Source of the DNA: Candidatus Iainarchaeum sp. | Lineage (GTDB): Archaea; Iainarchaeota; Iainarchaeia; Iainarchaeales; GCA-2688035 | Reading direction: 5' to 3' | NCBI GenBank assembly: GCA_017610175.1 | Contig: JAFCCO010000001.1 | Coordinates: 72,265-136,264, forward strand | DNA: 64,000 bases | In this document: positions 1-64,000 of the stretch, piece by piece | How the letters are laid out: the number at the start of each line of letters is the position of its first letter | Numbering within the stretch: the first letter of the stretch is position 1 | Translations under genes and position numbers: made by a program | The notes under the pieces: generated by a model | What the model saw: only the letters and a program-made list of their open reading frames with translations | Database searches by the model: none | Told to the model about the DNA's origin: nothing

Positions 1-186
1 GGGGGCGTTTGTAAAAATTGGTGCGATCGAGTTTTCCCTGTACCCTGTTCCTACAAGAAAAAGGTTTACTCCGCTTCCAACAACACTCACCGCCATGACT
101 ATTTTTATCAGGTTGCGCCTTGTCATCGCCGCGTAAAGCCCCACCGTTATTAGCATTGCCGCCGCCACAAATACAAGGTTGCTCAT
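1..186 (-). CDS. Mrp/Mbh antiporter subunit C-like (MnhC/NuoK fold), N-terminal part; gene continues beyond window start
   Basis: Minus-strand translation from ATG at 186 gives MSNLVFVAAAMLITVGLYAAMTRRNLIKIVMAVSVVGSGVNLF, typical MnhC/NuoK-like small membrane subunit; 4-nt overlap with upstream subunit gene. Confidence 0.7.
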   Translation of the reverse strand, partial: MSNLVFVAAAMLITVGLYAAMTRRNLIKIVMAVSVVGSGVNLFLVGTGYRENSIAPIFTNAP

Positions 187-641
187 TTGCTCACCTCTGC
201 GGTGAACATTGTTATTGCGATTAAGGAAATTGCCGCAAACACCTCAAGCCCAACCGCCATGTTCATAAGTGGAATAAGCCCCGCTGTTCCAAGCCATCCG
301 GGATTTGGGCCGAAGGCGACCGCATTTCCAAAGAACAGCCCCTGGCCCACAAGAAAATTGTTGAAAAAGCTTTTTCCAATCCCCATGATTGCAAGGCCCA
401 CAAACCCAACAAGCCCAAGGCTTTCCGCCATTGAAAGTCTTTCTTTGCCGATTGCCTTAACCCAGCTTGTCCCAAAACTTATCAGGAGAAGGGCGGTCAT
501 TGTCGCAATTATTGCGCCCCCCGGAAAGCCGCCTCCGGGTGTAAGGTGCCCGTGCGCAATTACATACAATCCAAAAACCGTGATTGGGACAAGTGCCACT
601 GCGGCAACGTTTTTGACAATTGGTGAAAGCCCCTTGTTCAT
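183..641 (-). CDS. Mrp/Mbh antiporter subunit B-like (MnhB domain)
   Basis: 152 aa, polytopic; motif HGHLTPGGGFPGG characteristic of MnhB/MrpB domain. Confidence 0.7.
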   Translation of the reverse strand: MNKGLSPIVKNVAAVALVPITVFGLYVIAHGHLTPGGGFPGGAIIATMTALLLISFGTSWVKAIGKERLSMAESLGLVGFVGLAIMGIGKSFFNNFLVGQGLFFGNAVAFGPNPGWLGTAGLIPLMNMAVGLEVFAAISLIAITMFTAEVSK

Positions 642-907
642 TTCTTGCCGCCCCCCAGTGCGATAAAGACCCCTGTTGCTGCTGCAAACAGAACACTTGC
701 TTCCACAAGAGTGTCCATTCCCCTGTAATCAAAAACTATTGCCGCAACTATATTATTGCTTCCTGTTTCTTCCTGCCCGTGTGCGATGAAAAAATCATCC
801 ATTTTTGTTTCGCTTGGCTTTCCAGCAGGGTGTATTGAGAAAGACATTGCCAAAAGGAAAACGAAAAGGATTGCGGCTACAATCGGTTTTGATTTATTTC
901 TTTCCAT
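638..907 (-). CDS. MnhB N-terminal-like small membrane subunit (MbhE-like)
   Basis: 89 aa; motif AAIVFDYRGMDTLVEASVLF resembles the MnhB-family DxRGxDTLGE segment; overlaps neighbours by 4 nt (operon). Confidence 0.55.
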   Translation of the reverse strand: MERNKSKPIVAAILFVFLLAMSFSIHPAGKPSETKMDDFFIAHGQEETGSNNIVAAIVFDYRGMDTLVEASVLFAAATGVFIALGGGKK

Positions 908-1148
908 TTTCCCACCTTTCTGTTTTTGTTATTGCAACTATAAAAATTGCCGTTGAAAGCCCGGCTCCAATTGCAGCCTCTGCAATTGCAACATCCGGGG
1001 CCTGCAGCAAGTAAAATTCTGTTGAAAGAAGCAGGCTTGTTGCCGCAAGAAAAATTGCCGATGCGACAAGGTCCGTATTTTTGAGTGCAAAGAAAGCGCT
1101 TGCAACTATTCCCACAAGCAAAATAACCTGTATTGATTCAAAAATCAT
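894..1148 (-). CDS. DUF4040-like small membrane subunit of Mrp/Mbh module (MbhD-like)
   Basis: 84 aa, two to three TM helices; its position between MrpG and the MnhB-like genes matches Mbh/Mrp gene order. Confidence 0.45.
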   Translation of the reverse strand: MIFESIQVILLVGIVASAFFALKNTDLVASAIFLAATSLLLSTEFYLLQAPDVAIAEAAIGAGLSTAIFIVAITKTERWENGKK

Positions 1149-1492
1149 ATCCTCACTCCCTTAAGTTTGTCTACAACCGCCAGTGCCGGCTTTATCCCAC
1201 TTCTGTAGGCGGCTCTTGCTATTGCATGTGCCCCTGTTGGATTTGTTAAGAGCAGCAAAAGCATTACAAGAAGGGTGTGCAGTGAAAGTTGCATTCCCTG
1301 CGTGTTTCCTTCAAAAAATTGTATTGCTCCAATTATGATTACTGCGAGGTAAATGAATATTGACCCAAAGGTTGTGCACTTTGTTGCGCCGTGGAGCCTT
1401 GTGTACACATCCGGAAAACGGTGCAGTGCGACAACCCCGAATGTTTGGAATATCAGGCCGATTGCAAGAGACAGATATGCAAGTTCAATCAT
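1145..1492 (-). CDS. Mrp/Mbh antiporter subunit G (MnhG)
   Basis: 115 aa; motif RFPDVYTRLHGATKCTTFG is the MnhG signature. Confidence 0.75.
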   Translation of the reverse strand: MIELAYLSLAIGLIFQTFGVVALHRFPDVYTRLHGATKCTTFGSIFIYLAVIIIGAIQFFEGNTQGMQLSLHTLLVMLLLLLTNPTGAHAIARAAYRSGIKPALAVVDKLKGVRI

Positions 1493-1755
1493 CCCTTTTC
1501 CTCCATGTATTTTGAAATGAAAAGTGTTGAAACAAATGTAAGCATTGCGTAAATTATTGCAACGTCTATGAAAATTATCTGGTTGAAAGCGGTTCCAAGC
1601 ACAACAAGGGCTGCGGCTATAACTGTGTTGGTTGTGTCAAGTGCGACCGCACGGTCCGCTGTTGTGGGCCCAAGTGCAAGCCGTGCAATGCATATTATTG
1701 CAAGAACCGCAAGAATTGCTGCTGTAAAAAATAAGGTTATTCCCATTTCAATCAT
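1489..1755 (-). CDS. Mrp/Mbh antiporter subunit F (MnhF)
   Basis: 88 aa; motif RLALGPTTADRAVALD is the MnhF signature. Confidence 0.75.
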   Translation of the reverse strand: MIEMGITLFFTAAILAVLAIICIARLALGPTTADRAVALDTTNTVIAAALVVLGTAFNQIIFIDVAIIYAMLTFVSTLFISKYMEEKG

Positions 1756-2261
1756 TCGGCAATTCTCCTAATCCAGTCCGGAAAGTTGGAGCATATGTCT
1801 CCGCAGTCCGGTTCCTTTTTCTTTACATAAATCCAGTGCACGTAAAGATTCTTTTTGTCGTCAACGTCAACTGTTAGCGTGCCAGGTGTTAATGTTATTG
1901 AGTTTGCAAGAAGGGTTGTTCCAAAATTTGTTTTAAGCCCTGACGGGATTTTCACAATTCCTGGTTTTATTTTTCCGGTTAGGACCCTGTAAGCAACATC
2001 CAGATTGGCTTTTGCCATTTCAACAAAAAGGGGACCTGCCACATATGCAATCAGCAAAACCCATCTTTTGGGGCTTAGGAAAGATTTGTTTGGCTTTAGT
2101 CCAACCGCATTAAAGATTCTTGACACAAGGGCGGCGGAAATTACCGCAAAAAGCAGTGCAAATACAAGTTCTTCGCCGGACCAAAGGCCGAGGTTTCCTG
2201 AACCCGCACTTAAGGCAAGATAAAAAAGAAATGAAAACACAACAGTTATTTTAAAAGACAA
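1752..2261 (-). CDS. Mrp/Mbh antiporter subunit E (MnhE)
   Basis: 169 aa; NLDVAYRVLTGKIKPGIVKIP resembles the MnhE conserved core; first gene of the co-directional module with 4-nt overlaps downstream. Confidence 0.65.
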   Translation of the reverse strand: MSFKITVVFSFLFYLALSAGSGNLGLWSGEELVFALLFAVISAALVSRIFNAVGLKPNKSFLSPKRWVLLIAYVAGPLFVEMAKANLDVAYRVLTGKIKPGIVKIPSGLKTNFGTTLLANSITLTPGTLTVDVDDKKNLYVHWIYVKKKEPDCGDICSNFPDWIRRIAE

Positions 2262-2328
2262 GAAATTCCACCCTACCCCAGATTGACTTAATACAATTAA
2301 TCTTTAAAATGCCTGCCTTCTCTGCGAT

Positions 2329-3068
2329 TCACTCTCCGAATGCAAGTTTCAGTGCGAGCATGAACCCAATTCCAAAAAGGAAGAATATAAAGTAACCAAT
2401 TGTCTTGTGAATGTTGTTTTCACGGTGGAATTCTGGAACAAGGTCTGAGGCTGAAATGTAAATGAATCCTCCCGCCGCAAATGGAAGCAGGATTTGGGAA
2501 AAACCCATTGCTTCGGAAAAGAAGAATCCAACCAGGCCCCCATAATGCATGTTGTCTGCGAGAGAAAATTGTAGAAAAGCGCTTTTTTTCTTGAAAACCC
2601 GCCGTGAATTAACACACCAAAATCTCCAAGTTCCTGCGGGAGCTCGTGGCCCATAATAAGCAAAGTGGTAATAATGCCAAAGTTTGTGTTTACCAAAAAG
2701 CTTGCCGCAATAATCAGCCCGTCAATAAAATTGTGCAGCCCGTCACCAATTAGGATGAGCGGTGTTACGGGGTGTGAGCAGTTGCCGTTATGGCAGTGGT
2801 GCCAGTGCAGCAGCTTTTCAACCAAGAAGAATGCTATGAATCCGACAAGCACTACGGAAAAAACAAGTGTTGTGTCCGCAAAGATTTCAATTGATTCGGC
2901 GATAAGGTGAAAAAAAGCCCCGCTGAGCAATGCCCCTGCAGAAAAGCCGACGAGAGCAAAAATTATTTGTCCAAGCCTTTTCCTGCTCATGGAAAGAGTG
3001 AATGCTCCCGCAAGCGCAAGCAGGCTGTTTACAATTGTTGCTGCCAAAATCCATTCAAGGGGCTCCAT
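2329..3068 (-). pseudogene. ZIP-family (ZupT-like) metal transporter with an apparent +/-1 frameshift near 2550-2570
   Basis: N-terminal frame (3068..about 2560) has HNFIDGLIIAASF and HELPQELGDFGVLIHGGFSRKKAL ZIP motifs; C-terminal ZIP segment AAGGFIYISASDLVPEFH is in another frame (ORF 2329..2550); junction lies next to a homopolymer (ttttttt at 2583-2589). Confidence 0.5.
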
Positions 3069-3151
3069 TCAAATCACTTTTTTTTGCTACAAATAATATT
3101 ACTTTTCTTAATTTAAAGGATTTGTCCCTTCCCTGTTAAATTATGTATAAG

Positions 3152-3829
3152 TTAGAGCAGGGTTATTGCCAAAAGCACAGCTGCAAATCCTGCAAGAATG
3201 GCTGCAGACTTGCCGTGCGGGTTCTCAGTAAGCTTTGCTTCTGGAAGAAGCTCGTGAACCGAAATAAATGTCATCACCTCTGCCGCAGCCCCCAAAGCCA
3301 TGCCAAGCATGACGGACGGCATGTCCCGCAACACAAAGAACCCTATCAGGAACCCAAACAATTCAAACAAAATGGTCCCAAAAACTATTGCAAACGACAG
3401 CCTCCGTTTTCCGGTAAGGCTGTAGAGCGGAATCACTGTTGCAATATTTTCAGGAATGTCCTGCAAAGCAATTACCAAGGCAATCAATATTCCAAGGCTT
3501 GGCTCAAGCGCAAAGCCAATTCCAATCGCAAGCCCTTCCGGGATATTGTGCAATGCAATTCCAATAACCAGCATTGCAACGCACCTAACCATATTCTCCT
3601 CTTTTTTGCAGAATTCAGGGTGAAGGTGCGGCAGAATTTTGTCCAAAGCAAGCACAATTGAGGTGCCCAAAGCAAATCCGATTAGGACAAAGATTGCGGA
3701 AGCGCTTTCAAGGGCCTCCGGAATTAATTCCATTAGGGAAATTCCAATCATCATTGATGCGGCAAACGCAAGGGAATAGCGCAAAAATTTTTCACTTGGC
3801 TTTTTCAGCAAGCCGATTCCCGAACCCAA
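3152..3829 (-). CDS. ZIP-family (ZupT-like) divalent metal transporter
   Basis: 225 aa; HNIPEGLAIGIGF and LQDIPENIAT motifs, multi-TM. Confidence 0.75.
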   Translation of the reverse strand: MGSGIGLLKKPSEKFLRYSLAFAASMMIGISLMELIPEALESASAIFVLIGFALGTSIVLALDKILPHLHPEFCKKEENMVRCVAMLVIGIALHNIPEGLAIGIGFALEPSLGILIALVIALQDIPENIATVIPLYSLTGKRRLSFAIVFGTILFELFGFLIGFFVLRDMPSVMLGMALGAAAEVMTFISVHELLPEAKLTENPHGKSAAILAGFAAVLLAITLL

Positions 3830-3916
3830 AAGCTACCCAAAGAAAATTAGAAAAATGATAATCCAAAACTGGTCCACGGATTCATCGCCTGCCTAACTCA
3901 ATTGATAACCAATAAG

Positions 3917-3928
3917 GTAATATATAAG
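3917..3928 (+). promoter_or_regulatory. Archaeal TATA-box-like element (taatatataag) about 25 nt upstream of a probable leaderless start at 3950
   Basis: AT-rich TATA-like octamer at canonical spacing before the ATG that begins the signal peptide MFKTYSKIVLIAFSLLLAANAFA. Confidence 0.4.
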
Positions 3929-3949
3929 AAGTGCATTATTTTTCATAGC

Positions 3950-5680
3950 ATGTTCAAAACCTATTCAAAGATAGTTCTGATTGCATTTTCGCTGCTTTTG
4001 GCAGCCAATGCCTTTGCGGTAACGCTCGAATATGACGGGTCTGTAATAATTGACCTGCCGCAGGACCGATTTTACGGCGGCGACACGGTAAATGCATCAA
4101 TACTGATTTCAAATTCAGAGGACTTCCCCCTTGCAAACGCCTACCTTGTGCTCGAAATCGTGAAAGGGGAGTATTATTACCCTTCCCAAAAGCTCAACTC
4201 AAACAATGTAATTTATGAGGAAATAGTTCGCGGGATAAACCTTGCCCCCGGTGCCAGCAAGACAATTCCCTTCGCCTTTGAGCTGCGCAACGACCTTGAT
4301 GTTGGAATTTACAGAATAGACGCTTACCTGCAGGAGGGCGTAACCCCGATTGCAGGAGTCCCCTACATTTTTGACGCACCACACAGCGCATATTTTGTGT
4401 TCAACGGAACGGACGGAGTTGAGCCCGAATTCCCGGTGGCAAAAATAGTGCGGCCCAGAACGGCATTCAACGACACAACCGGGCCTGTTGGTGCCCCTGC
4501 AGAGCCAAACTCAATGGTTGGCGCAAACATTTTTGTGGAAAACACATCAAATGCCAAAGTTTCAGGATTGGTTCTCAACCTTGTAATGTGCGAATGGAAC
4601 GACACAGTCTGTGAAACGGAATTGTGGACACACAAAGTTGCAATTGGCGAAATTGCCGCAGAAGACGAGGCAGTTGTTGAACTTCAGGTTCCGGCTCCTG
4701 CAATCGCCGACGCATACGCCGTAAAAATGGAGCTTAATGATTCCGAGGGAAACCTTCTCTCGCTTTACAGAAACCGCATCATTGTTGCGGGCGAAACCAA
4801 AAAAATAAGAAAGCTTTACGTAAACGATTATTACTTTGAAGAAGGGGACACGGTAACAATTAGTGCGGTAATCGGGCCAAGCCCTGACCACTACAATGAC
4901 AGCCCTGTGCTTTACGGCGCAGAATTCAAAATAAGCGTAATTGACCTTGAAACCAACGGCCCAGTATTTGAGCAGTCGCTTGACCTAACCCCTGCCGAAG
5001 AACTCTACCTTGAAAGGGAAGTTTCCTTTCAAGCAGACCGCGAACTTACTAAATTCAGAGTATGCGGCGTAATTGAAAAAGCAGGAGTTGAGCACGAAAA
5101 CTATTGCTTTGATTTGTACAGTGAACAATTTGTGCAGGGCAGCCAAAGCGAAATAAGTGTTGACTGGAGTTACAATATTGAAACAAGCTCACTTTTACTG
5201 CAGTTTTGCCCGCAGGACATAGCGGGGGCAAGCCAGTTGCTTAACGCAAGGTATTACCTTTCAGACAGCAAAGGAAATTTGGTTGCCGAAGCCCTTGCGG
5301 AGTCTGACGCCTGCCTTGAGCAGGAAATAAAATACGTGAAGAAAGAGAAGCACAGCCTGCTTGTTCTGAATACGATTAATTTCGAGCAGCAAAAGACCGA
5401 AATAGACATTCCGGCATATTTGAAGTCATGCATCAATGTGGACTGCTCTGATAATGTTGCATGCACCGCAGACAGTTGTGTAGACGGGGAATGCATCCAC
5501 GCCCCACTCGCAGAAGGGGCTTCATGCGGCAGTGGAATGGCCTGCAAAAGCGGCGAATGCAGACCGCTCACAAGCTTTGAAATGCTTACCCCTATATTTA
5601 TCCCGTTGTTTGCCCTAATTGGCATAGCATTAATTGCATTTGTGGGCTACAAATATTACAAAAAGAGGGGAAAAGAATGA
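3950..5680 (+). CDS. Large secreted protein (Ig-like repeats, C-terminal Cys-rich module, C-terminal TM anchor)
   Basis: Six-frame ORF 3902..5680; internal ATG at 3950 gives a classic signal peptide; C-terminus CINVDCSDNVACTADSCVDGECIHAPLAEGASCGSGMACKSGECRP then TM helix PIFIPLFALIGIALIAFVGY plus KKRGKE. Confidence 0.65.
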   Translation: MFKTYSKIVLIAFSLLLAANAFAVTLEYDGSVIIDLPQDRFYGGDTVNASILISNSEDFPLANAYLVLEIVKGEYYYPSQKLNSNNVIYEEIVRGINLAPGASKTIPFAFELRNDLDVGIYRIDAYLQEGVTPIAGVPYIFDAPHSAYFVFNGTDGVEPEFPVAKIVRPRTAFNDTTGPVGAPAEPNSMVGANIFVENTSNAKVSGLVLNLVMCEWNDTVCETELWTHKVAIGEIAAEDEAVVELQVPAPAIADAYAVKMELNDSEGNLLSLYRNRIIVAGETKKIRKLYVNDYYFEEGDTVTISAVIGPSPDHYNDSPVLYGAEFKISVIDLETNGPVFEQSLDLTPAEELYLEREVSFQADRELTKFRVCGVIEKAGVEHENYCFDLYSEQFVQGSQSEISVDWSYNIETSSLLLQFCPQDIAGASQLLNARYYLSDSKGNLVAEALAESDACLEQEIKYVKKEKHSLLVLNTINFEQQKTEIDIPAYLKSCINVDCSDNVACTADSCVDGECIHAPLAEGASCGSGMACKSGECRPLTSFEMLTPIFIPLFALIGIALIAFVGYKYYKKRGKE

Positions 5681-8217
5681 GTTTCAAAAACGCAATTGCA
5701 ACAATGCTGATGCTTGTGCTTATTGCAGGATTTGCATTTGCCGACAATGAAGAGCCTGAAGCACAAAACGTTTACATAAGCCCCTCAAACCCTACAACTT
5801 CTGATGACCTTACCTGCAACTACACTTACTTTGATGAAGACGGTGACTCGGAGGGTGACACCGAGATAAAGTGGCAAATGGATATGGGCTGGGGATGGTG
5901 GAACCAGCGCGATTATGATGACCTGCAGGTTTTGCCATCATCCGCAACAGGAGTATATTCCTCTGAGGATTGGAGATGCCGTGTAAGGCCCATCGCACAG
6001 ACGGGTGATAAGCGCGGAGACCGCGAAGAAAGCAACTCGGTTACAATCTCAAACCAAGAGCCTGTTGCAAGAATAAATGTGGACAGGACAAGCGCAATAA
6101 CCAATCAAAACTTTAACCTTGATGCAACCACCTCAACAGATGCAGAAGACTGCCCAAGCGGGGGGGACTGCGGAGATCTTGATTATGAGTGGGAAGCAAA
6201 ATGCTCGGATTCATGGTGCAATTGGAGTGACATTGGGGACGGTGCGACAATAAGTGAAAGTTTTTCGTCGCCCGGCACCAAAAGAATAAGATTAACTGTT
6301 GAGGACCAGCAGGGCCAAACAGACAGGGATGAAATAGAAGTAACGGTTTTGAGAAGCTATTCCTGCAATTATTCGTCATTTGGGCCACTGGATTATGACC
6401 CATCGGCACCGTGGGATGACGTAATTGCATTGCACCCAAATTATTCAATTCCTGAGGTGACCAGCATTGAGGTAACCGGCCACGATTTCAGAGTGGGCGG
6501 CTGGTTTAAATATGCGGGCATAAAGGCCGAAGTGTGGAGTGGCGGAACAAAAATAAGGGAATTCAACAACAGGTCAAGTTCTTTTCCGGTCTATACCCAG
6601 ACAATGACAATTGACTTCAGCTCCGGCGTATTTTTACCAAACCAGTCTTACGCAGTAAAAATTTTCAGGAAAAAATGCATCTCTGTTATTGGGACAAGCA
6701 GGGACGACGCATACGAAAACGACTACTTTGCAAATTCACACTCATGGGAACTTGTTGAACAGATAAATGTGTTCCTGGAGGATGAGCGTGTAAATTTTAC
6801 ATGCAGCAATTTCAATTACCAGGCTTCGATGAATTTTAACAAGCCGGCTGTAAACGATCCCGCACTCGGAGGCATAGTAATTGACGACACCACAAACCTT
6901 AACATAAGCAATTTTGGAACATTTGATTCATACTGCTTGGACGGTGTTCCTGGCTCGGGCTTTAAGTACGTTGCAAGGGCAAGTCTCACCGAAGCAGGGG
7001 GCACAACAAACACATACTACAACACAACCATAAAACCCGACGGGTGCTTCAACGAGCCCGTGGCAAACAGTTCAATTTTAATCCCCTTTGCATCGCTTGG
7101 GAAAGGTGTTTACACACTTGCAATAGAGGCACTCTCCTGCCAACAGATTGAGGAAATCGGTGTTCACGGCTGGCAGGCATTCAAGAATGGTTATTACTGC
7201 AGTTCAGAGCCGTGGGTTTGGGGCAGCACACAGCCAACCCTCAACCTTGAGCAGGCCAATGGGGACGGGGAAATACTAAATTTTGCGGGCCCGCTTCCAT
7301 CAATTATAGTTAATGTTTTTGACCCGAATAATATGCAGGCAACGATTAGTGGGGGCAACCGTTTATTCTTCTTTACCCCATTCCTAAATGATGCCCAGCA
7401 GCTTGATTTGGATTGGATACTAACAAACACAAGCACGGACAACCGCTTTGACATAAGGATTACCAGTGTAAACTTTGCTGCAGCCAGGTGCCCGTTTGGG
7501 GCGTGCGCAACAAGTTCAATTCCATTTGACCTCGACGAAATCGGGGAAGAGGGGTCAGTGCTTGAGGCAGTAACTGTAACACTCCAGACCTATTTGGATA
7601 ATGTAAGCGATACTGAAACAACAATTGATTACGCTGTGCAGGTAACATATGATGATGCATTTGGGCTTTCAACAATTCCCCCAAAAACACTGACAGACAC
7701 AGTTACGGTAACTTTTGTGCCACCCCCGTCTGATGTGCTGCTGGTGAGGGACATTAAGATTCTGCCGCAGGAAACACTCAGCGAAGACACCGACACTTTT
7801 GATGTCGAGGTCGTTGTTGAAAACTTCAGCGGGGCAAGTTTTGTTGTTCCGGTTCAGCTAACCATTCTTGACCCGATTACTAACAGGGAAATAACCCTAA
7901 CCCAAACTCTCCCCGCCAATATGCAGTGGACAGACGTTATTCCGGACAACTCTGTTGGAAGCGATGCGGTAACAGTGTCCTTTAGCGGGATTGTAATTGA
8001 CGGCGAACCAGAGTTTTTGGCAGGAAAAAGCTACTGGGTTAAGGCAGAGTTAACAAACCCTGATGCAGAGAAAGTGACTGTAAACGACGAGAAAAAGGCT
8101 TTGCTTAAGATTCTTGAAACCGGCAGGGAACCGGTTTCGGTTCCGGGCATGAACCTTGCATCAATTGCATTTGTTGCGTTTGCGGTTCTTGCAATTTACT
8201 CACTGCACAGGAAATAG
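5677..8217 (+). CDS. Large secreted PKD/CARDB-domain protein with C-terminal TM anchor
   Basis: 846 aa; signal peptide MSFKNAIATMLMLVLIAGFAFA; PKD-like segment (DATTSTDAEDCPSGGDCGDLDYEWEAKCSD...IRLTVEDQQGQTD); C-terminal MNLASIAFVAFAVLAIYSLHRK; ATGA overlap with upstream gene. Confidence 0.7.
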   Translation: MSFKNAIATMLMLVLIAGFAFADNEEPEAQNVYISPSNPTTSDDLTCNYTYFDEDGDSEGDTEIKWQMDMGWGWWNQRDYDDLQVLPSSATGVYSSEDWRCRVRPIAQTGDKRGDREESNSVTISNQEPVARINVDRTSAITNQNFNLDATTSTDAEDCPSGGDCGDLDYEWEAKCSDSWCNWSDIGDGATISESFSSPGTKRIRLTVEDQQGQTDRDEIEVTVLRSYSCNYSSFGPLDYDPSAPWDDVIALHPNYSIPEVTSIEVTGHDFRVGGWFKYAGIKAEVWSGGTKIREFNNRSSSFPVYTQTMTIDFSSGVFLPNQSYAVKIFRKKCISVIGTSRDDAYENDYFANSHSWELVEQINVFLEDERVNFTCSNFNYQASMNFNKPAVNDPALGGIVIDDTTNLNISNFGTFDSYCLDGVPGSGFKYVARASLTEAGGTTNTYYNTTIKPDGCFNEPVANSSILIPFASLGKGVYTLAIEALSCQQIEEIGVHGWQAFKNGYYCSSEPWVWGSTQPTLNLEQANGDGEILNFAGPLPSIIVNVFDPNNMQATISGGNRLFFFTPFLNDAQQLDLDWILTNTSTDNRFDIRITSVNFAAARCPFGACATSSIPFDLDEIGEEGSVLEAVTVTLQTYLDNVSDTETTIDYAVQVTYDDAFGLSTIPPKTLTDTVTVTFVPPPSDVLLVRDIKILPQETLSEDTDTFDVEVVVENFSGASFVVPVQLTILDPITNREITLTQTLPANMQWTDVIPDNSVGSDAVTVSFSGIVIDGEPEFLAGKSYWVKAELTNPDAEKVTVNDEKKALLKILETGREPVSVPGMNLASIAFVAFAVLAIYSLHRK

Positions 8218-8643
8218 CTAGAGTTCCTTCTCCATTCGGATATGCAGTGTTCCAATTTTTGAATGCTTAAACAGCTTTCCGGTGGATTTGTAACCAAGCT
8301 GTTTGAAGAACTTTTTCGCGTGCTTTCTTGAATTTACATAAATGGCCTTCACACCCTTTCTTCGCGCACGCTCTTCAAGCTTTTGGACCGTTTTGCTTCC
8401 GATTCTGCGGTGCCTGAATTTTCTCTTGACAGCGACGTACTGAATGTGGCTCTTTCCCCTTTCAATTGAAAGGGTTCCGGTTCCAACTGCTTTGCCGTTT
8501 AGAACTGCAACCAGGGGAGTTTGGTTCTTTTTAACAACCGGCTTTTCGCGCGGAAAGCCAATGTATCTGTGAAGCAAATCATATCGCATTTCAAACATTT
8601 CGCTGGCTTCAGCTTTTCCGCGCGGTTTTCCTATCTTAAACAT
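8218..8643 (-). CDS. GNAT-family N-acetyltransferase
   Basis: 141 aa; acetyl-CoA binding core IQYVAVKRKFRHRRIGSKTVQKLEERARRKGVKAIYVN. Confidence 0.75.
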   Translation of the reverse strand: MFKIGKPRGKAEASEMFEMRYDLLHRYIGFPREKPVVKKNQTPLVAVLNGKAVGTGTLSIERGKSHIQYVAVKRKFRHRRIGSKTVQKLEERARRKGVKAIYVNSRKHAKKFFKQLGYKSTGKLFKHSKIGTLHIRMEKEL

Positions 8644-8696
8644 TAAAATAAGTTAGCGGGAAAAAGAAGAAAAAGGTAACAGACAATTACTTGGAC

Positions 8697-10097
8697 TCAC
8701 CCTTGGGTGGTTGGTTTGGCTTTTGCAGGCGACTTTGCACTCTTCTTCTTAATCAGATAGAATGCTGCGCCCGCAGCAACTGCGACACCAACTACAATAA
8801 TTAGGATGTTGTCAATCAGGAACTCTGTAATTTTAAACTTGCCTTTTTCCTCGCTTACAATCACATTGTATTCAAGTTCGCCCTCTGGAACATCTTTTCC
8901 AAATGCAACAAGCTCGTAGTTTCCTGGGTGAGGCTCGTTCATTTTAATCATGACCATGTTTTCATTTTTGACAAGAGTGTACTCTGATTCAGGAACAATG
9001 TTTCCTGCTCCATCCCTTAGTTTCAGGTCAAGCTCACTGCCCGGCCAGTTAAGTGTAATCAAGAGTTCCCCTGTGTCGTATCCGATTTGCAAAGTTCCAA
9101 TTACCTTTTCCTCTCCCTGCAAAATGGAACCAAGTGCCTTGAAAATAATTGAATTCCCTAATCCTGTGTGCCCACTGAGAATAAATGAGAGTGAAAGCTC
9201 GTTTGATGTTGCAGCAAAGTTGTAGCTTCCACCTGTGCTTTCCGCAAGCTCCTGCAAAAGCGCCTTGTCAACCTCGGCCTCAATCATTCCAAAACCGATT
9301 GTGTCAATCTTGACATTCTCTTTGCCAGCATTTTTGGAGTATATTTCAAGAATTGCTTCAGGGTCCCGGCCGGCATTCACTCTTCCATCTGAAAGAAGAA
9401 CAATGTTGACTTTGGATGAGGGAAGTGCCCCCTCCTTCCTTGTTTCAAAGGCTTCTTCAAGTCCTGATCCAATATTTGTCCCACCATATGCTTTAAGTGC
9501 ATCAATTCTCCCGCGAACAGCATTCAAGTCATAGGTTAGCTTGCTTCTTTCACTGCCTGATCCGCTGAAGCTTATAACGCCGGCGTGTGCATCAGTCCCA
9601 AAAACCTGCTCGGCAAGTTCCATCATGTTTATGAGATTTAATGCTGCCTTTTTTGCTGAAGAGAGTTTTGAAACACGGTATTCCTTTCCACTCTTTTCAA
9701 GGTCGTTCCGCATGGATTCCACAGTTCTTGAAAACTCATAGTTGGGGTTTTCCCTGCTCAGGTCAGGGATGTCTTTTTTGGTTTCGTCAAGCAAATCAAC
9801 AGAGCAGGAGCCGCATCCTGCAAAAAACTGGTTTTTTTCCTCGTCATTGAGGTCGTTTGCAAGGTTTGAAAGCGAAGTCCTGTAATTCTCAAGCTCTTCC
9901 TTTAACTCTTCTGGCAATTGCTCCATTTCAAGCGGAGAAGGGTATGTTGCCCAGTCCATGCTCCCTGAAACATCAATAACAAAAATAGCCATATTCTGAG
10001 GGATAGGGACAGGTGCAGTGTTTTCCTCTGCATAAGTGCCGACTGCAAGCAGGGCAGCAAATGCAATCAATAATGCAAGTAAAATAGTTCGCTTCAT
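8697..10097 (-). CDS. Secreted von Willebrand factor A (vWA) domain protein with C-terminal TM anchor
   Basis: 466 aa; signal peptide; MIDAS motif VIDVSGSMDW; C-terminal ILIIVVGVAVAAGAAFYLIKKKSAKSPAKAKP. Confidence 0.75.
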   Translation of the reverse strand: MKRTILLALLIAFAALLAVGTYAEENTAPVPIPQNMAIFVIDVSGSMDWATYPSPLEMEQLPEELKEELENYRTSLSNLANDLNDEEKNQFFAGCGSCSVDLLDETKKDIPDLSRENPNYEFSRTVESMRNDLEKSGKEYRVSKLSSAKKAALNLINMMELAEQVFGTDAHAGVISFSGSGSERSKLTYDLNAVRGRIDALKAYGGTNIGSGLEEAFETRKEGALPSSKVNIVLLSDGRVNAGRDPEAILEIYSKNAGKENVKIDTIGFGMIEAEVDKALLQELAESTGGSYNFAATSNELSLSFILSGHTGLGNSIIFKALGSILQGEEKVIGTLQIGYDTGELLITLNWPGSELDLKLRDGAGNIVPESEYTLVKNENMVMIKMNEPHPGNYELVAFGKDVPEGELEYNVIVSEEKGKFKITEFLIDNILIIVVGVAVAAGAAFYLIKKKSAKSPAKAKPTTQG

Positions 10098-10151
10098 TCG
10101 GTTAAATTAAATGCGAAGCTGCTATTTAAAGCTTGCTAAAGAAAAAAAGAG

Positions 10152-10280
10152 TCCCTCCTCCCGGATTTGCACCGGGGACCCCTCGGTAACCGCTTTTTTC
10201 GCGGCAGCCATTTGGCGCGCTTCCTTGCGGGAGTATCAAAAATCTACAGCCGAGTGCTCTAACTACTGAGCTAAGGAGGG
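10152..10280 (-). tRNA. tRNA-Tyr (anticodon GTA) with an approximately 56-nt intron 3' of position 37
   Basis: Acceptor CCCTCCT/AGGAGGG with archaeal C1-G72; D stem GCTC/GAGC; anticodon stem CTCGG/CCGAG (loop CTGTAGA) only closes if about 56 nt are spliced out at the canonical 37/38 site; T arm CCCGG-TGCAAAT-CCGGG; discriminator A. Confidence 0.8.
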
Positions 10281-10305
10281 CTAATGAAATAAGTTCGCAC
10301 AACGG

Positions 10306-10312
10306 TTTTAAA
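10306..10312 (-). promoter_or_regulatory. TATA box (TTTAAAA on minus strand) about 26-32 nt upstream of tRNA-Tyr 5' end
   Basis: Minus strand reads aaacTTTAAAAccgttgtgcgaacttatttcattag then the tRNA; canonical archaeal spacing. Confidence 0.45.
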
Positions 10313-10314
10313 GT

Positions 10315-11220
10315 TTATTGCTTGCCTTTTTGCCCCACTTTTTCCCAAAGCAGGGGGAAAGCAAAGCTAATCCAGAAGCCCAAGAAAAGCAATGCAACAA
10401 AGACCGCGGTTGAAACCTCTCCCTGGAGTGAAAGAACTCCGTTCGGGGAAGCAAGCACCGCAGCTCCAAGAATTGCAGCAGAACCAATTCCCCCTGCCGC
10501 AAGCTTTGGCAAGCTCTTTGCAAGGCTCTCAGCCACTGCATCCATCTCAAGCTCCCTTGCGAGAAAGTAACCAACGTAATAGCCAAGCAAAATTGCGATA
10601 AGCGGAAACTCCTTAAGCAAACTTAATGCAAGCAATCCTGCCGCAAGCAACCCTGCAATGGCCAAACTGTCCTCAAACTTTGTTGGAACAAAGTGGGCGT
10701 GCCGTGTTTCCTTGTTAATCCACAGAAGCCCAAGCCCTGCAACAACCCCAATTCCCGCCCCTGCAATAACATCGCTTGGGAAGTGTGCGCCAAGGTAGAG
10801 CCTTGAAAAGGCTACAAGCGGAACCGCAATCAACAGCAGCACTCCCGCTCTCTTGTCCAGGAATTTGCGCCAGTATGCCCATGCCGCGGCAATCACTGCA
10901 GTGTGCCCTGAGGGAAAGGAGAATCCAATATATGTGTCCTTTGCAATTACATTGAAAATTGCGGCACTGGGTCTTGGTGTTGCAGCAATGTGCTTTAGCG
11001 CGCCGGTTATTGCTCCCGCAAACAGCACTATGTTCATTGCATTAAATGCCTTATGCTCTCTGCCGCTCCACTGAAGTACTGCCGCAACAATTATCCAAAA
11101 AATCGGGTTTCCAAGAAAAGTTACTGCAAGCATTGCCTCCGCAAGAAACGGGAGCTGAATTGACTGCACTGCGTAAAGCAGGCTTGTATCCAGCAAATGC
11201 AATGCTTCAAGAAAAGGCAT
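10315..11220 (-). CDS. PAP2-family membrane phosphatase (phosphatidic acid phosphatase type 2 superfamily)
   Basis: 301 aa; three PAP2 motifs KHIAATPRP, PSGHT, SRLYLGAHFPSDV. Confidence 0.8.
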   Translation of the reverse strand: MPFLEALHLLDTSLLYAVQSIQLPFLAEAMLAVTFLGNPIFWIIVAAVLQWSGREHKAFNAMNIVLFAGAITGALKHIAATPRPSAAIFNVIAKDTYIGFSFPSGHTAVIAAAWAYWRKFLDKRAGVLLLIAVPLVAFSRLYLGAHFPSDVIAGAGIGVVAGLGLLWINKETRHAHFVPTKFEDSLAIAGLLAAGLLALSLLKEFPLIAILLGYYVGYFLARELEMDAVAESLAKSLPKLAAGGIGSAAILGAAVLASPNGVLSLQGEVSTAVFVALLFLGFWISFAFPLLWEKVGQKGKQ

Positions 11221-11221
11221 T

Positions 11222-11662
11222 TTATCCCTTCTTTTTCTTGACCCTCTTCATGCCGGGAACGTCAACTTGACTGTAGTCAGCCATCAGGCCGCATCCTTTC
11301 AGAACCTTTCTTGTTGCGTAAACCTTGCAGAACTGCGCAAGTTCCTTTTGCTCGTTTTTTTGGAGCTCGGGCAAAGTGGAAATTTCCTTTATTGCCGCTG
11401 AAACAGTCCGCTTGTTTACTCCCTTCAAAGCGGTGGCGATTTCTTCCTCGGATTTTCCCAAAGTAATTTCCGCCAATGCGGCGTCAACCTTTTTCAGGTC
11501 AACAATTTTTCTTAGGTTGCTTTCCATTTTGTTGTCAAAGCTCAATCCAAGGGATGCAATAAATTCCATAACCATTTTCGGACCTGTCTTTTCCTCAATC
11601 TTTAGTTTTTTAATTACCGTCCAATCCTCGTAGTTTGCAATAAACTGAATAATTTCTTCCAT
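11222..11662 (-). CDS. Hypothetical protein (possible HTH-containing), basic C-terminal tail
   Basis: 146 aa ORF, no recognisable catalytic motif; ends MKRVKKKKG. Confidence 0.35.
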   Translation of the reverse strand: MEEIIQFIANYEDWTVIKKLKIEEKTGPKMVMEFIASLGLSFDNKMESNLRKIVDLKKVDAALAEITLGKSEEEIATALKGVNKRTVSAAIKEISTLPELQKNEQKELAQFCKVYATRKVLKGCGLMADYSQVDVPGMKRVKKKKG

Positions 11663-11675
11663 TCCAATTCCTCCT

Positions 11676-12101
11676 TTAATTTTTTAACTTAAGTTTTTCC
11701 TCAATTTTCCTTCCAATCAGCAAAACCGCTTCAATCAAAACGGTTGCCGCAACCGCCAGAATATAGTAACCCAATCCGATTGTAATCCCGATTATTGCAA
11801 CAGCCCAAAGGTTTGCAGCACTTGTAATTCCGTAAACTCCCTCTCTTTCGCGAAAAATAACTCCTGCCCCAATGAATCCGACTCCTGTAACTATTCCTGC
11901 AAGAATGTGGCCCATGTGCCCCTGCGGGCTAAGGGAGATTGCAGCAAATCCAACCGCGGTAAACAAGGTGGTTGCAATGCACACAACTGCGTGTGTTCTT
12001 ATTCCGGCGGGCTTGTCCTTAACTGCTCTCTCAAATCCAATCATGCTGCCAAGCAATGCGGCAAGTGCAATCTGCAGCACAACAGTTGTTTCCGAAATCA
12101 T
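11676..12101 (-). CDS. MgtC/SapB-family membrane protein
   Basis: 141 aa; LGSMIGFERAVKDKPAGIRTHAVVCIATTLF matches the MgtC N-terminal core. Confidence 0.8.
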   Translation of the reverse strand: MISETTVVLQIALAALLGSMIGFERAVKDKPAGIRTHAVVCIATTLFTAVGFAAISLSPQGHMGHILAGIVTGVGFIGAGVIFREREGVYGITSAANLWAVAIIGITIGLGYYILAVAATVLIEAVLLIGRKIEEKLKLKN

Positions 12102-12158
12102 AAAATCATACTTAATATGGAATTTCTAGTATTTAAATCTATTAATTGAATCAGAAAA

Positions 12159-12230
12159 AGCCCTCGATGGGATTTGAACCCATGACCTGCTGCTTACAAG
12201 GCAGCTGCTCTACCACTGAGCTACGAGGGC
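12159..12230 (-). tRNA. tRNA-Thr (anticodon TGT)
   Basis: rc = GCCCTCG-TA-GCTCAGTGGTAGAGC-A-GCTGC-CTTGTAA-GCAGC-AGGTC-ATGGG-TTCAAAT-CCCAT-CGAGGGC-T; cloverleaf fully paired. Confidence 0.85.
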
Positions 12231-12290
12231 AATTGGTATAACAAGTAGTTTTTGATAAGAATTTAAAAGCTATGCAGTAGAATTGAATTA

Positions 12291-12926
12291 ATGAAAATAG
12301 GCTGCTTTTCGTTTAAATGCAGTGAATGCTGCAAGCGGTACTGGATTACGCTGCTTCCCTATGAAGCAAAGCGCATTGCAGAAAAGCTTTCCCTCCCCTT
12401 GGACGAGTTTATTGAAAAAAAATGCGTGCTTGTTGCATTTCTTTACGCAAGAAAAAGCAGTGGAGAAAAGCTTTCAATTTCAAGCAACAGGCTTCCCGCA
12501 AAGATTGCTTCCTTTGCAGAGCAGGAATTTGGAACAGTGCCCAACGCATTCCTGCTGCTTCCGGTTCTTGCGCTGAACAGGAACTCAAAGGGCTGGTGTT
12601 CAATGCTGAAGAGGGGGCGCTGCGAGGTTCACAATGTCGCGCCCGTAATCTGCCAGCTCTTTCCGTCCATTGCGGTAAGCAAGAGAACCCTTCGCAAAGT
12701 CTACCCCTTCTGTGCCGCGCTAAAGCAGGAAAAGTTTGACCACTCACTTGGATTGCTTGACGAAAAGCAAAAGCTGCGAATCGACAAATACTTTGAGCAG
12801 GTTAAGAAAAAAGGGTTTTTAAAAATCTGGAAAACTCTTCCCTCCAAAGCGATTGTTTTGGTTGAGGGGAAAAAAGAGCTTGCTGTTTCAAAAAAGCAGT
12901 TTCTCGAATTACTTGGTTTCAATTAA
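12291..12926 (+). CDS. YkgJ-family (CxxCxxCC) putative zinc/Fe-S binding protein
   Basis: 211 aa; N-terminal CFSFKCSECCKRYW cysteine cluster typical of UPF0153/YkgJ; TATA-like atttaaaag about 22 nt upstream. Confidence 0.6.
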   Translation: MKIGCFSFKCSECCKRYWITLLPYEAKRIAEKLSLPLDEFIEKKCVLVAFLYARKSSGEKLSISSNRLPAKIASFAEQEFGTVPNAFLLLPVLALNRNSKGWCSMLKRGRCEVHNVAPVICQLFPSIAVSKRTLRKVYPFCAALKQEKFDHSLGLLDEKQKLRIDKYFEQVKKKGFLKIWKTLPSKAIVLVEGKKELAVSKKQFLELLGFN

Positions 12927-13511
12927 TTTCTTTGCAGGCCTTTCATTCCGCAAATTCATTTTTTCGCGGACTTCCTCAAGATTCACCTTTGTGTCCTTGC
13001 AGCCGTCGTACAAAAGCAGTGCAGTCTGTGGCGAAACCTCTGTTCCCTGGAGGACATCAAAAGCCATGTTTGCTTCATTATAGCAGGCAACCCCCAGAAT
13101 TGCCTTTGGCTTGTATTTCTTTATAATCTTGTAAACCATGCTTCCGCCGGGGCAGATAAAAACCTTCCCAAATCCATTTTCCTCTGCAAGCAAAATCAAA
13201 GCCGGAATCTGGCACTTTCCGCACTTCTTGCACTGCAATCCATCTTCATTGTATTCCGCAATGCATTCCTTGCTGTTTCTCAGGCAATGCGGCAAAAACA
13301 GGAACCTTTCCTTGTTTGGGATTCGCTTGTAGCCGTATTCGTTCATCTTGTTTCTAAGCTCAATATGGGTGTAGCTGATAAGCCTTTCGCTCAACCCGAA
13401 TTTTTTTGCAATGGCCTCTGTTGTCTCAGCCACGTTCAGGTGAGTGGTCTTGTCCACCAGCTTACCGATTTGTTCCTTTATGCGCAGGTTAATTGCAGCC
13501 ATGTTTCCCAC
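12909..13511 (-). CDS. DUF116-like cysteine-containing protein
   Basis: 200 aa; LPHCL...CKKCGKC...ICPGGSM...AILGVACYNE pattern resembles DUF116 family; convergent 18-nt overlap with previous gene. Confidence 0.5.
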   Translation of the reverse strand: MGNMAAINLRIKEQIGKLVDKTTHLNVAETTEAIAKKFGLSERLISYTHIELRNKMNEYGYKRIPNKERFLFLPHCLRNSKECIAEYNEDGLQCKKCGKCQIPALILLAEENGFGKVFICPGGSMVYKIIKKYKPKAILGVACYNEANMAFDVLQGTEVSPQTALLLYDGCKDTKVNLEEVREKMNLRNERPAKKLIETK

Positions 13512-13543
13512 TAAAAAAAAGGTTGCAAAAGCGTTAAAAACAG

Positions 13544-13789
13544 CTACATTCCTGCAACAAGCCTGTCCTTTTCAGCCCGTGTAAATTGCTTTATTTTGTG
13601 CTCGCGCTTCATAGCCAAGCTTCTGCTTTCAATTTCCTCTGAATAAACAAGCCTTACAGGCCGCCTTCGCTTTGTATACTTTGCCCCGGCGCCCTTGTTG
13701 TGCGCCTCAACCCTTTTTTTCAAATCATTTGTCCAGCCGCAGTAAAGGCTTTTGTCCCTGCATTCCACAAGGTAAACGTAGAAAGGCAT
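13544..13789 (-). CDS. GIY-YIG nuclease-family protein (UPF0213/YhbQ-like)
   Basis: 81 aa; YVYLVECRDKSLYCGWTNDLKKRVEAHN is the GIY-YIG core. Confidence 0.8.
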   Translation of the reverse strand: MPFYVYLVECRDKSLYCGWTNDLKKRVEAHNKGAGAKYTKRRRPVRLVYSEEIESRSLAMKREHKIKQFTRAEKDRLVAGM

Positions 13790-14383
13790 TCAAAACGTTC
13801 TCTCAAAGTCCCTAATTCCCCTGATTCCAACGCTCCAAGCATCTTTCCCAATTGCAAATTCCTTTTTCTTTTTCTTGATTTGAATAAGCCTGCTTTCGGT
13901 CTCGCTTAATTTCCAAACAAGCTCTGCCTTGTGTGTTAAATCCACAATAAAGCGTTCTCCCCCCAACTTGACCACTGAGTAACTGTGTGTTCCAATTCTC
14001 ACAAAGGACGCCGGAATTCCCCTGGCGCGCAAAGCGGCGGTCATTGCAATGGTGAAGTCAAGGCAGCCGATACTTTGAACTCCGGAAAGTTTTCCCTTGA
14101 GTGCAAAAACTTTTCCCGATGAAAGGATTTGCTCTGCGGTTCTTCTGGAATAGGATTCTGAAAACTGTTTTCCCTTAACCTTTACTACTTTCAGGTTTGT
14201 CAGCATTGCCTTTGCCATATGCCTTACAAGCTCAGCCGATGGCTTCCCAGGAAAGCGTGCGGCAAACGCCCTTAGTGCAGGGCCGGGTCTTGACTGTGGC
14301 CCTGGCTTTAGCACCCGCCTTCTTGCAACCGGCTTCCTAATGGGCTTTGCAGCAGTCTTTCCCATAATTCTTTTCTTCTTCAC
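13790..14383 (-). CDS. Transglutaminase-like cysteine protease fold protein with basic N-terminal tail
   Basis: 197 aa; GCLDFTIAMTAALRARGIPASFVRIGTHSYSVVKLGGERFIVDLTH gives a Cys...His...Asp arrangement like the transglutaminase-like core; N-terminus is Lys/Arg/Pro rich. Confidence 0.45.
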   Translation of the reverse strand: MKKKRIMGKTAAKPIRKPVARRRVLKPGPQSRPGPALRAFAARFPGKPSAELVRHMAKAMLTNLKVVKVKGKQFSESYSRRTAEQILSSGKVFALKGKLSGVQSIGCLDFTIAMTAALRARGIPASFVRIGTHSYSVVKLGGERFIVDLTHKAELVWKLSETESRLIQIKKKKKEFAIGKDAWSVGIRGIRDFERTF

Positions 14384-14387
14384 AGCA

Positions 14388-14918
14388 TCACCTTCGCCTT
14401 ACACTATGGGTCCTTTTCCTAATCCTCTCAATTTCGGTGGCAATCGGAACAGCTTTTCCCACAACAGTTCCCCTTTTTCTCACCTGCTCAAGCCTCTTTT
14501 TGGTGTTGTTTGCTCTAGCCGGTCTGATTGAATATCCTTTGAATCTTTTTCTCAAATCCCTCAAGGCCTTCACTTCTGCAAGCGCGGCAAGTCCCTTTCC
14601 CCTGAGCTGGTTCTTTATCCCTGTGGAAAGGGGAGAAGCCCTTGAAATAGGGTAATATGCGCCAACCTCAATAAGCTTGTCTTTTGGGTGAACAACAAAC
14701 TTAATGTGCCCCAAAAATGCCCCTGCAACAGGAGTTTGTGCTGCAATGGATTTAAGGGTGCCATTGATTGTGTGGTTTGAAATAAAAATGCCTTTTTTGC
14801 CTGGCTTGTGCCTCCCAATCTTCAAGTCATATCCCATTTTCAGGGACTTTTCTGCATTGTGCAATTCCGACGGCTGGATGGGTTGGATATAAATCCCCCA
14901 AATCTGTTCCCCTGCCAT
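14388..14918 (-). CDS. Hypothetical protein with strongly basic C-terminal half
   Basis: 176 aa ORF in tight tandem with the two downstream genes; C-terminus KRLEQVRKRGTVVGKAVPIATEIERIRKRTHSVRRR; no assignable motif. Confidence 0.35.
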   Translation of the reverse strand: MAGEQIWGIYIQPIQPSELHNAEKSLKMGYDLKIGRHKPGKKGIFISNHTINGTLKSIAAQTPVAGAFLGHIKFVVHPKDKLIEVGAYYPISRASPLSTGIKNQLRGKGLAALAEVKALRDLRKRFKGYSIRPARANNTKKRLEQVRKRGTVVGKAVPIATEIERIRKRTHSVRRR

Positions 14919-15084
14919 ACTAAAAGAAGCGCTTTTGGGCTTATTAATTATTGGGGCTTGGAAAACAGCCTTTGTTTACCCTTTAAAATGCTTTCGATTT
15001 ATCTATTATGTATACGAAAAGGAAAGGAAACTCTATTTTTTTCTTAAATGAAGAACAAGCCGCTTCGAGCGGAATAGCGTTTTT

Positions 15085-16242
15085 TTGCCTTTTGCACAAA
15101 ACAAATACCTTCTTAGAAGGCAAAAGGAGTTGAATAATTTGAAATTCGAAGAACTAGACATATGTAAGACCCTTAAGATGGCAATCCACCAAAAGGGTTT
15201 TGAAGAGCCATCAGACGTGCAGGCACAGGTAATTCCTGTTGCACTCAATGGAAAGGACATTGTGGGAAAGTCAAAGACCGGAACAGGAAAAACCGCGGCA
15301 TTTGCAATCCCACTGATTGAATTGATTAAGCCAAGGCAGGCTTTTTCAGCATTGATAATTACTCCCACAAGGGAACTTGCTCTCCAGGTAAAAGAGGAAG
15401 TTGTTTCCCTTGCAAAGGGAAGCGGGCTAAGCGCTGTAGCCGTTTTTGGCGGAGACAGTGTCTCAAAGCAGGCACAGCTTTTAAGGCGCAAGCCTGAAAT
15501 AATTGTTGGAACACCGGGAAGGCTTCTTGACTTCATTTCAAGGGGCAACCTTAACTTTTCAAAAACAGGGTTCCTTGTTCTTGACGAGGCAGACAGAATG
15601 TTTGACATGGGTTTTAGGGACGACATTGAGAAAATAATTTCTTACACCCCAAAACACAGGCAGACAATGCTTTTCTCGGCAACAATGCCCAGCTCAATCC
15701 AAAACATGATTGACACCCACCTGAAGGATGACAAGGTTTTCTTCAACTTGAGCGAGGACGATTCACCTGTTGACGAGGTTGAGCAGTACTACATTATGCT
15801 TGACAAAAGGCACAAGATTAATGCCTTGCAGGACATAATTGGCTGGGACCAAAACGCAAAAACACTTGTTTTCTGCAGAACCAAGAGAACGGTTGACTGG
15901 CTGGAGGAACAGCTCTTAAGGCGCGGAATTCAGGCCTTGCCGCTTCACGGCGACAAAAGGCAGAGCGCAAGAAATTCAATTCTCCAAAAGTTTAAGAGAT
16001 CAAGGGGCGGAGTTTTGATTGCAACAGACATTGTGGCAAGAGGAATCCACGTTGACGACATAGGGCATGTTGTAAACTTTGACTTCCCGGAAGAGCCTGA
16101 AACCTACATCCACAGGATTGGAAGAACAGCAAGGCAGGGAAAAAGAGGGCTTGCAGTAAGCTTTTGCGCAAATGTGCGCGAACTCGAGGACTTAAAGAGG
16201 CTTGCTGAAGAGCGAAACGCAGATATACGAGAACTGCGTTAA
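15085..16242 (+). CDS. DEAD-box ATP-dependent RNA helicase
   Basis: Q motif (PSDVQAQ), motif I GKSKTGTGKTAAF, PTRELA, DEAD (VLDEADRM), SAT, HGD, ARGIHVDDIGHVVNFD, HRIGRTARQG. Likely true start is TTG at 15139 (MKFEELDI...) preceded by aaggag at 15124-15129. Confidence 0.9.
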   Translation: MPFAQNKYLLRRQKELNNLKFEELDICKTLKMAIHQKGFEEPSDVQAQVIPVALNGKDIVGKSKTGTGKTAAFAIPLIELIKPRQAFSALIITPTRELALQVKEEVVSLAKGSGLSAVAVFGGDSVSKQAQLLRRKPEIIVGTPGRLLDFISRGNLNFSKTGFLVLDEADRMFDMGFRDDIEKIISYTPKHRQTMLFSATMPSSIQNMIDTHLKDDKVFFNLSEDDSPVDEVEQYYIMLDKRHKINALQDIIGWDQNAKTLVFCRTKRTVDWLEEQLLRRGIQALPLHGDKRQSARNSILQKFKRSRGGVLIATDIVARGIHVDDIGHVVNFDFPEEPETYIHRIGRTARQGKRGLAVSFCANVRELEDLKRLAEERNADIRELR

Positions 16243-16245
16243 TAG

Positions 16246-16659
16246 TTGGAGGAATTTAAAATGATTGAAGTTGAACAAGACACACATGCAAGGGTTGTTG
16301 AAAAGCCCTGCATCTCCATTTCCATTAGCGGAAAGGATTTGGTTAAGAGAATCTTAACCAACTTTAAGGGCGTTCCAGACCCTGAAGCATTGAAGCAAAC
16401 CGATTTCATCGGCCTGCGCTTTGCAAAGGGAGTAACCGGAGAGGAACTCTTAACGGTTTACGGGGACCAGAACACCTTTGGATTCAAGTGCCCAAACAAG
16501 ACATTTGACACAGTCCACAGCCTGATGAAGGAAGAGCGAGGAGACGTAAAGCAAACCGTTCTCAACAAGAGCGGAAACTACGTCAGCCACGCAACCGAAA
16601 AAGAATGGAAAGAGCAGTGCAAGAAAAACAAGACTCCCTGGCTTGTTCCAAGGAAGTAA
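16246..16659 (+). CDS. Hypothetical protein
   Basis: 137 aa ORF immediately after helicase, no recognisable motif. Confidence 0.35.
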   Translation: MEEFKMIEVEQDTHARVVEKPCISISISGKDLVKRILTNFKGVPDPEALKQTDFIGLRFAKGVTGEELLTVYGDQNTFGFKCPNKTFDTVHSLMKEERGDVKQTVLNKSGNYVSHATEKEWKEQCKKNKTPWLVPRK

Positions 16660-16730
16660 ACGGTTTACGCTAATTCAGCCCTTAAGTTAAGCCTGAGTTT
16701 CCGGCTTATCTTTTGGCTACTTTTTTTTAT

Positions 16731-17411
16731 TCACTTAATTCTTCTTGCAGCGCCCTTGTGAACAAGCTGGCTTGCAAACATTTTTACGTTTCTAAACCTT
16801 GGCAGTTTTTGGGCTTTTTTGGCTTTGCGCGTATGCGTAACTCCTCCCAAGTGAACTTGAAGGGGCTTGCCGAACTTTCGCTTAAATACGTCGTAAAAGA
16901 ATACTGATGTGCCATAGGCAGGGCTTTTTGCAAGGTGCTTAATTACCTTTGGGTCTTTAAGAACCGCAGCCAAGTCTGCTGCATTGTAGGCCCTTTGCCC
17001 ACTGCTTTGAATCCTAATGCTTTTTGCCCAGCGGCTTTTCCCCCTGGTAAAATGCGGCAATACACCCACAGCCAAATGGCCGGCTCTTGCGTTTTTGACA
17101 AGGCCCTCAATATGCTTTTTGTTTAAATTTGCAATGTCCGCGTCAAGTGTTACCACAACGCCTGCCTTTCTTTCAAAAGCGTGATTGAAACCGGTTAGCA
17201 GGCCCTCTTTCAAGCCGGTTTTCCGATTCTCAATTACTGAAACACCCTCAAACCCGCGCGTTAATTTCCCAAGGTTGTCCCTTGAGTGGTCGTTTACAAC
17301 AACTATGTCAACGCGCTCTTTTGAGCCCCTCTTAAAATCCTGCACTGCCTCTAAGACCTTGCCGATGCGGGAAGCCTCGTTTTTGCAGGGAATGATTATG
17401 CAAACGCTCAT
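16731..17411 (-). CDS. Family 2 glycosyltransferase (GT2; dolichyl-phosphate sugar synthase-like)
   Basis: 226 aa; IIIPCKNEA...VVVNDHSRD...TLDADI motifs. Confidence 0.7.
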   Translation of the reverse strand: MSVCIIIPCKNEASRIGKVLEAVQDFKRGSKERVDIVVVNDHSRDNLGKLTRGFEGVSVIENRKTGLKEGLLTGFNHAFERKAGVVVTLDADIANLNKKHIEGLVKNARAGHLAVGVLPHFTRGKSRWAKSIRIQSSGQRAYNAADLAAVLKDPKVIKHLAKSPAYGTSVFFYDVFKRKFGKPLQVHLGGVTHTRKAKKAQKLPRFRNVKMFASQLVHKGAARRIK

Positions 17412-17457
17412 GCATATACTAACTTTTTTGTAATTTATACTTAGTAGGGATTGAAAG

Positions 17458-17530
17458 TGCCCTGGCCGGGATTCGAACCCGAATCACTGCCTTGAGAGGG
17501 CAGAATGCTTAACCGTTACACTACCGGGGC
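17458..17530 (-). tRNA. tRNA-Glu (anticodon CTC)
   Basis: rc = GCCCCGG-TA-GTGTAACGGTTAAGCAT-T-CTGCC-CTCTCAA-GGCAG-TGAT-TCGGG-TTCGAAT-CCCGG-CCAGGGC-A; one C5:A68 mismatch in acceptor stem. Confidence 0.75.
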
Positions 17531-17786
17531 AACTAAAAGAATTCGTTGGTAAATATTCTTTTAAATGAATTAATTTATAAGTCTTAGCAGTAATGATGCA
17601 AAAGCAATGCTTTTGCGTCAAGCGAAAACAATGTTTTCGCAGTGATGAACAGGCTGAGGACTGACTGCCTTGAAGCGATGTTTCAGGCGGAATGACGACG
17701 ATAATGAGTTCTGAGAATTTTGGGTGGGAAACCAATTGGTTTCCCCCTTCAAAGTTCACCCTGTTTGTCTGAACGGTGCGAAAAAA

Positions 17787-18548
17787 ATGGCTGAAAAGGT
17801 TACGGTGATTGTTCCTGTTTTCAACGAGGCGGCAGCACTCCCCTCTGTTTTGAAACCCCTTGTTTCCTGGAGAAACCAGGACAAAGCAGGAAGGGCCCTT
17901 GTGGTGGTAAATGATGGGAGTATTGACAGGACCGCTGAAGTTGCCCGCAGTCTTGGAGTAAAGGTAATTCCATCAGATTCCAAGCAGGGCAGAAATATTG
18001 GAAAGGCAGAGGCATTTATTGCAGGAGCCAAGCAGGCCAGGGCAAACAAAAGCGATGTTTTGGTTACGCTGGACGCCGACCTTCTCAATGTGACACCCAA
18101 GAAAGTGAACCAGTTGGTGGAGCAGCTTTCGCGCCTGAACGTAAACATGGTTACAGGCAAGGTTTATCCCACCGCCAAGCGGGGCTTTTTTCCAAAGCTC
18201 TTAAGGGGCCTGAATTTGGCCTTTTGGTCAAAGCCGATTCTAAAGGAGCACAGCGGCCAGCGGGCAATTAAAATGCGTGCATTAAGCCAGTTGTTTAACA
18301 ATAACCCAAAGTGGCTTTCTGCATTGAGGGGTTACGGGCTTGAAGCAGGCTTAAACTCTCTCATAAAAAAAGCCGCATTTTTTCCAAGGGGCGGAAAGGT
18401 TTTGTTCAACTCCCAGCCATCTTTTCGAAAGGGAAAAAAGGGCCTGAAAAGGCAGGTTACGCAAACCTATGTCTTATTTGATGAATGGGATGCTAAGGCA
18501 AGGGAATTGCGTAGGCAAAGAAAGAGGGCCAGAAGGGGAAGGCGTTAA
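17787..18548 (+). CDS. Family 2 glycosyltransferase (GT2) with basic C-terminal tail
   Basis: Six-frame ORF 17724..18548; motif-supported start MAEKVTVIVPVFNEA at 17787; VVVNDGSIDRT and TLDADL motifs; ends RRQRKRARRGRR. Confidence 0.7.
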   Translation: MAEKVTVIVPVFNEAAALPSVLKPLVSWRNQDKAGRALVVVNDGSIDRTAEVARSLGVKVIPSDSKQGRNIGKAEAFIAGAKQARANKSDVLVTLDADLLNVTPKKVNQLVEQLSRLNVNMVTGKVYPTAKRGFFPKLLRGLNLAFWSKPILKEHSGQRAIKMRALSQLFNNNPKWLSALRGYGLEAGLNSLIKKAAFFPRGGKVLFNSQPSFRKGKKGLKRQVTQTYVLFDEWDAKARELRRQRKRARRGRR

Positions 18549-18555
18549 ATTAAAG

Positions 18556-18630
18556 TGCCGGAGGAGGGATCTGAACCCTCGACCTTTCGATTATGAGTCG
18601 AACGCTCTAACCAGGCTGAGCTACTCCGGC
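18556..18630 (-). tRNA. tRNA-Met, elongator type (anticodon CAT)
   Basis: rc = GCCGGAG-TA-GCTCAGCCTGGTTAGAGC-G-TTCGA-CTCATAA-TCGAA-AGGTC-GAGGG-TTCAGAT-CCCTC-CTCCGGC-A; G1-C72 and non-GGG anticodon stem argue against initiator. Confidence 0.8.
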
Positions 18631-18676
18631 CTCTGAATCAGTAAATATTAGGGAAAGCGAGCAATTAAAAAAGCTT

Positions 18677-19405
18677 TCAGAGAGCAAGAATTCCGTTTAC
18701 CGCTTCGTCGCCCAAATCGTTTTGCTTGCTGTAATCCATTCTGCTCTTAACGGAAATTCCCTTCTTGCTGTGCGTTATTACGCGGTCGGCGTAGCCGATA
18801 AAAAGCCCTGTTTCAAGAACTCCCGGAACGTTCTTTGACTGGAACTCCAATTCGTCCATTGAGTAAATTTCGTCAATGTCAACGTTGATAATGTAGTGGT
18901 TTGTTTCGGTCCTGAACGGCTTGCCCCCCTTTTTCTGCAGCTTTGCCGTTCCAAGCGCCTCCAGCTGTGCAAGGGTCCTTTTCCACCCGAAAATTGAAAC
19001 CTCGAACGGAACAATTCCCGAAAGCCTTTTTGCAAGATTTGCTTCATCCGTTATTGCAATCATCTCCGCAGCACTCTGCGCAATCATCTTATCGCGAACA
19101 AGGCTTGTTGAATCCCTTTTGATGTAATTGAAGAGCGAGTCAACCTTGTCAACGAATTCAACCGCCACATCAACCTCGCGCTCGTTGATGTCTGCAACAG
19201 GAATGTGCAGGTCACCCAGAACAGCGGCAATCCTGCTGCTTGTTGGAATAACCCTCACTTTCTCCAAATGATGCTCTTCATCCTGAAGCTTTAGCGCAAT
19301 CTTCTTCAAAAAAGTTTCAGAGTCCCTGCTTGTTCCAAAGGACAGGATGGAATCTGGCTTAATGTACTTGTCCACAAGGGCATCGATTATTTCTTCCGAA
19401 AGCAT
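18677..19405 (-). CDS. Ribose-5-phosphate isomerase A-like protein (divergent)
   Basis: 242 aa; overall RpiA-like layout (ILSFGTSRDSE, IPTSSRIA, VPFEVSIFGWKRTLAQLEALG, PGVLETGLF) but the canonical GxGxGST, DGADE and KGGGGA motifs are substituted. Confidence 0.5.
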   Translation of the reverse strand: MLSEEIIDALVDKYIKPDSILSFGTSRDSETFLKKIALKLQDEEHHLEKVRVIPTSSRIAAVLGDLHIPVADINEREVDVAVEFVDKVDSLFNYIKRDSTSLVRDKMIAQSAAEMIAITDEANLAKRLSGIVPFEVSIFGWKRTLAQLEALGTAKLQKKGGKPFRTETNHYIINVDIDEIYSMDELEFQSKNVPGVLETGLFIGYADRVITHSKKGISVKSRMDYSKQNDLGDEAVNGILAL

Positions 19406-19956
19406 TCAACCTAATAAAGTGCTTTGGGATATTTAAAGGTTTTTACAGGTTTAAACCGCTTATTCTAAATAGCATCACCTCCTTTTGGAATTTTTTCTCA
19501 GGACTCTGCTTTTCTCGGCTTAAACTTTTGGCCTCGTTTCTTTCGGCACAAAGGATTTAATGCCTCCAAAAGCACCAGAGATGTCCACGAAAAAATTCGT
19601 TAACTTGGAGGTGATGCGATGATTTCAAATAAAGTTTCAGAAGCAAGAGACAGCCCATTTAGCGACGGGTTTTCTCTTGCAGAATTATGCAAGAATCTTA
19701 AGAGGGAGTGGTCGCTGTGAACACCGGAAAGCCACTCTTTCCAAGAGGTTTTAAAGGGGGAAAACAAAGTTCTTGTATGCAAGAGCGGGTTGGGTTTGAA
19801 TCTAGCGAGGTAAGGAAAGAATTCTTTGCAGCCGTCAGAAAAGCAAGTAGAGTTAGTAGTTGGGACAAACTTGCTAACTTTTTGGCTTTGCATAGATCTC
19901 AATTCCAAAAATACCAATAGGGGGCGCTGTTTATTTCTTACAATCGGTTCAATTCA

Positions 19957-20853
19957 ATGATACATTTATTGTCGATAGAAAAGCAAACTTATTTCAAAGC
20001 AAATATAATTAGCAGGCCCTGGAATTGGGGTGCGATTAAAGGCGGAAAGGCTTGTTTTGAAAAGCACAAAGACGAAATTATTGGTGGGCTTAGAACTGGC
20101 TTCAACGAAAAGTTCCTTAAGAGTGAAAGAGAGCAGTGGTATAGATTTATGGAAAATCCGCTCTCAACAGAGCTTTGTGAATTTATAGGGGCTGTCATAG
20201 GAGATGGTTGTATTACTGCCTCAGCAGGTAAGCGAACAAGACCACTTTATTGTGTAAACATTACAGGGGATGCAAAACTTGATAAAAATTATCTTACAAA
20301 TACTCTCCCGGCAATTATTGAAAGACTTTTCAATATTACCCCTTGTATATATTTTAGGAAAAAGAAAAGAGCGATGACACTCAATTTTCACTCTAAAATG
20401 TTGTTCAAAATGTTTACAAATCGATTTAATTTTGTATCGGGCAATAAGACATTTAGTGTTACTATTCCTGATGAAATACTCTTAGCAGGGAGTGAATTCA
20501 TTTTCGCGACGACTCGAGGAATTTTTGATACCGATGGATGTGTTTTCTTTGATTTGCGAAAAAAGTATAAGAAACCGTATCCTCGAATAACTTTGAATAT
20601 TGTAAGTCAGCCACTGTTCATTCAGCTGAAGGATTTTCTTAGCAAGTATTTCTCTCTTTACACTCAGCACAATGTCAAGAGAAATAGTTATTATGTTGAA
20701 GTTTATGGTCACAAACAATTTGAGAAGTGGATGAGATTGATTGGATTCTCAAATCAGAGGCACCTTAGCAGAATAAGGGGTAATTATGAGCTCCGACCGG
20801 GAGTCGAACCCGGGACCTCGTCATTACCAATGACGCGCTCTGAACCAAACTGA
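19957..20853 (+). CDS. Free-standing double-motif LAGLIDADG homing endonuclease-like protein
   Basis: 298 aa; two LAGLIDADG motifs (FIGAVIGDGCI and TRGIFDTDGCV) about 100 aa apart; last 20-odd codons are antisense to tRNA-Thr(GGT). Confidence 0.7.
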   Translation: MIHLLSIEKQTYFKANIISRPWNWGAIKGGKACFEKHKDEIIGGLRTGFNEKFLKSEREQWYRFMENPLSTELCEFIGAVIGDGCITASAGKRTRPLYCVNITGDAKLDKNYLTNTLPAIIERLFNITPCIYFRKKKRAMTLNFHSKMLFKMFTNRFNFVSGNKTFSVTIPDEILLAGSEFIFATTRGIFDTDGCVFFDLRKKYKKPYPRITLNIVSQPLFIQLKDFLSKYFSLYTQHNVKRNSYYVEVYGHKQFEKWMRLIGFSNQRHLSRIRGNYELRPGVEPGTSSLPMTRSEPN

Positions 20854-20865
20854 GCTATCGGAGCA
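20790..20865 (-). tRNA. tRNA-Thr (anticodon GGT)
   Basis: rc = GCTCCGA-TA-GCTCAGTTTGGTTCAGAGC-G-CGTCA-TTGGTAA-TGACG-AGGTC-CCGGG-TTCGACT-CCCGG-TCGGAGC-T. Confidence 0.85.
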
Positions 20866-20904
20866 ATATAAAAACTTACAATTAGAAAACTATTTTAATC
20901 TGTC

Positions 20905-22155
20905 CTATTCAAGCAGCTTTCTGAGTTTCTCAAGCTTTTCAAGCGAAATCTTGCTTTGCTTTCCCGACTTAAGCACTTTAACGGTCAGATTCTTTTCCTT
21001 CAACTCATTTTCTCCAAGAATTGCCACAAGCGGAATCCCTTTCTTGTCCGCATACTGGATGTTTTTTCCGATTCCGCGGTTCATCAAATCCGTTTCACAG
21101 TTCAGTCCGAGACCGCGAATCTTTTCGGAGACCGCGATTGATTGCTCAACCGCCTTGTCCCCAAGCGGGACAACAAATATATCGGCTGAAGCCTTTTTCT
21201 CAATTCTTTTCTCCAATGAATCAAGAAGCCTTTCCACCCCAAATGACCCTCCAATTGCCGGCGTTTTCTGCCCGCCGTAGCTTTCCACGAGCTTGTCATA
21301 GCGCCCACCTGCAGCCACACTTGGCCCGTCTTTTAGCTTTATTTCAAAAACCGTTCCTGTGTAGTACTCGAGTCCGCGTGCAAGGCTTAAGTCAACTTCA
21401 ATAAACTTGTCAAGCCTGTTTTTTTTCACAAGCCCCATTACCTGCTGCAGCGCTTTGAGCGGCTCATCATTTTTAAGCTTTAATTTCGCAAGGTCGTTTA
21501 GCGCAACCTGCTTCAGAATCTTTGATGAAATTTCCTTTTCCTTCAGCTCTTTCTCAACCCCTTTTTCCCCAATCTTGTCAAGCTTGTCCAAACATCTGAA
21601 GCAGTCAACGATTTTTTCCTTTTCAATTCCGCAGCAGAGTGCAATTTCCTCAAGCAGAGTTCTGCTGTTTACAACAACCTTGAACTCCCCTTTCTTGAAT
21701 CCGAGGGCAAGCATTGTTTTTGCGCAGATTGCCAGAATTTCAAAGTCTGCCAGGGGAGAGGCGCTTCCCAAAATGTCAAAGTCTGCCTGAGTAAATTCAC
21801 GGTATCTCTTTGCCTGCGGCCTGTCGTACCTGTAAACTCTTCCCACTGCATACCTTTTGAAAGGCCTTTGCAGCTGCGGATTTGTTGCGGCAACGCGTGC
21901 CAGCGGAACGGTTAAATCAAACCTTAGCCCTAGCTCTCTATCCGACTTGTCCTTGAAGTAGTAAATCTCTTCCTTAATTGCTTCCCCGCCTGTTCCCTTC
22001 TTTGCAAGCAGTCCAAACTCCTCCACAATAGGGGTTTCCATTGGCTCAAAGCCGTAGCTCTCAAAAATAGATTTGCAAATGGATTCAATCCACTTTTTCT
22101 TTGAGGCCCTTTCCGGAAGAAAGTCCTGCATTCCCCTGACCGTTTTGAAGCTCAT
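20905..22155 (-). CDS. hisS: Histidyl-tRNA synthetase
   Basis: 416 aa; RGMQDFLP, FDLTVPLAR, YRYDRPQAKRYREFTQADFDILG class II HisRS motifs. Confidence 0.9.
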   Translation of the reverse strand: MSFKTVRGMQDFLPERASKKKWIESICKSIFESYGFEPMETPIVEEFGLLAKKGTGGEAIKEEIYYFKDKSDRELGLRFDLTVPLARVAATNPQLQRPFKRYAVGRVYRYDRPQAKRYREFTQADFDILGSASPLADFEILAICAKTMLALGFKKGEFKVVVNSRTLLEEIALCCGIEKEKIVDCFRCLDKLDKIGEKGVEKELKEKEISSKILKQVALNDLAKLKLKNDEPLKALQQVMGLVKKNRLDKFIEVDLSLARGLEYYTGTVFEIKLKDGPSVAAGGRYDKLVESYGGQKTPAIGGSFGVERLLDSLEKRIEKKASADIFVVPLGDKAVEQSIAVSEKIRGLGLNCETDLMNRGIGKNIQYADKKGIPLVAILGENELKEKNLTVKVLKSGKQSKISLEKLEKLRKLLE

Positions 22156-22820
22156 TTCAATTCACCTAAACCAATTTTTCCTGTGTAAAGCGCCATTCCA
22201 ATTACTGCCTTTACTCCGGATTCTTCAAGCTTTTCTGCCTCTTCCCTGCCTGAAATTCCTCCGGCTGCACTAATCTTATTTCTACAAACGCTTTTTAACC
22301 TTTTAATTGTTGCCCAGTCAGGCCCCTGCATTAATCCCTCCTTTTCAATGCATGTGTAGAGGAATTCACCGCAGTATTGCCCAAGCCGTTTTGCCCGCTC
22401 AACAGGCCCTTCGTTCAATGCATTTTTCCAGCCCTGCACTGCAACCTTTCCCTCCCTGCTGTCTAATGCAACAATCACCCTCTCCCTCCCAAATTCTTCA
22501 CATAATTTGGAAAGAAATTCTGGCTCTGCCCTTGTTCCAATAATTACTTTCTTTGCCCCTGCTTCAAAAACCCCTCTTGCTTTTTCCACTGAACGAATTC
22601 CTCCTCCAACTCTTGCGTTCACAATCCCGCAGATTTTTTTCACCTCTGCAAGATTGCTTCCCTGTTCCATTGCGGAATCCAAATCAATTACCTGAACCTC
22701 TTCAAATTCTGAAAAGCGCTGCGCAAACTCTGCCGGGGGCTCTGCAATTGAGAGAGCAAGCCTTTTCCCCTGCTTCAGCTGAACAACTTTTTTGCCCATT
22801 AAGTCAATGCTTGGAATCAA
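22152..22820 (-). CDS. hisA: ProFAR isomerase HisA
   Basis: 222 aa; MIPSIDLMGKKVVQL N-terminus and (beta/alpha)8 glycine-rich phosphate-binding segments; 4-nt overlaps with hisS and hisF. Confidence 0.85.
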   Translation of the reverse strand: MIPSIDLMGKKVVQLKQGKRLALSIAEPPAEFAQRFSEFEEVQVIDLDSAMEQGSNLAEVKKICGIVNARVGGGIRSVEKARGVFEAGAKKVIIGTRAEPEFLSKLCEEFGRERVIVALDSREGKVAVQGWKNALNEGPVERAKRLGQYCGEFLYTCIEKEGLMQGPDWATIKRLKSVCRNKISAAGGISGREEAEKLEESGVKAVIGMALYTGKIGLGELK

Positions 22821-23584
22821 ATTCTCACCTCCAGTCCCTTTTCTTTTAGAAACTCCTTTGCCTCTGCAATTGAGCAGTCTTCCCTCTGGAAAATGCCTGC
22901 CGCAAGAACTGCGTCAGCCTCTCCCTTGTCCAGCACCCCGTACAAGTCCTTTGGGCTTCCAGCTCCTCCTGACGCAATCACCGGAATTCCAACAGATTCA
23001 CTTACCTCTTTTGTCAGCTTTAAGTCAAAGCCGCTGTTTGTGCCGTCTTTGTCCATGGACGTGAGCAGTATTTCTCCTGCCCCAAGCGATTCCGCCTGTT
23101 TTGCCCACTCAACCGCGTCTTTTTCAGTCAATTCCTTGCCCCCGTAGATTGAACACTTCCAGCCTGAACCGCTGTGCTTTGCGTCAATTGCAACAACAAC
23201 GGCTTGCCTTCCAAACTTTTTTGAAAGAGTGGTTATGAGTGATGGATTGAGCATTGCAGATGTGTTAATGCTTACCTTGTCCGCCCCCGCTTTGAACGCA
23301 GCAACTGCCTCTTCCTCTGAACTAATTCCCCCTCCGACTGTGAGCGGGACAAAGACCTGCGCAGCGCTTTTCCTCACCACATCAAGCATTGTGCCCCGCC
23401 TTTCGGCTGAAGCCGTTATGTCAAGGAAGCAAATTTCGTCCGCTCCCCCCCTGTAATACTTTTCCGCAATTTTGCTTGGTTCCCCAACATACTTTAGTTC
23501 TGAGAACTTTGTTCCCTTTACCACCCTTGCGCTTTGGCCGCTTAAGTCGCAGTCAAGGCAGGGAATTATTCTTTTTGCAAGCAT
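22817..23584 (-). CDS. hisF: Imidazole glycerol phosphate synthase cyclase subunit HisF
   Basis: 255 aa; RIIPCLDCDL...GADEICFLDITAS...VPLTVGGGI. Confidence 0.9.
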   Translation of the reverse strand: MLAKRIIPCLDCDLSGQSARVVKGTKFSELKYVGEPSKIAEKYYRGGADEICFLDITASAERRGTMLDVVRKSAAQVFVPLTVGGGISSEEEAVAAFKAGADKVSINTSAMLNPSLITTLSKKFGRQAVVVAIDAKHSGSGWKCSIYGGKELTEKDAVEWAKQAESLGAGEILLTSMDKDGTNSGFDLKLTKEVSESVGIPVIASGGAGSPKDLYGVLDKGEADAVLAAGIFQREDCSIAEAKEFLKEKGLEVRI

Positions 23585-23586
23585 TT

Positions 23587-24183
23587 TTATTTCACCTCCG
23601 TTTTTGCAAAATTTCTCAATATCTTTAGACCTGCGTTTCCGGACTTTTCCGGGTGGAACTGTGTTGCGGCAAGGTTTCCTTTCTGCACTGCTGCGCAGAA
23701 CCTTTTTCCGTAAAACGATTCAGCCGCAATCGCTTCCTTTTCAGGGACTGCAAAGAAGCTGTTTGCAAAGAAGAACCATTCTTCTCCAATTCCCTCAAAC
23801 AATCCTCTGCTGCTTAAGGGAATTACCTGATTCCAGCCCATTTGCGGAACCTTTTTTGCAACAGTGAACCTTTTCACGCTCCCCTTCAGCCGGCAAAGGC
23901 CCTCTCCCTTTGATTCCTCACTTTCCTCGAAGAGAATTTGCATTCCAAGGCAGATTCCGAGAAACGGCTTTTCAAGCGCAGCCCTTTTCAGTGCCTGCTC
24001 AATTCCATTTTCCCGAATTTTCTCCATTGCCTGCCCAAAGCTCCCTACTCCTGGCAAAACAATTCTCTTTGCTTCAGCTATTTCCTTTGCTGTTGAAGCA
24101 AGGGTGGTTTCCTGCCCTATTTTCCTGAATGCGTTCTCAAGGCTCTGTATGTTTCCGCAGCCGTAGTCAACTATTGCAATCAT
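23587..24183 (-). CDS. hisH: Imidazole glycerol phosphate synthase glutaminase subunit HisH
   Basis: Start trimmed to MIAIVDYGCGNIQSLENAF (class I amidotransferase); catalytic Cys in ICLGMQIL; ORF track's longer N-extension overlaps hisI. Confidence 0.85.
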   Translation of the reverse strand: MIAIVDYGCGNIQSLENAFRKIGQETTLASTAKEIAEAKRIVLPGVGSFGQAMEKIRENGIEQALKRAALEKPFLGICLGMQILFEESEESKGEGLCRLKGSVKRFTVAKKVPQMGWNQVIPLSSRGLFEGIGEEWFFFANSFFAVPEKEAIAAESFYGKRFCAAVQKGNLAATQFHPEKSGNAGLKILRNFAKTEVK

Positions 24184-24503
24184 TTCCTCACCCTCCCAAG
24201 AAAGCAGGTTTTCCTGTTCAAGTGGCAGGCGTTCCCCTTCTGCTTGACCATGAAAAGCAGGGAATCCCTGTCGCAGTCGCTCAAAGCCAAAATAAGTTCC
24301 TGTGTGTTGCCGCTTGTTTCTCCCTTTTCCCAAAGCGATTGCCTGCTTCTGCTCCAGTAAATTCCCTTGCCTGCCCTCAGCGCCTTTGCAAGTGACTCTT
24401 TTGAGGAGTATGCAAGCATCAGCACCTTTCCCGAATCAATTTCCTGCACTACGGTTGGAACAAGCCCGTTGCATTTCTCCCACTTAATTGCGTCGCTTTT
24501 CAT
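24180..24503 (-). CDS. hisI: Phosphoribosyl-AMP cyclohydrolase HisI
   Basis: Start trimmed to MKSDAIKWEKCNGLVPTVVQE; YWSRSRQSLWEKGETSGN and DCDRDSLLFMVKQKGNACH motifs; 4-nt overlap with hisH, 20-nt overlap with hisG-E. Confidence 0.8.
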   Translation of the reverse strand: MKSDAIKWEKCNGLVPTVVQEIDSGKVLMLAYSSKESLAKALRAGKGIYWSRSRQSLWEKGETSGNTQELILALSDCDRDSLLFMVKQKGNACHLNRKTCFLGRVRK

Positions 24504-25350
24504 TGTTTCGCCTCCGCAATTCGTTGAACACCGCGTCAACCGAAACGCCCTGCTCCAGCAGTAACGCTGAAACAAAGTAGAGGAGATCAGCTGCTTCCCA
24601 CACAACCTTGCTTTTCCTTCCCTCAAGTGCTGCCTCAATTAACTCAAAGCATTCCTCGTTGAGTTTCTTGCAGAGCAGGCTTTTGTTGGAAAGGAGTTTT
24701 CGCGTGAAACTTTTTGGGTTTGATGAAGCGCTTTCGCGCAAAGCATTTGCAAGCCCCTTCATTTCAAACGAATTCTCCTGCTTCTCCCCAATGAGAACGA
24801 TGTCGCTTTCAAACACCTTCTCAAGAATTGAGAGCCCGCATTCGCGCATTGCCTTTCCGGTGCAAACTACATCCAGGCACAAGTCTGCAATGCCCTGCTC
24901 AACCGCTCTCTCAAGGTTTCCGTTGACTTCCTTCACTTCAACGCTTAGGCCGTTGCGCCTCAGCTTCTCCAAATAGTTTTCGCTAAGAAGCCTGAACTTT
25001 GGGTTTACCGCACAGGAAACCGTTCCCTTTCCCTCCAGTTTTGTGGTCTCATATCCAAGCAGGCAGAGTGTTGGCTTTCCAAAGACCATTCCCGCTCCCC
25101 TCCAGGGAATCTTTTTGAGAATCGCGAGAGAGGTTTGCGTTCCAAGGCAGTATTCGGTGAAGAGATCTTCCCCTGTTATTCCAATCGCTTTGGAGCCGGC
25201 TGAATTCAGCTCGTCCACAAGCTTTGGAATGTCCTCCCCCCTAAACTCTATTGTTTCTGTATTCCCAAACCCTTCTTTCTTTATTGCTTTAAGGGACCTG
25301 TCCCTTAATCCACTGTTTTTTGGCAACAGCACTTTTGTGAAGTGAACCAC
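24484..25350 (-). CDS. hisG: ATP phosphoribosyltransferase (short-form HisG) fused to phosphoribosyl-ATP pyrophosphatase HisE
   Basis: 288 aa; N-terminal about 200 aa HisG-like; C-terminal about 85 aa (SFTRKLLSNKSLLCKKLNEECFELIEAALEGRKSKVVWEAADLLYFVSALLLEQGVSVDAVFNELRRR) carries the HisE/MazG-type EAADLLYH...LL...GV motif. Confidence 0.7.
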   Translation of the reverse strand: MVHFTKVLLPKNSGLRDRSLKAIKKEGFGNTETIEFRGEDIPKLVDELNSAGSKAIGITGEDLFTEYCLGTQTSLAILKKIPWRGAGMVFGKPTLCLLGYETTKLEGKGTVSCAVNPKFRLLSENYLEKLRRNGLSVEVKEVNGNLERAVEQGIADLCLDVVCTGKAMRECGLSILEKVFESDIVLIGEKQENSFEMKGLANALRESASSNPKSFTRKLLSNKSLLCKKLNEECFELIEAALEGRKSKVVWEAADLLYFVSALLLEQGVSVDAVFNELRRRNNEKRRN

Positions 25351-25599
25351 CCTGCATTCTTACGTCTGTTTCTGATTTCATCTAGTTGCACCTCCGAAGT
25401 TATTGATGAAGTAAATCACTTTCAGAAAAAGAATTGGTTTGGCAAAGCCCTTTAGGGACCCATGCATCACCTCCACCAGAAGCAAAGCTGGCACACAGGC
25501 TTTTCCCGGGCAATATCTGAGTACTGTTGTTTTTTGGATTATTTAATGATTTCCTTTTCCTGAGAATTTGCTGTTTTGTATTGATGGAAAAGGGTAAAG

Positions 25600-25672
25600 G
25601 GCCGCGGCCGGGAATCGAACCCGGTTCCATCGGACCACAACCGAAGATCCTAACCGTTAGACTACCGCAGCC
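25600..25672 (-). tRNA. tRNA-His (anticodon GTG) with genomically encoded G-1
   Basis: rc = G(-1)-GCTGCGG-TA-...-TTCGG-TTGTGGT-CCGAT-GGAA-CCGGG-TTCGATT-CCCGG-CCGCGGC-C; T stem abuts acceptor 3' strand only if the first G is position -1, pairing with discriminator C73. Confidence 0.8.
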
Positions 25673-25899
25673 ATTGTTTTTTGTAATAGAATTTGTTTCT
25701 AAAAAGAAATAAGAAGCTTTCTTCACGCCGGATTGTTTAGCCTCAAGGCTGAAAAAATCATTTCTGCATTCTGCCTTTTTCGCCGTAAAAACAGCCGTGA
25801 AGTAAATCACTCATAATAAAATTGTCCACCAACTTCTATTTAAAGGTTTGCAGAATCCGGCTCCCAAACAATTAAATAAATCCAATTCACATAGTTATT

Positions 25900-26290
25900 T
25901 GGGAAACATGGCTTATACTGCTGGCGAGCGCGGAAAAGAAATGCGTGCGGAAAGGGCTGCGGAGGCGCGAGAGGGAAGAATGCTTACCATGCAGCGCACT
26001 CCGAAAATGATTCCGCAGCAAAGGCGTGCAAGCGCTTTTTTCAAGTTGCCTTTTATTGGCGGGCTTTTGCAGGCAATTTATGTTTGGGTTGCGGGAAGGG
26101 GCGTGTTTCGGGCAATTTCAAGAAGGCAGCCTTTGCGCAGGGCGCCACACGTTCCAGGCTCACGCTTCAGGCCGCTTCGCGCAAGAACGCGGAATGGTGC
26201 TTTGGCCCAAAGGCATGCAGGGCGGTTGGGTCCTGGTTCACGTGATTTTATGGCAAGAGCCACAAAGCCGAGTAATTTGAGGCGAAGGCA
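25900..26290. other. GC-rich segment of ambiguous coding status (candidate structured ncRNA, or a very Arg-rich small protein)
   Basis: Locally GC-rich relative to neighbours; three mutually overlapping ORFs in different frames and strands with no recognisable domains; + frame gives an Arg-rich product (many CGN/AGG codons). Confidence 0.2.
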
Positions 26291-26293
26291 TCG

Positions 26294-26944
26294 TTAAAGC
26301 GACTGCCTTACTTTTTCTGCAATTTCCCTTTTTGCCAAAATCAGTATTTTTTGCCCTGGCTTTACAATCGTGTCCCCGTCGGGAATTACGAGGTTTTTGT
26401 TGTCCAAAAGTGCAACGATTGCTGAACCAGGTGGGTGCTCTATTTCTTTTACTTTCTTGTTTGCAATCTTGTGCTTTTCGGTTATTTCAATTTCCATTAT
26501 TTCTGCGGCTCCCCTTGAAATGAACGCAAGGTCCAGCACACCTGGCTTTGTAATTAATTCGGCAATGTACCCTGCGGCAGCTGCCTCGGGGTGAATTACA
26601 ATGTCTATTCCAAGCTTTTTCAAAACCTCTTCGTCGTAGTCAACTTTTCCGATTCTTGCCGCAACCTGTTCTGCCCCCAGCTCTTTTGCAAGCAGTGAAA
26701 TGACCATGTTTGTTTCGTCCTGCCCTGTTAGTGCAACAACGGCGTCGCATTCCTTTACCCCTGCTTTTTCAAGAACCCCTGGTTCTGTTCCGTCGCCCTG
26801 TGTTGCAATAATGTCAAGGTCGCGGCTTATTTTGTCGCACCTTTCCGCACTCTTGTCTATTACAACCGCGTCATGCTCTTCCTCAAGCAAAAGCTGTGCA
26901 AGAAAGTATCCCACCTCTCCTGCGCCTATAATTATGATGTACAT
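26294..26944 (-). CDS. trkA: TrkA-type K+ uptake regulatory subunit (RCK, NAD-binding)
   Basis: 216 aa; MYIIIIGAGEVG Rossmann start; TrkA-N plus TrkA-C layout. Confidence 0.85.
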   Translation of the reverse strand: MYIIIIGAGEVGYFLAQLLLEEEHDAVVIDKSAERCDKISRDLDIIATQGDGTEPGVLEKAGVKECDAVVALTGQDETNMVISLLAKELGAEQVAARIGKVDYDEEVLKKLGIDIVIHPEAAAAGYIAELITKPGVLDLAFISRGAAEIMEIEITEKHKIANKKVKEIEHPPGSAIVALLDNKNLVIPDGDTIVKPGQKILILAKREIAEKVRQSL

Positions 26945-26987
26945 GTGCTATCGCTTTACTTAAGTTCTTTCCCGTATTTAATACCTT

Positions 26988-28466
26988 TCACTTTCTGGAG
27001 GCACGAAATGAAAGGGCAAAGCCTATTGCTGAAAGAATCGGCACTATTTCAAGCCTTCCGACCCACATGTTGAGTATTAGCATTATTTCAACGGCAAGAG
27101 GCATTCCTGCATGTGTTATTCCCGCCGAAATTCCGGCATTGCTTTGCGCTGAAACAACCTCAAACAAACTGTCCGCAAGAGTGTTTCCGTGAAGCGTTAA
27201 AACCATTACGCCTGCAACAATGAAAACCATCCAGATGAGGATGAACTGGTTTATTTCCTTTATTTCGCGAATCTCCAAATTCCGGCCCTCGAATTTTCTT
27301 GCAAAAAAGCTTTTGGCCGGCAAAATCGCTTCCTTTATTCTCCAGTAAACCGATTTTACAAAAATTATGAACCTTGAAATTTTTATCCCGCCCGCTGTGC
27401 TTCCTGTGGAGCCGCCGATTAACATTACGCCCACAAGAACGAGCTTTACAAAGTCGTCCCACTGCCTTATGTCTGATGCGGCAACGAGTGAAAAGCCGCC
27501 GCATGTCAGGGCTGAAAAAGAGTGGAAGAACGCATTTATGACAACATCAACATTTCCCCCGTAAAAGAGAACCATTTTGGGCAAAATCATAAATCCCCCC
27601 AAAAGCCCCAGAAGTATTAAGACCTTGAATTCTGCGTCATGCAAAAGAATTCCGAGCCTTTTTTTCTTGAAGACCAGGTAGTGGACCGAGAAAGAGGTTG
27701 CACCCAAAATCATTATTAATATCAGGCTCAGGTCAATTGCAATAGGGTGTGCTCCAAGCAGGCCCTGTGACGTTATGTCCATTCCTGTTGTGCTGATTGC
27801 GGACATGCTGTAGTTTATTGCGGTAAACAATCCCATCCCGCTGAGGAAGAGAAGTATTACCCCGAAAATTGTAAGACCAATGTAAATGTTCCAGATTTCC
27901 TTAATTGTGTTCTTAATATTTGGCTTGATTCTTTCATCCCTGCCCTCCGCAGTGCTTAGCTTGCTTGCCCGGCTGTAGGTTGTAAGGATTCCTGTTAAAG
28001 CCATGATTACAATTCCAACCCCTCCAATCCAGGAGAGAATGCTTCTCCAGAACACAAGCGAGTTTGGGGCGTAGTCAATGCTAAAGCGCATTACGCTAAG
28101 TCCTGTTGTTGTCAGGGCAGACATTGCCTCAAAGTAGCCGTCTATAAATGTCATTCCCTGCACGAGAACAAAGGGCATTGCGGAAATTCCGCAGTAAACA
28201 AGCCAGAAAATTGATGCAGTGAGAAACGCGTGTTTCAAATCCGTTTCCTGCGTGGGGGCAAAGGCGTTCCTTAATGCAAGCCCCACCGCAAACGCAACCC
28301 CTGCCGAAATTAGGTAGCCTATTGCGATGGAAAACGGCTCGCCGTAGTAAAGTGAAACAAGAAGCGGGGCAAGAAATGTTACCGCACTCCACTCAATCAT
28401 TGTTCCAAGATCGCGAAGAACAACCCTTAAGTCCTCTTTTCCAAGCCGGATTAAACTAAAAGCCAT
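26988..28466 (-). CDS. trkH: TrkH/KtrB-family K+ transporter membrane subunit
   Basis: 492 aa; repeated selectivity-filter-like motifs TTGLSVM, TTGMD, GGSTGSTAGGIKISR, NAGIS. Confidence 0.85.
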   Translation of the reverse strand: MAFSLIRLGKEDLRVVLRDLGTMIEWSAVTFLAPLLVSLYYGEPFSIAIGYLISAGVAFAVGLALRNAFAPTQETDLKHAFLTASIFWLVYCGISAMPFVLVQGMTFIDGYFEAMSALTTTGLSVMRFSIDYAPNSLVFWRSILSWIGGVGIVIMALTGILTTYSRASKLSTAEGRDERIKPNIKNTIKEIWNIYIGLTIFGVILLFLSGMGLFTAINYSMSAISTTGMDITSQGLLGAHPIAIDLSLILIMILGATSFSVHYLVFKKKRLGILLHDAEFKVLILLGLLGGFMILPKMVLFYGGNVDVVINAFFHSFSALTCGGFSLVAASDIRQWDDFVKLVLVGVMLIGGSTGSTAGGIKISRFIIFVKSVYWRIKEAILPAKSFFARKFEGRNLEIREIKEINQFILIWMVFIVAGVMVLTLHGNTLADSLFEVVSAQSNAGISAGITHAGMPLAVEIMLILNMWVGRLEIVPILSAIGFALSFRASRK

Positions 28467-28488
28467 GGAACAAATAGCTTCAAAGAAC

Positions 28489-29067
28489 TTAATAAAGGTT
28501 TTCAGGGCTTTGTCCCAATTGCTTTATTGCATGGTTATAAGCTGGTTCGGCTATTTTTCTTGCTTGCTCTGATGTTATCCGTTCAAACATCCAGTCCATC
28601 TTTCTTCTCACCTTTTCCTTTCCCAACTTATTTGCAAGCCCGGTGTGTTTGATGGCGTTTGTTTCAAAGTAGCTTATGCTGTCTGCATCCTTTATTAGGT
28701 TGGATTCGGCGTCTCCGCCAACCTCGTGCTTTCCAACCATGTTCTTGATTCGCTCTATCTTGCCCTGTTCATACCCCTCTTTTTTCAGGAATTCGGAAAC
28801 AATTCTTGCGCCCTCCCTCTGGTGCTCTTCCAGGATTTTGGGGTCATTGAATTCTTTTTCTTTAAATGTCTGCTCTGTGTTTGTTTTTCTAAAAGCCCTT
28901 GCAATGTCGTGGGCGTAGGCTGCGATAATAATCGCTTCGTCAGAATCAGGCTTTAGCCTTTGTGCCCAGCGGGCGGCGCTCTCAAAGTGCTCCAGGCTTT
29001 TGCCGGTTGCGCTTTTTTCATAGGACTCTTTAACAAATTGCTTTACCTTTTCCAGCATAATGCTCAC
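28489..29067 (-). CDS. HD-domain phosphohydrolase
   Basis: 192 aa; AAYAHDIAR HD motif and downstream KDAD. Confidence 0.7.
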   Translation of the reverse strand: MSIMLEKVKQFVKESYEKSATGKSLEHFESAARWAQRLKPDSDEAIIIAAYAHDIARAFRKTNTEQTFKEKEFNDPKILEEHQREGARIVSEFLKKEGYEQGKIERIKNMVGKHEVGGDAESNLIKDADSISYFETNAIKHTGLANKLGKEKVRRKMDWMFERITSEQARKIAEPAYNHAIKQLGQSPENLY

Positions 29068-29644
29068 TAATTATTGGTTTCAATTTTTCAAGCAACAAAT
29101 CAAATTTGGTATATCCTGCTTTTGAATTAAAGTGCCCTGCATTTGGCACAAAATTTAATTTCACCCCAAGTTTTTTTGCTAGCTCCTCTCCGTTTCCAAG
29201 AGAAACATAGGGGTCTGTATCTGATTGGAAAACTTCAAAATAGCGGGCTTTATCTGTTATGGATTTCCATTCAAATGAAAAGCCACTGAAGCTGTTGTCT
29301 CGGTCATAATTTAAGATGGGGCGAACTCCAATCGGGGTTCCCACAAAAAAAGCCGCTTTAACGGGACTTTTCAATTTCTCCAATATTCGCAGTGCGAAAA
29401 TTCCGCCCAAACTGTGCCCAATAAGAATGGTGTCTTTGCCAATATACTGTTTGTAATCTTTGAATACATCAAACCATTCGGTAATTTTTGCCGGAATTTT
29501 TGGAGGGGAAGGAAACTGTGGCACAAATACTGTGTAACCCTGTTTCTCTAATTTTTCCTTTAACCAAGGAAACCAGTTTTCCTCTGGATAGCCCTCTGTT
29601 CCATGAAAAATAAATGCGTTCTTTATGCTAATCCTTTTTTGCAT
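29030..29644 (-). CDS. Alpha/beta-fold serine hydrolase (YdeN-like esterase)
   Basis: Start trimmed to MQKRISIKNAFIFHGTEG at 29644 (the longer ORF to 29872 runs antisense across two tRNAs); nucleophile elbow IGHSLGG. Confidence 0.7.
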   Translation of the reverse strand: MQKRISIKNAFIFHGTEGYPEENWFPWLKEKLEKQGYTVFVPQFPSPPKIPAKITEWFDVFKDYKQYIGKDTILIGHSLGGIFALRILEKLKSPVKAAFFVGTPIGVRPILNYDRDNSFSGFSFEWKSITDKARYFEVFQSDTDPYVSLGNGEELAKKLGVKLNFVPNAGHFNSKAGYTKFDLLLEKLKPIISEHYAGKGKAIC

Positions 29645-29647
29645 CAA

Positions 29648-29731
29648 TGCAGGGGGGAGGATTCGAACCCCCGAAGGCACTAAGCCACCAGGCCCTGAAC
29701 CTGACTCCTTTGACCGCTCGGAAACCCCTGC
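29648..29731 (-). tRNA. tRNA-Leu (anticodon CAG), class II with long variable arm
   Basis: rc = GCAGGGG-TT-TCC-GAGCGGTCAAA-GGA-G-TCAGG-TTCAGGG-CCTGG-TGGCTTAGTGCCTTC-GGGGG-TTCGAAT-CCTCC-CCCCTGC-A. Confidence 0.8.
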
Positions 29732-29777
29732 GTTGCTTAATTTTTCTTGGTTGAAAGAGTTTATAAATTTCCTTGTA

Positions 29778-29849
29778 ATTGAAAAAGCGTCCCCGCCGGG
29801 AATTGAACCCGGGTCGCAAGCTCCGCAAGCTTGTATGCTATCCACTACA
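29778..29849 (-). tRNA. tRNA-Arg (anticodon GCG)
   Basis: rc = GTCCCTG-TA-GTGTAGTGGATAGCAT-A-CAAGC-TTGCGGA-GCTTG-CGAC-CCGGG-TTCAATT-CCCGG-CGGGGAC-G. Confidence 0.8.
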
Positions 29850-29890
29850 CTACAGGGACTTCTATAAATCAATTCGGCGGCGCAAACTAT

Positions 29891-30880
29891 TTAATTAGAA
29901 CTTTTTGGTTCGGCCTCTTTAGGGGGAAGCAGTTTTTGAAGCAAGGCAGCGTAAATCATTGAAAGCGGCACCATTATGAAGTTGCCCACAAGCGAGAACC
30001 CCGCTATGAGGATGAGTCCGAAGAAAACCCAGATGAATTGCTCCATTGTCTTGATTCCGGGGATTGAGTTCTTGGCCATTTGGGTCAATTGCTTTGTGTC
30101 AATTTCCTGCCGGTTGCTTTCCAGCTGGCTTTTTACAAGTTCCTTAAAGCTTGGCTTGTAGAGCTCCTCCCTTAAAAGCAAAAGGCTCTGGAAGAACAGC
30201 ACCGCATTCGGGTCTTCACTGTCCCCGAGCGCTGTAAATGTTGGCATTGATGTTATCTGCTCAACCTGTGCCTGCTGGCTTCTGACCAATGATTCCGCGA
30301 CCGCATCAGTTACCTTCCCCTGCAGGTTCTGTCCCTCAAGAACCGGCTCAAGGAAAGCTGTTTCAAGATTTTCAATAAACTCTTCCTGCTGGGGCATGAT
30401 GTACATTGCGGAGAGCACAATTAGGCTGATGTTTATGAGCATAAGGCTTTTTTTGAATGCTGAGGACGTTGCCCTTGCGGCCACCCATTTCTTCAGCTCC
30501 GCGTGCTTGAGTGAGGCTGTTCCAACCATTAGCGGAACCGAGATTACGTAAGCCACTTGCAGCACAAGAAACTGCTGGAATTGCGCAAAAATAAGGTTTG
30601 GGATTGCAAGCGCAATTACTGTGGCTGAGGTTGCAAGCAGAATTGCCTTCATCTTCTCCGCCTTTTTGCTGAGTAGGGAAATAAGTGCAATCGGGAGCGG
30701 TGCAGCTACCACAAAGAGAATGAACTGAATGCTTGAAACTATTTCAAAGGCTTTCTCCATCTTTAGGCCAAACAAATCCGGAACGCCAACCGCCGGCGCA
30801 AAAAGCATTGCCGCAAGCAAAGTTGTTACCGCGATTGCCGCAAAAAAAACCTGTTCCTCTCTTGTTGGCCTAAACTCCAT
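29891..30880 (-). CDS. Hypothetical polytopic membrane protein
   Basis: 329 aa, several predicted TM helices at both ends with a Gln/Glu-rich middle; no recognisable motif. Confidence 0.45.
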   Translation of the reverse strand: MEFRPTREEQVFFAAIAVTTLLAAMLFAPAVGVPDLFGLKMEKAFEIVSSIQFILFVVAAPLPIALISLLSKKAEKMKAILLATSATVIALAIPNLIFAQFQQFLVLQVAYVISVPLMVGTASLKHAELKKWVAARATSSAFKKSLMLINISLIVLSAMYIMPQQEEFIENLETAFLEPVLEGQNLQGKVTDAVAESLVRSQQAQVEQITSMPTFTALGDSEDPNAVLFFQSLLLLREELYKPSFKELVKSQLESNRQEIDTKQLTQMAKNSIPGIKTMEQFIWVFFGLILIAGFSLVGNFIMVPLSMIYAALLQKLLPPKEAEPKSSN

Positions 30881-30952
30881 TCCAATCGTAATTCTAAGCG
30901 CTGAACTTGTTTATTAGGCTTGCGCCCGCATTCATTATGTAGAAGTCGGGGC

Positions 30953-31861
30953 TTATTTTACGAGGGGCTCAACCTTTCCGTCGTGAATAATAATTGAGTT
31001 CTCGCTTTGGGTAACGATTTTTCCGTCCTCTTCCTTTAGAATTGGATGCGCCTTGATGCACTTTGCTTTCATAAGTTCGCGCATTGCAATTTTTCTCTGG
31101 AAGTCGTTGAGCTTCAGGCCATCATCAATCCATCTTTCCGCAAACGGGAGTGTCTGGAAGTTTTCAAGCACATACTCCAAAACCTTTCTTGCGTGGGAAT
31201 TCCTAACCTGCTTTGGCTCGTCGATTTCAAAAATTTCAGACTGCTGGGTCTGCTTTACAAAGCCCTCCCCGTTTGTTGCAAACGGCTCGATTGCATAGGC
31301 CCCGTCTTCCAAAACCCGGTCGTCGTTGTTTTCAATGTTTGGGATGCTTGGAGCTGCGTGGGTAATGTACCTTTGCAGGCCGTGGCCTGTAAGGTTTTGA
31401 ATCGGGTTGAATCCCTTGCTTTTAATTGCTTTCTCTATTTCCGCTCCAATCTTTCCAATTTCCGCACCCGGCTTGGCAATGCTCAAAGCGTTTTCCAGCG
31501 CAAGCTCTGACGCCTCAATAAGCTTTGCCCATTCATTGCTTGGGTTAATTGTAAAAGAGGCGTCTGCGATGTATCCGTCCACATGAACCCCCATGTCAAT
31601 CTTCAAAACGTCCTTTTCTTCAAAAACCGTTTCATCGCCTTTTCCAGGCGCATAGTGGGCTGCGTTCTCGTTCAGGCTCAAGTTTGTTGGGAAAGCAAGC
31701 CCTGCTTTTCCCTCAGATGATAGGTCTTTGACTGCTTTTTCAACTTTTAAAGCAATATCAAGTAGTTTTTTGCCTGGAACGGCTTCTTTTCTCGCTTTTT
31801 TCTGCAATTTTCCAAGAATAGAGCCTGCTTTTAGGTATTTTTTCACTTCTTCCGATTCCAT
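30953..31861 (-). CDS. map: Methionine aminopeptidase, type 2 (archaeal MetAP2)
   Basis: 302 aa; AFPTNLSLNENAAHYAP, DMGVHVDGYIADASFT, NLTGHGLQRYITHAAPSIP, AIEPFATNGEGFV, QSEIFEI. Confidence 0.9.
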   Translation of the reverse strand: MESEEVKKYLKAGSILGKLQKKARKEAVPGKKLLDIALKVEKAVKDLSSEGKAGLAFPTNLSLNENAAHYAPGKGDETVFEEKDVLKIDMGVHVDGYIADASFTINPSNEWAKLIEASELALENALSIAKPGAEIGKIGAEIEKAIKSKGFNPIQNLTGHGLQRYITHAAPSIPNIENNDDRVLEDGAYAIEPFATNGEGFVKQTQQSEIFEIDEPKQVRNSHARKVLEYVLENFQTLPFAERWIDDGLKLNDFQRKIAMRELMKAKCIKAHPILKEEDGKIVTQSENSIIIHDGKVEPLVK

Positions 31862-31907
31862 TCTGCATTCACCTTTAAAACATCTTTTCCTTGGAAAGGG
31901 TTAAAAA

Positions 31908-32660
31908 TCAGCGCTTTGAGGAAGCTACTGCAAGCACTATAAGTGCCAGGGCAACGACCGCAATTAGGTTAATTTCGGGAATTGCAAACAGTGATGACCT
32001 TACTTGTGCAACAATAAATGAGGTTGTTTTTACGTTTCCAACCGGTGTATCTGCACAGCCTGTTTCCGAGAATGAAACCCCGCTAATTTGGGCGCTTGTG
32101 TCATACCTTCCCTCTGTGTTAAGCACTTCGCTTGTGCATGCAAAGCTTGCCGAACTGTTTGCAAGAATTGTATTCGGGCCTGCCGGTGCCGGGCAGTTAA
32201 AGGTGGTAAATCCATCCTGGAAAATTATTCTAAAGTCAATTGTAAAGTCTGTGACGTCGCAGCTGTTGTCGTTTTGAATTGTTGCAATAAGGGTTGTGGT
32301 GGTTCCCGGCTCAACCAAAGCAGGGCTTGCCCTTAATTCGTCTATTACAACGTCGTTTGCCCCGCTGTCCCCCAAAAATCCTGCAAGGAACTTGAACATT
32401 AGTTCGCTCTGCGAATCCCCTGTTGGTGTGTCGCCCGCCGGAAGCGGGTCGGGGGATGGTTTCAATCCTATGTCTATTAGCATTCCAGCCCTTCCTGCGG
32501 TTTGGTAGGATGTTGGGGTTGCCCCTGTTCCGACATCAATCGCGTAATAGAAACTTGTCCCTTCCGTCATTCCAATTGTTGTTGGGTCGTCAATTGCGGC
32601 ACTTGCTCCGCTGCAAATTAGGGTTAAGAAAAGAGCCAGGGTGGTGAGTTTTTTTATCAC
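31908..32660 (-). CDS. Secreted Thr/Gly-rich protein with C-terminal TM anchor (IPEINLIAVVALALIVLAVASSKR)
   Basis: Six-frame ORF 31908..32690; a GTG at 32660 gives signal peptide (M)IKKLTTLALFLTLICSGASAA and removes overlap with the upstream gene's stop at 32671. Confidence 0.5.
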   Translation of the reverse strand: MIKKLTTLALFLTLICSGASAAIDDPTTIGMTEGTSFYYAIDVGTGATPTSYQTAGRAGMLIDIGLKPSPDPLPAGDTPTGDSQSELMFKFLAGFLGDSGANDVVIDELRASPALVEPGTTTTLIATIQNDNSCDVTDFTIDFRIIFQDGFTTFNCPAPAGPNTILANSSASFACTSEVLNTEGRYDTSAQISGVSFSETGCADTPVGNVKTTSFIVAQVRSSLFAIPEINLIAVVALALIVLAVASSKR

Positions 32661-32670
32661 TTGATTCCCC

Positions 32671-35600
32671 CTATGGGTAGAACGAAACATTTATTGTTTC
32701 GTTCGCTCCTGCCGGATCAATTGTGACTTGCGCGATGTACTGTGCTCCCGGGACAAGCAGGCAACCTGAAAGGGAATAATTTAGTATTCCATCGCTTATT
32801 GTTGTTGTTATTGGGTTTGATGCACAGCTTCCTCCCGGCGTGATGTCAATGAATATTTCTGCGGTGCTGTTTATTGGCTGTTTTGTTGCCTTGTCAAGAA
32901 TGAACGCTCCGATTGCAATTGTTGTTGGAACCGCTGTGCCACCTCCTGGGCCTCCGCCTCCGAAGTTCTGGAATACGGAGTTGCTGCACTGTACAACTGG
33001 CGAACTGCTTGAGGCAACCACGTTAAATACCTGTGATGCCGTTCCGGAGTCTATGTAACTGCAGGTTCCTGTTGCCTGCAGGCTGTTGACCGTTGCGGTT
33101 GTGCTTGTTCCGTTCCCGCAGTTTATGTTAACAGTTGTTCCGTTTGGAACGGCGCCAACAAAGTCAGCGGTTATTGTTGAATTGAATGCTGTTGAGTCGT
33201 GTGTTGCAGGGTTTGGTGTCAGGCTGCAGCTTATTGAGCCAGGAGCCCCACAACTGTGCTGCGACCACGCCAGTGCGGTTGTCATGTTAATCTTTCCCGG
33301 GTCGCTTGCCGAGCCTGTGATAAGGGTTCCTGCGTTTGAGAATGTTTCAAACGTTCCGGTGACCTCCAGTTGGCAGGTTTCAAGTGTTAGCGCCTGTCCT
33401 GTGTTTTCAATTTTGGTGTCTTTGAATATTGCAGGGTGGCTTGAGTCCCCCTTATTTGCCACTGAGAGCGGCTCGTCCCAGTTTGCCTCTATGGATTCGC
33501 TGTTTTTCATTCCCTCGATGTAAATGCCGTAGCTTTGGCTTACCGGGTTCACAACCTCTATTTTTATCAGGCTGTTTGTCGGGTCGTCAATTGTTTCATT
33601 GTCATTTAACCTTATCCTGCTGTTGACCATTTTCAGGTAATCCTGAATTATTATGTTTCCCCTGGTAAGTATTTGGCTGTCTGCCATTTCAAGCGCGCCT
33701 GCGTGAATCCATCTTATGTCATTGCCGTGGTTGCCGCCCCAGCTGTTTGTCAGGTCTGCGTTGGTAAGGCTCATTAGGCCTGATATTTCTATTGCCCCGT
33801 ATTTGCTTGGGTCGGAGTTTGTTGAATTGTATGTAAGGTCATGGAACTGTGCATTGTTTACAAAGAATTCGTTTGCATAAATTCCCACCCATGCATTGTC
33901 ATGTATAAGGTCGTCTGTGATTGCCGTTCCTGTGAATGTAATGCGCCCGTTTATTGCCCTTAGCGGACCCCACAGTGTTCTAAGCTCTGATCGCGTGAAT
34001 GTGATGTCTCCGAGTGCGCTTTCAACGCTTGTAATGTATCCGGTTGTCCCGTCTACCAATACGTCTTCAAACAAAATGTCTCCGCTTGCGTAAATCCTGC
34101 CGTTTGAAATTGCCCAGAGTGAATGCCTTCTCCCTGTTTCTGCGCCCCTTTTGACTGTAAGGTTTCCGTTCATTACTTCAATGTCTTTTGAGTAGTATGT
34201 TGCGTAGTTTGAGGGGTATCGTCCTACAATCAATGCGTTTCCGTTTGAAAGGCGAATTGGCGCCGGCTTGTTGAAATGGATTTCCGAAGTGTCCATGGTC
34301 CATGAATCCGTTCCTGCAACACCGTCAATAAAAATTCCCGCTCCCGCCGCGTTTAAGTGGTTGGAGTTTGAAATCAATGCGGCATTGCTTAGGTTGAATT
34401 TTCCGCCGTTTGTGGTTTCTATTTTTTCAAAGTACATTGTGGACTGGCCGTTGCTTGGGCCTTTTCCACTTATTGAAATGTCTCCTGAAGCGTTTAGCTT
34501 GCAGTGCTGGTCTCCATTGCAGTAAAGGTTTGAGTTTGTCATATTGACCTGGTTTGCTGCAAAGCTTGCTTTCCCGTGAATTTCTGTTGTTGTAAGGTTC
34601 ATTGCCCCTCCAACATCAACAAGGCCGTCGACATAATAGATTCTCTTGTTTTGCAGGGTAAGGTCTCCGCCAACTGTTATATTGTTGAATCTGGAGTTTG
34701 CCACAATTCCTGCATCCGACTGGTAGGTGGGGCCTGTGATTTCAAAGTTTCCGCCAACTATTATATCTCCGTTTCTGAAGTCATTTAGCCTGGAGTATCT
34801 TCCAAGAATTTTGAAGTCGTTTGAAACGTCAATGTTTCCGTTTCGCATGTTAATTATTTGGGTCCATGCATTTGGCCCTGTGTTGTTGAGTGTGAGGTTT
34901 CTTGCCTTTATTCCGGTTATCCATTCGTCCGCCCCATAAAGGTATGCGTCACCTGTGCTTTCCTGCTTGAGTTCAATGTCTCCCCTTATTCCGCCTGCAT
35001 CTGCGTTCACCGGACCGCTTATGTGGTAAATGTACGCTTCTCCACTGGATTTTGTGTGAAGCGTGATGTTTCTTGCGGTAATCCCATCGATGTATGCTCC
35101 CGATTCTCCCCGCATGTACACTGTTCCGGTGTTTTCTGCCAGAAGCTCGATGGTTCCAGCGACATTTATTGCCCCGCTTATGTTGTGGATGTTTGCCTGG
35201 TGGTTTCCTATGGACCAGAGCTTTAGGTTGTTTGCGGTAATTCCCGTAATTCTGCTGTCGCCCCTTACATATGCGTGGTGCGGCCCGCCTTTGACCAGAA
35301 TGTCACCGCTTATTTCCATTGGGCCTGCAAGGTAGTAAATGTATGTGTCGCCGTTTGCCGGTGCTGTTGCCGAATCAATTGTAAAATTTCCGTTGTTTGT
35401 TGTTTTGATGTGGCCGTTTATTCGGTTGTCCGGGATGTATGACCCGTTTTTGATTGTAATATCTCCTGCAACATCCATGTCGCCGCGCAGCCTGAGAATT
35501 GATGTTCTGCCTGCCATGGTGCTTTCCATTGTGAACGAGCCTGCTTTGATATATTTTATATCATCCAAAACTGCTCCGTTAAGAACCTTAAGGTCTCCTT

Positions 35601-36171
35601 GAATATCAATTTCACACTGTTGGGCTGCGGTTGCTTGGCAGCGCAAGTCTGCTTGGTGGTTTACTCCGCGGGAATCAATTGTAATGTTGGTAACGGTTTC
35701 CTTGCCGCCTTCAGGCACAAATTTTAATCTGTTGTTTGAACCGCCCCAATCAGCGCGAAGATAGGTTTGGTCACTTCTTGTGCTGAATTTTTCAACAGAA
35801 AGGTTCCATTCAATTCCTGAGCCAATTGCCGGCCCGATAAAATTTACAACATTGTTTGTTGCTGTTTCCACATTTGGGGAGAGGTTTGACGCTGCGCCCT
35901 TTGCAGTGTCGTCAGTAATATACCAGTCAACCTTTGTGACTCCGCCAAGCGGGGCAGTGCTCCAGAAACTGTCAATGTCTGTCTGGGTAATTCTTGTTGC
36001 GGCAGTGTTCCTATTGTTGATTACAACACATTCAAGTGTTGCTCCGCCGTCCTTTGTGTTGCACAAATCACAGAATGTTCCCCAGCAGCTTGCGTTTGCT
36101 GACTGGAAAAAAGCAAGAATTAAAAGCAAGGTAAACAAGTACTGAAACTTCATCAAAACACTCTTTGGCAT
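32671..36171 (-). CDS. Large secreted beta-helix-like repeat protein (putative surface adhesin)
   Basis: 1166 aa; signal peptide MKFQYLFTLLLILAFFQSANA; dozens of short degenerate Asn/Gly/Thr/Ile-rich repeats (ITGI.A.NL.L, NxxGDI) like right-handed parallel beta-helix proteins; Ig-like C-terminal region. Confidence 0.65.
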   Translation of the reverse strand: MPKSVLMKFQYLFTLLLILAFFQSANASCWGTFCDLCNTKDGGATLECVVINNRNTAATRITQTDIDSFWSTAPLGGVTKVDWYITDDTAKGAASNLSPNVETATNNVVNFIGPAIGSGIEWNLSVEKFSTRSDQTYLRADWGGSNNRLKFVPEGGKETVTNITIDSRGVNHQADLRCQATAAQQCEIDIQGDLKVLNGAVLDDIKYIKAGSFTMESTMAGRTSILRLRGDMDVAGDITIKNGSYIPDNRINGHIKTTNNGNFTIDSATAPANGDTYIYYLAGPMEISGDILVKGGPHHAYVRGDSRITGITANNLKLWSIGNHQANIHNISGAINVAGTIELLAENTGTVYMRGESGAYIDGITARNITLHTKSSGEAYIYHISGPVNADAGGIRGDIELKQESTGDAYLYGADEWITGIKARNLTLNNTGPNAWTQIINMRNGNIDVSNDFKILGRYSRLNDFRNGDIIVGGNFEITGPTYQSDAGIVANSRFNNITVGGDLTLQNKRIYYVDGLVDVGGAMNLTTTEIHGKASFAANQVNMTNSNLYCNGDQHCKLNASGDISISGKGPSNGQSTMYFEKIETTNGGKFNLSNAALISNSNHLNAAGAGIFIDGVAGTDSWTMDTSEIHFNKPAPIRLSNGNALIVGRYPSNYATYYSKDIEVMNGNLTVKRGAETGRRHSLWAISNGRIYASGDILFEDVLVDGTTGYITSVESALGDITFTRSELRTLWGPLRAINGRITFTGTAITDDLIHDNAWVGIYANEFFVNNAQFHDLTYNSTNSDPSKYGAIEISGLMSLTNADLTNSWGGNHGNDIRWIHAGALEMADSQILTRGNIIIQDYLKMVNSRIRLNDNETIDDPTNSLIKIEVVNPVSQSYGIYIEGMKNSESIEANWDEPLSVANKGDSSHPAIFKDTKIENTGQALTLETCQLEVTGTFETFSNAGTLITGSASDPGKINMTTALAWSQHSCGAPGSISCSLTPNPATHDSTAFNSTITADFVGAVPNGTTVNINCGNGTSTTATVNSLQATGTCSYIDSGTASQVFNVVASSSSPVVQCSNSVFQNFGGGGPGGGTAVPTTIAIGAFILDKATKQPINSTAEIFIDITPGGSCASNPITTTISDGILNYSLSGCLLVPGAQYIAQVTIDPAGANETINVSFYP

Positions 36172-36307
36172 TTATTACTGTAACCTATATTCTTCACAGC
36201 TTTCTACTATTTAAACATTATCACCGTCGTCTGGTTGGTTTCCATTGCGGGCTTAAGTATAAATACAACCTTCGCAGTTTAATATTCAGGATTTTCTGGT
36301 GATTTGA

Positions 36308-36688
36308 ATGTTTGAAGATTATGATGTTTCAAAAATTGTTCTTGTAATAGTTGCGGTTTTTGCAATTGTTGCAATTGCATTTTTTGTTTTGTCCCCGCAG
36401 CCGGAGCCTTTGCCTCCTGCGGGAAACGGTGGCACACTTCCCCCTGCGGAACCTCCGGTAGAACCTCCAATTGAACCGCCAGTTGAGCCCCCGGTAGAAC
36501 CGCCGGTGGAGCCGCCTGTTGAACCTGCTGCTGAAACACAACTCGATGTCAACGGACCGGGCGAGGCTGCTGCTCCCGTCGAACCTGTAATGGGTGATTC
36601 GGATGAATTCCTCCCTGACTTTGAGGTTGAGGACTTCCAGGATACGCCAGAGGACGCTCCTCCTGCAGGCGAAGAATCAATAGATTAA
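36308..36688 (+). CDS. Small membrane-anchored proline-rich repeat protein
   Basis: 126 aa; N-terminal TM helix (IVLVIVAVFAIVAIAFFVL), then 7 tandem VEPP-type units and an acidic tail. Confidence 0.5.
   Translation: MFEDYDVSKIVLVIVAVFAIVAIAFFVLSPQPEPLPPAGNGGTLPPAEPPVEPPIEPPVEPPVEPPVEPPVEPAAETQLDVNGPGEAAAPVEPVMGDSDEFLPDFEVEDFQDTPEDAPPAGEESID
36449..36532 (+). repeat. Seven tandem 12-bp repeats (gaaccNccNgtN) encoding (E-P-P-V)n
   Basis: gaacctccggta gaacctccaatt gaaccgccagtt gagcccccggta gaaccgccggtg gagccgcctgtt gaacctgctgct read directly from sequence. Confidence 0.7.
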
Positions 36689-36692
36689 GTGC

Positions 36693-39086
36693 CTAGCCAA
36701 ACGCGCCAAGCTTTGACTGCTTTCCACCCTGAATTAAGTCTTCCTTGCTGTAGCCTAGTTCACGCATTATTTTGATTACTGCCGGAATTACCTGGTGCGA
36801 AATGTAATAGTCTGAGTCGTAATTCCCTTCCTCAACATACTCTTCAAGCATGGCTTTGTCACTGATGCTTTTTCCACGCTTTGTGATTACATAGCTTATT
36901 ACGCTTCCGGTTCCAAGTTCCTTTCCGCGCTGCACGGCTTTCTGTGCTGCCGCAACATGCGGCCCTATTGAATCGTATTTGTTAAGCGGTCTTTTCAGTA
37001 TTGTCAAAACAACGAGTTCGCGTTTTGGGGTTTTTCCTCCCTTAAGATTCTTGATTGCATCCCTTACAATTTCCACTGCCTTGTCGGGATTTCCCTCCTC
37101 AAGGATTGCGGTAATTACGTTTCGCTGCGTTTCCTTTGCAATGTTTGACCAGTCGCGTCTCACATATTCAAAGCCGACAATTTTCAGGTTGTTCTGCCTG
37201 TCGATTAGCGCGTACTTTTTCTTTGCGCCCTCTCCCGATTCCTTGGTTACAAAAATTCCCCTCTTGAAAAATCCCTCAAGCTCAAGGTTCATTACCCCCG
37301 GAAGGGATGCATTAATTTCTTCAACAAATTTCTTAACGTCCTCGTCGCTTTTGCCTTCCGGGATTTGCAGAAACGCGCTGTCTGTATCCCCATATAGCGC
37401 GTTGAAGCCGGACTTTTCCGCCTTGTCAATTACTCCCTTAACATACTGCCTGCTCCAGGCGGTTACCGCTGACGCGCACTCCCTTGAAAACCACCGGCTT
37501 CTAGCATAGCCAAGATAGCCGTAAAATGAGTTCATTAAAATCTTGAGGGCCTGCTGCCTTGCGTTGAGCAAAAGAGCGCCTTCCCCCTGCTTTCCAATTT
37601 CCTTGAGCTTCTTTTTGAGGTCCATTCTTGTTTCAAAAAGGTTTTTTAAAATTCCCGACAGAAAGCCTTCCTCTTTTGTGCAGAACTGCTGGTTGTTTGG
37701 CGAAACGTTTTCCCTGCATTCCCTGTGCCCGCAGTTTAAGTTTTCAGGGCTTATGTTGTGGGAAATCATTATGCTTGGGTGAAGCGATGAAAAGTCCAGA
37801 ACCGCAAGGTTTTCGTGAAGCCCTGGGGTTGGTTCTTTTACGTAGCCCCCCACAAAGCTTTGCATTATGCGCTGGCTTGTTTCCTCGTCGGTTGGTCTGT
37901 TTGGAACAACCTTCCCCTCAAGAAAAGCCTTGTTCATCAGCAGGTATTCAATGAGGAGCGAGGCGCTGCTTCTGCTTGTTTCGAAAAGTGTCTGCTTAAC
38001 AAGCTTGGAGAGCTCCATGATTAGGGGGGCGTACTGCATTGCAATTTTGAGCGTAACGCTTGAGTCTGCAATGCAGTATTCGGCAAGCCTTTCAAGCCCT
38101 TCTCCTTTCTCCCAAATTTCGTTAATTTCCTCGGCCCTGATTTTTTCCTTTTCATTCCCGAAAAGTGAGAACGCAACTGACTCCAGGTCAAACTTTATCA
38201 GGTTCACAACCCCGAACCGGTTCAGGAAGCGAAGCATTTGGTATACATCCAGGTGCTGCATTCCGTGCAGCCTTACATGGGTATCGCGCCCTCCCTTCTT
38301 TACCGAGAAGGATTCGTTGGCAGGGTAAAACTTTGGCTTGATTCCCAGCGTCTTGCACCGCTCTTTTATGTAGGGCAGGTCAAAGCGGTCTCCGTTGTAT
38401 GTGGCCAGCACATCAATTTTTTCCTGTGCAAGCAGTTTGAAAAACGCGCGAAGCGTTTTTTCCTCGCTTTCAAAAACCTCAACATTCTTTGCGCCCTGCA
38501 GCTTGCCGTTGTAGGTAAGGAGCTTCTCCCCTTTTGCCGAAACAAACGAAATCATTAGGACCGGGTCGCGCTTTGCGTCGCTGAATCTTCCGGGGGAAAG
38601 TGTTTCAATGTCGAACGCCGCAAAGTTAAATTCTTCGCCCTGCACTTTTGCTGCCTTAACTTCCTTAATTTCGTCCCCTTCAACCGCAAGCTCAATTCCA
38701 AAGGTTGGCTCAAGCTGCTTGTCAATTAAGTAGCGTTTTGAAAATGGAACGTCGTATTCAAATGCCGCAAAAACAGTCGGGAGCGAACGGATTTCCTTTC
38801 TTGCATCCTTCAATTCTGAAACGTTTTTGAATTCAACTTTCAAAAGGTCGTTCTTTGCTTCGCTTACCCTGAATGCTTTTGAGCCCTCCCCGAAAACCGC
38901 CTTGCTTATTTCTGCAGCTGCCTTTTTTGGGTCCTCCGCCTTTACATGGAAATAGGGATAGAATGAGGGGTCGTGAAAGATAAGGACTTTGCCCCCTGAC
39001 TTGACAAAAAGCCTTATTACCGAGCCATTTACCTTTTCTTCATAGTCTGCATCTAATAAAAGCCCTTTTACTCTCTTTTCTTCCAT
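36693..39086 (-). CDS. polB: Family B DNA polymerase (archaeal PolB), no intein
   Basis: 797 aa; exonuclease FDIET, polymerase motif A DFSSLHPSIM, motif B KILMNSFYGYLGY, motif C YGDTDS. Confidence 0.9.
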   Translation of the reverse strand: MEEKRVKGLLLDADYEEKVNGSVIRLFVKSGGKVLIFHDPSFYPYFHVKAEDPKKAAAEISKAVFGEGSKAFRVSEAKNDLLKVEFKNVSELKDARKEIRSLPTVFAAFEYDVPFSKRYLIDKQLEPTFGIELAVEGDEIKEVKAAKVQGEEFNFAAFDIETLSPGRFSDAKRDPVLMISFVSAKGEKLLTYNGKLQGAKNVEVFESEEKTLRAFFKLLAQEKIDVLATYNGDRFDLPYIKERCKTLGIKPKFYPANESFSVKKGGRDTHVRLHGMQHLDVYQMLRFLNRFGVVNLIKFDLESVAFSLFGNEKEKIRAEEINEIWEKGEGLERLAEYCIADSSVTLKIAMQYAPLIMELSKLVKQTLFETSRSSASLLIEYLLMNKAFLEGKVVPNRPTDEETSQRIMQSFVGGYVKEPTPGLHENLAVLDFSSLHPSIMISHNISPENLNCGHRECRENVSPNNQQFCTKEEGFLSGILKNLFETRMDLKKKLKEIGKQGEGALLLNARQQALKILMNSFYGYLGYARSRWFSRECASAVTAWSRQYVKGVIDKAEKSGFNALYGDTDSAFLQIPEGKSDEDVKKFVEEINASLPGVMNLELEGFFKRGIFVTKESGEGAKKKYALIDRQNNLKIVGFEYVRRDWSNIAKETQRNVITAILEEGNPDKAVEIVRDAIKNLKGGKTPKRELVVLTILKRPLNKYDSIGPHVAAAQKAVQRGKELGTGSVISYVITKRGKSISDKAMLEEYVEEGNYDSDYYISHQVIPAVIKIMRELGYSKEDLIQGGKQSKLGAFG

Positions 39087-39159
39087 ACGTAATATTTTTA
39101 AGCAGCAATAGTTATTTATAATTAGATTCCAGAAACCAAAAGTAGGAAGTTAATTTTTT

Positions 39160-39618
39160 ATGCCCAGAAACAGGCCACAGAGGAAAGCAATTCCAAAGAA
39201 GGCAGCATCTGTCATTGCCGGATTCAGGCAGGACATTCACTCCCTTAACAGCAGTGTTCTTATAATCGGCCAGAAAATGAAGTATCTTGTAAGGAACGAA
39301 AAAATCCTTGGAAGAAACCTGATTGTTCTCAACAAAAAACACAAGGCCTTTGAGGCCAAAATTGTTTCGGGTGAAATCGGCGGGAAGGCAGGAACCTCTG
39401 AAATGTCCGCCGAGGTTGAGGCCCGCGTTAAGGATCTTGAAAGGAAAAACATTGAGCTTCAGGCACAGCTTGATTCATTCAAGCAGGGCCTTGCTTCGCA
39501 GGAACAGCTTCAGGAATTAAAGTATGTTATTGACAGCATTAACCCTTTGGAGCTTGCAACTCTTGAGCAGGTAAAGGAATTGATTGCGGAAAAGAAGGGC
39601 AAAAGGAAACAGGCCTAA
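39160..39618 (+). CDS. Hypothetical coiled-coil protein
   Basis: 152 aa; C-terminal half heptad-like (VEARVKDLERKNIELQAQLDSFKQGLASQEQLQELKYVIDS). Confidence 0.4.
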   Translation: MPRNRPQRKAIPKKAASVIAGFRQDIHSLNSSVLIIGQKMKYLVRNEKILGRNLIVLNKKHKAFEAKIVSGEIGGKAGTSEMSAEVEARVKDLERKNIELQAQLDSFKQGLASQEQLQELKYVIDSINPLELATLEQVKELIAEKKGKRKQA

Positions 39619-41141
39619 CGGGTTTCAACAAGTTCAGTGCAGGCACTCAACCCGGGCCTTAAGAGCACGCGGTAATTCTTTCTTCCCTTAAGCTGCACGC
39701 CAACATCGTTTCCCTGAACGATTTTCACCTTTGCCTTTGCCGCGTCAAGCATGCCGGGCTGCAAATCAATTTCGTGCGCAACAGAAACGGCATTTCCCAC
39801 ACCATACTGCTGCATTTCATTTAAGTCCTGAATAATTGTTTTTGCAAGCTCGCTGTTTTCGTTCCTTCCAATAATGCTTTCCACCTGCGGGATAATAATC
39901 ATGCTTCTGAGTTGCGCACTTGGGCCCTGTTTTTTGTAGTGCTCAAGCAGGCCGTGAATAATGCAGTGAAGCATTATTAGCGAGACCCTTTTGTCATGCC
40001 CCCCCATATTTACTATTCCTGCCCTGCCCAATCCGTGCAGCCAGCTTTTGCTGATTTCAGCAATGTTGTTTTCGCCGTCAAAAAGTTCGGGATACCTTAA
40101 ATCCATTAGCTTTAGGATGCGTGCGGCGCGGCTTCTTTGGAATTCATTGAATTCCCCCCTTGTCTGCCTTGCCTTTACAATTCCGGAAACTTCTGCAAGG
40201 CTTGCAACCCTGTTTTCGTCAAGCACCTGCATTATTTCCTTTCCGGCAATTGTTTCATCCAGTCCAAACAATTCAAGCAACCCCTTTCTGTTCACACTTC
40301 CAAGGTCAACGCGCAGCTGCTGGGGGATAAAAAATTCTTTTGTCGGAAAGCCGATTGGCTCAATATCAACCTTGTAACTTTTCAAATCATCGCTTGCGGT
40401 TGTTCTCACACCCAACCCCTTAAAGCGCTTGTTCCAGTCAATCACAACCGCCGGAATGTTTGACAAAAGTGCGCCTTCAATAAGCAGGTGCAGCATGTGT
40501 GCACGGGCTTCTTTGCGTCCTCCTGAAACAACTGTTGATGAAAAAAGTGAAAGCGGCTCCTTTACCCCCATCTGCTCCCTTGTTATCCCAAGCATTAATT
40601 CCCCAAAGCTTATTGCTTTTCCAGCAGGCGCCGCTGCGGCAAAGCCTGACGGGATATGTGATGATGTTGAGAGGAGGGGCACAATCAGCGGCTGTGAGAA
40701 AAATGCCTGCTTTATTTGCTCGGGCGCCTGCTCAAGCTCCTGCAGCTGCAAATCATATGCCTTGCTTACGGCACTTATGGTTTTCACACTTGACCTGAGA
40801 TTTTTGATGTTTGCCTCAACCTCTGCCGCAAACTTTTCTTCATCGTATTCCACATAGCTTGGTTTTGAACCAAGAATAAAGAACCTGGTTGTTTCCTTTT
40901 CATCGTGCTTTGTTATTGTAATAACTTCGCGGGGAAGGGTTTCAACAAACCCCTCCAGTTCCCCGACAGCGTGGAATACCTTGTAAACCTCCACAACCGA
41001 GCCCTTTACTTTTCCGCCCTCTTTTTCAAGAATGGACACAAGGATTATGGATTCAGGGTTTGAGTATATTTCAACGTCGTATCCCTCGAAATTCCCTTTG
41101 AACATCTCCTTCCAGGGGCCGTCTTTTAAGCGGAAATCCAT
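39615..41141 (-). CDS. HerA/FtsK-superfamily-like protein with degenerate (non-canonical) Walker A
   Basis: 508 aa; segment VVSGGRKEARAHMLHLLIEGALLSNIPAVVIDWNKRF lines up with HerA's IAGSTGSGKS...NIPVVVFDPHGEY but has GGRKEA in place of GSGKS; no DExx Walker B seen. Confidence 0.4.
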   Translation of the reverse strand: MDFRLKDGPWKEMFKGNFEGYDVEIYSNPESIILVSILEKEGGKVKGSVVEVYKVFHAVGELEGFVETLPREVITITKHDEKETTRFFILGSKPSYVEYDEEKFAAEVEANIKNLRSSVKTISAVSKAYDLQLQELEQAPEQIKQAFFSQPLIVPLLSTSSHIPSGFAAAAPAGKAISFGELMLGITREQMGVKEPLSLFSSTVVSGGRKEARAHMLHLLIEGALLSNIPAVVIDWNKRFKGLGVRTTASDDLKSYKVDIEPIGFPTKEFFIPQQLRVDLGSVNRKGLLELFGLDETIAGKEIMQVLDENRVASLAEVSGIVKARQTRGEFNEFQRSRAARILKLMDLRYPELFDGENNIAEISKSWLHGLGRAGIVNMGGHDKRVSLIMLHCIIHGLLEHYKKQGPSAQLRSMIIIPQVESIIGRNENSELAKTIIQDLNEMQQYGVGNAVSVAHEIDLQPGMLDAAKAKVKIVQGNDVGVQLKGRKNYRVLLRPGLSACTELVETR

Positions 41142-41210
41142 AGTAATCAGTTAATCATTAACGAGAACTTATTTATATAGGTAATTATTATATAGATAAG
41201 TAAAATATAA

Positions 41211-41750
41211 ATGTTGGTTACGATGGTAAACAGGGAAGTTGTGCTTCAGACCATAAAAAAGATGAAGGAAAGCGGAATTGATAACTCAGTTATCAAGGCC
41301 ACCTTGAAGGACATTGGCTTGAATGACGAGGAGTCAAAGCAGTATATGAAAGAGGCCGCAGGCGAAAAGGCTGAGGCAAAGAAAGAGGCCGATATTGTGC
41401 AGGACCAGATTGCCGAAAAGACCGCCGAGAAAACAGCTGAAAAAATCAAGGAAGAGCTTGTTGCCGAGAATGAAGAGCGTGAATTGAGGGACACAACACA
41501 GCGCGTTGTTTTGGAGGAGCAGAAGTCAAAGATGGAGGATGTTGAAAAAGGTGTCGGCAAGCTTCATCAAAAAATTGAGTCTCTTGCAACTCCCGCCAAC
41601 AAGGAATTAAGCGGAAACATAGCCGTGCTTGAACAGCGCATTAACGGGATTGATAAAAAGATTTCCGACCTTAAGGCAATCAATACCGCAACAAAGGACT
41701 TGATGGAAAAGGTTCTTGAAGCAAACCGCAAGATTCTAACCAAGCTTTAG
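41211..41750 (+). CDS. Hypothetical coiled-coil protein
   Basis: 179 aa, Lys/Glu-rich heptad repeats throughout; divergent from the HerA-like gene across an AT-rich TATA-containing spacer. Confidence 0.45.
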   Translation: MLVTMVNREVVLQTIKKMKESGIDNSVIKATLKDIGLNDEESKQYMKEAAGEKAEAKKEADIVQDQIAEKTAEKTAEKIKEELVAENEERELRDTTQRVVLEEQKSKMEDVEKGVGKLHQKIESLATPANKELSGNIAVLEQRINGIDKKISDLKAINTATKDLMEKVLEANRKILTKL

Positions 41751-42118
41751 CCAAACAGTTTCTTGGCCGAGTCTTTTGTTTTTTTTGCGGCTTCCCCTAA
41801 TTTCTTTGGCTTGAACTTCCACTTTGTCATTGTCCTTGAATTCATGCTCGCGACCTGTTCGTAGTCTGAAAAAAAGGTCTCGCCTGTTCTTGCGCCCATT
41901 TCCTTTATTCCGTCTATCCACACGGTTTGGTCCGGAACCTGCCCCTCCGCTTCCTCCATCTCATCCATTATTTTTGAGCCGAAATTTTTTGCGGAAGGGT
42001 AATTGAATACAAAAAATGATGCAATGGCTGTGACCACCGCGGGAATTGGCATCTCAAACCAGATAAAGAACATGCATGCAAAGAGAAGAAATATTCCTAT
42101 GGCCGGGTTCAAAATCAT
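41747..42118 (-). CDS. Small membrane protein
   Basis: 123 aa, two N-terminal TM helices, charged C-terminal tail; last of five co-directional small genes following the giant gene. Confidence 0.4.
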   Translation of the reverse strand: MILNPAIGIFLLFACMFFIWFEMPIPAVVTAIASFFVFNYPSAKNFGSKIMDEMEEAEGQVPDQTVWIDGIKEMGARTGETFFSDYEQVASMNSRTMTKWKFKPKKLGEAAKKTKDSAKKLFG

Positions 42119-42441
42119 TCGCCCCCGCCCATCAGCCCTGAATACATGTCCGGGCTGTAGTATTCGGGTTGCTGCTCTCCGCCCCCGCCCTGCTTTACTC
42201 CAAAAATCAGTGCAAAGATAACAAGCCCGAAGAAAACGAACGGCCAGTAGGGCTCAAGGCTTGACCTAAACATATATAATGCAGCCATTGCCACAACAAG
42301 AATTATTGTTGCGGAAACGCTTCTCATTGTAAGGATTGTCACCGCAACAACCGCAAAAGCCAGCCAGTTTTCGTTGAACTGGACGGCAAGCATCATCAGA
42401 ACGAGCGCGATCATGAAGGTAAACGAGTCCATTAATAGCAC
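42115..42441 (-). CDS. Small membrane protein with Gly-rich C-terminal tail
   Basis: 108 aa; three TM helices; tail KQGGGGEQQPEYYSPDMYSGLMGGGE paralogous to the tail of the 43084..43458 product. Confidence 0.45.
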   Translation of the reverse strand: MLLMDSFTFMIALVLMMLAVQFNENWLAFAVVAVTILTMRSVSATIILVVAMAALYMFRSSLEPYWPFVFFGLVIFALIFGVKQGGGGEQQPEYYSPDMYSGLMGGGE

Positions 42442-42714
42442 CTAATCAAATATCTTTACCTTCTCAAACAAAGTGTTTCCAAACGTTGCAAACAGGAAAA
42501 TCAGCACCGGAATGAACACAAGCTGCGGGAACTGAATTACTGTCAGGTAAACTACAATTACTGCAAACAAAATCGCAAGCTTTGCGCTCCCCAAAGCCTT
42601 TTTTGCCCAGCTGAAAATCCACACAAGGTAGAACAGTGAGAGCACTACCCAAATGTTGTCAAGCAAAGGATCCGCAAAGGGCCCGCTTACCGCAAGAATT
42701 GGCATCAAATCCAT
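42442..42714 (-). CDS. Small membrane protein
   Basis: 90 aa, two to three TM helices. Confidence 0.4.
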   Translation of the reverse strand: MDLMPILAVSGPFADPLLDNIWVVLSLFYLVWIFSWAKKALGSAKLAILFAVIVVYLTVIQFPQLVFIPVLIFLFATFGNTLFEKVKIFD

Positions 42715-42761
42715 TTTGTTTTCCTCATTAAATTAATGAATCTTATCTAATAAATTCCTTT

Positions 42762-43148
42762 CTATTTCTTCATATTCATCCCAATTCCCCACACAATTAC
42801 CGAAAGGAAAGAGAATCCCATCAGAAAGTACAGCAGAATGTATGCTGAGGCCGTAAAGTAAGCCCACTTAATTACAAGGAAATAAACAAGGGCTGCTGAA
42901 ATTATAAGCGAAATTACGCTGTTTCCAATGTATCCCCTCACAGTCGCAAAAATTATTATCGCAAGAATTATTCTCATAATGATGTCTGCAATCGGGAAAA
43001 CCGCCATAATAACCGGGGGGATTAATGCAACAACCACAAAGGCGGCAAGAATTATCAGCACAAGATTGCCTTTCTCATTCAACTTAACGCCTCCCTCTTG
43101 CAGGGGCTCTTGCCCTTGCGCCCTGTCCGGAAGCAACCCTCTTGGCAA
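42762..43148 (-). CDS. Small membrane protein (start uncertain)
   Basis: 128 aa ORF, overlaps upstream gene by 65 nt so the true start is probably internal; segment NEKGNLVLIILAAFVVVALI loosely resembles a class III (prepilin-like) signal. Confidence 0.35.
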   Translation of the reverse strand: MPRGLLPDRAQGQEPLQEGGVKLNEKGNLVLIILAAFVVVALIPPVIMAVFPIADIIMRIILAIIIFATVRGYIGNSVISLIISAALVYFLVIKWAYFTASAYILLYFLMGFSFLSVIVWGIGMNMKK

Positions 43149-43458
43149 GGTCTGCCCCGCTGCTTATTGGGCTCTGCTCTCCACCGCCTGAACCTCCTCC
43201 GACAAAGAAAAAGTCAATAAGGATTCCGGCCGCGCCCATCACAAGCAGCATCATAAGAACGTAAACCGTTTCAAAAAACCACGCATAGGGTGACAAAAGC
43301 ATAAAGTATGCAAACCCGACAATCAACACGATTGAAACAGGCCCCTTTCCCAAATGGTTTACCGCAAAGGAAATTATTGTGAGCAGTATGAATATCTTTA
43401 GGACAAAGGTCATGTCCCGAAAAAACTCCATTATGAACAGCATGGCTAAGTCTATCAT
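43084..43458 (-). CDS. Small membrane protein with Gly-rich C-terminal tail
   Basis: 124 aa; three TM helices; tail VGGGSGGGEQSPISSGADLAKR...RGRR; first gene after the giant ORF. Confidence 0.45.
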   Translation of the reverse strand: MIDLAMLFIMEFFRDMTFVLKIFILLTIISFAVNHLGKGPVSIVLIVGFAYFMLLSPYAWFFETVYVLMMLLVMGAAGILIDFFFVGGGSGGGEQSPISSGADLAKRVASGQGARARAPARGRR

Positions 43459-43498
43459 GCAATAACCTTAACGATTAACTGGTTTAAAATGGTTTTGC

Positions 43499-46400
43499 CT
43501 AGCTGCCGTAGCCAATGCAGGTCTGGTCTGCTGCAAGGCCTTCCTCTATTTCACTAAGGCTGCTGTAGCTTCCCACCATTTCGTAAAGTGTTTTTGGGTT
43601 CCACCAGAAAGACGTCTCGGAACCGGTGTCTGTCACGCAAACGTCTCCGGCCTCAACAAGCTCAAAGAGGTCCTGGAGTTCTGCAACACTGTCCCTTGCT
43701 GATTTGCTGTTGTTGTTCATTGTGGAAATTCCCTTCAATTCGACCGATGATGCCAGTGCGCTGTCAGGCGTTAGGAATGCAAGCCCTTCCGGAGCAATTC
43801 CCTTAAGTGCAAAAGAGCCGTTGGTTGGAGTGTAAATATATGTTTTGAGGTAGACGTCTCCCGAGCGCTCTGCGTCCTTCCAGTCAAGTGCGTAAGCATA
43901 CTGCCACACTGCAAGCGGGTCCCCTGAAACTCCTTCCCTGTCAGGGGTATTTGAGAACTTTTCAAACACAGGGATTCCTGTAAAGTCAAGGCACTGCCCT
44001 GCTCCCGTCCAAAAGCTAAGGCTGCTTCCAACCTCCTGCGGCTGGTCAACATCAAGCAGTTCAAAGAATGCCGAGAACGGTTCGTCCGTTGAGCCCTTGT
44101 TTATTACCATCATAACAGGTGTTGCGTAGTGGGGGTAGAAAAGCAGGTCGTTTTCGTTGTAGCTTGAACCCCTCTTAATTTTAAGCAGCATTCCCCTGTT
44201 TGAGGCAAGTGAATTAATGTTCTTAAAGCCAAAGACAGTGTCAGTATTTAGCGTGCTGACCGTTGTGGAGCCGGAAATCTCCTCTGTATTGACAAGTATT
44301 CCGTCATCGCTGTTGACTGTGAAAGCGTCTCCTGCGTTTATGTAGTCCAATCCGTATCCTACACGCCCGTTAGAGGTTGTTTTTCCAAGCTCTCCGTTGA
44401 ATGGCAGGTAGTAGAAGATGCTGTTCGGGAACGGTTCCTCTGCAATGTACATGCTTATCTCAATTTCGGCTGTTGGGTCTCCGCTCGTGTCAAACAGTGT
44501 AAAGTCCTTGTTCTCAAAGTCAATCTTTAGCAAAATATCGTACTTTCCGGCGTTTGAGAGCTTTGTTGAATTAACATATCTTCTAACGAAGTGCATTCTG
44601 CTTGTGTCGCCAAAGTAATCTATGAATGCACCGTCTCCTCTGCTCACAAACCACTCAGGTGCGTCCATGAAAGCAATCTCATCATAGTAATCCACAAAGT
44701 CGCTCTGGAAATCTGTGCTGTATCCGTCCTCCATAAGGCTTACTTTGAATTGCACGTAGTCCCTGAAGTCGTTCAGGTTCTGTATCTCATCAGTCCACAC
44801 AACCTCTCCGAACTCGTCCATTTCCTCCAAATAATATTCAAGCGCGGGCTTTCCATCAAAGAGCCTTGTTGAGTAGGGCAGCCAGCAGGTGCCCTCTTCC
44901 TGTGTTCCGGGAATAAGGAATGAAACAGTCAGGCTGCTTGTCCTGTCCTGGTATTCGGCATCAAAGTATTCCGGGACCTCTGAGTTAACGTCGTTTCTGT
45001 TTATTGTGTCCTCGCTAATCAGCTTTGCCCTTGCGCTGTAGTAGCCGCTGCTTTCCGGCAGGTCAACAAAGCCGCATGAAACAGTTTCTGTGCTTCCGGC
45101 CGGCACAAACGCTGCCTGTGTGCATGTTTGTTGCCCAGCGCTTAGTGAAATTCCGCCTGGTGCCACAAGGTATATTTCAATATCCCCGCTTTTGTCAAAC
45201 CCTGAGTTGTTTTCAATTTTGACTGCTACTGCGGCGGTTGTTCCCGCAACGCTTTTCTCTATTGCGCTTAGGCCCATTGTTCCGCTTGGAACTTCGTGCG
45301 TTTCCATCGGAGCCTGGATTTGCTCCAGCACAAGCATTGCCGGGTTGTCCGGGCAGGTTATTACAGGGTTTTCTTTGAGGAAGTCCTCAAGTATTTTGAT
45401 TCTCTTGGTTAGCATTATTCCAAACTGTGTTGCGTCACAGTATATTCCGTTTGGGTTTTCCGCAAGGCAGCTTTCGTTTGTTATTCCGCTTACTTCGTTC
45501 CATGCCCATGAGAGCTTTACGCGTGGCAGTGCATCATATCCTGTTGTTCCAAACATTGTGCCCTGCAGGCAGCCTGATTCCGGCCTGTATGGCGGAATCT
45601 TGTCAATAATTGTCTTTGTGTTGAATTTTAGGTGTATTCTTTGTGTGAATGTTTCGGCGCTTATGTCCGGCACATTGAATGGCCCAAAGTCTCCGTCGTC
45701 TCCTGGAATTATTGTTGGGTTTGCGTGGTTGTGCTTTGTTGCGCTAAAAGCGGTTGTTCCGTAAACAGGTTCAGATTCCTCCAGAGCAGTATTTTCAAAC
45801 ACAACAGCCACATCCTGCCGCTCCCATGTCCCAAATACCTTGGCGTCCTCGGTATTCCAGGTTCCAGCAATTCCCTGCCTGTCAATTGTTAGTGGCAGGG
45901 CGTCTTCCTTCAGGTTAATTATGTAATCCACAAGCGGCTGCTGCACGCGCTGGGCGCATGGGTCGTCATCCGCTCCAAACAGGCCTCCGAGCAGCCCTCC
46001 TGCAAGCGCCCCAAGCGCTGCAAATGTTCCTGTAATTGCCCAGAAGTCCCCTTTCTGCATTGAGGACGCCATTGCCATTCCCTCTGCCGCTTTTGAAGCG
46101 GCTTTTGCCGCCTTCAATGCATTCTTCACCGCAGGGACGGCGTCGTCAATTCCTTTTATTGAATTCTTAAGCTGGTCACTTATTGTGTCTTTTATTGTGT
46201 CTTTGGCGCTGCCCATTGCAGTTTTCATGGCTTCGTTTTCGGCTTCCATCTCAGCCAGTTGCTCGGTTTTGAATGCTTGTAATTCTACTATTGCCTCATC
46301 AATTGCTGCCTCGCACGCTGCTCCTGGGCAAGTGGGAACACACTTCGGTGGGCAACAGGTTCCAGGGGCACAGCTTCTGGCAAGGCAGGGTGGGCGTGCT

Positions 46401-49400
46401 GCGTTCATTGCAGTGGTTAGTGCATCAATTTCCGCCTCTGTGCTTGCAATTTCTTCGGGAATCTTTTTTCCAAGGTCGTCAGTAATTATTTCCTGCCCTT
46501 GCTTTGTTGCGTCAGTCATTGTGTCGCTTGCTTGCCCTGCAAGTTTTCCGGAGCCCTTAAAACCGCTTTTTCCGAATCCAAGGAATCCTCCACTTCCGCC
46601 TGAAGTGTCGAAGAAGCTTGCGGCCGCATCAAGGTTTGGTGGTTTCTCTCCGGCCGATTTTGGAGTTGCGTTCTTTTGCCCTTGTGAATAATTGTTTTGT
46701 GCCTCGCCTGCCATATCCTGTGCTTCTGTTGCCTTGTCAAGCCCGTCCTGTGCTGTGTCTGCAAAGTCTTGTGTATTGTCAAGAGCGGCATCGGTTGCTT
46801 GCTGTATGCCCTCGGTTGCTGCCGTTAATGACTGGGCAGCTCCTGTTACTGCGCCTCCGGCTTGGCAAACAGTGTCAACCTGTGCGGCTTTTCCTGTTTC
46901 AAGTGCTTTGCTGGCTTTTTGAGTTGCATCAGCGGTTTCCTTTGCCTTTTCGGCCGCTTCAACTGCTTTGTCCGCGCTGTCAACCGCTGTTTGGGAGGCT
47001 TCCGCTGCTTTTGATGCGGCATCGCCTGCTTTTGTTGCTGCGTCCCCTCCGTCTGTTATTGCCTGGTCGTCAACTGATTCGGCAGCCTTTTGTGCGCCCT
47101 GCCCTGCTTTCAGCGCTTGCTGGGCTCCCATAATTCCTCCGATTGCGGCTCCGACTCCTGCGCCCGCAAGGTTGAAGAGTTCCTCTTCCTGTTCCTCTGC
47201 CATTCCCCAGGCACATGCGCTTGCGTCAACCGTAACCATTTCGGAGAGGCTTTTGTTCTTCAGCTGTGCTGTGTCCTTGTTTCCCTGCCCTTTGATGTTG
47301 AATTCGTATTTGTCAAGTGAGAAAATGTCGTGCTCTGACATGTCCACAAACACGTCAAGCAGCTTCACTTTTTTGAAGCTTCTTCCAGGAGTTCTTGCCG
47401 AAACCCATACTCCGTACAGTCCGGGAATTGTCTGGCGCATTACTGTTATTTCCTGCACCGGGTTGGTTGGGGTTGTTGAAAATTTTTGCGGCATTACATT
47501 TATTCCGCCCTCTGCCCCGCCGCTGCATCCTGTGTCGTTTCTGCAGAGTGAAAAGTCAATTGTTGTGTTTCCGCAGTTGCTTGCGTCAACCACAAATGTT
47601 GTGCTTCCGTTTTCAACGCCTGGAACAAGCACAACCGATTCCGCGCCCTCGTACGTTACACAGCTTTCAAGGTTCATTATTTTGATTGATGAATCTATAT
47701 AGCTTGGGGAGCTTCCGACCTTTTGGTAGCCTGTTCCCTCGCCTGTAAACATTTCCCCGTCAATTGAAACCTGGAATTCGGCGTCCTGCCCAAGGTAGCC
47801 TTGGAGGGGGGTAAATGTAAGCAGGCCGTAGTAAAGCCCTTCTTCGCGAACGTCCTCAAACATTCTTGACCAGACAATTGGCTTGAGTGTTTCAATATTG
47901 CTTTCAGCTGAAAGGGCGTCCTGCAGGCTTAATTCAACGTTTCCCATTATGTCGCTTTGCCAGTCTATTTTTGCAACAAGCCTGTCGAGCGGTAGGAATT
48001 TTCCCTTGCTCATGCAGTTGTTCTGCACCTCAAACTCGAGCACTGCCGCATTTCCTTGTGTTGTTGTTTCCCACTTGCTTTTTGTTATTACAACACAGTC
48101 TTCTGTTTCAGGCAGGCCGCTTATTGTTACGTTTACCTTTAGGGGGATTATAAAGTCGTAGACAGCTCCAGCGTCCTTGTTTTCAAATGTAAGCCAGACG
48201 CTTCCCTCAAGCTTTTCCGCTTTCCTCAGGATTTCCGAAGCGTTCTCGCTGAGCTTTACCTTAACAAGCTCTACTTCCCTTACCTCATTTCCTTCAATTG
48301 TTGTTCCCTGGAACTGCCCAAGGTAGTTGGCCATTGTGGCTTCATCCAAAAGGCCTTTGAACCGCCCGCTTATGTTTGTTCTTGTCAGTTCAAGCTCGCT
48401 TGGGATAATGTTTGTTATTTCAATAAATTTGTTTGCCTCTGGCTCGTCCTTTGTTGAGAGATTTGAGGTTATTTGTTCCGGCGAAAAGAGTAGAACGTTT
48501 GCGTCAACAAACAGTTCAATCGGTTCTGCGGCATAGCCCGGCTTTTCCGCCCTGATTGTTATTTTTGTTCCCGCTGAAGAGGCCGGGATTGTAAAGCTTG
48601 CTTTTCCCAAACTGTTTGTTGTGTCTGTCCAGCTTTGCTCTGTCCTGTTGTAGGCGCTTTTTGTAATGCTTACTATTGCGTTTTGCAACTCAAACTTTTG
48701 CCCTCCATCAACCAATTCGTAGATTGTAACGTCCATTGGTGTTGCGACAAAGGATGGAACCACAAGCGGCTGAACCTCTATTGCCATGTTCTTTTCGGAT
48801 ACAGCGCGAATTGAAACAATTTTTTGGAACACGATTTTTCCGTCTGCAACCACCTTTATTTCAAAGCTGTCCGAGCCAAGCTCTGTTGGCTTGAACTTAA
48901 GTTTTGCGTTAACCGTTTTGCCTTTGGTGAAGTTTCCAAGGCTGATTTCATCAACCGTCCTTACCCTGATGTTTTCGGCGGTAATTGTTCTTGCGTCCGC
49001 GTCCTGTATTTCGTATTCTGTTATCAGGAATGTTTCATCCAACCCTATTATTGACAGTTCACTGTCGCTGTAAACTGTGCTGCTGTTGTTTGAGATAATA
49101 AAGTTGAATACATGTGGGCTGTTGACGCGTGCCTCGTACGGTGCATATATGTAAAGCCCTTCCTCTTCGTCAAGAATCCATTCGCCGCTGTAGCAGAAGT
49201 CTTCGTCGCACTCCGCAAGCTCTCCCTCGTAATATTCCAGGAAATATGATTTTGCGTAGAGGGCCTGCTTTTGTGAGCTGCTTTCCTCAACCCCTAGTGT
49301 GCTGTCGTAGGGGTCCCTTTCAATTGCGTCGTCAACCTCTGTCCACGCCCTGTAGTGCATTGGAAGCATTGTTTGCGGTGTTATCTGGCTTTTTACCCTT

Positions 49401-51574
49401 ACTTCAATTCCAAAGAAATAGTTTGCGGCCTCTATGTCATCCCACTCAAAGTTAACCCATTTTGCGTCCCCTTTCACACGGTTTTCAAAGTCAACGCTGT
49501 ATCCGGTGGGAGAGGTAAATGTGCTGCCTTTGAGAACTGAGGAAACGTTTCCTGCTATCAGGTCCTTTATTACAAGCGGGTCGTTTGCAAGAAGGCTTTC
49601 GTTTCCAACGCGAAAGTGTGCGCCGCCCCTGTCATAGCCGTCTGTTTCCGGAACGGCCAGCTTGAATTTTAGGATATAACGCTGTCCGGCATTTAGTGAG
49701 CCGGCAGGCTGCATGCTTGGTGTGAATGCGCCGACAAAGTCTATTTTTGGCTCGCCTGAAATAAGTCTTGGCTCAAGCTCTGCCAAAAAGTTAACAGTTG
49801 TTTCCGGGTAAAGCTGCTTTGGCATTGTGTGGACTGTTTGGAAATTGGGGTGTTTTATAACTGCGTAAACTTTCTTGTCCGCTTTCAATGAGTAGCTTGC
49901 TGTCCCGTCCGTTAGCGGAATTTTTCCAAGGCTTGTTCCTGTTATTGAAAAGAATTCAACGTCTGATTCTGCAACACTCTGCCCTTCCTCATCAACTGCC
50001 GCAACATTTACTGTTGTTTCCCCAATAAAAAGCTCTACAACAAAGTCGGTTACCGTTCTTATGTCAATCTTCTTTCCGTCCAATTTGTTGTCTCCGGATG
50101 AGGGGAATTTTTCAACATAGATGTAGTATGACTCTTCCTTGACTCCGATAAATTCTGCGTTCCCGTTGAAGTCCGTTATTTCGGCGTCGTAGGGTGCCAA
50201 AAAATCATTTTCAAGGAAGCGAAGCTTTACTTTTGCGTTTTCAACAGGCACTTCGTCCTCGTCAAAAACCCTTACATTAATTCTCCCGCTGTTTTCAGCA
50301 GTCATTTTCTCCATTTCCAGCTCTATTACCCCGTCAATTTCGCCTGCGAGATCAAGTTCTCCGTAGAGGTAATCATCGTGCACGCTGTAAAGGATGTAAT
50401 CGTCATCTTCCTCTATTGGGAAAATTACTGGCTCTCCTGCTTCGCCTGTTTTGCTCTCTGCAACGGTTTTGCCGTCCGCCCCAACAAGCCTTATTGCGGC
50501 GTCTGCAATTTCGGCACCTGAATCGGCATCGACCGCTGTGATTTCAAGCGTTCCCTTAATGCTTTTGCTTACCACAACGTTGACAGATTCTGTTTCGTCA
50601 ACGCTAATTCTGATGTTTTCCTCGGTTGCAATTGCGTAATTCCCTGCCGTGTCCTGCACGCCCACACTGTATGTGCCCTGCACAATGTCCCTGAAAATTG
50701 TTTCACCGTAGAATTGCGTAAATTTCTCCTGTTCCTTCAATCCGTCTGCGTCAAACAGGCTTACTTTAAAGCTGACCGTGTCAAGAAGCTTTCCCTGCTT
50801 GTCCTTTATTTTTACCCTCAGGCTTCCAATTGCAGTTTCCTCTTCCTGCAGCCTCAGGGTTACAATGCTTTTGTCTAAGAGATACACATCTCCCGCAAAT
50901 TCAACGGGTTCGAGGACAGTTGCCTGCATCACTCCGCAGCCTGGCGGTTCCTGCACCGTTATTGTTCCATCCCGATCCTCATCAATAACTTCCGGGGGGA
51001 CAGGGGTTATTCCGCTTGAGCAGGCAAGCCTTACCCTAATTGGCTTTGATGAAATCCTTTCCCCGTTTGTGTACTGGAAAACAAGTGTTCTTTCAATGAT
51101 GTCAGGCAGGCTTCTTTTAAGCTTTATCAGTTTCTCCTGCGCCCCTGTTGAGACAAGAACTGTGTCCTCAAAGGGCAAAAATTCGGTTCCGCCAATCGTA
51201 AGTGTTTTGATTCTAAGTTTTGCCTCTTCCCCTGCCGGGAGGATAAGCAGTGCTTTTCCACTGCTGTCGGTCAAAACGGTTCCGGTTAGGTCACCTGAAA
51301 TGAATGTAATTTCCACGTTTGCCAAAGGGTTGCCTGCATCGTCTTCCAGCAGCACATTGACTACTCCCTGCTGGATTGTAAGCACTGGGAGAAGGAAAAT
51401 CGCGCCCAGCCCAATGACTGTAACAATTAGGATTGCAAGCAGGGACGGGAAAACGCTGTCGATTGGGTCTACAACCTTGTAAATGGGAATGTAGTTGTTT
51501 AGATTGTCAAGCACGGAATAGTACTTGTCTTCAACCGAAAAGTAAAGGTCCTTTATGTTGTCAACTATTCCCAT
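43499..51574 (-). CDS. Giant surface protein (2691 aa), N-terminal membrane anchor, Ig-like/CarbopepD_reg-like repeats, central glycine-zipper/low-complexity/Cys module
   Basis: Single uninterrupted ORF; N-terminus DLYFSVEDKYYSVLDNL...IPIYKVVDPIDSVFPSLLAILIVTVIGLGAIFLLPVL; C-terminus ...FWWNPKTLYEMVGSYSSLSEIEEGLAADQTCIGYGS; both ends homologous to the next giant gene. Confidence 0.7.
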   Translation of the reverse strand: MGIVDNIKDLYFSVEDKYYSVLDNLNNYIPIYKVVDPIDSVFPSLLAILIVTVIGLGAIFLLPVLTIQQGVVNVLLEDDAGNPLANVEITFISGDLTGTVLTDSSGKALLILPAGEEAKLRIKTLTIGGTEFLPFEDTVLVSTGAQEKLIKLKRSLPDIIERTLVFQYTNGERISSKPIRVRLACSSGITPVPPEVIDEDRDGTITVQEPPGCGVMQATVLEPVEFAGDVYLLDKSIVTLRLQEEETAIGSLRVKIKDKQGKLLDTVSFKVSLFDADGLKEQEKFTQFYGETIFRDIVQGTYSVGVQDTAGNYAIATEENIRISVDETESVNVVVSKSIKGTLEITAVDADSGAEIADAAIRLVGADGKTVAESKTGEAGEPVIFPIEEDDDYILYSVHDDYLYGELDLAGEIDGVIELEMEKMTAENSGRINVRVFDEDEVPVENAKVKLRFLENDFLAPYDAEITDFNGNAEFIGVKEESYYIYVEKFPSSGDNKLDGKKIDIRTVTDFVVELFIGETTVNVAAVDEEGQSVAESDVEFFSITGTSLGKIPLTDGTASYSLKADKKVYAVIKHPNFQTVHTMPKQLYPETTVNFLAELEPRLISGEPKIDFVGAFTPSMQPAGSLNAGQRYILKFKLAVPETDGYDRGGAHFRVGNESLLANDPLVIKDLIAGNVSSVLKGSTFTSPTGYSVDFENRVKGDAKWVNFEWDDIEAANYFFGIEVRVKSQITPQTMLPMHYRAWTEVDDAIERDPYDSTLGVEESSSQKQALYAKSYFLEYYEGELAECDEDFCYSGEWILDEEEGLYIYAPYEARVNSPHVFNFIISNNSSTVYSDSELSIIGLDETFLITEYEIQDADARTITAENIRVRTVDEISLGNFTKGKTVNAKLKFKPTELGSDSFEIKVVADGKIVFQKIVSIRAVSEKNMAIEVQPLVVPSFVATPMDVTIYELVDGGQKFELQNAIVSITKSAYNRTEQSWTDTTNSLGKASFTIPASSAGTKITIRAEKPGYAAEPIELFVDANVLLFSPEQITSNLSTKDEPEANKFIEITNIIPSELELTRTNISGRFKGLLDEATMANYLGQFQGTTIEGNEVREVELVKVKLSENASEILRKAEKLEGSVWLTFENKDAGAVYDFIIPLKVNVTISGLPETEDCVVITKSKWETTTQGNAAVLEFEVQNNCMSKGKFLPLDRLVAKIDWQSDIMGNVELSLQDALSAESNIETLKPIVWSRMFEDVREEGLYYGLLTFTPLQGYLGQDAEFQVSIDGEMFTGEGTGYQKVGSSPSYIDSSIKIMNLESCVTYEGAESVVLVPGVENGSTTFVVDASNCGNTTIDFSLCRNDTGCSGGAEGGINVMPQKFSTTPTNPVQEITVMRQTIPGLYGVWVSARTPGRSFKKVKLLDVFVDMSEHDIFSLDKYEFNIKGQGNKDTAQLKNKSLSEMVTVDASACAWGMAEEQEEELFNLAGAGVGAAIGGIMGAQQALKAGQGAQKAAESVDDQAITDGGDAATKAGDAASKAAEASQTAVDSADKAVEAAEKAKETADATQKASKALETGKAAQVDTVCQAGGAVTGAAQSLTAATEGIQQATDAALDNTQDFADTAQDGLDKATEAQDMAGEAQNNYSQGQKNATPKSAGEKPPNLDAAASFFDTSGGSGGFLGFGKSGFKGSGKLAGQASDTMTDATKQGQEIITDDLGKKIPEEIASTEAEIDALTTAMNAARPPCLARSCAPGTCCPPKCVPTCPGAACEAAIDEAIVELQAFKTEQLAEMEAENEAMKTAMGSAKDTIKDTISDQLKNSIKGIDDAVPAVKNALKAAKAASKAAEGMAMASSMQKGDFWAITGTFAALGALAGGLLGGLFGADDDPCAQRVQQPLVDYIINLKEDALPLTIDRQGIAGTWNTEDAKVFGTWERQDVAVVFENTALEESEPVYGTTAFSATKHNHANPTIIPGDDGDFGPFNVPDISAETFTQRIHLKFNTKTIIDKIPPYRPESGCLQGTMFGTTGYDALPRVKLSWAWNEVSGITNESCLAENPNGIYCDATQFGIMLTKRIKILEDFLKENPVITCPDNPAMLVLEQIQAPMETHEVPSGTMGLSAIEKSVAGTTAAVAVKIENNSGFDKSGDIEIYLVAPGGISLSAGQQTCTQAAFVPAGSTETVSCGFVDLPESSGYYSARAKLISEDTINRNDVNSEVPEYFDAEYQDRTSSLTVSFLIPGTQEEGTCWLPYSTRLFDGKPALEYYLEEMDEFGEVVWTDEIQNLNDFRDYVQFKVSLMEDGYSTDFQSDFVDYYDEIAFMDAPEWFVSRGDGAFIDYFGDTSRMHFVRRYVNSTKLSNAGKYDILLKIDFENKDFTLFDTSGDPTAEIEISMYIAEEPFPNSIFYYLPFNGELGKTTSNGRVGYGLDYINAGDAFTVNSDDGILVNTEEISGSTTVSTLNTDTVFGFKNINSLASNRGMLLKIKRGSSYNENDLLFYPHYATPVMMVINKGSTDEPFSAFFELLDVDQPQEVGSSLSFWTGAGQCLDFTGIPVFEKFSNTPDREGVSGDPLAVWQYAYALDWKDAERSGDVYLKTYIYTPTNGSFALKGIAPEGLAFLTPDSALASSVELKGISTMNNNSKSARDSVAELQDLFELVEAGDVCVTDTGSETSFWWNPKTLYEMVGSYSSLSEIEEGLAADQTCIGYGS

Positions 51575-51607
51575 TCAAAAACCATTCCATTTGGATTTTA
51601 AGCCTTT

Positions 51608-54600
51608 TTAAGACGCGCCTATGCAGTCTGCTTCTGCCTTGCTTCTTTCGCCTGCAAGCTCTTCAAGGATTACCTTTGGGTTCCAGAAGAACTGGTTGCT
51701 TATCCTGTTGTCTGAACCGATTAGGCAGACCTTTCCTTCGCTTACAAGGTCGAATACATCCTCTACCGAATCAATACTGCTTGAGCCATAGCTGTTGAAC
51801 TGCATTCCGGGAACTCCGTTCAATGCAATCTGTGTGCCTATGTTGTCAACTGCGATTAAGGCCATTTCGTCTGAGTATGATCTTCTCTGCATCAGGCTGC
51901 TTGTGTTCTGTGGTGTGAAAACAACACTTTGCAGGTAGGTGTTTCCCTTCCTGATTGGGTTGCACCATTCAATTCCGTAATCCTGAATATCTGTTCCTCT
52001 TGCACAGCTTATGTTTGCCGTTACCCCTCCGTGCACGTCCCAAGTGTTCTGCCATGCGTCAAGCATTGGGCTGTCCTCAAAGTCGCGGCAGTTTGTTCCA
52101 ACCCCGTCCCATGGGATCATCTTTGAGAATGCCGTTTCTGGGCTTCCTCCAACTTCAATAGAGTAGAATCCGTAAGCGTCCTCTCCCTCTCCGTAACCAA
52201 CCTTCATCATTATTGGGGTGGCGTAGCTTGGGCTGAGCACAATATTTGTTTCGTCTGCTCCTGCCTGCACATCAAGCAGTATTCCCCTTCTGTCAATGTT
52301 CAGTCTCCTGAAGTCATCGTTGAATCCTGCGTTAACCCATCCTCCGAATACAGGGGTGCTTGCCGCAAGGTTTGTTGAAACAACCAGGTGGTCTGATTCG
52401 CTGTTGATGCTGATTGTTTCCTCGCTTGTTTGCCTGAAATTAACTCCGTATCCCTGCCTTCCGTTAAGTGAATCCGCCCCAATCCTTCCGTCAAACGGCA
52501 GGTAGTAGAACGGGCTGTCGGGTTCAGGCATGCTGAGCTGTGACATTCTAACCTTTACAACAGCATCAGGCTGTCCGTTTGAGAAGAATTCCCAGTTGTC
52601 GTTGTTGAATTCAACGTCAAGGGTAATTTCGTACTTTCCGGCCTGCAGCGGTGAGTGCGGTGCCTGTGCATAATCAAATATGAAGTTGTCCCCGCTTGAG
52701 AAATATTTTCCAAAGCTGTCGTCTCCCTCGTAGTACCACGCCGGGCAGTCGAAGAAGCTCTGGTGCACGCAGAACTCGTGGAAGTCGGCCCTGAAATCGT
52801 TTGTGTATGCATCTCTTATGAGGAATGCGTTGAATTTCAGCAGTTTTAGCATTTCTTCCTTGTCTGCACTGCTCCAGGCGTTGTTTCCTGCAACCTCTGT
52901 TGCCTCAAGGAACTGCTTGAACCTTAGGGTTGTGTATGGCTCGCATTCCTCTATTCCAAGCTCTCCCATTATTAGCGTTGTGCTTATGCTGTCTGAGTCC
53001 TCGTCATTGTTTTCGCAGTCCGGGCAAAGCGTTGGCACGATTATTGCCTCTGTTTTGTATGACCCTGCCGGCACTCCCGTGAACAGGCAGTCAACTATTT
53101 CCCTGCTTATGAGCTCAATTTCCTTTGTGCAGCTTTTTACAAGCGCGTCTGTTTCCGCGTTCTTTATGTTAATTGTTACCTCAACCGCCATTGCCTTGTT
53201 GTTGTTGCTTTCAACGGTTGCAAATATGTTTGCGTCGTTGTTGACCTTTCTTGCCTGGATTTTTGTTAGTGCGACATCTGCAACTGTTGAAATGATTGGC
53301 CTTTCTTTTACAGATGAGGCGCTTCCCGGGCTTGGGCAGTCAAACGGTTTGTTTTCCTGGATGAATTCCTGCAGTTTCTTTACCTTGCGTAGCAATTCAA
53401 TGCTGAACTGTGTTGCATCACAGTATATGTAATCGTCATTTCCCTCGTCGCAGGTATCAATGTTTATGCTGTCCCAGTCCCATTTGAACAAAACCTTTGG
53501 AACTGCCGCTTTCCCTGTGACCCCAACTTTGGTTCCAAGCTTGCAGTTCGGAATTGGCCCCGGCTCTTTCTGCGCTTCAAGCGGGTTGAAGGCGTTGAGC
53601 TGTATCTTGAATCTTTGTGAGTATGCGTCCCTTGACTCTTCCTCAATTTCTTCAGGCCTTGTTTCTTCGTCAAACTCATATTCGGTCACATAATTGATCC
53701 TTTCACCGCTTACTTTCAGTGTCCTATAAATTGGTGTTGCAGGGTCAGGCTGCACAACCCCTGTTGTGTTAATAACGTCAAGCCTTGTGTATTCCACATT
53801 GAGCCTTTCGTTTTCGCGGTTTGGCTCGGTGTATGATTCGTCCCGCAGTTGTACTATTATGTCCTCGCTTGGCACTTCCTCTATTGTGGTTTCGGTTTCC
53901 TCACCTTCTCCCTCAATAGTGAGCAATGCCCCTGGCAGGAACAGTTCTGCGGTGTGAACCTCAATGTCCCTCAAAATCTCTGTGAATGTAAATGTTCCGT
54001 CTTCCTGCTGTGAGTAAGCCCAGAGCGTTCCCATCAAAAAGCCCTGAATGCCCCAGCTTGCAAAGCTTGGCGGGCCCATTATTCCCTTTGCAATTCCACC
54101 AACCATTCCGCCCATCATGCCCTGTCCAATTCCTGAACCGATCGACTGCGCTGCGCCTGTTGCAAGGCCTGTTGGCCCTAGGATTGGCTCGTCTGATGGG
54201 GCGGCATAATCAGTTCTTGGGAGTTGTGGTTGTTCAACAGGGGGTTTTGGTTGTTCAACTGGGGCTGCTGGTTGTTGTACTGGCGGACTAACTGGTTTTG
54301 GTACAACTGCAGGGGCTGCAGGCTTGTCTCCGCCCGCTTCCAATCCTCCAAGTATTCCTTTATCTGTTATTCGGACTCCTTTTTTGTCGCGCCAGTCCTC
54401 GCCATCATAAATGTATTCTCGCCCTCCAAATGTTCTTTTAATTTCCTTGCCGCCGCCTTTTGCTGCGTCTTTTGCGGCGCCTGTAAAGAAGCTGCTTCCT
54501 TCACCCATTGCTGAGAATCCACCTGCAAGGCCCATTGCGAGGCCCACAATTGCGCCTGTTTTCATGGCGTCCATCCAGCTGTGCTCGTCCCATTCAACGG

Positions 54601-57600
54601 TTATTTCAACTGCCTTGTCGTAGCAGTTGTTGATTACCTCTGATGTGTCAAACCCATCTGTTGCGTTTGCAGGGTCATCAAACACTTCGAACTCGTATTT
54701 TGTCAAATCAAGGCATTTGCCACTAAAGATTCTTGCCCTCACCGTTTTGACCAGTTTTTTCTGTGTCTGGTCCGAGCCCTTTGCGTAAATGTTTATTGGG
54801 TACTGTCCTGGAATGTTTCTTTCCGCATACACTTCAATCTCTTTTGACTCGTCAGATGTCATTGAAAGGGTCCTTTTTGAAAGGGTCAGTTCTGATTCAA
54901 GTGTTATTTGGGTCTGTGGCCCGCAGTTTCCAAGTGTTTCAATGTTGAATACGTCGCTTTTCCTTGGGGCAATTATCAAAACTTCCTTGTCAACGTATAT
55001 GCAGTCCACAAGGTTTGCGGTGGTCAGCTCTGCCAGAAGCTTGTCTGTTAAAAGCTGCACTTTTGCGTCCGTTGGGTTGCCTGCCTGAAAGATTATTTCC
55101 GCGTTTGCTATTCCGTCTATTGCGGCGTCAGGCATGAATGAGAGTACAACCGAGATTGTTTCCCCTTCGGCAAGCCTTGCCGCAAATTTCCTGAAGTAAC
55201 CGCTTCTAAGTTCTATTGCCGCCTGCTCGGTTCTTAGTTCAAATTGCCCCACACTATTGCCCTGCCATGCGACCTTTACCTCAATGTCCTTTAATTCAAC
55301 AGGGTTGCCTTCTTTTGCGCAGTTGTTTTGCACTTCAAACTCAACTTCAATGGGGTTTCCTTCTGTAAAGCCCTTCCATTCCTTCTTTGTTATGCTAAAG
55401 CACGTGGGGTCTGTTACCTCGCCTCCCAATCCAATGCTTACAGTTGTTGGAACGTTAAATTCCCACAGTGAACCGTATGCGCTAAGCCCTACCTGGAGCT
55501 CTCCCTGCAGTGTTTTTGCTTCTGAAACCTGTTTTCCGGCATCGCTTAGGAATGCTTTCAGGCTGTATTCCCTTTCTGCCCCTGCCTTGATTGTTTCGCC
55601 TTCAAATGTGAAGAGCCAGTTTCTGATGCGTTCCTCGTCAAGCAAATTGCGGAACCGCCCGTCCAGTTCAAGGCTTGATATTTTAACGTCAAAGCTTGAC
55701 AGGTTTTCAATTGTGAATTTCTTTTCGCCCTCTGGGTCTGTTGCAACGTTTAGCGAGATTCCGAGCCTTGACGGCTTTATTGAGACAATTTCCTCGTTTA
55801 CCCCAAGTTCCCTTTCGTAGAGTTCAAAGTCAAGCTTTTCAATCTGAAGCTTTAGTTTTTCTCCGGGGGAAAGTGCTGGCAGTGTAAGTATTGCGATTCC
55901 CTTGCTGTTGGATGTCTTTTCCGCCAGAACGTCTCCAAACTTGTCCCTTACTTTTACTGTTGCGTCTGCAACTTCAAGGCCTGCCTGGTTTTTCACGGTA
56001 ACTGTTATCTTGTTTTCAATTCCGCTTGGAAGAAGTTCCGGCACAACAACTGTTTCAAACCTGTTTGCGGCAGTTACCCCTATTGTGATTGTTTTTGAGA
56101 ATACAATTCTTTGCCCTGACCTAATTTCTATCAGAAGCGGGGCTGTTCCAGACTGGTTTGGTGTGAAGTTAACGCGCCCGGTTGCGCTTCTGTTGGGCAG
56201 CAAATCCCCGATTGGAATCCAACCTGTTTCGTTGTCGTTTGCCTCTCCGGGGATTGTTGTTCCCTGTGCGCCGGTAATTTCGTAATCGTTTATCAAAAGC
56301 GAGTCGTTTTCGTTAACAAGCCTGATTTCTGCCCCAAGGTATGAGTCTGTTTCAAACTCCGAGTTGTTGAGAATGCTGAAGTTGAGCTTGTATTCCCTGA
56401 ATATTTTTCCCGTAAAAGACTCTGAAACGCTTTGTGCAAGCCCTTCTGAGAGGTCAAGAATGTTTGCCGAGAAGCAGAACTGCTCGTCACAAACGGTTTC
56501 TGTCCCAACCTGGAAAACTTCCCTGTGGGTGTTTGCGTAAAGTGATTCTGAAACCCCGTCCACGCTTCCAAGCACTTCATCAATCGGGTTTCTTACAAAT
56601 TCGCTGTCCTGTTCAGCCCACGCCCTGTAGTGGATTGACAGTTCGTCCTCGACTTCTGCGGTTTCCTTTACTTCAATCTCCACTTCCACGTCGGTTAGGC
56701 CTGTTGCAAAGTTTCTGATAATAATGTTTGCCCACTTGGCTTTGTCACTGCTTATGTGTTCGGAGTCAACGTCGTATCCGTTTTCGGGGCTGTAGGATGT
56801 TGCCTTGATTATTCCGGCTTCCCCCGGGACGTTCAATTCTTTTATCACAAGCTTGTCAAGTTCCATTATTTTCTTGTCGCCTGTTCTTACATGCATTCCG
56901 ATTGATTCATAATTTGTGTTTGCAGGAACCCTTAGCTGGAACATTGCCTTATATCTTCGCCCTGGCGCAAGCACTGAAACGATTTTTCCCTGCTTGTTGA
57001 AAATGCCCTTGAATTCAACCTTTATGTCCCCTGAAATTATCTCTTTTTCAAGAACCGCTGTGATTTCCTGCACTCCGTTTGGTGGAACTGAGTAAATCAG
57101 GGATGTGTAGTTTGTGTACCCCTTTTTGCTTGCGATTATGTAAATTTTCTTGTCCGCGCGGGTGGTAAGGTCAAGCGTGCCGTTTATGTCTTCCACCGGC
57201 TTGCTTCCCCCTCCAACAATTTTGTCTCCCACAACTTCGATGAATGCAACTGTTGCAAACTGAAGCGGGTTTCCGTCCTCATCTAGCACGCGTGCCCTAA
57301 TTGTTCCGTCCGGAACCGTTAAGACAACGGTTACAATTGTTTTGTCCGCAGCCCTTTCAATAAAGTGCTCCACTTCGCTCCATCCTGAGCTTGATGCCTT
57401 GAATGCAAATGCCTTGTAGTCCCCTGACTTCACGCCCTTAAAGCTTGCGATTCCGTTTATGTCCGTTGTCTGGTTTTGGAACCCAAGGGAGAAGCCGTCC
57501 GGGCTGTGCAGTGAAACTGTTGTGTTTTTCACAAGCCTTCCTGTCTGGTCAATTACCTTTACCTTCATTGTTCCGCCGCATGCAGGGGTGTATGGCTCAA

Positions 57601-58819
57601 GTTCTATTGTTTGCACAGAGTCACTTATGCTTACCTTAACCGTTCCAAGGCAGTAGTCTTCGTGGTCGATTAGTGCGGTGTATTCAACATCTTCGGTTAC
57701 TGTAAATGTCACTTTGCCGTCTGAGTTTGTGTTGCGTGCAGGGGCTGCGTCCTCCACACCTTTTTTCAGGCTAACCAGCGCATCTGTTATTTCATCATTG
57801 TTTCTTTCGTTTACAATCTTAAGCTTTATTTCCCCAACAATGTTTTGTTCAAGTTCAAGTATAACCGTTTCAGAGGAGTCAACAACAATTGAGAAGACCG
57901 CGCTTTGGGTGCTTCCAAAGCCGCCTGTTCCCGCTGTTTTAACATAGTAGTCCCCTGCAGGCTTTGAGAATATTGCAATCCCGTTTGCGGTTGTCTGGGA
58001 GTCAATTGGCCCTGAACCTGATAATTCCCCTGTGTCCTTGTAGAGGTAAACTGTTTCTGTTTCGGATATTATTTGCCCGTCCGCTTTCAGTTCAACCCTA
58101 ACGCTTCCTGTTGCCTCGGCAGGGGCTGAAAGGTAAATTGTTTGTGTTCCGCTTGTAATTTCAATGCTGCTTTTTGGGTCAAAGCTGTCCGATTCCACGC
58201 TTGCAATTAATCCGTTGCATCCTGCGGGTTCAATAACTGTTACCTGCCCGTTGGAAACTTCTATGCTGCTTGGTGCCTGCACATCTGAGTTTTTGCATGC
58301 AAAATGCAGTGTAACAGGCTCCCTTATTGGCTGGCTGTATTCGTCCTTTAGCAGGATATTAAGCTCTCTTGTCAGGATTTCGTTTAAGTAGAATTTTTTT
58401 GTAAGGCTTGCGCTCTCAAGGGTCACATAATCGGTTGTTTTTTCATAGCCCTCTTTTGAAATCTCCACGTCCAAACTGGCTCCGAGCGCCAATAAAATCG
58501 GGTCTGTTTCCCCGAGTTCGTTTGTTGTGCCTGTAAATACCACTTCATCATTGAAGATTACTTTGACTGCAGCATTGGGCAAAGGGTTGTCGTCTTGGTC
58601 AAGAACCTGTACTGCAAAAGAGCTTTGGCCTGTTCCCGCAAAGAATCCAATAACTGCCCCGAGGGCAACAATTGCAACAAGGGCAAGCAATAGTGCAAAG
58701 CTTGGGGCGATTTTGTCAATCGGCTCTATTACCTTGTAGACCGGGACTTTCTCGTCAATTTTGTCAAGGAGTCCGTACCACTTGTCTTCCCAGGAATAAT
58801 ATAGGTCGTTTAAGTTCAT
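51608..58819 (-). CDS. Giant surface protein (2403 aa), paralogue of 43499..51574
   Basis: N-terminus DLYYSWEDKWYGLLDKIDEKVPVYKVIEPIDKIAPSFALLLALVAIVALGAVIGFF; C-terminus ...FFWNPKVILEELAGERSKAEADCIGAS; central glycine-zipper segments flank a Pro-rich PVEQP repeat. Confidence 0.7.
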   Translation of the reverse strand: MNLNDLYYSWEDKWYGLLDKIDEKVPVYKVIEPIDKIAPSFALLLALVAIVALGAVIGFFAGTGQSSFAVQVLDQDDNPLPNAAVKVIFNDEVVFTGTTNELGETDPILLALGASLDVEISKEGYEKTTDYVTLESASLTKKFYLNEILTRELNILLKDEYSQPIREPVTLHFACKNSDVQAPSSIEVSNGQVTVIEPAGCNGLIASVESDSFDPKSSIEITSGTQTIYLSAPAEATGSVRVELKADGQIISETETVYLYKDTGELSGSGPIDSQTTANGIAIFSKPAGDYYVKTAGTGGFGSTQSAVFSIVVDSSETVILELEQNIVGEIKLKIVNERNNDEITDALVSLKKGVEDAAPARNTNSDGKVTFTVTEDVEYTALIDHEDYCLGTVKVSISDSVQTIELEPYTPACGGTMKVKVIDQTGRLVKNTTVSLHSPDGFSLGFQNQTTDINGIASFKGVKSGDYKAFAFKASSSGWSEVEHFIERAADKTIVTVVLTVPDGTIRARVLDEDGNPLQFATVAFIEVVGDKIVGGGSKPVEDINGTLDLTTRADKKIYIIASKKGYTNYTSLIYSVPPNGVQEITAVLEKEIISGDIKVEFKGIFNKQGKIVSVLAPGRRYKAMFQLRVPANTNYESIGMHVRTGDKKIMELDKLVIKELNVPGEAGIIKATSYSPENGYDVDSEHISSDKAKWANIIIRNFATGLTDVEVEIEVKETAEVEDELSIHYRAWAEQDSEFVRNPIDEVLGSVDGVSESLYANTHREVFQVGTETVCDEQFCFSANILDLSEGLAQSVSESFTGKIFREYKLNFSILNNSEFETDSYLGAEIRLVNENDSLLINDYEITGAQGTTIPGEANDNETGWIPIGDLLPNRSATGRVNFTPNQSGTAPLLIEIRSGQRIVFSKTITIGVTAANRFETVVVPELLPSGIENKITVTVKNQAGLEVADATVKVRDKFGDVLAEKTSNSKGIAILTLPALSPGEKLKLQIEKLDFELYERELGVNEEIVSIKPSRLGISLNVATDPEGEKKFTIENLSSFDVKISSLELDGRFRNLLDEERIRNWLFTFEGETIKAGAEREYSLKAFLSDAGKQVSEAKTLQGELQVGLSAYGSLWEFNVPTTVSIGLGGEVTDPTCFSITKKEWKGFTEGNPIEVEFEVQNNCAKEGNPVELKDIEVKVAWQGNSVGQFELRTEQAAIELRSGYFRKFAARLAEGETISVVLSFMPDAAIDGIANAEIIFQAGNPTDAKVQLLTDKLLAELTTANLVDCIYVDKEVLIIAPRKSDVFNIETLGNCGPQTQITLESELTLSKRTLSMTSDESKEIEVYAERNIPGQYPINIYAKGSDQTQKKLVKTVRARIFSGKCLDLTKYEFEVFDDPANATDGFDTSEVINNCYDKAVEITVEWDEHSWMDAMKTGAIVGLAMGLAGGFSAMGEGSSFFTGAAKDAAKGGGKEIKRTFGGREYIYDGEDWRDKKGVRITDKGILGGLEAGGDKPAAPAVVPKPVSPPVQQPAAPVEQPKPPVEQPQLPRTDYAAPSDEPILGPTGLATGAAQSIGSGIGQGMMGGMVGGIAKGIMGPPSFASWGIQGFLMGTLWAYSQQEDGTFTFTEILRDIEVHTAELFLPGALLTIEGEGEETETTIEEVPSEDIIVQLRDESYTEPNRENERLNVEYTRLDVINTTGVVQPDPATPIYRTLKVSGERINYVTEYEFDEETRPEEIEEESRDAYSQRFKIQLNAFNPLEAQKEPGPIPNCKLGTKVGVTGKAAVPKVLFKWDWDSINIDTCDEGNDDYIYCDATQFSIELLRKVKKLQEFIQENKPFDCPSPGSASSVKERPIISTVADVALTKIQARKVNNDANIFATVESNNNKAMAVEVTINIKNAETDALVKSCTKEIELISREIVDCLFTGVPAGSYKTEAIIVPTLCPDCENNDEDSDSISTTLIMGELGIEECEPYTTLRFKQFLEATEVAGNNAWSSADKEEMLKLLKFNAFLIRDAYTNDFRADFHEFCVHQSFFDCPAWYYEGDDSFGKYFSSGDNFIFDYAQAPHSPLQAGKYEITLDVEFNNDNWEFFSNGQPDAVVKVRMSQLSMPEPDSPFYYLPFDGRIGADSLNGRQGYGVNFRQTSEETISINSESDHLVVSTNLAASTPVFGGWVNAGFNDDFRRLNIDRRGILLDVQAGADETNIVLSPSYATPIMMKVGYGEGEDAYGFYSIEVGGSPETAFSKMIPWDGVGTNCRDFEDSPMLDAWQNTWDVHGGVTANISCARGTDIQDYGIEWCNPIRKGNTYLQSVVFTPQNTSSLMQRRSYSDEMALIAVDNIGTQIALNGVPGMQFNSYGSSSIDSVEDVFDLVSEGKVCLIGSDNRISNQFFWNPKVILEELAGERSKAEADCIGAS
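54226..54300 (-). repeat. About 21-bp imperfect tandem repeats (tggttgttcaac...) encoding a (PVEQP)-type proline-rich segment inside the 2403-aa gene
   Basis: tggttgttcaacagggggttt / tggttgttcaactggggctgc / tggttgttgtactggcggact read from the plus strand; minus-strand translation PAAPAVVPKPVSPPVQQPAAPVEQPKPPVEQPQLP. Confidence 0.5.
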
Positions 58820-58887
58820 GCAATTCCCTTTTGTTTTTTCTTTTTTCGCCTAATTAATTATTTCTTTTTAATATTAATACCTTTGCT

Positions 58888-61800
58888 TTACTTTAGCAGC
58901 TGGGTTTTGTTCCACTGCAGGCCAAGTTTGTTGCTTTCGATTTCTGTAATGCAGATATTTCCTGTCTTGATTTCTTTTAGCAATGAATCCAGTGAGTACT
59001 GCTCTTCTTTGTTGCCTGTTGGGGTAATTCCAACTGCCGCTGTTTTAAGTTCCTGTGTGCCTGCGACTGTGACACTTCCGGTGGGCTGCCCGCGGACGCT
59101 TGCACTGACTTTTGCCCCGCCCTGCGCGCACTTTATTTCCAGGTTGGTTTTCATTTCGTATGGTATGAACATTATTCCCTTTACACTTGTAGCTGTTGCA
59201 AGATCCTTCTTGAATCCAAAGTAGTCCTGCCCAACGCCGTTGCAGAGTTCTCTTTGTGCAACAATGTGCTGTATGCGGCTGTCCTTTCCGATTCCGCTCC
59301 ATTCTATAAGTGAAGCCATTTTTTCTGTCCGGCTTGTTGAGAGAAGGCCGCCCGGCACCGGCAGGTCGTAGAGCAATCCTTCTTGCCCGTCCCTGGATAC
59401 CATTTCGGCAGCAACAACCACCGGGTATGATGGCCTGAATTCAAATGTGTTCCCTGATATTGCAAGGACCTTTCCGTCTGCACTGCCTGTAACTGTGGTG
59501 TTTGTTGTAAATGTAAATTCTTTCATGGCTTCTGTTGCCGCAAGGGCTTTAACTTCAACCCTGTTTGGATCCTGTGCATCTATTCCTGTTTTGATGAACA
59601 GGGTTCTGTCTGCGTTTTTCAGGGCTGTTCCGTAGCCGACTCTTTTCTTTGCTGCATCCGCAACTTTTCCGTCGATTGGAATTTCGAACAACGGGTTCTT
59701 TGCGTAATCTGCGCTTATTTTTGCAAGCCTTTGTTCTTCCTCGAATTTGAGTTCAAATTCATCGTTTGCCCAGTTGTAGTTGATGAAAACATTGAACAGG
59801 CCAGCTTTAATGTCTCCGCTAATTTTCCATTTGGCGTATTCAACATTGTCGTATTTTGCTGCAAAGTCTGTTCTAAGTGCTGATGTGTATCCGTCCTTGA
59901 TTAGGTATGCGAAGAAGTTTACGTCTTTGTCAAAGAGTTCCTTTACTTTCCAGTCACTTTTGATGTTTGCCGCTTTTTCAAACGCATTCGTTACGCTTTC
60001 CTCGTCCATCTTGTCCTTGTGCTGTTCTGCGACTGTGAACCCGTCCATCTTTGTTAAAAGTTCCTTTAGGAAGTCCACGCTTATCGGGACATCTTTTGCA
60101 GTGGTGCTAAGGTCAACCTTGCAGCATTTTGCTTTTGTTTTATCTACTTTAGGGGCTGCATCGCTACTAAGGTCAATTGCGGTTCCTGTACAAGCCATTG
60201 CTTCAAAGCACTTGTCTTTGCTGTCTAGTGCTTTCCACATCTTGTCGTGCAGGCGCTCATATTCGTTGAGTGTTATAACATAGTCCGCAAACGGTTCTGT
60301 TGAAGTTTCAACCTTGTCTATTCCGATTGCCTCGCACTGTGCTTTGTATTTGGCTGCGTCTTCACATGCAAGGTCTTTGCTGACTGTGGACAGTATAAGT
60401 CCTGTGTAACTGTCGTTAATCTTTCCGATTGCTTCGTTTGTTTTTGTTAAGTATTCGAACAGCTTGCTTTTGTCGGTTGGAAGTGTTGGAACATTTGCAA
60501 ATGCTGCTTTGACGTTTGCAAGAATCTTTTCGTTGGTTTCACTGAGCGGCTTTCCGTCTGTTCCAAGGAAGAATGCAATTTTCTTGTCCTTTACATCCTC
60601 GTCTACGACAATCTGCTTTTTGGCCCACCTGAACAGGTTTTCGGTGTTCTTGATGTTTGTAAGGTCGTTGCCTGATTTGCCTGTTGCGGCCTTTACAACC
60701 TCTTCGTTGTTGATAAGTTCAGTTTCCCACTTCTCGCTGCCGGTTTTAATCTTGTCCTTAATTTCTTTTGCCTTCTTGTTTACTTCAATGCTGAATTGCA
60801 CTGCATCACAGAAGGTGTTTATTGCTTCCAGTCCGTCTTTTCCTGCAATTCTGTCGCAGATATATTTGTCGTCGTGGAGGTCTTTGCTCCAGTCCCACTT
60901 AATCTTGTCAAAGCCGTATTTGGTGTATATTGCGCTTCCGCTTTGTCCCTGCGGGCAGGCAATTATTTCGCCGTTTGTTGGTGGCTTTGGTCCGACTGTT
61001 CCAATTTGTGCTGTTTCACAGCCTACCACGCTGTCTGATCCAATTTTGAAATCCTTGTGCAAAACATTGAGTTTTAGCGGGATGCTGAATTCTCTGGGTG
61101 CTGGCCAGCAGTCTCTCTTGAGTTTTGCGGTGATTGAGGTGCTTATTTTTGCGCATTTGTAGGGGAGTGCGCTTGCGTCAATCTTGATTGCAATATTGTG
61201 GCCGCTGTCTGTGATTGAGGGGGTAAGTTTAACTCCGCCCGAGTCCGATTGGGCTATTGAAACTTCAATTATCCTGTCGTTGAATCCGCACAGGTTTCTT
61301 GCAAGCTTCATCATCTTGGGTGCGGGCTCCACTGTTCCTCTCCCTCCGGGGATGTTCTTTTGCGGCACAAACCCTGTTGGGGTACTGCCTGCGTAAACTT
61401 TTGTAAAGTCAAGTGCATCTGTGTTTATGCATGCAAGGGGGTCGTTTAGCCAGCAGCTTCCGTCACCAGTCATTCTTTCCGCAAGTTCACCCTGTGGGTT
61501 TTGCTTTGCCGCATTCTTTATGCATGCATCAATTGTTTCGCCAAGGCCCCATGTGTCCTGGAGCATTACTCGGAAGAATGCTGTGTCTGATTGTCCGAAT
61601 GCAGTGCTGTACTTAACTTGAGCGCTTGCCCTTATTGTCGTCCTGTAGTAAGCGCTTGATGCGGTCATTCTCAGCCCAAAGAGGGACTGGAACGGCAATT
61701 CTCCTGAGGTCTGGCAGAGTTGCTGCCTGTACTGTATGTTTGGCTTTACTTCGTATTCAATAATTTGGATTGTTTTTCCGTCCTCGCCTGTTTGCTTGGT

Positions 61801-64000
61801 TTCGTCGTTGATGTAAACTCCGCTTATAACCGGGCATGCCCCTTCCGTGCCTGAGGCTGAGTATCCTGAGCCTGTTCCACCGTATGGGTTGGATGCATCT
61901 GATTGGTAATAGCCCTGGTTTTGGTTTCCATAAGGGCTGTTGTATTGCCCTGAGCCTGCAAACCCTGTTGCATTGTGTGTTTCGTATGGGGAGTATGATT
62001 CAGGCGTTCCTGTTGGTGCTGTGCCGCTTGGTGTGTAACCGCCGCCGTTTGCAAACAGTGCGGTGTTTGTGTTTTGTGCCGCAAAGTTCATTTGGCCTGA
62101 TGGCCTGCCTGGAATCTGGCATTTGAATTCAATTATCCTGTCTGTTTTTTCAAGGAATACTCCGGCATCATAGCAATAGTTGTATATTTTTGCGGGCACT
62201 GGCTTTCCTATAAAGTTGTTCAGGCTTATTTCGGTTGGGGATAGCTTTATGCAGTCCTCGTCTATTTCATCAGGGCGCTTTACTATCACGTTAACGCTTG
62301 CAATCTTTGTGTACTTGTCTTTGCTTCCGCTTGCCCTTGCGTTTACATTGAGTTTGTACTTGCCCATTCTGTAGCCTGATTCAATCTCAACATCTTTTGT
62401 TTCCTGTGGGTCAAGCGAGAATTTGTTTTCTGCCGCTTTAATCATCGCATCCGCTTCAAGGTCAAGTTCTACCGCAATTGTGCAGGTGTTTTCAATCCTG
62501 ATTGAGTTTTCCCCAAGCCCGTATCTCCATGAGTCCTCTTCGCCCCTGTCGTAATAGTTTGTCCTGAACGGGCTGTCAAAGTTACTGTTGGGGTATGTTC
62601 CTGCAAAACCTCCTGAGTAACCTCCGCCGCCGCTGTATCCTCCGAATCCACCTTGGGCGTATCCATTATACCCGAAGTTTGCAAAGTTTCCATAGCCTGT
62701 GTTCCAGGGTGTTGTGCGAATTTCAACCGGGTCAGGTGCAAGGACCTTTAGGCACTTGGATAGGTTGCTTATGAATACATTTGTCTTGATTTTTGTTTCG
62801 ACTTCCTCTTTTCCGTTGAGGGTTTTGTTTTCCGCCTGCAGAACAATTTGGTATTCTGCCTCTTCGCTGTCTATTTCCGGGTTTGGCGTGAATTCAATTT
62901 CAATGTCTCCTTCGAAATCTGCCGGGAGCTGCGGGACAATTACATCAAAGTCATCCCCTATTTCAATCTCTTCCGCGTCCTCTATGTCTTCACTTCTGAG
63001 CTTGAATGTTCCAATAAGGTTTTCCTCTTCGCTTTGGATTTTTGCGGAGAAGTTTCTTAGGGGGATGGCTATTCCTCCAACAGTGCATGTGTTTGTAATT
63101 TTTATTCCTATTTTCTTTGTTTTGCTGCCGTCTGTTATGACTTCCCACACTGCCGGGTCTGCTCGGATGCAGTCTGAGTCATCCACTTCGTCTCCGAAGC
63201 CTACCCTTATTTCAAGCGGTATGTCTGTGACAAACAGGGCGTCAATTCCCTCTGCCTTGGTTTCGAACACAATTGATCCGTTGAGCTTTGTCGGCTCGTC
63301 TATCAAAAAGCCTTCTTCTGTGAGCTTTATTGTAATAAACATGTTTGCGTCTGAGTTGACAGGCAGGTTCTTTTCTGATGGCAGGTCAAGTTTGAATTCA
63401 ACAAGGTCCCGGAAGTCATTTGATACCGTTATGTCTTCAACCGATTGTGCCAGAGCCGTCATGTTGCTTATTAAAATCCCTATCCTGCTTTCAAAGTCTA
63501 TTGGGTTAAGTTTTGCCTTGATTTTGGGTGGAGTTATGAGGAGAATGCTGTCGTCAATTGCAATTTCAACATTTGTTGCAAGGTAGCCGTTCTTTGAGGC
63601 CTTAATCTCAAGGGTTGTGCCAGGGCTTGGTGCCTCTATTTCAAAGCTTGTTTCCCCTAATGCATTTGTCTGCCCGCTGAACAGCACGTCTTCCTCAAAC
63701 TTTGCCGTAACAATTGCATTGCTTATTGCATTTCCGTCGTCGTCGCTGACCTTTACCACAAGCAAATTGTCTATTAAGGGAATTATTTCGCGCGGGAGGA
63801 CATCTATTTGCAGTTGTTCTGCGGCGTCAACGCGAACGTTTATTGCCTCGTCAAAGATTGGCGCCTGCTCGCTCTTTATTATGATTGTGAATTTGTTGCT
63901 TCCCTCTTTTTCGGTTACAAATTCAATCTGACCTGTTATTTCGCTTCCCTTGTTGATTGTTCCAACCGTTTTTGAGAGAGAGTATGCTTCTGCAACCCCC
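58888..64000 (-). CDS. Giant surface protein, third tandem paralogue, 5' end beyond window (at least 1700 aa)
   Basis: The listed ORF start is a TTG; the same frame stays open upstream to position 64000; C-terminus ...ICITEIESNKLGLQWNKTQLLK resembles the other two; Gly/Tyr-rich low-complexity segments mid-protein. Confidence 0.65.
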   Translation of the reverse strand, partial: GVAEAYSLSKTVGTINKGSEITGQIEFVTEKEGSNKFTIIIKSEQAPIFDEAINVRVDAAEQLQIDVLPREIIPLIDNLLVVKVSDDDGNAISNAIVTAKFEEDVLFSGQTNALGETSFEIEAPSPGTTLEIKASKNGYLATNVEIAIDDSILLITPPKIKAKLNPIDFESRIGILISNMTALAQSVEDITVSNDFRDLVEFKLDLPSEKNLPVNSDANMFITIKLTEEGFLIDEPTKLNGSIVFETKAEGIDALFVTDIPLEIRVGFGDEVDDSDCIRADPAVWEVITDGSKTKKIGIKITNTCTVGGIAIPLRNFSAKIQSEEENLIGTFKLRSEDIEDAEEIEIGDDFDVIVPQLPADFEGDIEIEFTPNPEIDSEEAEYQIVLQAENKTLNGKEEVETKIKTNVFISNLSKCLKVLAPDPVEIRTTPWNTGYGNFANFGYNGYAQGGFGGYSGGGGYSGGFAGTYPNSNFDSPFRTNYYDRGEEDSWRYGLGENSIRIENTCTIAVELDLEADAMIKAAENKFSLDPQETKDVEIESGYRMGKYKLNVNARASGSKDKYTKIASVNVIVKRPDEIDEDCIKLSPTEISLNNFIGKPVPAKIYNYCYDAGVFLEKTDRIIEFKCQIPGRPSGQMNFAAQNTNTALFANGGGYTPSGTAPTGTPESYSPYETHNATGFAGSGQYNSPYGNQNQGYYQSDASNPYGGTGSGYSASGTEGACPVISGVYINDETKQTGEDGKTIQIIEYEVKPNIQYRQQLCQTSGELPFQSLFGLRMTASSAYYRTTIRASAQVKYSTAFGQSDTAFFRVMLQDTWGLGETIDACIKNAAKQNPQGELAERMTGDGSCWLNDPLACINTDALDFTKVYAGSTPTGFVPQKNIPGGRGTVEPAPKMMKLARNLCGFNDRIIEVSIAQSDSGGVKLTPSITDSGHNIAIKIDASALPYKCAKISTSITAKLKRDCWPAPREFSIPLKLNVLHKDFKIGSDSVVGCETAQIGTVGPKPPTNGEIIACPQGQSGSAIYTKYGFDKIKWDWSKDLHDDKYICDRIAGKDGLEAINTFCDAVQFSIEVNKKAKEIKDKIKTGSEKWETELINNEEVVKAATGKSGNDLTNIKNTENLFRWAKKQIVVDEDVKDKKIAFFLGTDGKPLSETNEKILANVKAAFANVPTLPTDKSKLFEYLTKTNEAIGKINDSYTGLILSTVSKDLACEDAAKYKAQCEAIGIDKVETSTEPFADYVITLNEYERLHDKMWKALDSKDKCFEAMACTGTAIDLSSDAAPKVDKTKAKCCKVDLSTTAKDVPISVDFLKELLTKMDGFTVAEQHKDKMDEESVTNAFEKAANIKSDWKVKELFDKDVNFFAYLIKDGYTSALRTDFAAKYDNVEYAKWKISGDIKAGLFNVFINYNWANDEFELKFEEEQRLAKISADYAKNPLFEIPIDGKVADAAKKRVGYGTALKNADRTLFIKTGIDAQDPNRVEVKALAATEAMKEFTFTTNTTVTGSADGKVLAISGNTFEFRPSYPVVVAAEMVSRDGQEGLLYDLPVPGGLLSTSRTEKMASLIEWSGIGKDSRIQHIVAQRELCNGVGQDYFGFKKDLATATSVKGIMFIPYEMKTNLEIKCAQGGAKVSASVRGQPTGSVTVAGTQELKTAAVGITPTGNKEEQYSLDSLLKEIKTGNICITEIESNKLGLQWNKTQLLK

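What the first reader, a model, noticed from the sequence alone, without database searches (positions are those of the whole stretch)
43499..64000. Three tandem, co-directional, paralogous giant genes (over 20 kb of coding) with shared N-terminal anchor and C-terminal motif
Three head-to-tail ORFs of 2691 aa, 2403 aa and more than 1700 aa (third runs off the window) are separated by only 33 and 68 nt. The two complete ones begin with clearly homologous segments (DLY[FY]S.EDK.Y..LD......P.YKV..PID...PS....L...V...G) containing one TM helix. All three end with a related block (...F.WNPK....E...............CIG.S for the first two). Between the ends are dozens of Ig-like/carboxypeptidase-regulatory-like beta-sandwich repeats. 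Giant, duplicated surface proteins are a hallmark of host-attached small-genome archaea and bacteria, but this family, with a conserved cap at both ends, is not something I can assign to a described protein family.
Basis: partly seen in the sequence, partly recalled or inferred. Interest (0 to 1): 0.8.

Follow-up and report, generated by a model that had tools for sequence, protein, structure and literature searches.

The report
Conserved giant surface-protein operon, Iainarchaeota
Three adjacent genes of about 2,400-2,700 codons each are real, ancient paralogues found in the same order across one phylum of tiny archaea (Iainarchaeota/Diapherotrites), and most likely build a membrane-anchored cell-surface structure from a protein family nobody has described.

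Summary
On the minus strand lie G3 (58888 to beyond 64000), G2 (51608-58819, 2403 aa) and G1 (43499-51574, 2691 aa), with gaps of 68 and 33 nt. They are collinear paralogues (about 27% identity), not recent duplicates.

The organism is a DPANN archaeon of the phylum Iainarchaeota. The three genes represent three orthologous groups (a, b, c) that sit in the order a-b-c in every related locus I could read, followed by four or five small multi-pass membrane proteins.

Each giant has these parts:
- A conserved 40-residue N-terminal cap plus one transmembrane helix. The cap marks the family: 660 cluster representatives at E<=1e-10, always at the extreme N-terminus.
- A rod of about 14 diverged beta-sandwich domains, with no sequence repeats.
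- In b and c only, a glycine-rich hydrophobic hairpin split by a low-complexity insert.
- A head of about 700 aa with no Pfam, NCBIfam or PDB match apart from one CARDB-like sandwich, carrying an invariant [YF]CDA[TV]QF motif.

Best reading: a heteromeric, membrane-anchored envelope or contact structure specific to the phylum. The function is inferred, not shown. It is a new variant of a known kind (giant archaeal surface proteins).

The parts
58888..64000 (-). G3, the a-type giant gene. This is the 3' 5.1 kb (1703 codons); the 5' roughly 2.6 kb lies beyond the window.
   Evidence: Open frame. It aligns to residues 864-2696 of the full-length orthologue L1a. Orthologues are 2550-2730 aa.
51608..58819 (-). 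G2, the b-type giant gene, 2403 aa.
   Evidence: There is a 100% match to P0001 and orthologues at 44-65% identity.
43499..51574 (-). G1, the c-type giant gene, 2691 aa.
   Evidence: Orthologues L1c and L2c are 42% identical.
58700..58819 (-). G2 N-terminal cap (aa 1-40, ..DLYYSWEDKWYGLLDKIDEKVPVYKVIEPIDKIAPS).
   Evidence: Alignments A3 and A5 have Y7 and E11 invariant and D12, K13, Y15, D19, P39 and S40 at >=90%. The profile finds 660 representatives at E<=1e-10, always at the N-terminus.
58634..58699 (-). G2 N-terminal transmembrane helix (aa 41-62).
   Evidence: Kyte-Doolittle 19-residue mean of 2.86.
51377..51574 (-). G1 N-terminal cap (aa 1-43) plus transmembrane helix (aa 44-66).
54560..58633 (-). 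G2 ectodomain 1 (aa 63-1420): a rod of about 14 beta-sandwich domains.
   Evidence: Pfam CarboxypepD_reg (65.7 bits against a cut-off of 32.3) and Big_1 (50.6 against 34.9). The AlphaFold model of aa 540-1420 is all-beta with pLDDT 84.8. Foldseek matches only chains of Ig/MG/ASH domains. Conserved Cys pairs are at 175/201, 777/782, 1140/1167 and 1273/1299.
54011..54559 (-). G2 central region. It holds a glycine-zipper segment (aa 1421-1439), a Gly/Pro-rich insert with a 21-nt tandem repeat, and a second Gly-rich hydrophobic stretch (aa 1555-1603).
   Evidence: Family conservation falls to 0.19-0.27 here.
51611..53839 (-). G2 C-terminal head (aa 1661-2403), including the YCDATQF motif at 53405-53425 and the terminal FFWNPK...CIGAS block at 51611-51691.
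   Evidence: No Pfam, NCBIfam or PDB sequence match. The AlphaFold model has pLDDT 63.5 and is confident only for head residues 90-410. Only the CARDB-like sandwich finds structural matches. There are 46 invariant columns in A2.
47210..51376 (-). G1 ectodomain 1 (aa 67-1455): the beta-sandwich rod.
   Evidence: Collinear with G2. Pfam CarboxypepD_reg and SpaA.
45971..47179 (-). G1 central region. It holds a glycine-zipper segment (aa 1466-1484), a 359-aa Ala/Thr/Lys/Glu/Asp-rich insert with a 7-Cys cluster (46313-46393), and a second glycine-zipper segment (aa 1844-1868).
   Evidence: In short-linker c-type orthologues the two segments are contiguous, forming a hydrophobic hairpin of 50-70 aa.
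43502..45970 (-). G1 C-terminal head (aa 1869-2691), including YCDATQF at 45422-45442 and the terminal FWWNPK...CIGYGS block at 43502-43609.
   Evidence: 26% identity to the G2 head. Also.
61837..62697 (-). G3 Gly/Tyr/Asn-rich low-complexity segments (62578-62697 and 61837-62049), at the position of the b and c hairpin. No hydrophobic hairpin is present.
60793..60813 (-). G3 copy of the invariant head motif (FCDAVQF).
41747..43458 (-). Five small membrane proteins immediately downstream. s1 is 43084-43458, s2 42762-43148, s3 42442-42714 and s4 42115-42441, each with 3-4 hydrophobic helices. s5 is 41747-42118, with 2.
   Evidence: In L001 the same five follow the third giant. tblastn finds s1-s4 in 29-35 of 72 related loci, always after the c-type gene in the loci inspected.

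Best explanation
G3, G2 and G1 are the a, b and c subunits of an Iainarchaeota-specific, membrane-anchored cell-surface assembly. They are expressed from one conserved gene cluster together with four or five small polytopic membrane proteins.

Proposed working, with each step marked as shown or inferred:
1. Each giant is inserted by an uncleaved N-terminal signal-anchor. The conserved, acidic 40-residue cap stays in the cytoplasm. The sequence features are shown; the topology is inferred. The cap would act as a family-specific handle for targeting, slow export or docking to a cytoplasmic or membrane partner. This is the same logic as the extended signal-peptide region of very large bacterial autotransporters, and it is inferred.
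2. About 1,350 residues form a rod of roughly 14 disulfide-stabilised beta-sandwich domains projecting from the membrane. The fold is shown by Pfam and a confident model; extracellular location is inferred from the domain types, the conserved Cys pairs and the acidic pI.
3. In b and c the chain then returns to a membrane through a glycine-zipper hydrophobic hairpin, so the rod would be an arch pinned at both ends. The tip of the hairpin carries a lineage-variable low-complexity insert. This step is inferred.
4. Each chain ends in a conserved head of about 700 aa with a new sequence family.
5. The three ancient paralogues, always adjacent in the same order, co-assemble. The b and c heads form the conserved core and the faster-evolving a head is the exposed part. 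This is inferred.

I think the product is a constitutive envelope scaffold, doing the job of an S-layer or stalk canopy, which may also mediate contact with surfaces or other cells.
For: - Real, intact, conserved genes. Orthologues of 2,200-3,250 aa occur in many independent assemblies. The order a-b-c holds in every readable locus: adjacency counts are ab 35 and bc 47, with no other order or strand. This includes two complete genomes (CP010424 AR10 and CP064981) and the Ca. Iainarchaeum andersonii single-cell genome.
- Restricted to one phylum. 192 relatives were found in one-genome-per-species contigs, and nearly all are labelled Iainarchaeum, Diapherotrites or 'archaeon'.
- Heavy investment. 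About 22 kb in genomes of 1.05-1.24 Mb.
- Surface features. There is an N-terminal TM. CarboxypepD_reg, Big_1 and SpaA domains score above their cut-offs. The all-beta model has pLDDT 84.8. Invariant Cys pairs are present. The pI is 4.2-4.9.
- Co-located small membrane proteins in conserved synteny.
- Structural rather than arms-race behaviour. There are no sequence repeats, lengths are stable, and the b and c heads are as conserved as their rods (0.35-0.45 mean pairwise identity). Only the a head is clearly faster (0.22-0.34 against 0.40-0.55 for its rod).
- Hairpin. Two positionally conserved Gly/Ala-rich hydrophobic segments occur in the b and c types. They are contiguous and strongly hydrophobic (Kyte-Doolittle 2.6-2.75) in short-linker orthologues and are bracketed by conserved Cys in the c-type.
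Against: - No expression, abundance, localisation or imaging data exist for any member. The function is entirely inferred.
- Topology is not settled. The cap is net acidic, which goes against the positive-inside rule, and charge flanks around the central segments are not informative.
- In G2 and many orthologues the central segments are only marginally hydrophobic (Kyte-Doolittle 0.7-1.6). They may not span a membrane.
- N-glycosylation sequons are not enriched, unlike typical archaeal S-layer glycoproteins.
- No S-layer HMM matches.
- Another ORF in the window (32671-36171, 1166 aa, signal-like N-terminus, 26 sequons) looks more like a conventional surface glycoprotein.
- The head model is poor (pLDDT 63.5), so an enzymatic or binding function cannot be judged.
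- Co-transcription is unproven. The 68-nt G3-G2 spacer is AT-rich and could hold its own promoter.
Confidence: 0.45

Rival explanations
1. This is a host- or partner-cell contact apparatus. The rods reach another cell, the variable a-type head recognises it, and the glycine-zipper hairpins of b and c insert into the target membrane to form a pore or bridge. That would be the DPANN episymbiont way of life.
For: - The organism belongs to DPANN, where giant surface proteins are linked to attachment (SPEARE, PMC6642349). DPANN lineage-specific unknown families are often membrane-bound or extracellular (PMC8204110).
- Marginally hydrophobic Gly-rich GxxxG segments flanked by acidic residues resemble latent membrane-inserting elements more than ordinary TM helices (the comparison rests on my own knowledge).
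- The a-type head evolves faster than the rest.
- Related loci have a fourth giant and a 575-aa protein with a prepilin-like N-terminus just upstream.
Against: - Iainarchaeota have been argued to be capable of free-living growth (PMC10936187, PMC6642349), and no host is known.
- The b and c heads and all lengths are conserved across the phylum, with no repeat expansion or hypervariable cassettes.
- No toxin, protease, lectin or nuclease domains were found.
- In several orthologues the hairpin is an ordinary strongly hydrophobic segment, which is likely to sit in the cell's own membrane.
Confidence: 0.27
2. These are surface-displayed enzymes or binding proteins. The rod is only a spacer, and the roughly 700-aa head is a new hydrolase, lectin or covalent-attachment domain, with the invariant Cys-x3-Gln of YCDATQF forming a reactive thioester.
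For: - The head has 46 invariant columns, including several Asp, Arg and Tyr residues and the [YF]CDA[TV]QF motif at the start of a long helix.
- Cys and Gln four residues apart recalls the CGEQ motif of complement/alpha-2-macroglobulin and the TQXA motif of Gram-positive thioester adhesins (from my own knowledge).
- Most a-type proteins have an odd number (3) of conserved Cys in this subdomain.
Against: - No Pfam, NCBIfam or PDB hit to any catalytic or thioester family, even at E<=1 across 14 members.
- Structure searches return only a CARDB-like sandwich.
- The b and c types have four conserved Cys here, which is compatible with two disulfides.
- Three paralogous heads always kept together argue for assembly rather than three enzymes.
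Confidence: 0.12
3. These are alpha-2-macroglobulin-like protease traps anchored to the membrane, with the low-complexity middle acting as a bait region.
For: - Weak Pfam hits to bMG3 and MG4.
- Foldseek matches to complement C3/C5, A2M, CD109 and ECAM chains.
- A variable region follows the MG-like rod.
Against: - The MG hits are below their cut-offs (20-26 bits against 24.7-34.9).
- Foldseek TM-scores of 0.1-0.18 reflect only generic strings of sandwiches.
- No thioester (TED), A2M or receptor-binding domain was found.
- The only CxEQ (CDEQ at G2 777-780) lies in a sandwich, its Gln is not conserved (consensus CDExFC; G1 has CDED), and both Cys are invariant, as for a disulfide.
Confidence: 0.03

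Closest known systems
SPEARE proteins of Nanohaloarchaeota (PMC6642349)
   Same: Both are giant (3,300-8,500 aa), mostly extracytoplasmic, single-anchor proteins of a DPANN lineage. Both occur as several paralogues per genome, take up a few percent of a roughly 1 Mb genome, and contain adhesion-type beta domains.
   Different: SPEARE carries serine-protease, laminin-G, BC-toxin-like and restriction-endonuclease domains and is usually anchored near the C-terminus. None of those domains is present here. Here the anchor is N-terminal with a conserved cap, and the three paralogues have a fixed order and length.
Giant bacterial repeat adhesins exported by type 1 secretion (LapA, SiiE, MpIBP; RTX/Bap type)
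   Same: The layout is the same: an N-terminal retention element, a long rod of Ig-like sandwiches, then a distal non-repeat region.
   Different: Those rods are near-identical tandem repeats that expand and contract, and they end in RTX repeats and a T1SS signal. Here the sandwiches have no detectable mutual similarity, no RTX or secretion signal is present, and the anchor is a TM helix.
Archaeal S-layer systems (SlaA/SlaB of Sulfolobales; the 101-kDa TIGR01564-type protein of Micrarchaeota, 10.1101/2021.04.28.441871)
   Same: Both are acidic, beta-rich, membrane-anchored envelope proteins conserved across a lineage, built as a multi-subunit stalk plus canopy.
   Different: There is no S-layer HMM match and no sequon enrichment. 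These proteins are 2-3 times larger, come as three paralogues, have an N-terminal rather than C-terminal or lipid anchor, and have a central hydrophobic hairpin.
MG-domain chains of alpha-2-macroglobulin and complement, and the prealbumin-like chain of NOMO
   Same: The fold of the rod units is the same.
   Different: There is no thioester domain, no bait-and-trap architecture and no significant sequence relationship.
Extended signal-peptide region (ESPR) of very large autotransporters and two-partner-secretion proteins (from my own knowledge)
   Same: Both are conserved N-terminal extensions ahead of the hydrophobic core, found specifically on very large exported proteins.
   Different: The sequences are unrelated. 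ESPR belongs to a cleaved bacterial signal peptide. Here the hydrophobic stretch is about 22 residues long and looks like an uncleaved anchor, and cleavage was not tested.

Membership tests
Pfam CarboxypepD_reg (PF13620) / Big_1 (PF02369) beta-sandwich domains | HMM score above the curated gathering cut-off. | tested here: met
   G1 scores 49.2 bits and G2 65.7 bits against a cut-off of 32.3. Big_1 in G2 scores 50.6 against 34.9. This covers only a few of the roughly 14 sandwiches. The G3 fragment has only a sub-threshold MG4 hit.
Archaeal S-layer glycoproteins (TIGR01564/TIGR01567 type) | Match to the S-layer domain models. | tested here: not met
   NCBIfam scan of G1, G2 and G3 returned no family at E<=0.01. 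Pfam returned none.
Archaeal S-layer glycoproteins (TIGR01564/TIGR01567 type) | One of the most abundant cell proteins, forming a 2-D lattice. | not testable with these tools
   Needs proteomics and electron microscopy.
Archaeosortase / PGF-CTERM (and related) sorted proteins | C-terminal tripartite signal: a short motif, a hydrophobic helix and a basic tail. | tested here: not met
   No hydrophobic segment near any of the three C-termini. The ends are ...CIGAS...CIGYGS and ...WNKTQLLK. No NCBIfam CTERM model hit.
RTX/Bap-type giant repeat adhesins | Tandem, mutually similar repeat units. | tested here: not met
   Self-BLASTP gave 0 internal hits at E<=0.01 for all three. TRF found only 12-nt and 21-nt microrepeats.
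RTX/Bap-type giant repeat adhesins | RTX nonapeptide repeats and a C-terminal T1SS signal. | tested here: not met
   No HemolysinCabind or other RTX Pfam hit.
Alpha-2-macroglobulin / thioester-containing proteins | Thioester domain with a conserved CxEQ, plus A2M and receptor-binding domains. | tested here: not met
   No TED or A2M Pfam hits. The CDEQ at G2 777-780 is in a sandwich and its Gln is not conserved. MG hits are below cut-off.
SPEARE proteins | Serine protease, laminin-G adhesion and type III restriction-endonuclease domains. | tested here: not met
   None was detected by Pfam in G1-G3 or in 14 head sequences.
Fusexin / HAP2 class II fusogens | Three-domain all-beta ectodomain with fusion loops in domain II, forming a trimer. 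| tested here: not met
CARDB-like domain (inside the b and c heads) | Beta-sandwich superposable on the PF1109 CARDB domain. | tested here: met
The new cap-bearing family itself (a, b, c giants of Iainarchaeota) | N-terminal cap Y-x3-EDK[WY]Y...D...PS + TM, about 14 sandwiches, and a head with [YF]CDA[TV]QF and a terminal [VI]C...W-N. | tested here: met
   G1 and G2 have all the features. The G3 fragment has the head motifs, and its full-length orthologues have the cap.

The most novel reading that the evidence does not exclude
The cluster may encode a new kind of archaeal cell-cell contact machine. Three paralogous rods would be anchored in the cell's own membrane by the capped N-terminal helix. 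The latent glycine-zipper hairpins of b and c would insert into a partner's membrane. The heads would carry a reactive Cys-Gln pair (the invariant YCDATQF) that attaches covalently to the target. This would be a molecular basis for DPANN attachment or cytoplasmic bridging, unrelated to any known adhesin, fusogen or secretion system.
Probability: 0.1. Interest if true: 0.85.

Novelty: new variant of a known kind. Interest (0 to 1): 0.55.

Why it matters
Iainarchaeota have no cultured member, and nothing is known about their envelope or about whether they attach to hosts. This cluster is about 2% of a roughly 1 Mb genome. It is conserved in order and length across the phylum and is built from sequence families without any annotation.

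That makes it the obvious candidate for the structure that defines the cell surface of this lineage. It also gives concrete handles for work on environmental samples:
- The 40-residue cap profile is a clean family and phylum marker.
- The conserved heads are targets for antibodies or for identification by cryo-tomography.

It would also add a third, independent architecture to the short list of giant DPANN surface proteins. In addition, it is a natural example of very large exported proteins carrying a conserved cytoplasmic N-terminal extension.

Tried and rejected
- Looking up the exact G2 product to extend the window failed. An exact 70-mer from the window end found nothing in metagenome contigs. 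The 5' end of G3 and its upstream genes in this genome therefore could not be read. Context came from orthologous loci.
- The word-indexed search with the cap profile returned only short fragments from short contigs. The full HMM scan was needed.
- The afdb50 fold library was unavailable.
- The positive-inside analysis of the central segments and the cap was inconclusive. Sequon counting was uninformative.
- Weak similarity among the small membrane proteins s1-s4 (E 1e-4 to 1e-7 without composition correction) was not accepted as homology.
- The downstream 508-aa protein looked to me like a degenerate HerA-type ATPase, but it has no Pfam or PDB support, so I dropped the idea.
- The alpha-2-macroglobulin idea was rejected (see rivals).
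- A foreign or mobile origin was rejected. GC is uniform at 0.45-0.51 across the window, and the cluster is syntenic across the phylum.
Full report
**Observation**

The window carries three long open frames on the minus strand. G1 is 43499-51574 (2691 aa). G2 is 51608-58819 (2403 aa). G3 starts at 58888 and stays open for 1703 codons to the window edge. The spacers are 33 and 68 nt.

BLASTP shows G1 and G2 are collinear at 27% identity over the first roughly 1,500 and the last roughly 790 residues, with an unalignable middle. G3 is more distant but collinear. G3 aligns to residues 864-2696 of a full-length orthologue, so about 2.6 kb of it lies outside the window.

**Organism and family**

An intron-containing tRNA, a family B DNA polymerase and the names attached to homologues place the window in a DPANN archaeon of the Diapherotrites, now called Iainarchaeota.

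Searches with G2 and G3 returned full-length relatives of 2,300-2,800 aa, all 'hypothetical' or 'carboxypeptidase regulatory-like domain-containing'. A scan of one genome per species found 192 relatives of the C-terminal module. Nearly all are in Iainarchaeum or Diapherotrites MAGs. They include the Ca. Iainarchaeum andersonii single-cell genome and two complete chromosomes of 1.24 and 1.05 Mb.

The proteins fall into three orthologous groups: a (G3-type), b (G2-type) and c (G1-type). Orthologues between genomes are 33-52% identical and paralogues within a genome are 27-30% identical. The triplication therefore predates the sampled diversity of the phylum.

**Synteny**

I classified every long ORF in 73 related loci. 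The only adjacencies seen were a-b (35), b-c (47) and split or extra copies of the same type. No other order or strand occurred. Some genomes, including I. andersonii, add a fourth c-like copy downstream.

The third giant is followed by five small proteins with two to four hydrophobic helices each. In the window these lie at 41747-43458, and the same five follow in L001. tblastn finds s1-s4 in 29-35 of 72 loci.

In two other genomes the trio is preceded by a 564-575-aa Cys-rich protein with a prepilin-like N-terminus. Before that lies a fourth giant of about 2,800-2,900 aa, a distant paralogue only in its beta-sandwich part. In this genome that region would lie beyond the window.

**Anatomy**

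1. Cap. The first roughly 40 residues (M..LKD.Y...EDK[WY]Y..LD.[IL]D.K.P.Y.V.D.ID...PS) precede one strongly hydrophobic helix. They are shared by all three groups. A profile of the cap, scored against 1.84 billion representatives, finds 1,066 proteins at E<=1e-3 and 660 at E<=1e-10, always at the extreme N-terminus. All 49 hits of at least 2,100 aa among the best 150 classify as a, b or c. Shorter hits appear to be fragments. Named members are all Diapherotrites or 'archaeon'. The cap occurs nowhere else in the window. It is the best-conserved stretch of the b family.

2. Rod. Residues about 65-1400 give a few Pfam hits above threshold (CarboxypepD_reg, Big_1, SpaA). A confident AlphaFold model of G2 540-1420 (pLDDT 84.8) is all-beta and resolves into about eight sandwiches. 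Foldseek matches only generic chains of Ig/MG/ASH domains at TM 0.1-0.2. Extrapolating gives about 14 sandwiches per protein. They show no mutual sequence similarity, so they are not repeats in the usual sense. Invariant cysteine pairs (for example 175/201, 1140/1167 and 1273/1299 in G2) and a pI of 4.2-4.9 fit an extracellular location.

3. Centre. In b and c the rod is followed by two positionally conserved Gly/Ala-rich GxxxG segments of marginal hydrophobicity. They are separated by a lineage-variable low-complexity insert: 359 aa, Ala/Thr/Lys/Glu/Asp-rich with a seven-Cys cluster in G1, and about 115 aa, Gly/Pro-rich in G2. In c-type orthologues with short linkers, including those of both complete genomes, the two segments are contiguous. 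There they form a 50-70-residue hydrophobic hairpin with a CPPC/CLPC-like turn, bracketed by conserved cysteines. The a-type has no such hairpin but has Gly/Tyr/Asn-rich segments at that position.

**Interpretation**

Shown:
- The family is real, ancient, phylum-restricted and undescribed.
- It belongs to a larger conserved cluster with small membrane proteins.
- Its bulk is a beta-sandwich rod with an N-terminal anchor.

Inferred: it forms a heteromeric cell-surface assembly. I favour a constitutive envelope scaffold for three reasons. Gene order and lengths are fixed across the phylum. There is no repeat turnover. The b and c heads are as conserved as their rods.

The main rival is a host- or partner-contact apparatus. 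It draws support from three points:
- The DPANN context (PMC6642349, PMC8204110).
- The faster-evolving a head.
- The resemblance of the marginal glycine-zipper segments to latent membrane-inserting elements.

Against it, Iainarchaeota have been argued to be potentially free-living (PMC10936187, PMC6642349), and no toxin, lectin or protease domain is present. An enzymatic or covalent-attachment head cannot be excluded because the head model is poor. The alpha-2-macroglobulin reading fails its defining tests.

Weak points of my reading:
- There are no expression or localisation data.
- The cap is net acidic, which goes against the positive-inside rule.
- Sequons are not enriched.
- Another ORF in the window looks more like a classical surface glycoprotein.

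**Comparison and novelty**

In layout the proteins work like N-terminally retained giant adhesins or S-layer stalk-and-canopy systems. Within DPANN they parallel the SPEARE proteins. They fail the defining tests of each of these families (no S-layer HMM, no C-terminal sorting signal, no tandem repeats or RTX, no SPEARE domains).

The literature searches and the papers read turned up no description of this family. The Micrarchaeota S-layer protein is a conventional 101-kDa TIGR01564-type protein (10.1101/2021.04.28.441871).

I rate it a new variant of a known kind: giant archaeal surface proteins with a new cap, hairpin and head in a conserved three-paralogue operon.

Noticed in passing
window 32671-36171 (-): A 1166-aa ORF with a hydrophobic N-terminus, rich in Asn/Thr/Ser, with 26 N-x-S/T sequons (2.2 per 100 aa), pI 5.0 and no Pfam or NCBIfam hit. 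It looks like a conventional secreted or S-layer-type glycoprotein and is a competitor for the envelope role.
   Followed up: partly
window 10152-10280 (-): Rfam finds a tRNA spanning 129 nt that ARAGORN did not report. It is presumably an intron-containing archaeal tRNA.
   Followed up: no
window 39160-41750 (cc152 39160-39618 +, p508 39615-41141 -, cc179 41211-41750 +): Two coiled-coil-like proteins and a 508-aa protein without any family match are syntenic with the giant cluster in other Iainarchaeota (found in 7, 14 and 21 of 72 loci). The N-terminal part of p508 is 60% identical in the AR10 genome. They may belong to the same system, for example as partners of the cytoplasmic cap, or may just be conserved neighbours.
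   Followed up: partly
L073 1-9760 and L002 1-1830 (orthologous loci, upstream of the a-type gene): There is a fourth giant (2876 or 2796 aa) with a related beta-sandwich part but a different, multi-hydrophobic C-terminal region. It has no detected cap relatives among the long cap hits. It is followed by a 564-575-aa Cys-rich protein whose N-terminus (..SSRGFNLFTALVSFLLIMLAVLL..) resembles a class III/prepilin signal. The cluster may therefore be larger than the window shows.
   Followed up: partly
window 46313-46393 (-), G1 aa 1728-1754: A seven-cysteine cluster (PPCLARSCAPGTCCPPKCVPTCPGAAC) sits in the middle of the low-complexity insert. It is at the position of the CPPC/CLPC turn of the compact hairpin in short-linker orthologues. 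It could be a metal site or a disulfide knot.
   Followed up: no
window 53405-53425, 45422-45442, 60793-60813 (-): The invariant head motif [YF]CDA[TV]QF places a Cys and a Gln four residues apart at a helix start. Most a-type proteins have an odd number of conserved Cys in this subdomain. A Cys-Gln thioester is conceivable but untested.
   Followed up: partly
window 54219-54283 (-): A 21-nt tandem repeat (2.7-2.8 copies) encodes the PVEQPKP-type proline-rich stretch of the G2 central insert. It is the only repeat in the three genes apart from a 12-nt, two-copy microrepeat at 46180-46204 in G1.
   Followed up: no
L048 19402-22119 and L045 19388-22279: Ca. Iainarchaeum andersonii and another genome carry an additional c-like giant directly after the c-type gene, so the family has expanded to four tandem members in some lineages.
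   Followed up: partly
window 3902-8217 (+): Two adjacent acidic, Cys-rich ORFs (592 and 846 aa; 15 Cys each). The second has a weak PKD-domain hit. They are probably further secreted or surface proteins.
   Followed up: no
window 58820-58887 (-): The G3-G2 spacer is very AT-rich (..GGTATTAATATTAAAAAG..) and could hold an internal archaeal promoter. The three genes may not be strictly one transcript.
   Followed up: no

Follow-up and report, generated by a model that had tools for sequence, protein, structure and literature searches.

The window, a stretch of 64,000 nucleotides of DNA from a tiny, uncultured archaeon, contains an operon that encodes three giant proteins (GP1, GP2, and GP3) and, directly downstream of GP1, five small polytopic membrane proteins (Table 1). 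The arrangement is kept in L001, where three giant genes are likewise followed by the same five small membrane proteins (29 to 69% identity) in unchanged order; no family match was found for these five proteins. The giant-protein family is almost confined to the Iainarchaeota (Diapherotrites, DPANN), and both the family and the architecture of the module described below appear to be undescribed. The word-indexed GP1 homologues number 22, and those that are named come from Diapherotrites metagenome-assembled genomes. In a Pfam search, GP1 matched only beta-sandwich domains of the CarboxypepD_reg, SpaA, and MG-like kinds, and these are confined to its N-terminal region. Across 50 family members, the 15 residues before the N-terminal signal anchor contain 85 Lys or Arg residues and the 15 after it 23, so the N terminus of GP1 is expected to be inside and the body outside.

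Table 1. Features of the giant-protein operon in the window. dGapp is the estimated free energy of membrane insertion on a simple, position-independent Hessa-type scale; KD is the Kyte-Doolittle mean.
Feature	Residues	Coordinates	Strand	Sequence or content	Basis
Five small polytopic membrane proteins	124, 128, 90, 108, 123 aa	41747..43458	-	Directly downstream of GP1	ORFs
GP1, giant protein bearing the module	2691 aa	43499..51574	-		ORF and translation
GP1 signal anchor	44-62	51389..51445	-	SLLAILIVTVIGLGAIFLL	KD 2.81, dGapp about -3.6
GP1 Cys1454, upstream edge of insertion site	1454	47213..47215	-	SACxWG	Homologue alignment
GP1 H1, first glycine-zipper hydrophobic segment	1466-1484	47123..47179	-	LFNLAGAGVGAAIGGIMGA	KD 1.51, dGapp +4.0
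GP1 variable insert	1485-1843	46046..47122	-	Four predicted long helices, Gly-rich linker	AlphaFold, composition
GP1 seven-Cys cluster	1730-1754	46313..46387	-	CLARSCAPGTCCPPKCVPTCPGAAC	Sequence; at predicted chain reversal
GP1 H2, second glycine-zipper hydrophobic segment	1844-1868	45971..46045	-	FWAITGTFAALGALAGGLLGGLFGA	KD 1.6, dGapp +1.4
GP1 Cys1873, downstream edge of insertion site	1873	45956..45958	-	DPC	Homologue alignment
GP2 H1, paralogous counterpart	1415-1439	54503..54577	-	WMDAMKTGAIVGLAMGLAGGFSAMG	Motif, AlphaFold
GP2 variable insert	1440-1559	54143..54502	-	Pro/Lys-rich, mostly disordered	AlphaFold
GP2 H2a and H2b	1560-1584, 1585-1604	54008..54142	-	H2a Gly/Met-rich; H2b SFASWGIQGFLMGTLWAYSQ	Motif, AlphaFold
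GP3 insert	96 aa	61834..62121	-	G/Y/S/N/Q-rich, Cys-bounded, without hydrophobic helices	Upstream-flank HMM

The glycine-zipper segments and the loop of GP1

The GP1 module consists of two hydrophobic glycine-zipper segments (H1 and H2) around a loop. This agrees with the original prediction, whose quoted peptides all lie on the minus strand where it had placed them; the loop measures 359 aa rather than about 330. Each zipper has four glycines in the same register (G1471-G1475-G1479-G1483 in H1 and G1855-G1859-G1863-G1867 in H2). Hydrophobic windows (KD mean of at least 1.5) are no rarer in GP1 than in its shuffles, which have about four per sequence. The two segments are, however, the only G-x3-G-x3-G-x3-G chains in the 2691 residues; shuffled sequences have a mean of 0.12, and the probability of at least two is 0.015. 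The glycine spacing, loss of which in homologues would have spoken against the prediction, is conserved. Small-xxx-small chains with at least two glycines occur at the H1 position in 51 of 59 homologues and at the H2 position in 49 of 59, compared with 9% of control windows, and in most homologue sequences of the alignment the core helices have no polar substitutions on any face.

The loop had been described as Ala/Lys/Asp/Thr-rich low complexity. The composition holds, with glycine added (A 22%, K 8.9%, G 8.9%, D 8.4%, T 8.1%, Q 7.0%, E 6.7%; net charge, -20), but the loop is not featureless. It is largely helical by prediction, with four helices of 54 to 88 residues each (model residues 174 to 241, 244 to 307, 343 to 396, and 422 to 509; pLDDT, 63 to 81). 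A DNA tandem repeat beneath its low complexity was looked for, and none was found. The seven cysteines (C-x4-C-x4-CC-x3-C-x3-C-x4-C) lie between helices 3 and 4, at a pLDDT of 45 to 50, and five of the seven long-loop GP1-type homologues have a Cys-dense cluster 103 to 119 aa N-terminal of H2. An acidic EEQEEE precedes H1, a K-rich stretch precedes H2, DDD follows H2, and a domain of 823 aa lies C-terminal of H2.

A family-wide insertion site

Insertion occurs at one fixed position, between two conserved domains that are confidently modelled as beta-sandwiches. The module is bounded by C1454, at the end of one sandwich (pLDDT, about 90), and C1873, before the next (pLDDT, 85 to 95), and both cysteines recur in most GP1-type homologues. 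C1454 is present in 10 of the 14 that were aligned; P0010 and P0011 are without it, and P0013 and P0014 have other Cys patterns. Insert lengths across the family span 12 to 861 aa, and homologues conserve neither the length nor the sequence of the GP1 insert. The module, which the original prediction considered unexpected in such a protein, is a family-wide insertion hot-spot that recurs throughout the phylum rather than an oddity unique to GP1.

Many GP1-type orthologues have at this site a helix-turn-helix of 55 to 80 aa with zero charges and a short apolar turn, and in these the dGapp of H2 falls to as low as -4. Such a stretch can hardly be anything else than a membrane-embedded hairpin. 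About 26 cluster representatives, whose inserts measure 55 to 185 aa, have a transmembrane-like H2 (dGapp of 2 or less), and those of their turns that are short (30 aa or less) are almost charge-free. The C-terminal half of GP1 H2, GGLLGGLFG-x-D(D)PC, is common to two orthologues with a transmembrane-like H2, P0004 and P0005. The H1/H2 values of P0004 (+3.8/+0.7) and L065 (+3.5/+0.5) are near those of GP1, and most long-insert homologues, at +3 to +10, are worse than GP1. Values of 1 or less for H2 occur only where the insert is 164 aa or shorter (9 of 18 short inserts versus 0 of 54 long ones). P0007, L064, and several members with very short inserts have no hydrophobic segment here, and the fold can therefore do without the hairpin. 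Long inserts in paralogues contain PKD or six-Cys repeat modules; one such PKD domain scores 30.4 bits against a cutoff of 27 and matches KIAA0319L at an E value of 3.4e-5. Across the family, the flanks are strongly acidic on the body side and neutral on the turn or loop side, with no Lys/Arg enrichment on the loop side of H1 or H2.

GP2 contains an equivalent block, made up of H1, a Gly-rich H2a, and H2b. Both motifs are conserved in the GP2 family (DEHDWGDAMKTGALVGLxTGLxGGF for H1 and GxGKxxxGxPSFLGWGLQGFxxGTxxAY for H2), and AlphaFold predicts helices at model residues 126 to 150 for H1 (pLDDT, about 76 to 85) and at 284 to 292 and 297 to 315 for H2a and H2b (about 73 to 84 for the second). 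Between them, model residues 198 to 286 have a pLDDT below 50; the inserts of GP2 orthologues measure 124 to 395 aa, and 16 of 17 of these loops are without cysteine. Many GP2-type sequences, as we read the alignment, have a strictly apolar run of only about 14 to 16 residues, which is too short for a bilayer span. For GP3, the upstream-flank HMM matches just before the insert and the downstream-flank HMM gave no match, so the equivalence of the site rests on one flank.

Structure predictions and fold searches

AlphaFold does not place H1 and H2 as buried strands, an outcome that would have contradicted the prediction. The GP2 equivalents are helices joined directly to the sandwiches (pLDDT, about 80). 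GP1 H1 is partly helical with a pLDDT below 50, and H2 also falls below 50. In the GP1 model the loop helices run almost without a break into H1 and H2, which places the hydrophobic parts at the bundle's base, adjoining the body, and not at its tip.

The best PDB match of the GP1 model in Foldseek is the Tweety homologue TTYH2 (9g71_A; E = 4.8e-3; TM-score, 0.32/0.48; 9% identity), a weak match below the usual significance that does not imply homology. Tweety homologues are eukaryotic membrane proteins with five transmembrane segments and a long helical extracellular domain, unlike the archaeal GP1. Several phage tail tape measure proteins are among the top 25 BFVD matches (best E = 2.4e-3, weak). 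These are long Ala/Lys/Glu-rich helical proteins, often with internal Gly-rich hydrophobic segments, but their TM-scores are at most 0.23 and their context and flanking domains are unrelated.

The best Pfam matches of the module and of a short orthologue hairpin are subthreshold and fall on glycine-zipper families (9.7 to 11 bits for GP1; 21.8 for P0004, against a cutoff of 25). The Glycine zipper 2TM, Gly-zipper_Omp, and YMGG families (PF05433, PF13488, and PF13441) likewise have two short G-x3-G helices forming a membrane-associated hairpin. Their members are small lipoproteins of the bacterial outer membrane (SlyB/PCP, for example), whereas the archaeal element lies inside a protein of about 2700 aa and has, in GP1, a turn of 359 aa. 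Colicin pore domains and monotopic hairpin anchors are also uncharged hydrophobic helical hairpins, with about 40 to 60 uncharged residues in a helix-apolar turn-helix order, like the short-insert orthologues. Here, however, the flanks are beta-sandwiches, there is no shielding amphipathic helix bundle and no toxin domain, and neither sequence nor fold matches were obtained.

Interpretation

The reading that we favor, to which we give about an even chance, is that H1 and H2 form the two arms of a conserved hairpin that is embedded in the membrane and serves as a second, internal anchor, and whose turn in GP1 was expanded into a lineage-specific module. The two segments would form a hydrophobic glycine-zipper helical hairpin at a fixed surface-loop site between two beta-sandwich domains, bounded by two cysteines in most GP1-type homologues. 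We infer that the marginal helices of GP1 sit in lipid, in the membrane of the producing cell itself, which would give this N-terminally anchored giant envelope protein a second attachment. In the expanded turn, four long helices would be bundled together, with the dense cysteines at the tip, and H1 and H2 may be stabilized by packing on each other through their G-x3-G faces and on the co-encoded small membrane proteins. The uncharged orthologue hairpins at the same site argue for this reading, as do the fixed site with conserved zipper helices at both ends of the insert, the acidic body-side and neutral loop-side flanks, the prediction of helices rather than strands, the operon with its five polytopic membrane proteins, the orientation of the anchor together with the extracellular-type domains of the body, and the fact that TTYH2, to which the weak top PDB hit belongs, is a membrane protein. 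On the other side, the segments of GP1 itself are marginal (+4.0 and +1.4, compared with -3.6 for the anchor) and by these values fall short of autonomous insertion by the translocon, and their AlphaFold confidence is below 50. As for topology, a loop on the outer side like the body, from where the helices would dip into the membrane, seems the somewhat more probable arrangement, and a true two-transmembrane hairpin with a cytoplasmic loop has the lower, still considerable, probability. The simple topology of a loop across the membrane is doubtful: the marginal hydrophobicity, the missing Lys/Arg bias, and the extracellular-type domains in paralogue loops all argue against a cytoplasmic loop.

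A conventional two-transmembrane hairpin made by Sec, in which H1 is a stop-transfer segment, the 359-aa loop is cytoplasmic, and H2 restarts export, is a specific version of the favored reading that differs in topology only; we consider it unlikely in this form. On this view GP1 would cross the membrane three times and have two ectodomains and, in the cytoplasm, a helical, Cys-rich domain that perhaps binds metal. The short-insert orthologues resemble classical hairpins, the values of GP1 are close to those of such short-hairpin relatives as P0004 and L065, and expansion of a turn is easiest where it is exposed to water beyond the membrane; the local charges around H1 and H2 and the near continuity of the loop helices with both segments fit as well. 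However, the Lys/Arg criterion that clearly orients the N-terminal anchor gives no loop-side enrichment across the family, the GP1 loop has a net charge of -20, and H1, at a dGapp of about +4, would have to stop translocation alone, 359 residues ahead of H2. A strongly hydrophobic H2 goes with short rather than long inserts, the opposite of what reinitiation needs, and the PKD and disulfide-type six-Cys repeats of same-site paralogue loops would be out of place in the cytoplasm.

It is also unlikely, and slightly more so, that H1 and H2 make no contact with lipid and form a helical neck, with their glycine faces packing on each other, on the sandwiches, or on helices of GP2 or another protomer. 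They would then be a rigid or oligomerizing base for an exposed variable module. Glycine zippers are known to serve in helix packing, and the helices are present in both of the co-encoded proteins GP1 and GP2. Most long-insert members are only marginally hydrophobic with short apolar runs, AlphaFold is fairly confident of the GP2 helices beside the sandwiches, and paralogue loops bear extracellular-type modules. But orthologues with 55 to 80 uncharged residues and dGapp values down to -4 or -5 cannot be soluble, and in most sequences every face of the core helices is free of polar substitutions.

The suggestion of a host-membrane-inserting or pore-forming element, in which helices like fusion peptides or toxin hairpins enter a target membrane and the variable loop recognizes the host, found no positive evidence, and we regard it as improbable. 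Viral fusion peptides are Gly/Ala-rich and marginally hydrophobic, a composition that H1 and H2 resemble. The module runs from a Gly/Ala-rich hydrophobic segment through long helices, a chain reversal with cysteines, and another long helix to a second hydrophobic segment, an order reminiscent of class I viral fusion subunits such as gp41 and HA2 with their CX6CC-type loop. The hypervariable loops include some with adhesin-type PKD or Cys-rich modules, and most of the DPANN archaea known so far live as obligate ectosymbionts (PMC11329633). Yet the GP1 module is internal, with 823 aa after H2, and has no cleavage site, trimer evidence, or fold match. Matches to ClyA and SmhB (E = 0.07 to 0.3) and to a gp41-derived chain (E = 0.25) are weak and reflect a generic long helix, and the top 50 BFVD matches include no viral fusion protein. 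The hydrophobic parts are at the base of the bundle, and the strongly hydrophobic orthologue hairpins would lodge, while being exported, in the membrane of the producing cell. For the Iainarchaeota themselves, no evidence on a symbiotic lifestyle was found.

Finally, that the segments have no specific function and are compositional by-products of a Gly/Ala-rich, fast-evolving linker is very improbable and already disfavored: the loop is hypervariable and of low complexity, hydrophobic windows by themselves are no rarer than in shuffles, and some homologues are without the helices, but more than 100 sequences from two paralogous families keep the position, helical character, and glycine register even as the intervening part changes, and in the GP2 family the helices are conserved in sequence as well.

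The insertion site and its four states

The giant proteins GP1, GP2 and GP3 belong to a family in which a fixed site between two beta-sandwich domains accepts inserts of very different kinds. We placed this site in more than 150 homologues by means of its conserved flanks, which in most GP1-type homologues are 'SACxWG' and 'DPC', and found inserts of 12 to 861 aa in four states. Inserts of 12 to 54 aa, as in the homologous protein P0007 and the homologous locus L064, have no hydrophobic segments. Those of 55 to 185 aa have a moderately hydrophobic first segment (H1) and a transmembrane-like second segment (H2), whose estimated membrane-insertion free energy (dGapp) falls as low as about -4 or -5; where the turn is short, it is apolar and nearly charge-free, so that 50 to 60 consecutive residues are uncharged. 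The third state comprises long helical inserts with scattered or clustered cysteines (GP1, P0002, P0003, P0009 and P0057-P0064); in five of seven, a Cys-dense cluster lies 103 to 119 aa before H2. The GP2-type proteins form the fourth state, with inserts of 124 to 792 aa and helices that are conserved in sequence: H1 has the motif 'DEHDWGDAMKTGALVGLxTGLxGGF', and H2b, 'PSFLGWGLQGFxxGTxxAY', comes after a Gly-rich H2a.

Some GP2-type inserts contain Pro/Thr-rich linkers or small beta units. In the insert of locus L032 there are PKD-type Ig domains (K319L-like_PKD, with 30.4 bits in Pfam for a cut-off of 27; PDB match KIAA0319L, E = 3.4e-5), and a Cys-rich tail follows them. This PKD domain was the only match above threshold when Pfam and NCBIfam were run on the GP1 module and about 60 loops, and the GP1 loop itself has no domain recognisable in these two collections. 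At least six GP2-type inserts hold repeats of about 45 aa in tandem, each with six cysteines in the spacing C-x7-C-x5-C-x13-CC-x3-C and separated by acidic or Pro/Thr linkers; the highest number of cysteines is 76, in one 769-aa insert. The repeat has no Pfam, NCBIfam or word-indexed homologue and is probably a new disulfide-rich mini-domain. In BLAST comparisons, the GP1 loop gave one weak local match among the other loops (P0064, E = 1.4e-4), and the bracketed loops gave none to the long loops of the 1630-1880-aa members, which have no brackets.

These last proteins (P0107-P0145) represent a shorter architecture of about 1630 to 1880 aa with the same flanks and inserts of 510 to 690 aa. Their inserts contain Cys clusters such as 'CCNPPYC', and H1 and H2 are degenerate and polar ('NGF[VI]NGAY'), indicating that the hydrophobic brackets can be lost. 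In GP3, the 96-aa insert tentatively occupies, judging from sequence, the site equivalent to that of the GP1 and GP2 modules; the equivalence is less secure because the upstream-flank HMM alone matched GP3. 'Prion-like' low-complexity sequence rich in Gly, Tyr, Ser, Asn and Gln occurs both in this insert and in another one about 230 aa upstream. Many short-hairpin orthologues have a CPxC, CxPC or CGPPC motif precisely where the second hairpin helix begins (P0004, P0005, P0060, P0075, P0102, P0121, P0129, P0152, P0160 and P0163; loci L065, L068 and L072); this motif is a possible origin of the GP1 cluster '...CCPPKCVPTCP...'.

The GP1 module

All peptides quoted in the original prediction were found in the GP1 translation. 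The loop between H1 and H2 is 359 aa long, consists of 22% A, 8.9% K, 8.9% G, 8.4% D and 8.1% T, and has a net charge of -20; no DNA tandem repeats, sought as an origin of the low complexity, were found under the module. Compared with shuffled sequences, the hydrophobicity of H1 and H2 by itself is no more than expected by chance. The only two G-x3-G-x3-G-x3-G chains of GP1 are those of H1 (G1471/1475/1479/1483) and H2 (G1855/1859/1863/1867), and the probability of at least two in shuffled sequences is 0.015. Small-xxx-small chains with at least two glycines were present on the H1 side in 51 of 59 homologues and on the H2 side in 49 of 59, compared with 9% of control windows. It is highly improbable that the two segments are without function.

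Features of the giant-protein operon, its surroundings and the homologous inserts (positions in the window unless a locus is named)
Feature	Position	Strand	Remarks
GP1	43499-51574	minus	2691 aa
GP2	51608-58819	minus	2403 aa
GP3	58888 to beyond 64000	minus	listed 1625-aa ORF incomplete; frame still open at window end
Operon of three giants and five small proteins	41747-63999	minus	
Five small polytopic membrane proteins	43458-41747	minus	after GP1; 124, 128, 90, 108 and 123 aa
H1	47123-47179		GP1 aa 1466-1484
H2	45971-46045		GP1 aa 1844-1868
Cys cluster			GP1 aa 1730-1754; C-x4-C-x4-CC-x3-C-x3-C-x4-C
Conserved ~40-aa peptide, GP1	51446-51574	minus	aa 1-43; predicted cytoplasmic
Conserved ~40-aa peptide, GP2	58700-58819	minus	aa 1-40; predicted cytoplasmic
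GP3 insert	61834-62121	minus	96 aa; bounded by two Cys, without hydrophobic helices
ORF	39615-41141	minus	508 aa; between giant-protein operon and PolB gene
Family-B DNA polymerase (PolB)	36693-39086		
ORF	32671-36171	minus	1166 aa; just beyond PolB
tRNA	10152-10280	minus	129 nt; Rfam match, ARAGORN without match
Homologous operon	L001:1619-26888		
PKD-type insert	L032:3436-4407		
Six-Cys repeats	L016:3001-7971; L019, L021, L022, L026, L028 (insert regions)		paralogues at the GP2 position, other Iainarchaeota

We modelled GP1 aa 1330-2000 from a 14-sequence alignment (mean pLDDT 70) and GP2 aa 1290-2403 from 44 sequences (mean pLDDT 82). In the GP1 model, beta-sandwiches with a pLDDT of about 90 make up the flanks and four long helices (pLDDT 63-81) the loop; the chain reverses with low confidence at the Cys cluster, between helices 3 and 4, and H1 and H2 have a pLDDT below 50. 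In the GP2 model the loop is disordered; H1 is a 25-residue helix (pLDDT about 80) that follows directly on the final strand of the upstream sandwich, and H2b is a 19-residue helix (pLDDT about 73-84) running into the downstream sandwich. The original prediction had set a membrane hairpin against burial of the segments as strands of a soluble domain, and the models predict helices, not such strands.

Proposed membrane attachment and the side of the loop

From the short-insert orthologues, there is little doubt that many members of the family have a hydrophobic hairpin embedded in the membrane at the insertion site. On an approximate dGapp scale (Hessa 2005 values, applied without position dependence), the orthologue hairpins reach -4 to -5, most long-insert homologues lie at +3 to +10, and the N-terminal anchors of the family mostly lie at -2 to -8; in GP1, this scale gives +4.0 for H1 (19 residues), +1.4 for H2 (25 residues) and -3.6 for the N-terminal anchor. 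Autonomous insertion calls for about 19 or more apolar residues and a dGapp close to 0 or lower. A transmembrane-like H2 (at most +1) was seen only with inserts of up to 164 aa, in 9 of 18 short inserts compared with 0 of 54 long ones (Mann-Whitney p = 6e-4, phylogeny being ignored). Such a natural series from marginal to strongly hydrophobic hairpins with variable turn length will be useful for studies of membrane-insertion thresholds.

We interpret H1 and H2 in GP1 as arms of a hairpin of the orthologue type, because the short-insert hairpins are clear and because H2 of GP1 and two short-insert orthologues have the motif GGLLGGLFGxDPC in common. The chances are about even that this hairpin serves GP1 as a further, internal attachment to the membrane, its turn having grown into a helical module with a Cys tip. 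The giant envelope protein, anchored at its N terminus, would then be attached to the membrane again through H1 and H2. The membrane hairpin of the original prediction is supported at the family level, and for GP1 itself it is plausible, if unproven. If the hairpin is a second membrane anchor, the giants would make arches or sheets held to the membrane at two points, and a lineage-specific module would sit at the attachment, which is a testable model for how the Iainarchaeota cell surface is built and diversified.

The N-terminal anchor follows the positive-inside rule (85 K/R before and 23 after it in 50 proteins), which places the body outside, in agreement with the types of domain in the body. 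We lean somewhat towards a loop on this same outer side, in which case H1 and H2 may dip into the membrane from outside or stabilise each other together with the co-encoded small membrane proteins. A classical two-transmembrane hairpin with a cytoplasmic loop is a serious and only somewhat less probable alternative, favoured by the orthologue hairpins and by the local charge pattern of GP1. Against it, K/R residues are not enriched on the loop side of H1 and H2 (27 on the loop side versus 29 on the body side in the GP1 family, 33 versus 44 in the GP2 family), H1 is marginal, hydrophobicity falls as insert length rises, and the paralogue loops contain PKD and six-Cys modules of extracellular type. 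The short-hairpin turns have 20 K/R in 1007 residues, and the flanks of H1 and H2 have a strong acidic bias on the body side alone. N-glycosylation sequons are mildly enriched in the N-terminal ectodomain (119 observed versus 94 expected, and 240 versus 173) and not in the loops or the C-terminal body, so that they give no information on topology; nor does the parity of loop cysteines, as even and odd counts are mixed. GP2-type loops are almost Cys-free, and GP1-type loops have 1.3 to 4.1% Cys.

We consider it unlikely that H1 and H2 form a lipid-free packing or oligomerisation neck. It is quite improbable that the glycine-zipper helices, instead of sitting in the producer's cytoplasmic membrane, insert into or span a second bilayer, be it that of a host cell in contact with a DPANN archaeon or an outer membrane not yet recognised, with the hypervariable loop (helical and Cys-tipped, PKD or six-Cys repeats) as an exposed recognition module beside or beyond them. 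Such an arrangement would account for three features at once: hydrophobicity that is marginal, as passage through the Sec channel requires; loop domains of extracellular type; and a conserved body combined with a hypervariable loop. Should the helices contact another membrane, they would make the module a candidate for the machinery of membrane contact between DPANN archaea and their hosts, which has long been sought. It is highly improbable that the helices enter another membrane, of a host or otherwise, or form a pore; the host-membrane or pore-forming role suggested in the original prediction found no support.

Comparison with known systems

The sequence families nearest to the GP1 module are bacterial glycine-zipper families, all with scores below threshold. 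The module gave 11.0 bits with Gly-zipper_YMGG (cut-off 28.9) and 9.7 with Gly-zipper_Omp (cut-off 25), and we rejected membership of the Pfam glycine-zipper families (PF05433, PF13488, PF13441), whose gathering thresholds were missed. The hairpin of P0004 reached 21.8 bits against a cut-off of 25, and 15.6 against 24.2 with Rick_17kDa_Anti. GP1 resembles Glycine zipper 2TM and Gly-zipper_Omp in having two helices with repeated GxxxG; these, however, have a short turn in a small lipoprotein, whereas the GP1 loop of 359 aa lies inside a 2691-aa archaeal protein, and short turns occur in the orthologues only.

Searched against the PDB and BFVD, the fold of the GP1 module matched generic long-helix proteins only, none of them significantly: TTYH2 was best (E = 4.8e-3), ahead of ClyA, SmhB, trypanosome receptors, gp41 or HR1 mimics and phage tape measure proteins. 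A class I viral fusion-like module found no structural support (E = 0.25 for a gp41-derived PDB chain, 0.28 for a SARS-CoV-2 HR1 mimic), and the best 50 BFVD matches included no fusion glycoprotein. The likeness to class I fusion subunits is linear only and unsupported by the fold searches, and unlike these proteins, which have a proteolytically released fusion peptide, a trimeric heptad-repeat coiled coil and a C-terminal anchor with a short tail, GP1 has an 823-aa domain after H2. A ClyA-type alpha-pore-forming toxin found no fold support either (E = 0.07-0.3 for ClyA and 0.19-0.3 for SmhB, TM-scores of at most 0.37); these toxins have a hydrophobic hairpin or beta-tongue at the head of a long helical bundle, whereas the GP1 model predicts the hydrophobic segments at the base, adjoining the beta-sandwiches. 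Used as a bracket around a hypervariable insert, inside giant envelope proteins that are largely restricted to one archaeal phylum, the glycine-zipper hairpin is apparently a new form of a known element.

Distribution and genomic setting

Iainarchaeota (Diapherotrites) are uncultured DPANN archaea, and the giant-protein family is present throughout this phylum. The named homologues come from metagenome-assembled genomes of 'Candidatus Diapherotrites' or 'Candidatus Iainarchaeum'. A scan of one genome per species gave 208 related stretches, from which 73 loci were kept; most taxon-labelled ones belong to Iainarchaeum, among them the complete genomes CP010424 and CP064981, while a small number bear the labels Micrarchaeota, Thaumarchaeota or Chloroflexi. 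When 1.84 billion cluster representatives were searched exhaustively with a profile, no more than 163 giant-family proteins came up, so that on this sampling the family is small and largely restricted to one phylum. The literature that we searched, on giant DPANN or Diapherotrites proteins, Iainarchaeota envelopes and DPANN double membranes, describes neither the family nor the Iainarchaeota envelope architecture.

In the window, which is archaeal DNA, the three giant genes are arranged head to tail, and locus L001 has the same order of three giants and five small proteins, the small ones being 29 to 69% identical to those of the window. The small proteins have no Pfam, NCBIfam or PDB match, and none of the giants or small membrane proteins of the operon has a functional annotation. 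Together they may constitute an undescribed Iainarchaeota envelope complex. Ahead of the signal anchor, the GP1 and GP2 families share a conserved stretch of about 40 aa, M..LKDxYxxxEDKWYxxLDKID..PxY..D, a possible docking site for a partner in the cytoplasm. Neither the 508-aa nor the 1166-aa ORF, which lie on either side of the PolB gene, has a Pfam, NCBIfam or PDB sequence match. Elsewhere in the window, the 129-nt tRNA match, found by Rfam and not by ARAGORN, is consistent with an intron-containing archaeal tRNA.

Follow-up and report, generated by a model that had tools for sequence, protein, structure and literature searches.

A glycine-zipper module with a variable loop at the centre of a giant, putatively surface-exposed protein of a DPANN archaeon

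Three giant paralogous proteins are encoded in tandem in a 64,000-nucleotide stretch of DNA (the window) from a Diapherotrites/Iainarchaeota (DPANN) archaeon. In the middle of the second, giant protein 2 (g2), two hydrophobic glycine-rich segments, here called arms, enclose a loop with a Pro-rich repeat. What is the role of such a module at the centre of so large a protein, and what makes its loop vary? A preliminary description saw in it a functional unit under diversifying selection, and the three peptides quoted there from the module are all found in the ORF of g2. We tentatively read the block as a hinge module in the middle of a giant cell-surface protein with an N-terminal anchor, in which an exported glycine-zipper clasp would display a replaceable spacer loop. 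Table 1 collects the coordinates.

A family of giant proteins in a conserved operon

From the N- to the C-terminus, g2 consists of a conserved motif of ~40 aa, a transmembrane segment (TM1), an Ig-like array, the central module and a conserved region of ~800 aa. The family signature, namely the N-terminal motif EDKYY..LD...P.YK..DPID..PSF, TM1, the Ig-like array and the ~800-aa C-terminal region, is found in full in g2, where Pfam recognises CarboxypepD_reg and Big_1. There are 33 homologues of ~2,400 aa, and the nearest relative shares 65% aa identity. A search with the C-terminal half retrieved 600 representatives at E <= 1e-3; among the 150 best matches listed, this half forms the C-terminus of every full-length protein of 2.1–3.25 kaa. 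The complete genome GW2011_AR10 also has a member of the family, a g1-type protein. The family is therefore large, but its existing annotation does not go past "carboxypeptidase regulatory-like domain", and literature searches on Diapherotrites/Iainarchaeota or DPANN met no description of it. When the giants, their module, N-terminal motif and long loops, and the neighbouring proteins were searched against Pfam and NCBIfam, nothing beyond Ig-like domains and sub-threshold noise came up, and the PDB had no match to either sequence or profile queries.

The halves of the giants contain Ig-like and CARDB-like domains, with 8 invariant Cys in the C-terminal half and 8 near-invariant Cys in the N-terminal half. 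In g2 both the N-terminal half (~1,350 aa) and the C-terminal half (~800 aa) would thus be ectodomains. N-glycosylation sequons are not enriched in the halves, and none is possible in the loop.

The giants lie in a conserved operon composed of a pilin-like protein, the three tandem paralogues and five small membrane proteins that are kept in synteny with them. A 508-aa ORF at 39615–41141 was considered as a HerA/VirB4-like ATPase, for which Pfam/NCBIfam and PDB searches gave no support. Very large, membrane-anchored proteins with Ig-like-rich ectodomains are also found in other DPANN archaea; the SPEARE/SVXNc_0300-type giants of Nanohaloarchaeota have been proposed to mediate cell-cell interaction (PMC10266531). 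In contrast to those giants as described there, Pfam and NCBIfam detect no VirB4/TraG-like ATPase, beta-propeller or protease domain here, the proteins are of 2.3–3.2 kaa instead of 5–9 kaa, and three paralogues stand in tandem in a conserved operon.

Table 1. Features of the giant-protein locus, in coordinates of the window
Feature	Residues	Position	Strand	Basis
Giant protein 2 (g2), 2,403 aa		51608..58819	minus	ORF and translation
g2 TM1, strongly hydrophobic signal-anchor	41-63	58631..58699	minus	Kyte-Doolittle ~3.0; approximate insertion dG -3.5
g2 central module	1414-1604	54008-54580	minus	
g2 arm 1	1414-1451	54467-54580	minus	
g2 arm 1 helix, WMDAMKTGAIVGLAMGLAGGFSAMG	1415-1439	54503..54577	minus	AF2 helix, pLDDT ~90; 40-66% identity among orthologues; approximate dG +3.7
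g2 small beta-hairpin in loop, IKRTFGGREYIYDGEDWRD	1460-1478	54386..54442	minus	AF2 strands, pLDDT ~73
g2 Pro-rich spacer	1500-1534	54218..54322	minus	TRF and sequence; AF2 pLDDT below 50
g2 21-nt tandem repeat		54219-54283		TRF
g2 arm 2	1555-1602	54014-54157	minus	
g2 arm 2a, Gly/Met-rich glycine-zipper segment, SIGSGIGQGMMGGMVGGIAKGIMG	1559-1582	54074..54145	minus	Motif; AF2 helix 1569-1581
g2 arm 2b, PPS break then helix, FASWGIQGFLMGTLWAYSQ	1586-1604 (helix)	54008..54073	minus	AF2 helix, pLDDT ~90; approximate dG +6.7
Giant protein 1 (g1), 2,691 aa, paralogue with equivalent module		43499..51574	minus	ORF; BLASTP with g2
g1 module, bracketed by Cys1454 and Cys1873	1454-1873	45956..47215	minus	
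g1 arm 1		47120-47182	minus	
g1 arm 2		45968-46045	minus	
g1 loop, Ala-rich, ~350 aa, with Cys knot PPCLARSCAPGTCCPPKCVPTCPGAAC		46319-46399 (Cys knot)	minus	
Giant protein 3 (g3), cut at window end, without arms		58888..63999	minus	
g3 G/Y/S-rich low-complexity insert, one domain upstream of module site		62542-62706	minus	
g3 G/Y/S/N-rich stretch at module site, after shared N-x-C-Y-D motif		61834-62088	minus	
Five small 1-4-TM proteins (124, 128, 90, 108, 123 aa), directly downstream of g1		41747..43458	minus	Synteny

The central module and its two arms

The alignment of g2 with g1 by BLASTP is collinear, pairing g2 residues 2–1379 with g1 residues 6–1427 and g2 residues 1667–2401 with g1 residues 1907–2688. 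The sole unaligned gap holds both modules, which are positionally equivalent, and the earlier claim of a discrete unit that two paralogues share at one position is supported. The equivalence does not extend to the Gly/Tyr stretch of g3, GGFGGYSGGGGYSGGFAG (62599–62652), which had been assigned to the same site. Profile-profile alignment of g3 with g2 (probability 96.7%, E = 3.5e-10) places it one domain upstream, as an insertion ~130 residues before the module site, between g2 residues 1286 and 1287. Hydrophobic arms are absent from g3 and its orthologues, and the only membrane anchor of g3 is N-terminal.

In the AF2 model, arm 1 is a single helix of 25 residues, and arm 2 is composed of a helix (arm 2a), a PPS break and a second helix (arm 2b). 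Beta-strands flank the arm helices and join the N-terminal half to the C-terminal one. The GxxxGxxxG(xxxG) periodicity is present in two neighbouring helices, and arm 1 carries the zipper G1422-G1426-G1430-G1434. The full GxxxGxxxGxxxG motif starts in g2 only at residues 1422, 1563 and 1567 and in g1 only at residues 1471 and 1855, all of them inside the arms; composition-preserving shuffles give ~0.1 motifs expected per protein (P = 0.001 for g2 and 0.012 for g1). Arm 2a (consensus G.GK.ILG.PS) ends in a K/R that is mostly conserved, and arm 2b (consensus PSFLGWGLQGF..GT..AY) is the best-conserved piece of the module. The conserved arm positions include specific W, Q, T, Y, P and S, which points to packing against protein rather than contact with lipid.

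The contrast of conserved arms with a variable loop, drawn earlier from the paralogues, holds among orthologues, where identity is 22–66% in arm 1, 40–81% in arm 2b, 16–35% in the loop and 45–66% in the folded halves. In conservation the arms match or surpass the folded halves. Between g1 and g2, the arms have only the type of motif in common and cannot be aligned in sequence.

The loop of g2 is low-complexity, has no Cys and is predicted to be mostly disordered, with the exception of a small beta-hairpin. Motifs like G..Y(Y/F)..DG..Y recur in the loops of orthologues; Pfam gave no match to the beta-hairpin element. The PVEQP tandem repeat previously highlighted is real but small, comprising 2.8 copies of 21 nt with 83% matches (TRF), which encode the heptad PV(E/Q)QPxx ~3 times. 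The loops of other orthologues contain Pro/Ala/Thr-rich stretches and lack this repeat. Orthologue loops range from 80 to 493 aa, cannot be aligned and have no fold common to all; the arms are spaced by 120–144 aa in g2 and by ~350 aa in g1. Loop composition is rich in G/T/P/A/S, as in the low-complexity insert of g3 at the equivalent site, and the long loops give sub-threshold knottin-like and choline-binding-like matches.

Of the 24 homologues with Cys inside the module, 21 have an even number; even counts would also fit CxxC metal sites. The Cys pair that brackets the g1-type module covaries, both being present in 14 homologues and both absent in 3 g1-type homologues. Because conserved Cys sets occur in both halves and covarying Cys bracket the g1-type hairpin, the two flanks of the module lie probably on the same, extracytoplasmic side, a placement that is carried over to g2 by homology.

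Export or membrane insertion of the module

Hydrophobicity was expressed as an approximate insertion dG, a simple additive sum on the scale of Hessa et al. 2005 that overestimates dG for Gly-rich helices, and gave medians of +5.7 and +4.9 for the g2-type arms. On this measure no 19-residue window of the g2 ectodomains (minimum 7.45) is as hydrophobic as arm 1 or arm 2b of g2, and these two arms fall within the range of the TrkH membrane segments of the same genome (-1.8 to +7.5), so that embedding in a membrane is conceivable. Where g2 has the module, paralogues and relatives carry a tight helical hairpin that is strongly hydrophobic, and in relatives its second helix has an approximate dG of -1.3 to -4.1; a short turn between the two helices is found only in g1-type relatives, for instance P0028, P0039, P0115 and AR10. 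The preliminary description had left out this correspondence of the arms to a transmembrane hairpin. Loop expansion across the family accompanies loss of arm hydrophobicity: over 134 members, module length correlates with the best-helix dG (Spearman rho = 0.40, p = 2e-6). Modules of 70–130 aa have a median approximate dG of ~0, with values below 2 in 23 of 28, and above 130 aa the median is +4.7 to +4.8, with values below 2 in 9 of 97.

The module resembles the glycine-zipper 2TM domains of Pfam (PF05433, Glycine zipper 2TM domain/Rick_17kDa_Anti; PF13488, Gly-zipper_Omp; PF13441, Gly-zipper_YMGG) in its neighbouring helices with Gly at every fourth position, its marginal hydrophobicity and a presumed tight helix-helix packing at or in the membrane. 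The tight hairpins of the g1-type relatives resemble them most. A glycine-zipper two-helix membrane domain is also found in lipoproteins of the SlyB/Pcp type. However, the helices described here lie mid-way in an archaeal protein of 2,400 aa and are 120–490 aa apart. With the glycine-zipper Pfam profiles, the g2 module gave no match at E <= 10, the g1 module reached E = 0.64 and 0.73 (10 bits, with cut-offs of 25 and 28.9), and the P0028 hairpin reached E = 0.036 (14.4 bits, with a cut-off of 25). The fold match to SlyB13-BamA (7ojf) was non-significant (E = 6).

We tentatively prefer a model in which the module works as an exported clasp. In g2-type proteins the arms appear to lack both the hydrophobicity and the closeness to each other that they would need as independent stop-transfer and re-start signals, and the whole module would therefore be exported together with the ectodomain. 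The glycine faces of the arms may then zip together to form a compact clasp, which would lie at the membrane's outer face (on it or in it) or against partner subunits, such as giant 1 and the five small membrane proteins. The clasp would show the loop as an exposed, replaceable spacer, and the loop could diversify through slippage at the 21-nt repeat, through duplications and indels, and through replacement of alleles.

Alternatively, arm 1 and arm 2b may form a two-helix glycine-zipper hairpin across the cytoplasmic membrane of the cell itself, with arm 2a on the inner face, three crossings in total, and the loop as a barely constrained, drifting, disordered linker in the cytoplasm. This is the main rival, and we consider it doubtful. 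Since the tight hairpins at the same site in relatives, including the g1-type protein of GW2011_AR10, must span the membrane, a conserved topology with a cytoplasmic loop is the parsimonious alternative. Both arm helices are long enough in the AF2 model to cross a membrane, 20 of the 25 residues of arm 1 being uncharged, and their hydrophobicity relative to the ectodomains and to TrkH agrees with a crossing. The mostly conserved K/R between arm 2a and arm 2b is what a cytoplasmic face would be expected to carry, acidity is lower in the loop than in the ectodomains (-0.024 versus -0.056 per residue, p = 0.001), and the five small membrane proteins of the operon could chaperone marginal helices. 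Nevertheless, each arm would need to insert on its own across a loop of 120–490 aa although their approximate dG is +3.7 and +6.7, and arm 2b would have to restart the export of 800 residues. The association of long loops with weak arms is the opposite of what independent insertion needs. K+R counts within 20 aa are higher on the outer flanks than on the loop side (4.3 versus 2.5, p = 0.0005), the composition and Cys patterns of the loops are of extracellular type, and the raised dS of the loop (see below) is not explained by relaxed constraint alone. The positive-inside test gives conflicting answers depending on whether K+R near the arms or the charge of the whole loop is taken as the measure.

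It is also conceivable, if unlikely, that the hairpin is exported and inserts on contact into the membrane of a host, anchoring the symbiont or forming a pore in the manner of glycine-zipper toxins. Glycine zippers are essential for membrane insertion or translocation of CdzC/CdzD of Caulobacter (PMC5380434), Tde1 (PMC10240207), TelE (PMC10434224) and EsxX (PMC12744356), which are surface-associated or contact-dependent toxins with a marginal hydrophobicity that allows export; the arms of g2 share the zipper, and their marginal hydrophobicity would fit export followed by insertion. Many members of DPANN are attached to hosts according to the literature, the hypervariability of the module is what a host interface would be expected to show, and the conservation of the operon with its pilin-like and small membrane proteins is in agreement with such a role. 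However, those toxins are either small proteins of bacteria or C-terminal toxin domains; they use T1SS, T6SS or T7SS for delivery and are accompanied by immunity genes. No toxin domain, cognate secretion system or immunity gene was detected in the giants or the scanned neighbours, and no toxin family matches the module by profile or fold or resembles it significantly. The source organism has no known host or symbiosis. The hairpin has no helical domain around it as a shield, being flanked by beta-strands; tip loops, which reach 490 aa, would either need to pass through the target membrane or impose an insertion that does not span it; and the strongly hydrophobic hairpins of relatives would stick in their own membrane.

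Divergence of the loop and its meaning

Substitution rates of the loop were obtained from two pairs of close orthologues, P0012/P0017 and P0050/P0119, since g2 itself has no close relative. In P0012/P0017 the flanks have a dS of 0.15–0.20 and a dN of 0.025–0.04, and the loop has a dS of 0.62 and a dN of 0.30 in addition to a 63-aa duplication; the arms are relaxed too, with a dN/dS of ~0.5. In P0050/P0119 the flanks have a dS of 0.67–0.71 and a dN/dS of 0.06–0.07, purifying selection on the arms matches that on the ectodomains in strength (dN/dS 0.06–0.09), and the loop has a dN of 0.44 with a saturated pS of 0.72. Relative to the flanks, the dN of the loop is thus 7–12 times higher, and its dS is 3–4 times higher or saturated. 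Part of the raised dS may come from misalignment or slippage in low-complexity sequence. Identity also falls after arm 1 in P0014/P0016 and P0013/P0020, and in all four long-loop pairs of closely related genomes the loop is far more diverged than the remainder of the gene, reaching saturation where the rest is 91–98% identical. Cys positions are kept within loops of 38–56% identity.

Diversification of the loop is supported by these comparisons; positive selection on it is not demonstrated. The earlier proposal of diversifying selection stands as far as the loop is hypervariable in close pairs, but the dN/dS of the loop is 0.48 in P0012/P0017 and 0.17 in P0050/P0119, never above 1, and dS is raised as well. 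These values therefore point to relaxed constraint combined with replacement, old alleles or local hypermutation. One version of the earlier proposal, in which positive amino-acid selection acts on the loop as a surface that binds a ligand or receptor and the arms are a mere scaffold, is quite improbable: the excess of dN, the constant Cys among variable residues and the recurrent beta-hairpin motifs would suit it, but both ratios stay below 1, two sequences per pair are too few for site-wise tests, and the g2 loop is Cys-free, of low complexity and mostly disordered (pLDDT below 50), in a family whose loops vary from 80 to 493 aa and keep no fold.

The D-region of type IV pilins is a disulfide-bounded hypervariable surface loop. 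The module is similar in that conserved brackets, the arms and in g1-type proteins the covarying Cys pair, surround a mosaic and highly diverged segment; it differs in that the brackets are hydrophobic glycine-zipper helices and the loops are often low-complexity with a five-fold range of length. Within the 64-kb window there is no donor cassette and no repeat of at least 40 nt involving the module, and the module was rejected as a target of a diversity-generating retroelement because a near-identical template repeat is absent from that window. Strain-level variants of the g2 module were searched for with a degenerate DNA pattern, which gave 0 matches, and with a protein-guided scan of metagenome contigs, which gave a single spurious low-complexity match.

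Most of the abundant DPANN archaea are uncultured, and their contact with other cells is largely obscure. The central module is the only part of the giants that behaves like an interface, and it matters only as a lead to how DPANN cells face hosts or viruses; were it merely a disordered linker, the result would be an ordinary one. On a much bolder view, which we regard as very unlikely, the operon may encode a DPANN-specific envelope machine, in which the hairpins of g1 and g2 insert into the membrane of a partner or host or form an oligomeric channel, and the tip loops are hypervariable cassettes that strains exchange in an arms race against hosts or viruses. The family offers a natural series for the gain and loss of a membrane hairpin, from a tight hairpin, via weak arms around a long loop, to proteins that lack arms, and the loop offers a marker for strain typing and a candidate site of interaction with a host or virus.

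Position of the module in the three paralogues

A BLASTP comparison of giant proteins 2 and 1 (g2 and g1) is collinear on either side of the module, the central block in which two arms flank a loop. Residues 2–1379 of g2 align with 6–1427 of g1, and 1667–2401 with 1907–2688. The one unaligned gap contains both modules, which are therefore positionally equivalent, as the preliminary description had proposed. Its three peptides in g2 correspond to aa 1414–1451, 1500–1534 and 1555–1602. The glycine-zipper pattern GxxxGxxxGxxxG occurs only in the arms, at aa 1422, 1563 and 1567 of g2 and at aa 1471 and 1855 of g1, against an expectation by shuffling of ~0.1 per protein (P = 0.001 and 0.012, respectively). 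The Pro-rich stretch of g2 contains a tandem repeat as described, but a small one, a heptad in 2.8 copies of 21 nt. The low-complexity sequence GGFGGYSGGGGYSGGFAG of g3 had been taken as the equivalent of the module; when the g2-type and g3-type families are aligned profile to profile (probability 96.7%, E = 3.5e-10), it falls instead one domain upstream, inserted between residues 1286 and 1287 of g2. At the true module site, past the shared N-x-C-Y-D motif, g3 has another G/Y/S/N-rich stretch, and no central hydrophobic segments were found in g3 or its orthologues.

Searches returned 33 homologues for g2 and 21 for g1. Among g2-type orthologues the arms share the consensus DW.DAMKTGA.VGL.TGL.GG and G.GK.ILG.PSFLGWGLQGF..GT..AY, and the loop, 80–493 aa long and G/T/A/P/S-rich, has no alignable sequence; conserved arms around a hypervariable loop, as first noticed, are thus confirmed. 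In full-length comparisons of g2 with seven orthologues, identity is 45–66% in the N-half and 50–60% in the C-half (the folded parts beside the module), 22–66% in arm 1, 29–45% in arm 2a, 40–81% in arm 2b and 16–35% in the loop.

Coordinates of the giant genes, the module and neighbouring features (window positions unless a contig is named)
Feature	Position	Strand	Remark
g3	58888 to beyond 63999	minus	ORF, tandem with g2 and g1
g2	51608–58819	minus	ORF, 2,403 aa
g1	43499–51574	minus	ORF, 2,691 aa
N-terminal motif, g2	58700–58819		
N-terminal motif, g1	51446–51574		
g2 module peptides	54014–54580		
g2 Pro-rich repeat	54219–54283		
g1 Cys1454	47213–47215		bracketing Cys
g1 Cys knot	46319–46399		aa 1726–1752
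g1 Cys1873	45956–45958		bracketing Cys
Five small 1–4-TM proteins	41747–43458	minus	directly after g1
Five small proteins, L002	24938–26888		
Coiled-coil protein	41211–41750		divergently transcribed
508-aa ORF	39615–41141	minus	between giant operon and PolB
1,166-aa secreted protein	32671–36171	minus	
tRNA, 129 nt	10152–10280	minus	
Two ORFs	3902–5680; 5677–8217		
564–575-aa protein	L001 136–1830; L002 1–1378		upstream of g3-type, outside window

Divergence of the loop

The closest relative of the window's g2 in the collections has 65% amino-acid identity. Rates were estimated by the Nei-Gojobori method for two pairs of closely related orthologues in other genomes, P0012/P0017 (loci L020, L021) and P0050/P0119 (L022, L023).

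Substitution rates by region in two orthologue pairs
Pair	Region	dS	dN	dN/dS
P0012/P0017	N-half	0.152	0.025	0.16
P0012/P0017	C-half	0.201	0.041	0.21
P0012/P0017	arm 1	0.23	0.11	0.50
P0012/P0017	loop	0.62	0.30	0.48
P0012/P0017	arm 2	0.54	0.30	0.56
P0050/P0119	flanks	0.67–0.71	0.041–0.048	0.06–0.07
P0050/P0119	arms	0.54–0.82	0.034–0.071	0.06–0.09
P0050/P0119	loop	saturated (pS 0.72; bootstrap dS at least 1.45)	0.44	~0.17 (CI 0.11–0.33)

In these two pairs amino-acid change in the loop is 7–12 times that in the flanks, the alignment of low-complexity sequence possibly inflating the divergence of P0012/P0017 somewhat. The loop dS is itself 3–4 times that of the flanks or saturated. In close genome pairs the central module as a whole is a divergence island; in P0012/P0017 even the arms are involved, and the P0017 loop holds a 63-aa internal tandem duplication. 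Similarly, identity falls from ~85–95% to 14–26% directly past arm 1 in P0014/P0016 and P0013/P0020. The pair P0039/P0115, which has a tight hairpin, shows only a small dip. The loop is a hypervariable, mosaic segment. Of the diversifying selection proposed for it, the hypervariability stands; dN/dS never exceeds 1 in the two pairs and dS is raised too, and positive selection is therefore unsupported. The raised divergence could stem from allele replacement, from old polymorphism or from slippage that causes hypermutation locally, and the island may reflect recombination with breakpoints in or close to the arms. The window contains no DGR-type template repeat.

Membrane hairpin of relatives and possible export of the g2 module

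Many g1-type relatives, including that of genome GW2011_AR10, carry at the module position a tight hairpin of 45–65 continuous hydrophobic residues. Its tip bears a CPPC or CxPC motif (P0028, P0039, P0115, P0145 and the g1-type protein of L017), and g1 keeps a motif of this type within its Cys knot PPCLARSCAPGTCCPPKCVPTCPGAAC; at either place it could be a disulfide or metal site. Two further Cys, in AS.C.WG and DDPC, bracket the g1-family hairpin. Among homologues P0028–P0048 both are present in 14 and both absent in three g1-type proteins (P0030, P0044, P0045), and neither occurs singly. This co-occurrence and co-absence suggests, as its best explanation, a disulfide stapling the hairpin base on the outer side. 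A few family members are armless (P0041, P0174, P0180, P0144, P0071). On the best reading, the g2 module derives from this family-wide central membrane hairpin.

For the g2 module, AF2 with a 16-sequence alignment predicts helices at 1415–1439, 1569–1581 and 1586–1604 (the two outermost at pLDDT ~90), beta-strands flanking the module on either side and a small beta-hairpin in the loop at 1460–1478 (pLDDT ~73), the remainder being predicted as disordered. Insertion energies were computed on an additive scale after Hessa et al. 2005 and are approximate: dG is −3.5 for TM1, the N-terminal anchor, −1.3 to −4.1 for the second helix of tight hairpins, +3.7, +7.7 and +6.7 for g2 arms 1, 2a and 2b, and +4.0 and +1.4 for g1 arms 1 and 2. 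The g2-type medians are +5.7 (arm 1) and +4.9 (arm 2). Across 134 family members the best-helix median is ~0 for modules of 70–130 aa and ~+4.8 for those above 130 aa, and arm hydrophobicity varies with module length (Spearman rho 0.40, p = 2e-6). With a long loop, the helices would have to insert alone and the second to restart the export of 800 residues; together with the weak arms, this favors export of long-loop modules over membrane spanning.

In an exported module, the glycine-zipper helices would form a clasp that presents a replaceable, fast-diverging loop. The loop resembles in composition the low-complexity insert at the same site of g3, which is anchored N-terminally only. Of the 24 homologues with Cys inside the module, 21 have an even number, and Cys positions are kept within an otherwise diverged loop. 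Sub-threshold knottin-like and choline-binding-like matches, and lower K+R at the loop side of the arms, point the same way. Alternatively, the g2 module could be a membrane-spanning hairpin whose loop is cytoplasmic. In hydrophobicity, arms 1 and 2b exceed every ectodomain window of g2 and fall inside the span covered by the TrkH membrane segments of the same genome; the ectodomains are more acidic than the loop, a mostly conserved K/R stands just before arm 2b, and a topology conserved from the tight hairpins would be parsimonious. Against this stand the weakly hydrophobic arms of long-loop modules among the 134 family members. Weighing both sets of observations, we tentatively favor the exported clasp, at somewhat short of even chances, and regard the spanning hairpin as somewhat less likely.

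The arms resemble in pattern glycine-zipper two-helix membrane domains and glycine-zipper toxins. They fail profile tests for both the domain and the toxin families, and no significant fold or sequence relative of the arms was found.

The giant family and its neighborhood

A search with the g2 C-half (aa 1603–2403) retrieved 600 representative proteins at E ≤ 1e-3, with 285 of them reaching E ≤ 1e-30. Within the 150 best listed, every full-length protein of 2.1–3.25 kaa matches at its C-terminus. Members that carry a name belong to Diapherotrites and Micrarchaeota. Names attached to homologues and related loci, the complete genome GW2011_AR10 among the latter, point to Candidatus Diapherotrites/Iainarchaeum, a DPANN lineage, for the window. 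Three contigs (L008, L010, L012) carry an archaeal giant gene yet are filed in Thaumarchaeota, Falkowbacteria and Chloroflexi bins, and are probably mis-binned. The C-half fold is confidently predicted (pLDDT 87), with no whole-fold relative in PDB or BFVD except a CARDB/Ig-like domain. Eight Cys are invariant in the C-half and eight near-invariant in the N-half.

Synteny is kept in other genomes, in the order of a 564–575-aa protein, g3-type, g2-type and g1-type giants, and five small membrane proteins. The first is Cys-rich with a class III (pilin-like) signal-type N-terminus, MFPTNDKG/FNLFTALISFLLIMLAVLL. The five small proteins recur in the same order and with similar lengths in further Iainarchaeota contigs, and the coiled-coil protein is likewise syntenic; neither they nor it matched Pfam. 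In L001 a fourth giant, 2,796 aa long, lies upstream. All giants share an N-terminal motif of ~40 aa, EDKYY..LD...P.YK..DPID..PSF, which precedes the strongly hydrophobic TM1, is unmatched in Pfam and might act as a signal for recognition or assembly.

Elsewhere in the window, the 1,166-aa protein begins with a signal peptide and is repetitive, resembling a beta-helix in sequence, with no match in Pfam or NCBIfam, and two ORFs each have a signal peptide and a C-terminal TM. The 508-aa ORF matched no family and no PDB entry, and a degenerate HerA/VirB4-like ATPase, considered for it, is without support. The tRNA, an Rfam match missed by ARAGORN, probably contains an intron, fitting archaeal origin.

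No published description of the giant family was found in the literature. The giants differ from SPEARE-type proteins, an identity ruled out since ATPase, propeller and protease domains were not found. Overall, the observations of the preliminary description largely hold and its interpretation holds in part. The giants are a widespread, uncharacterised DPANN envelope family, and the module is a variation on known kinds of element.
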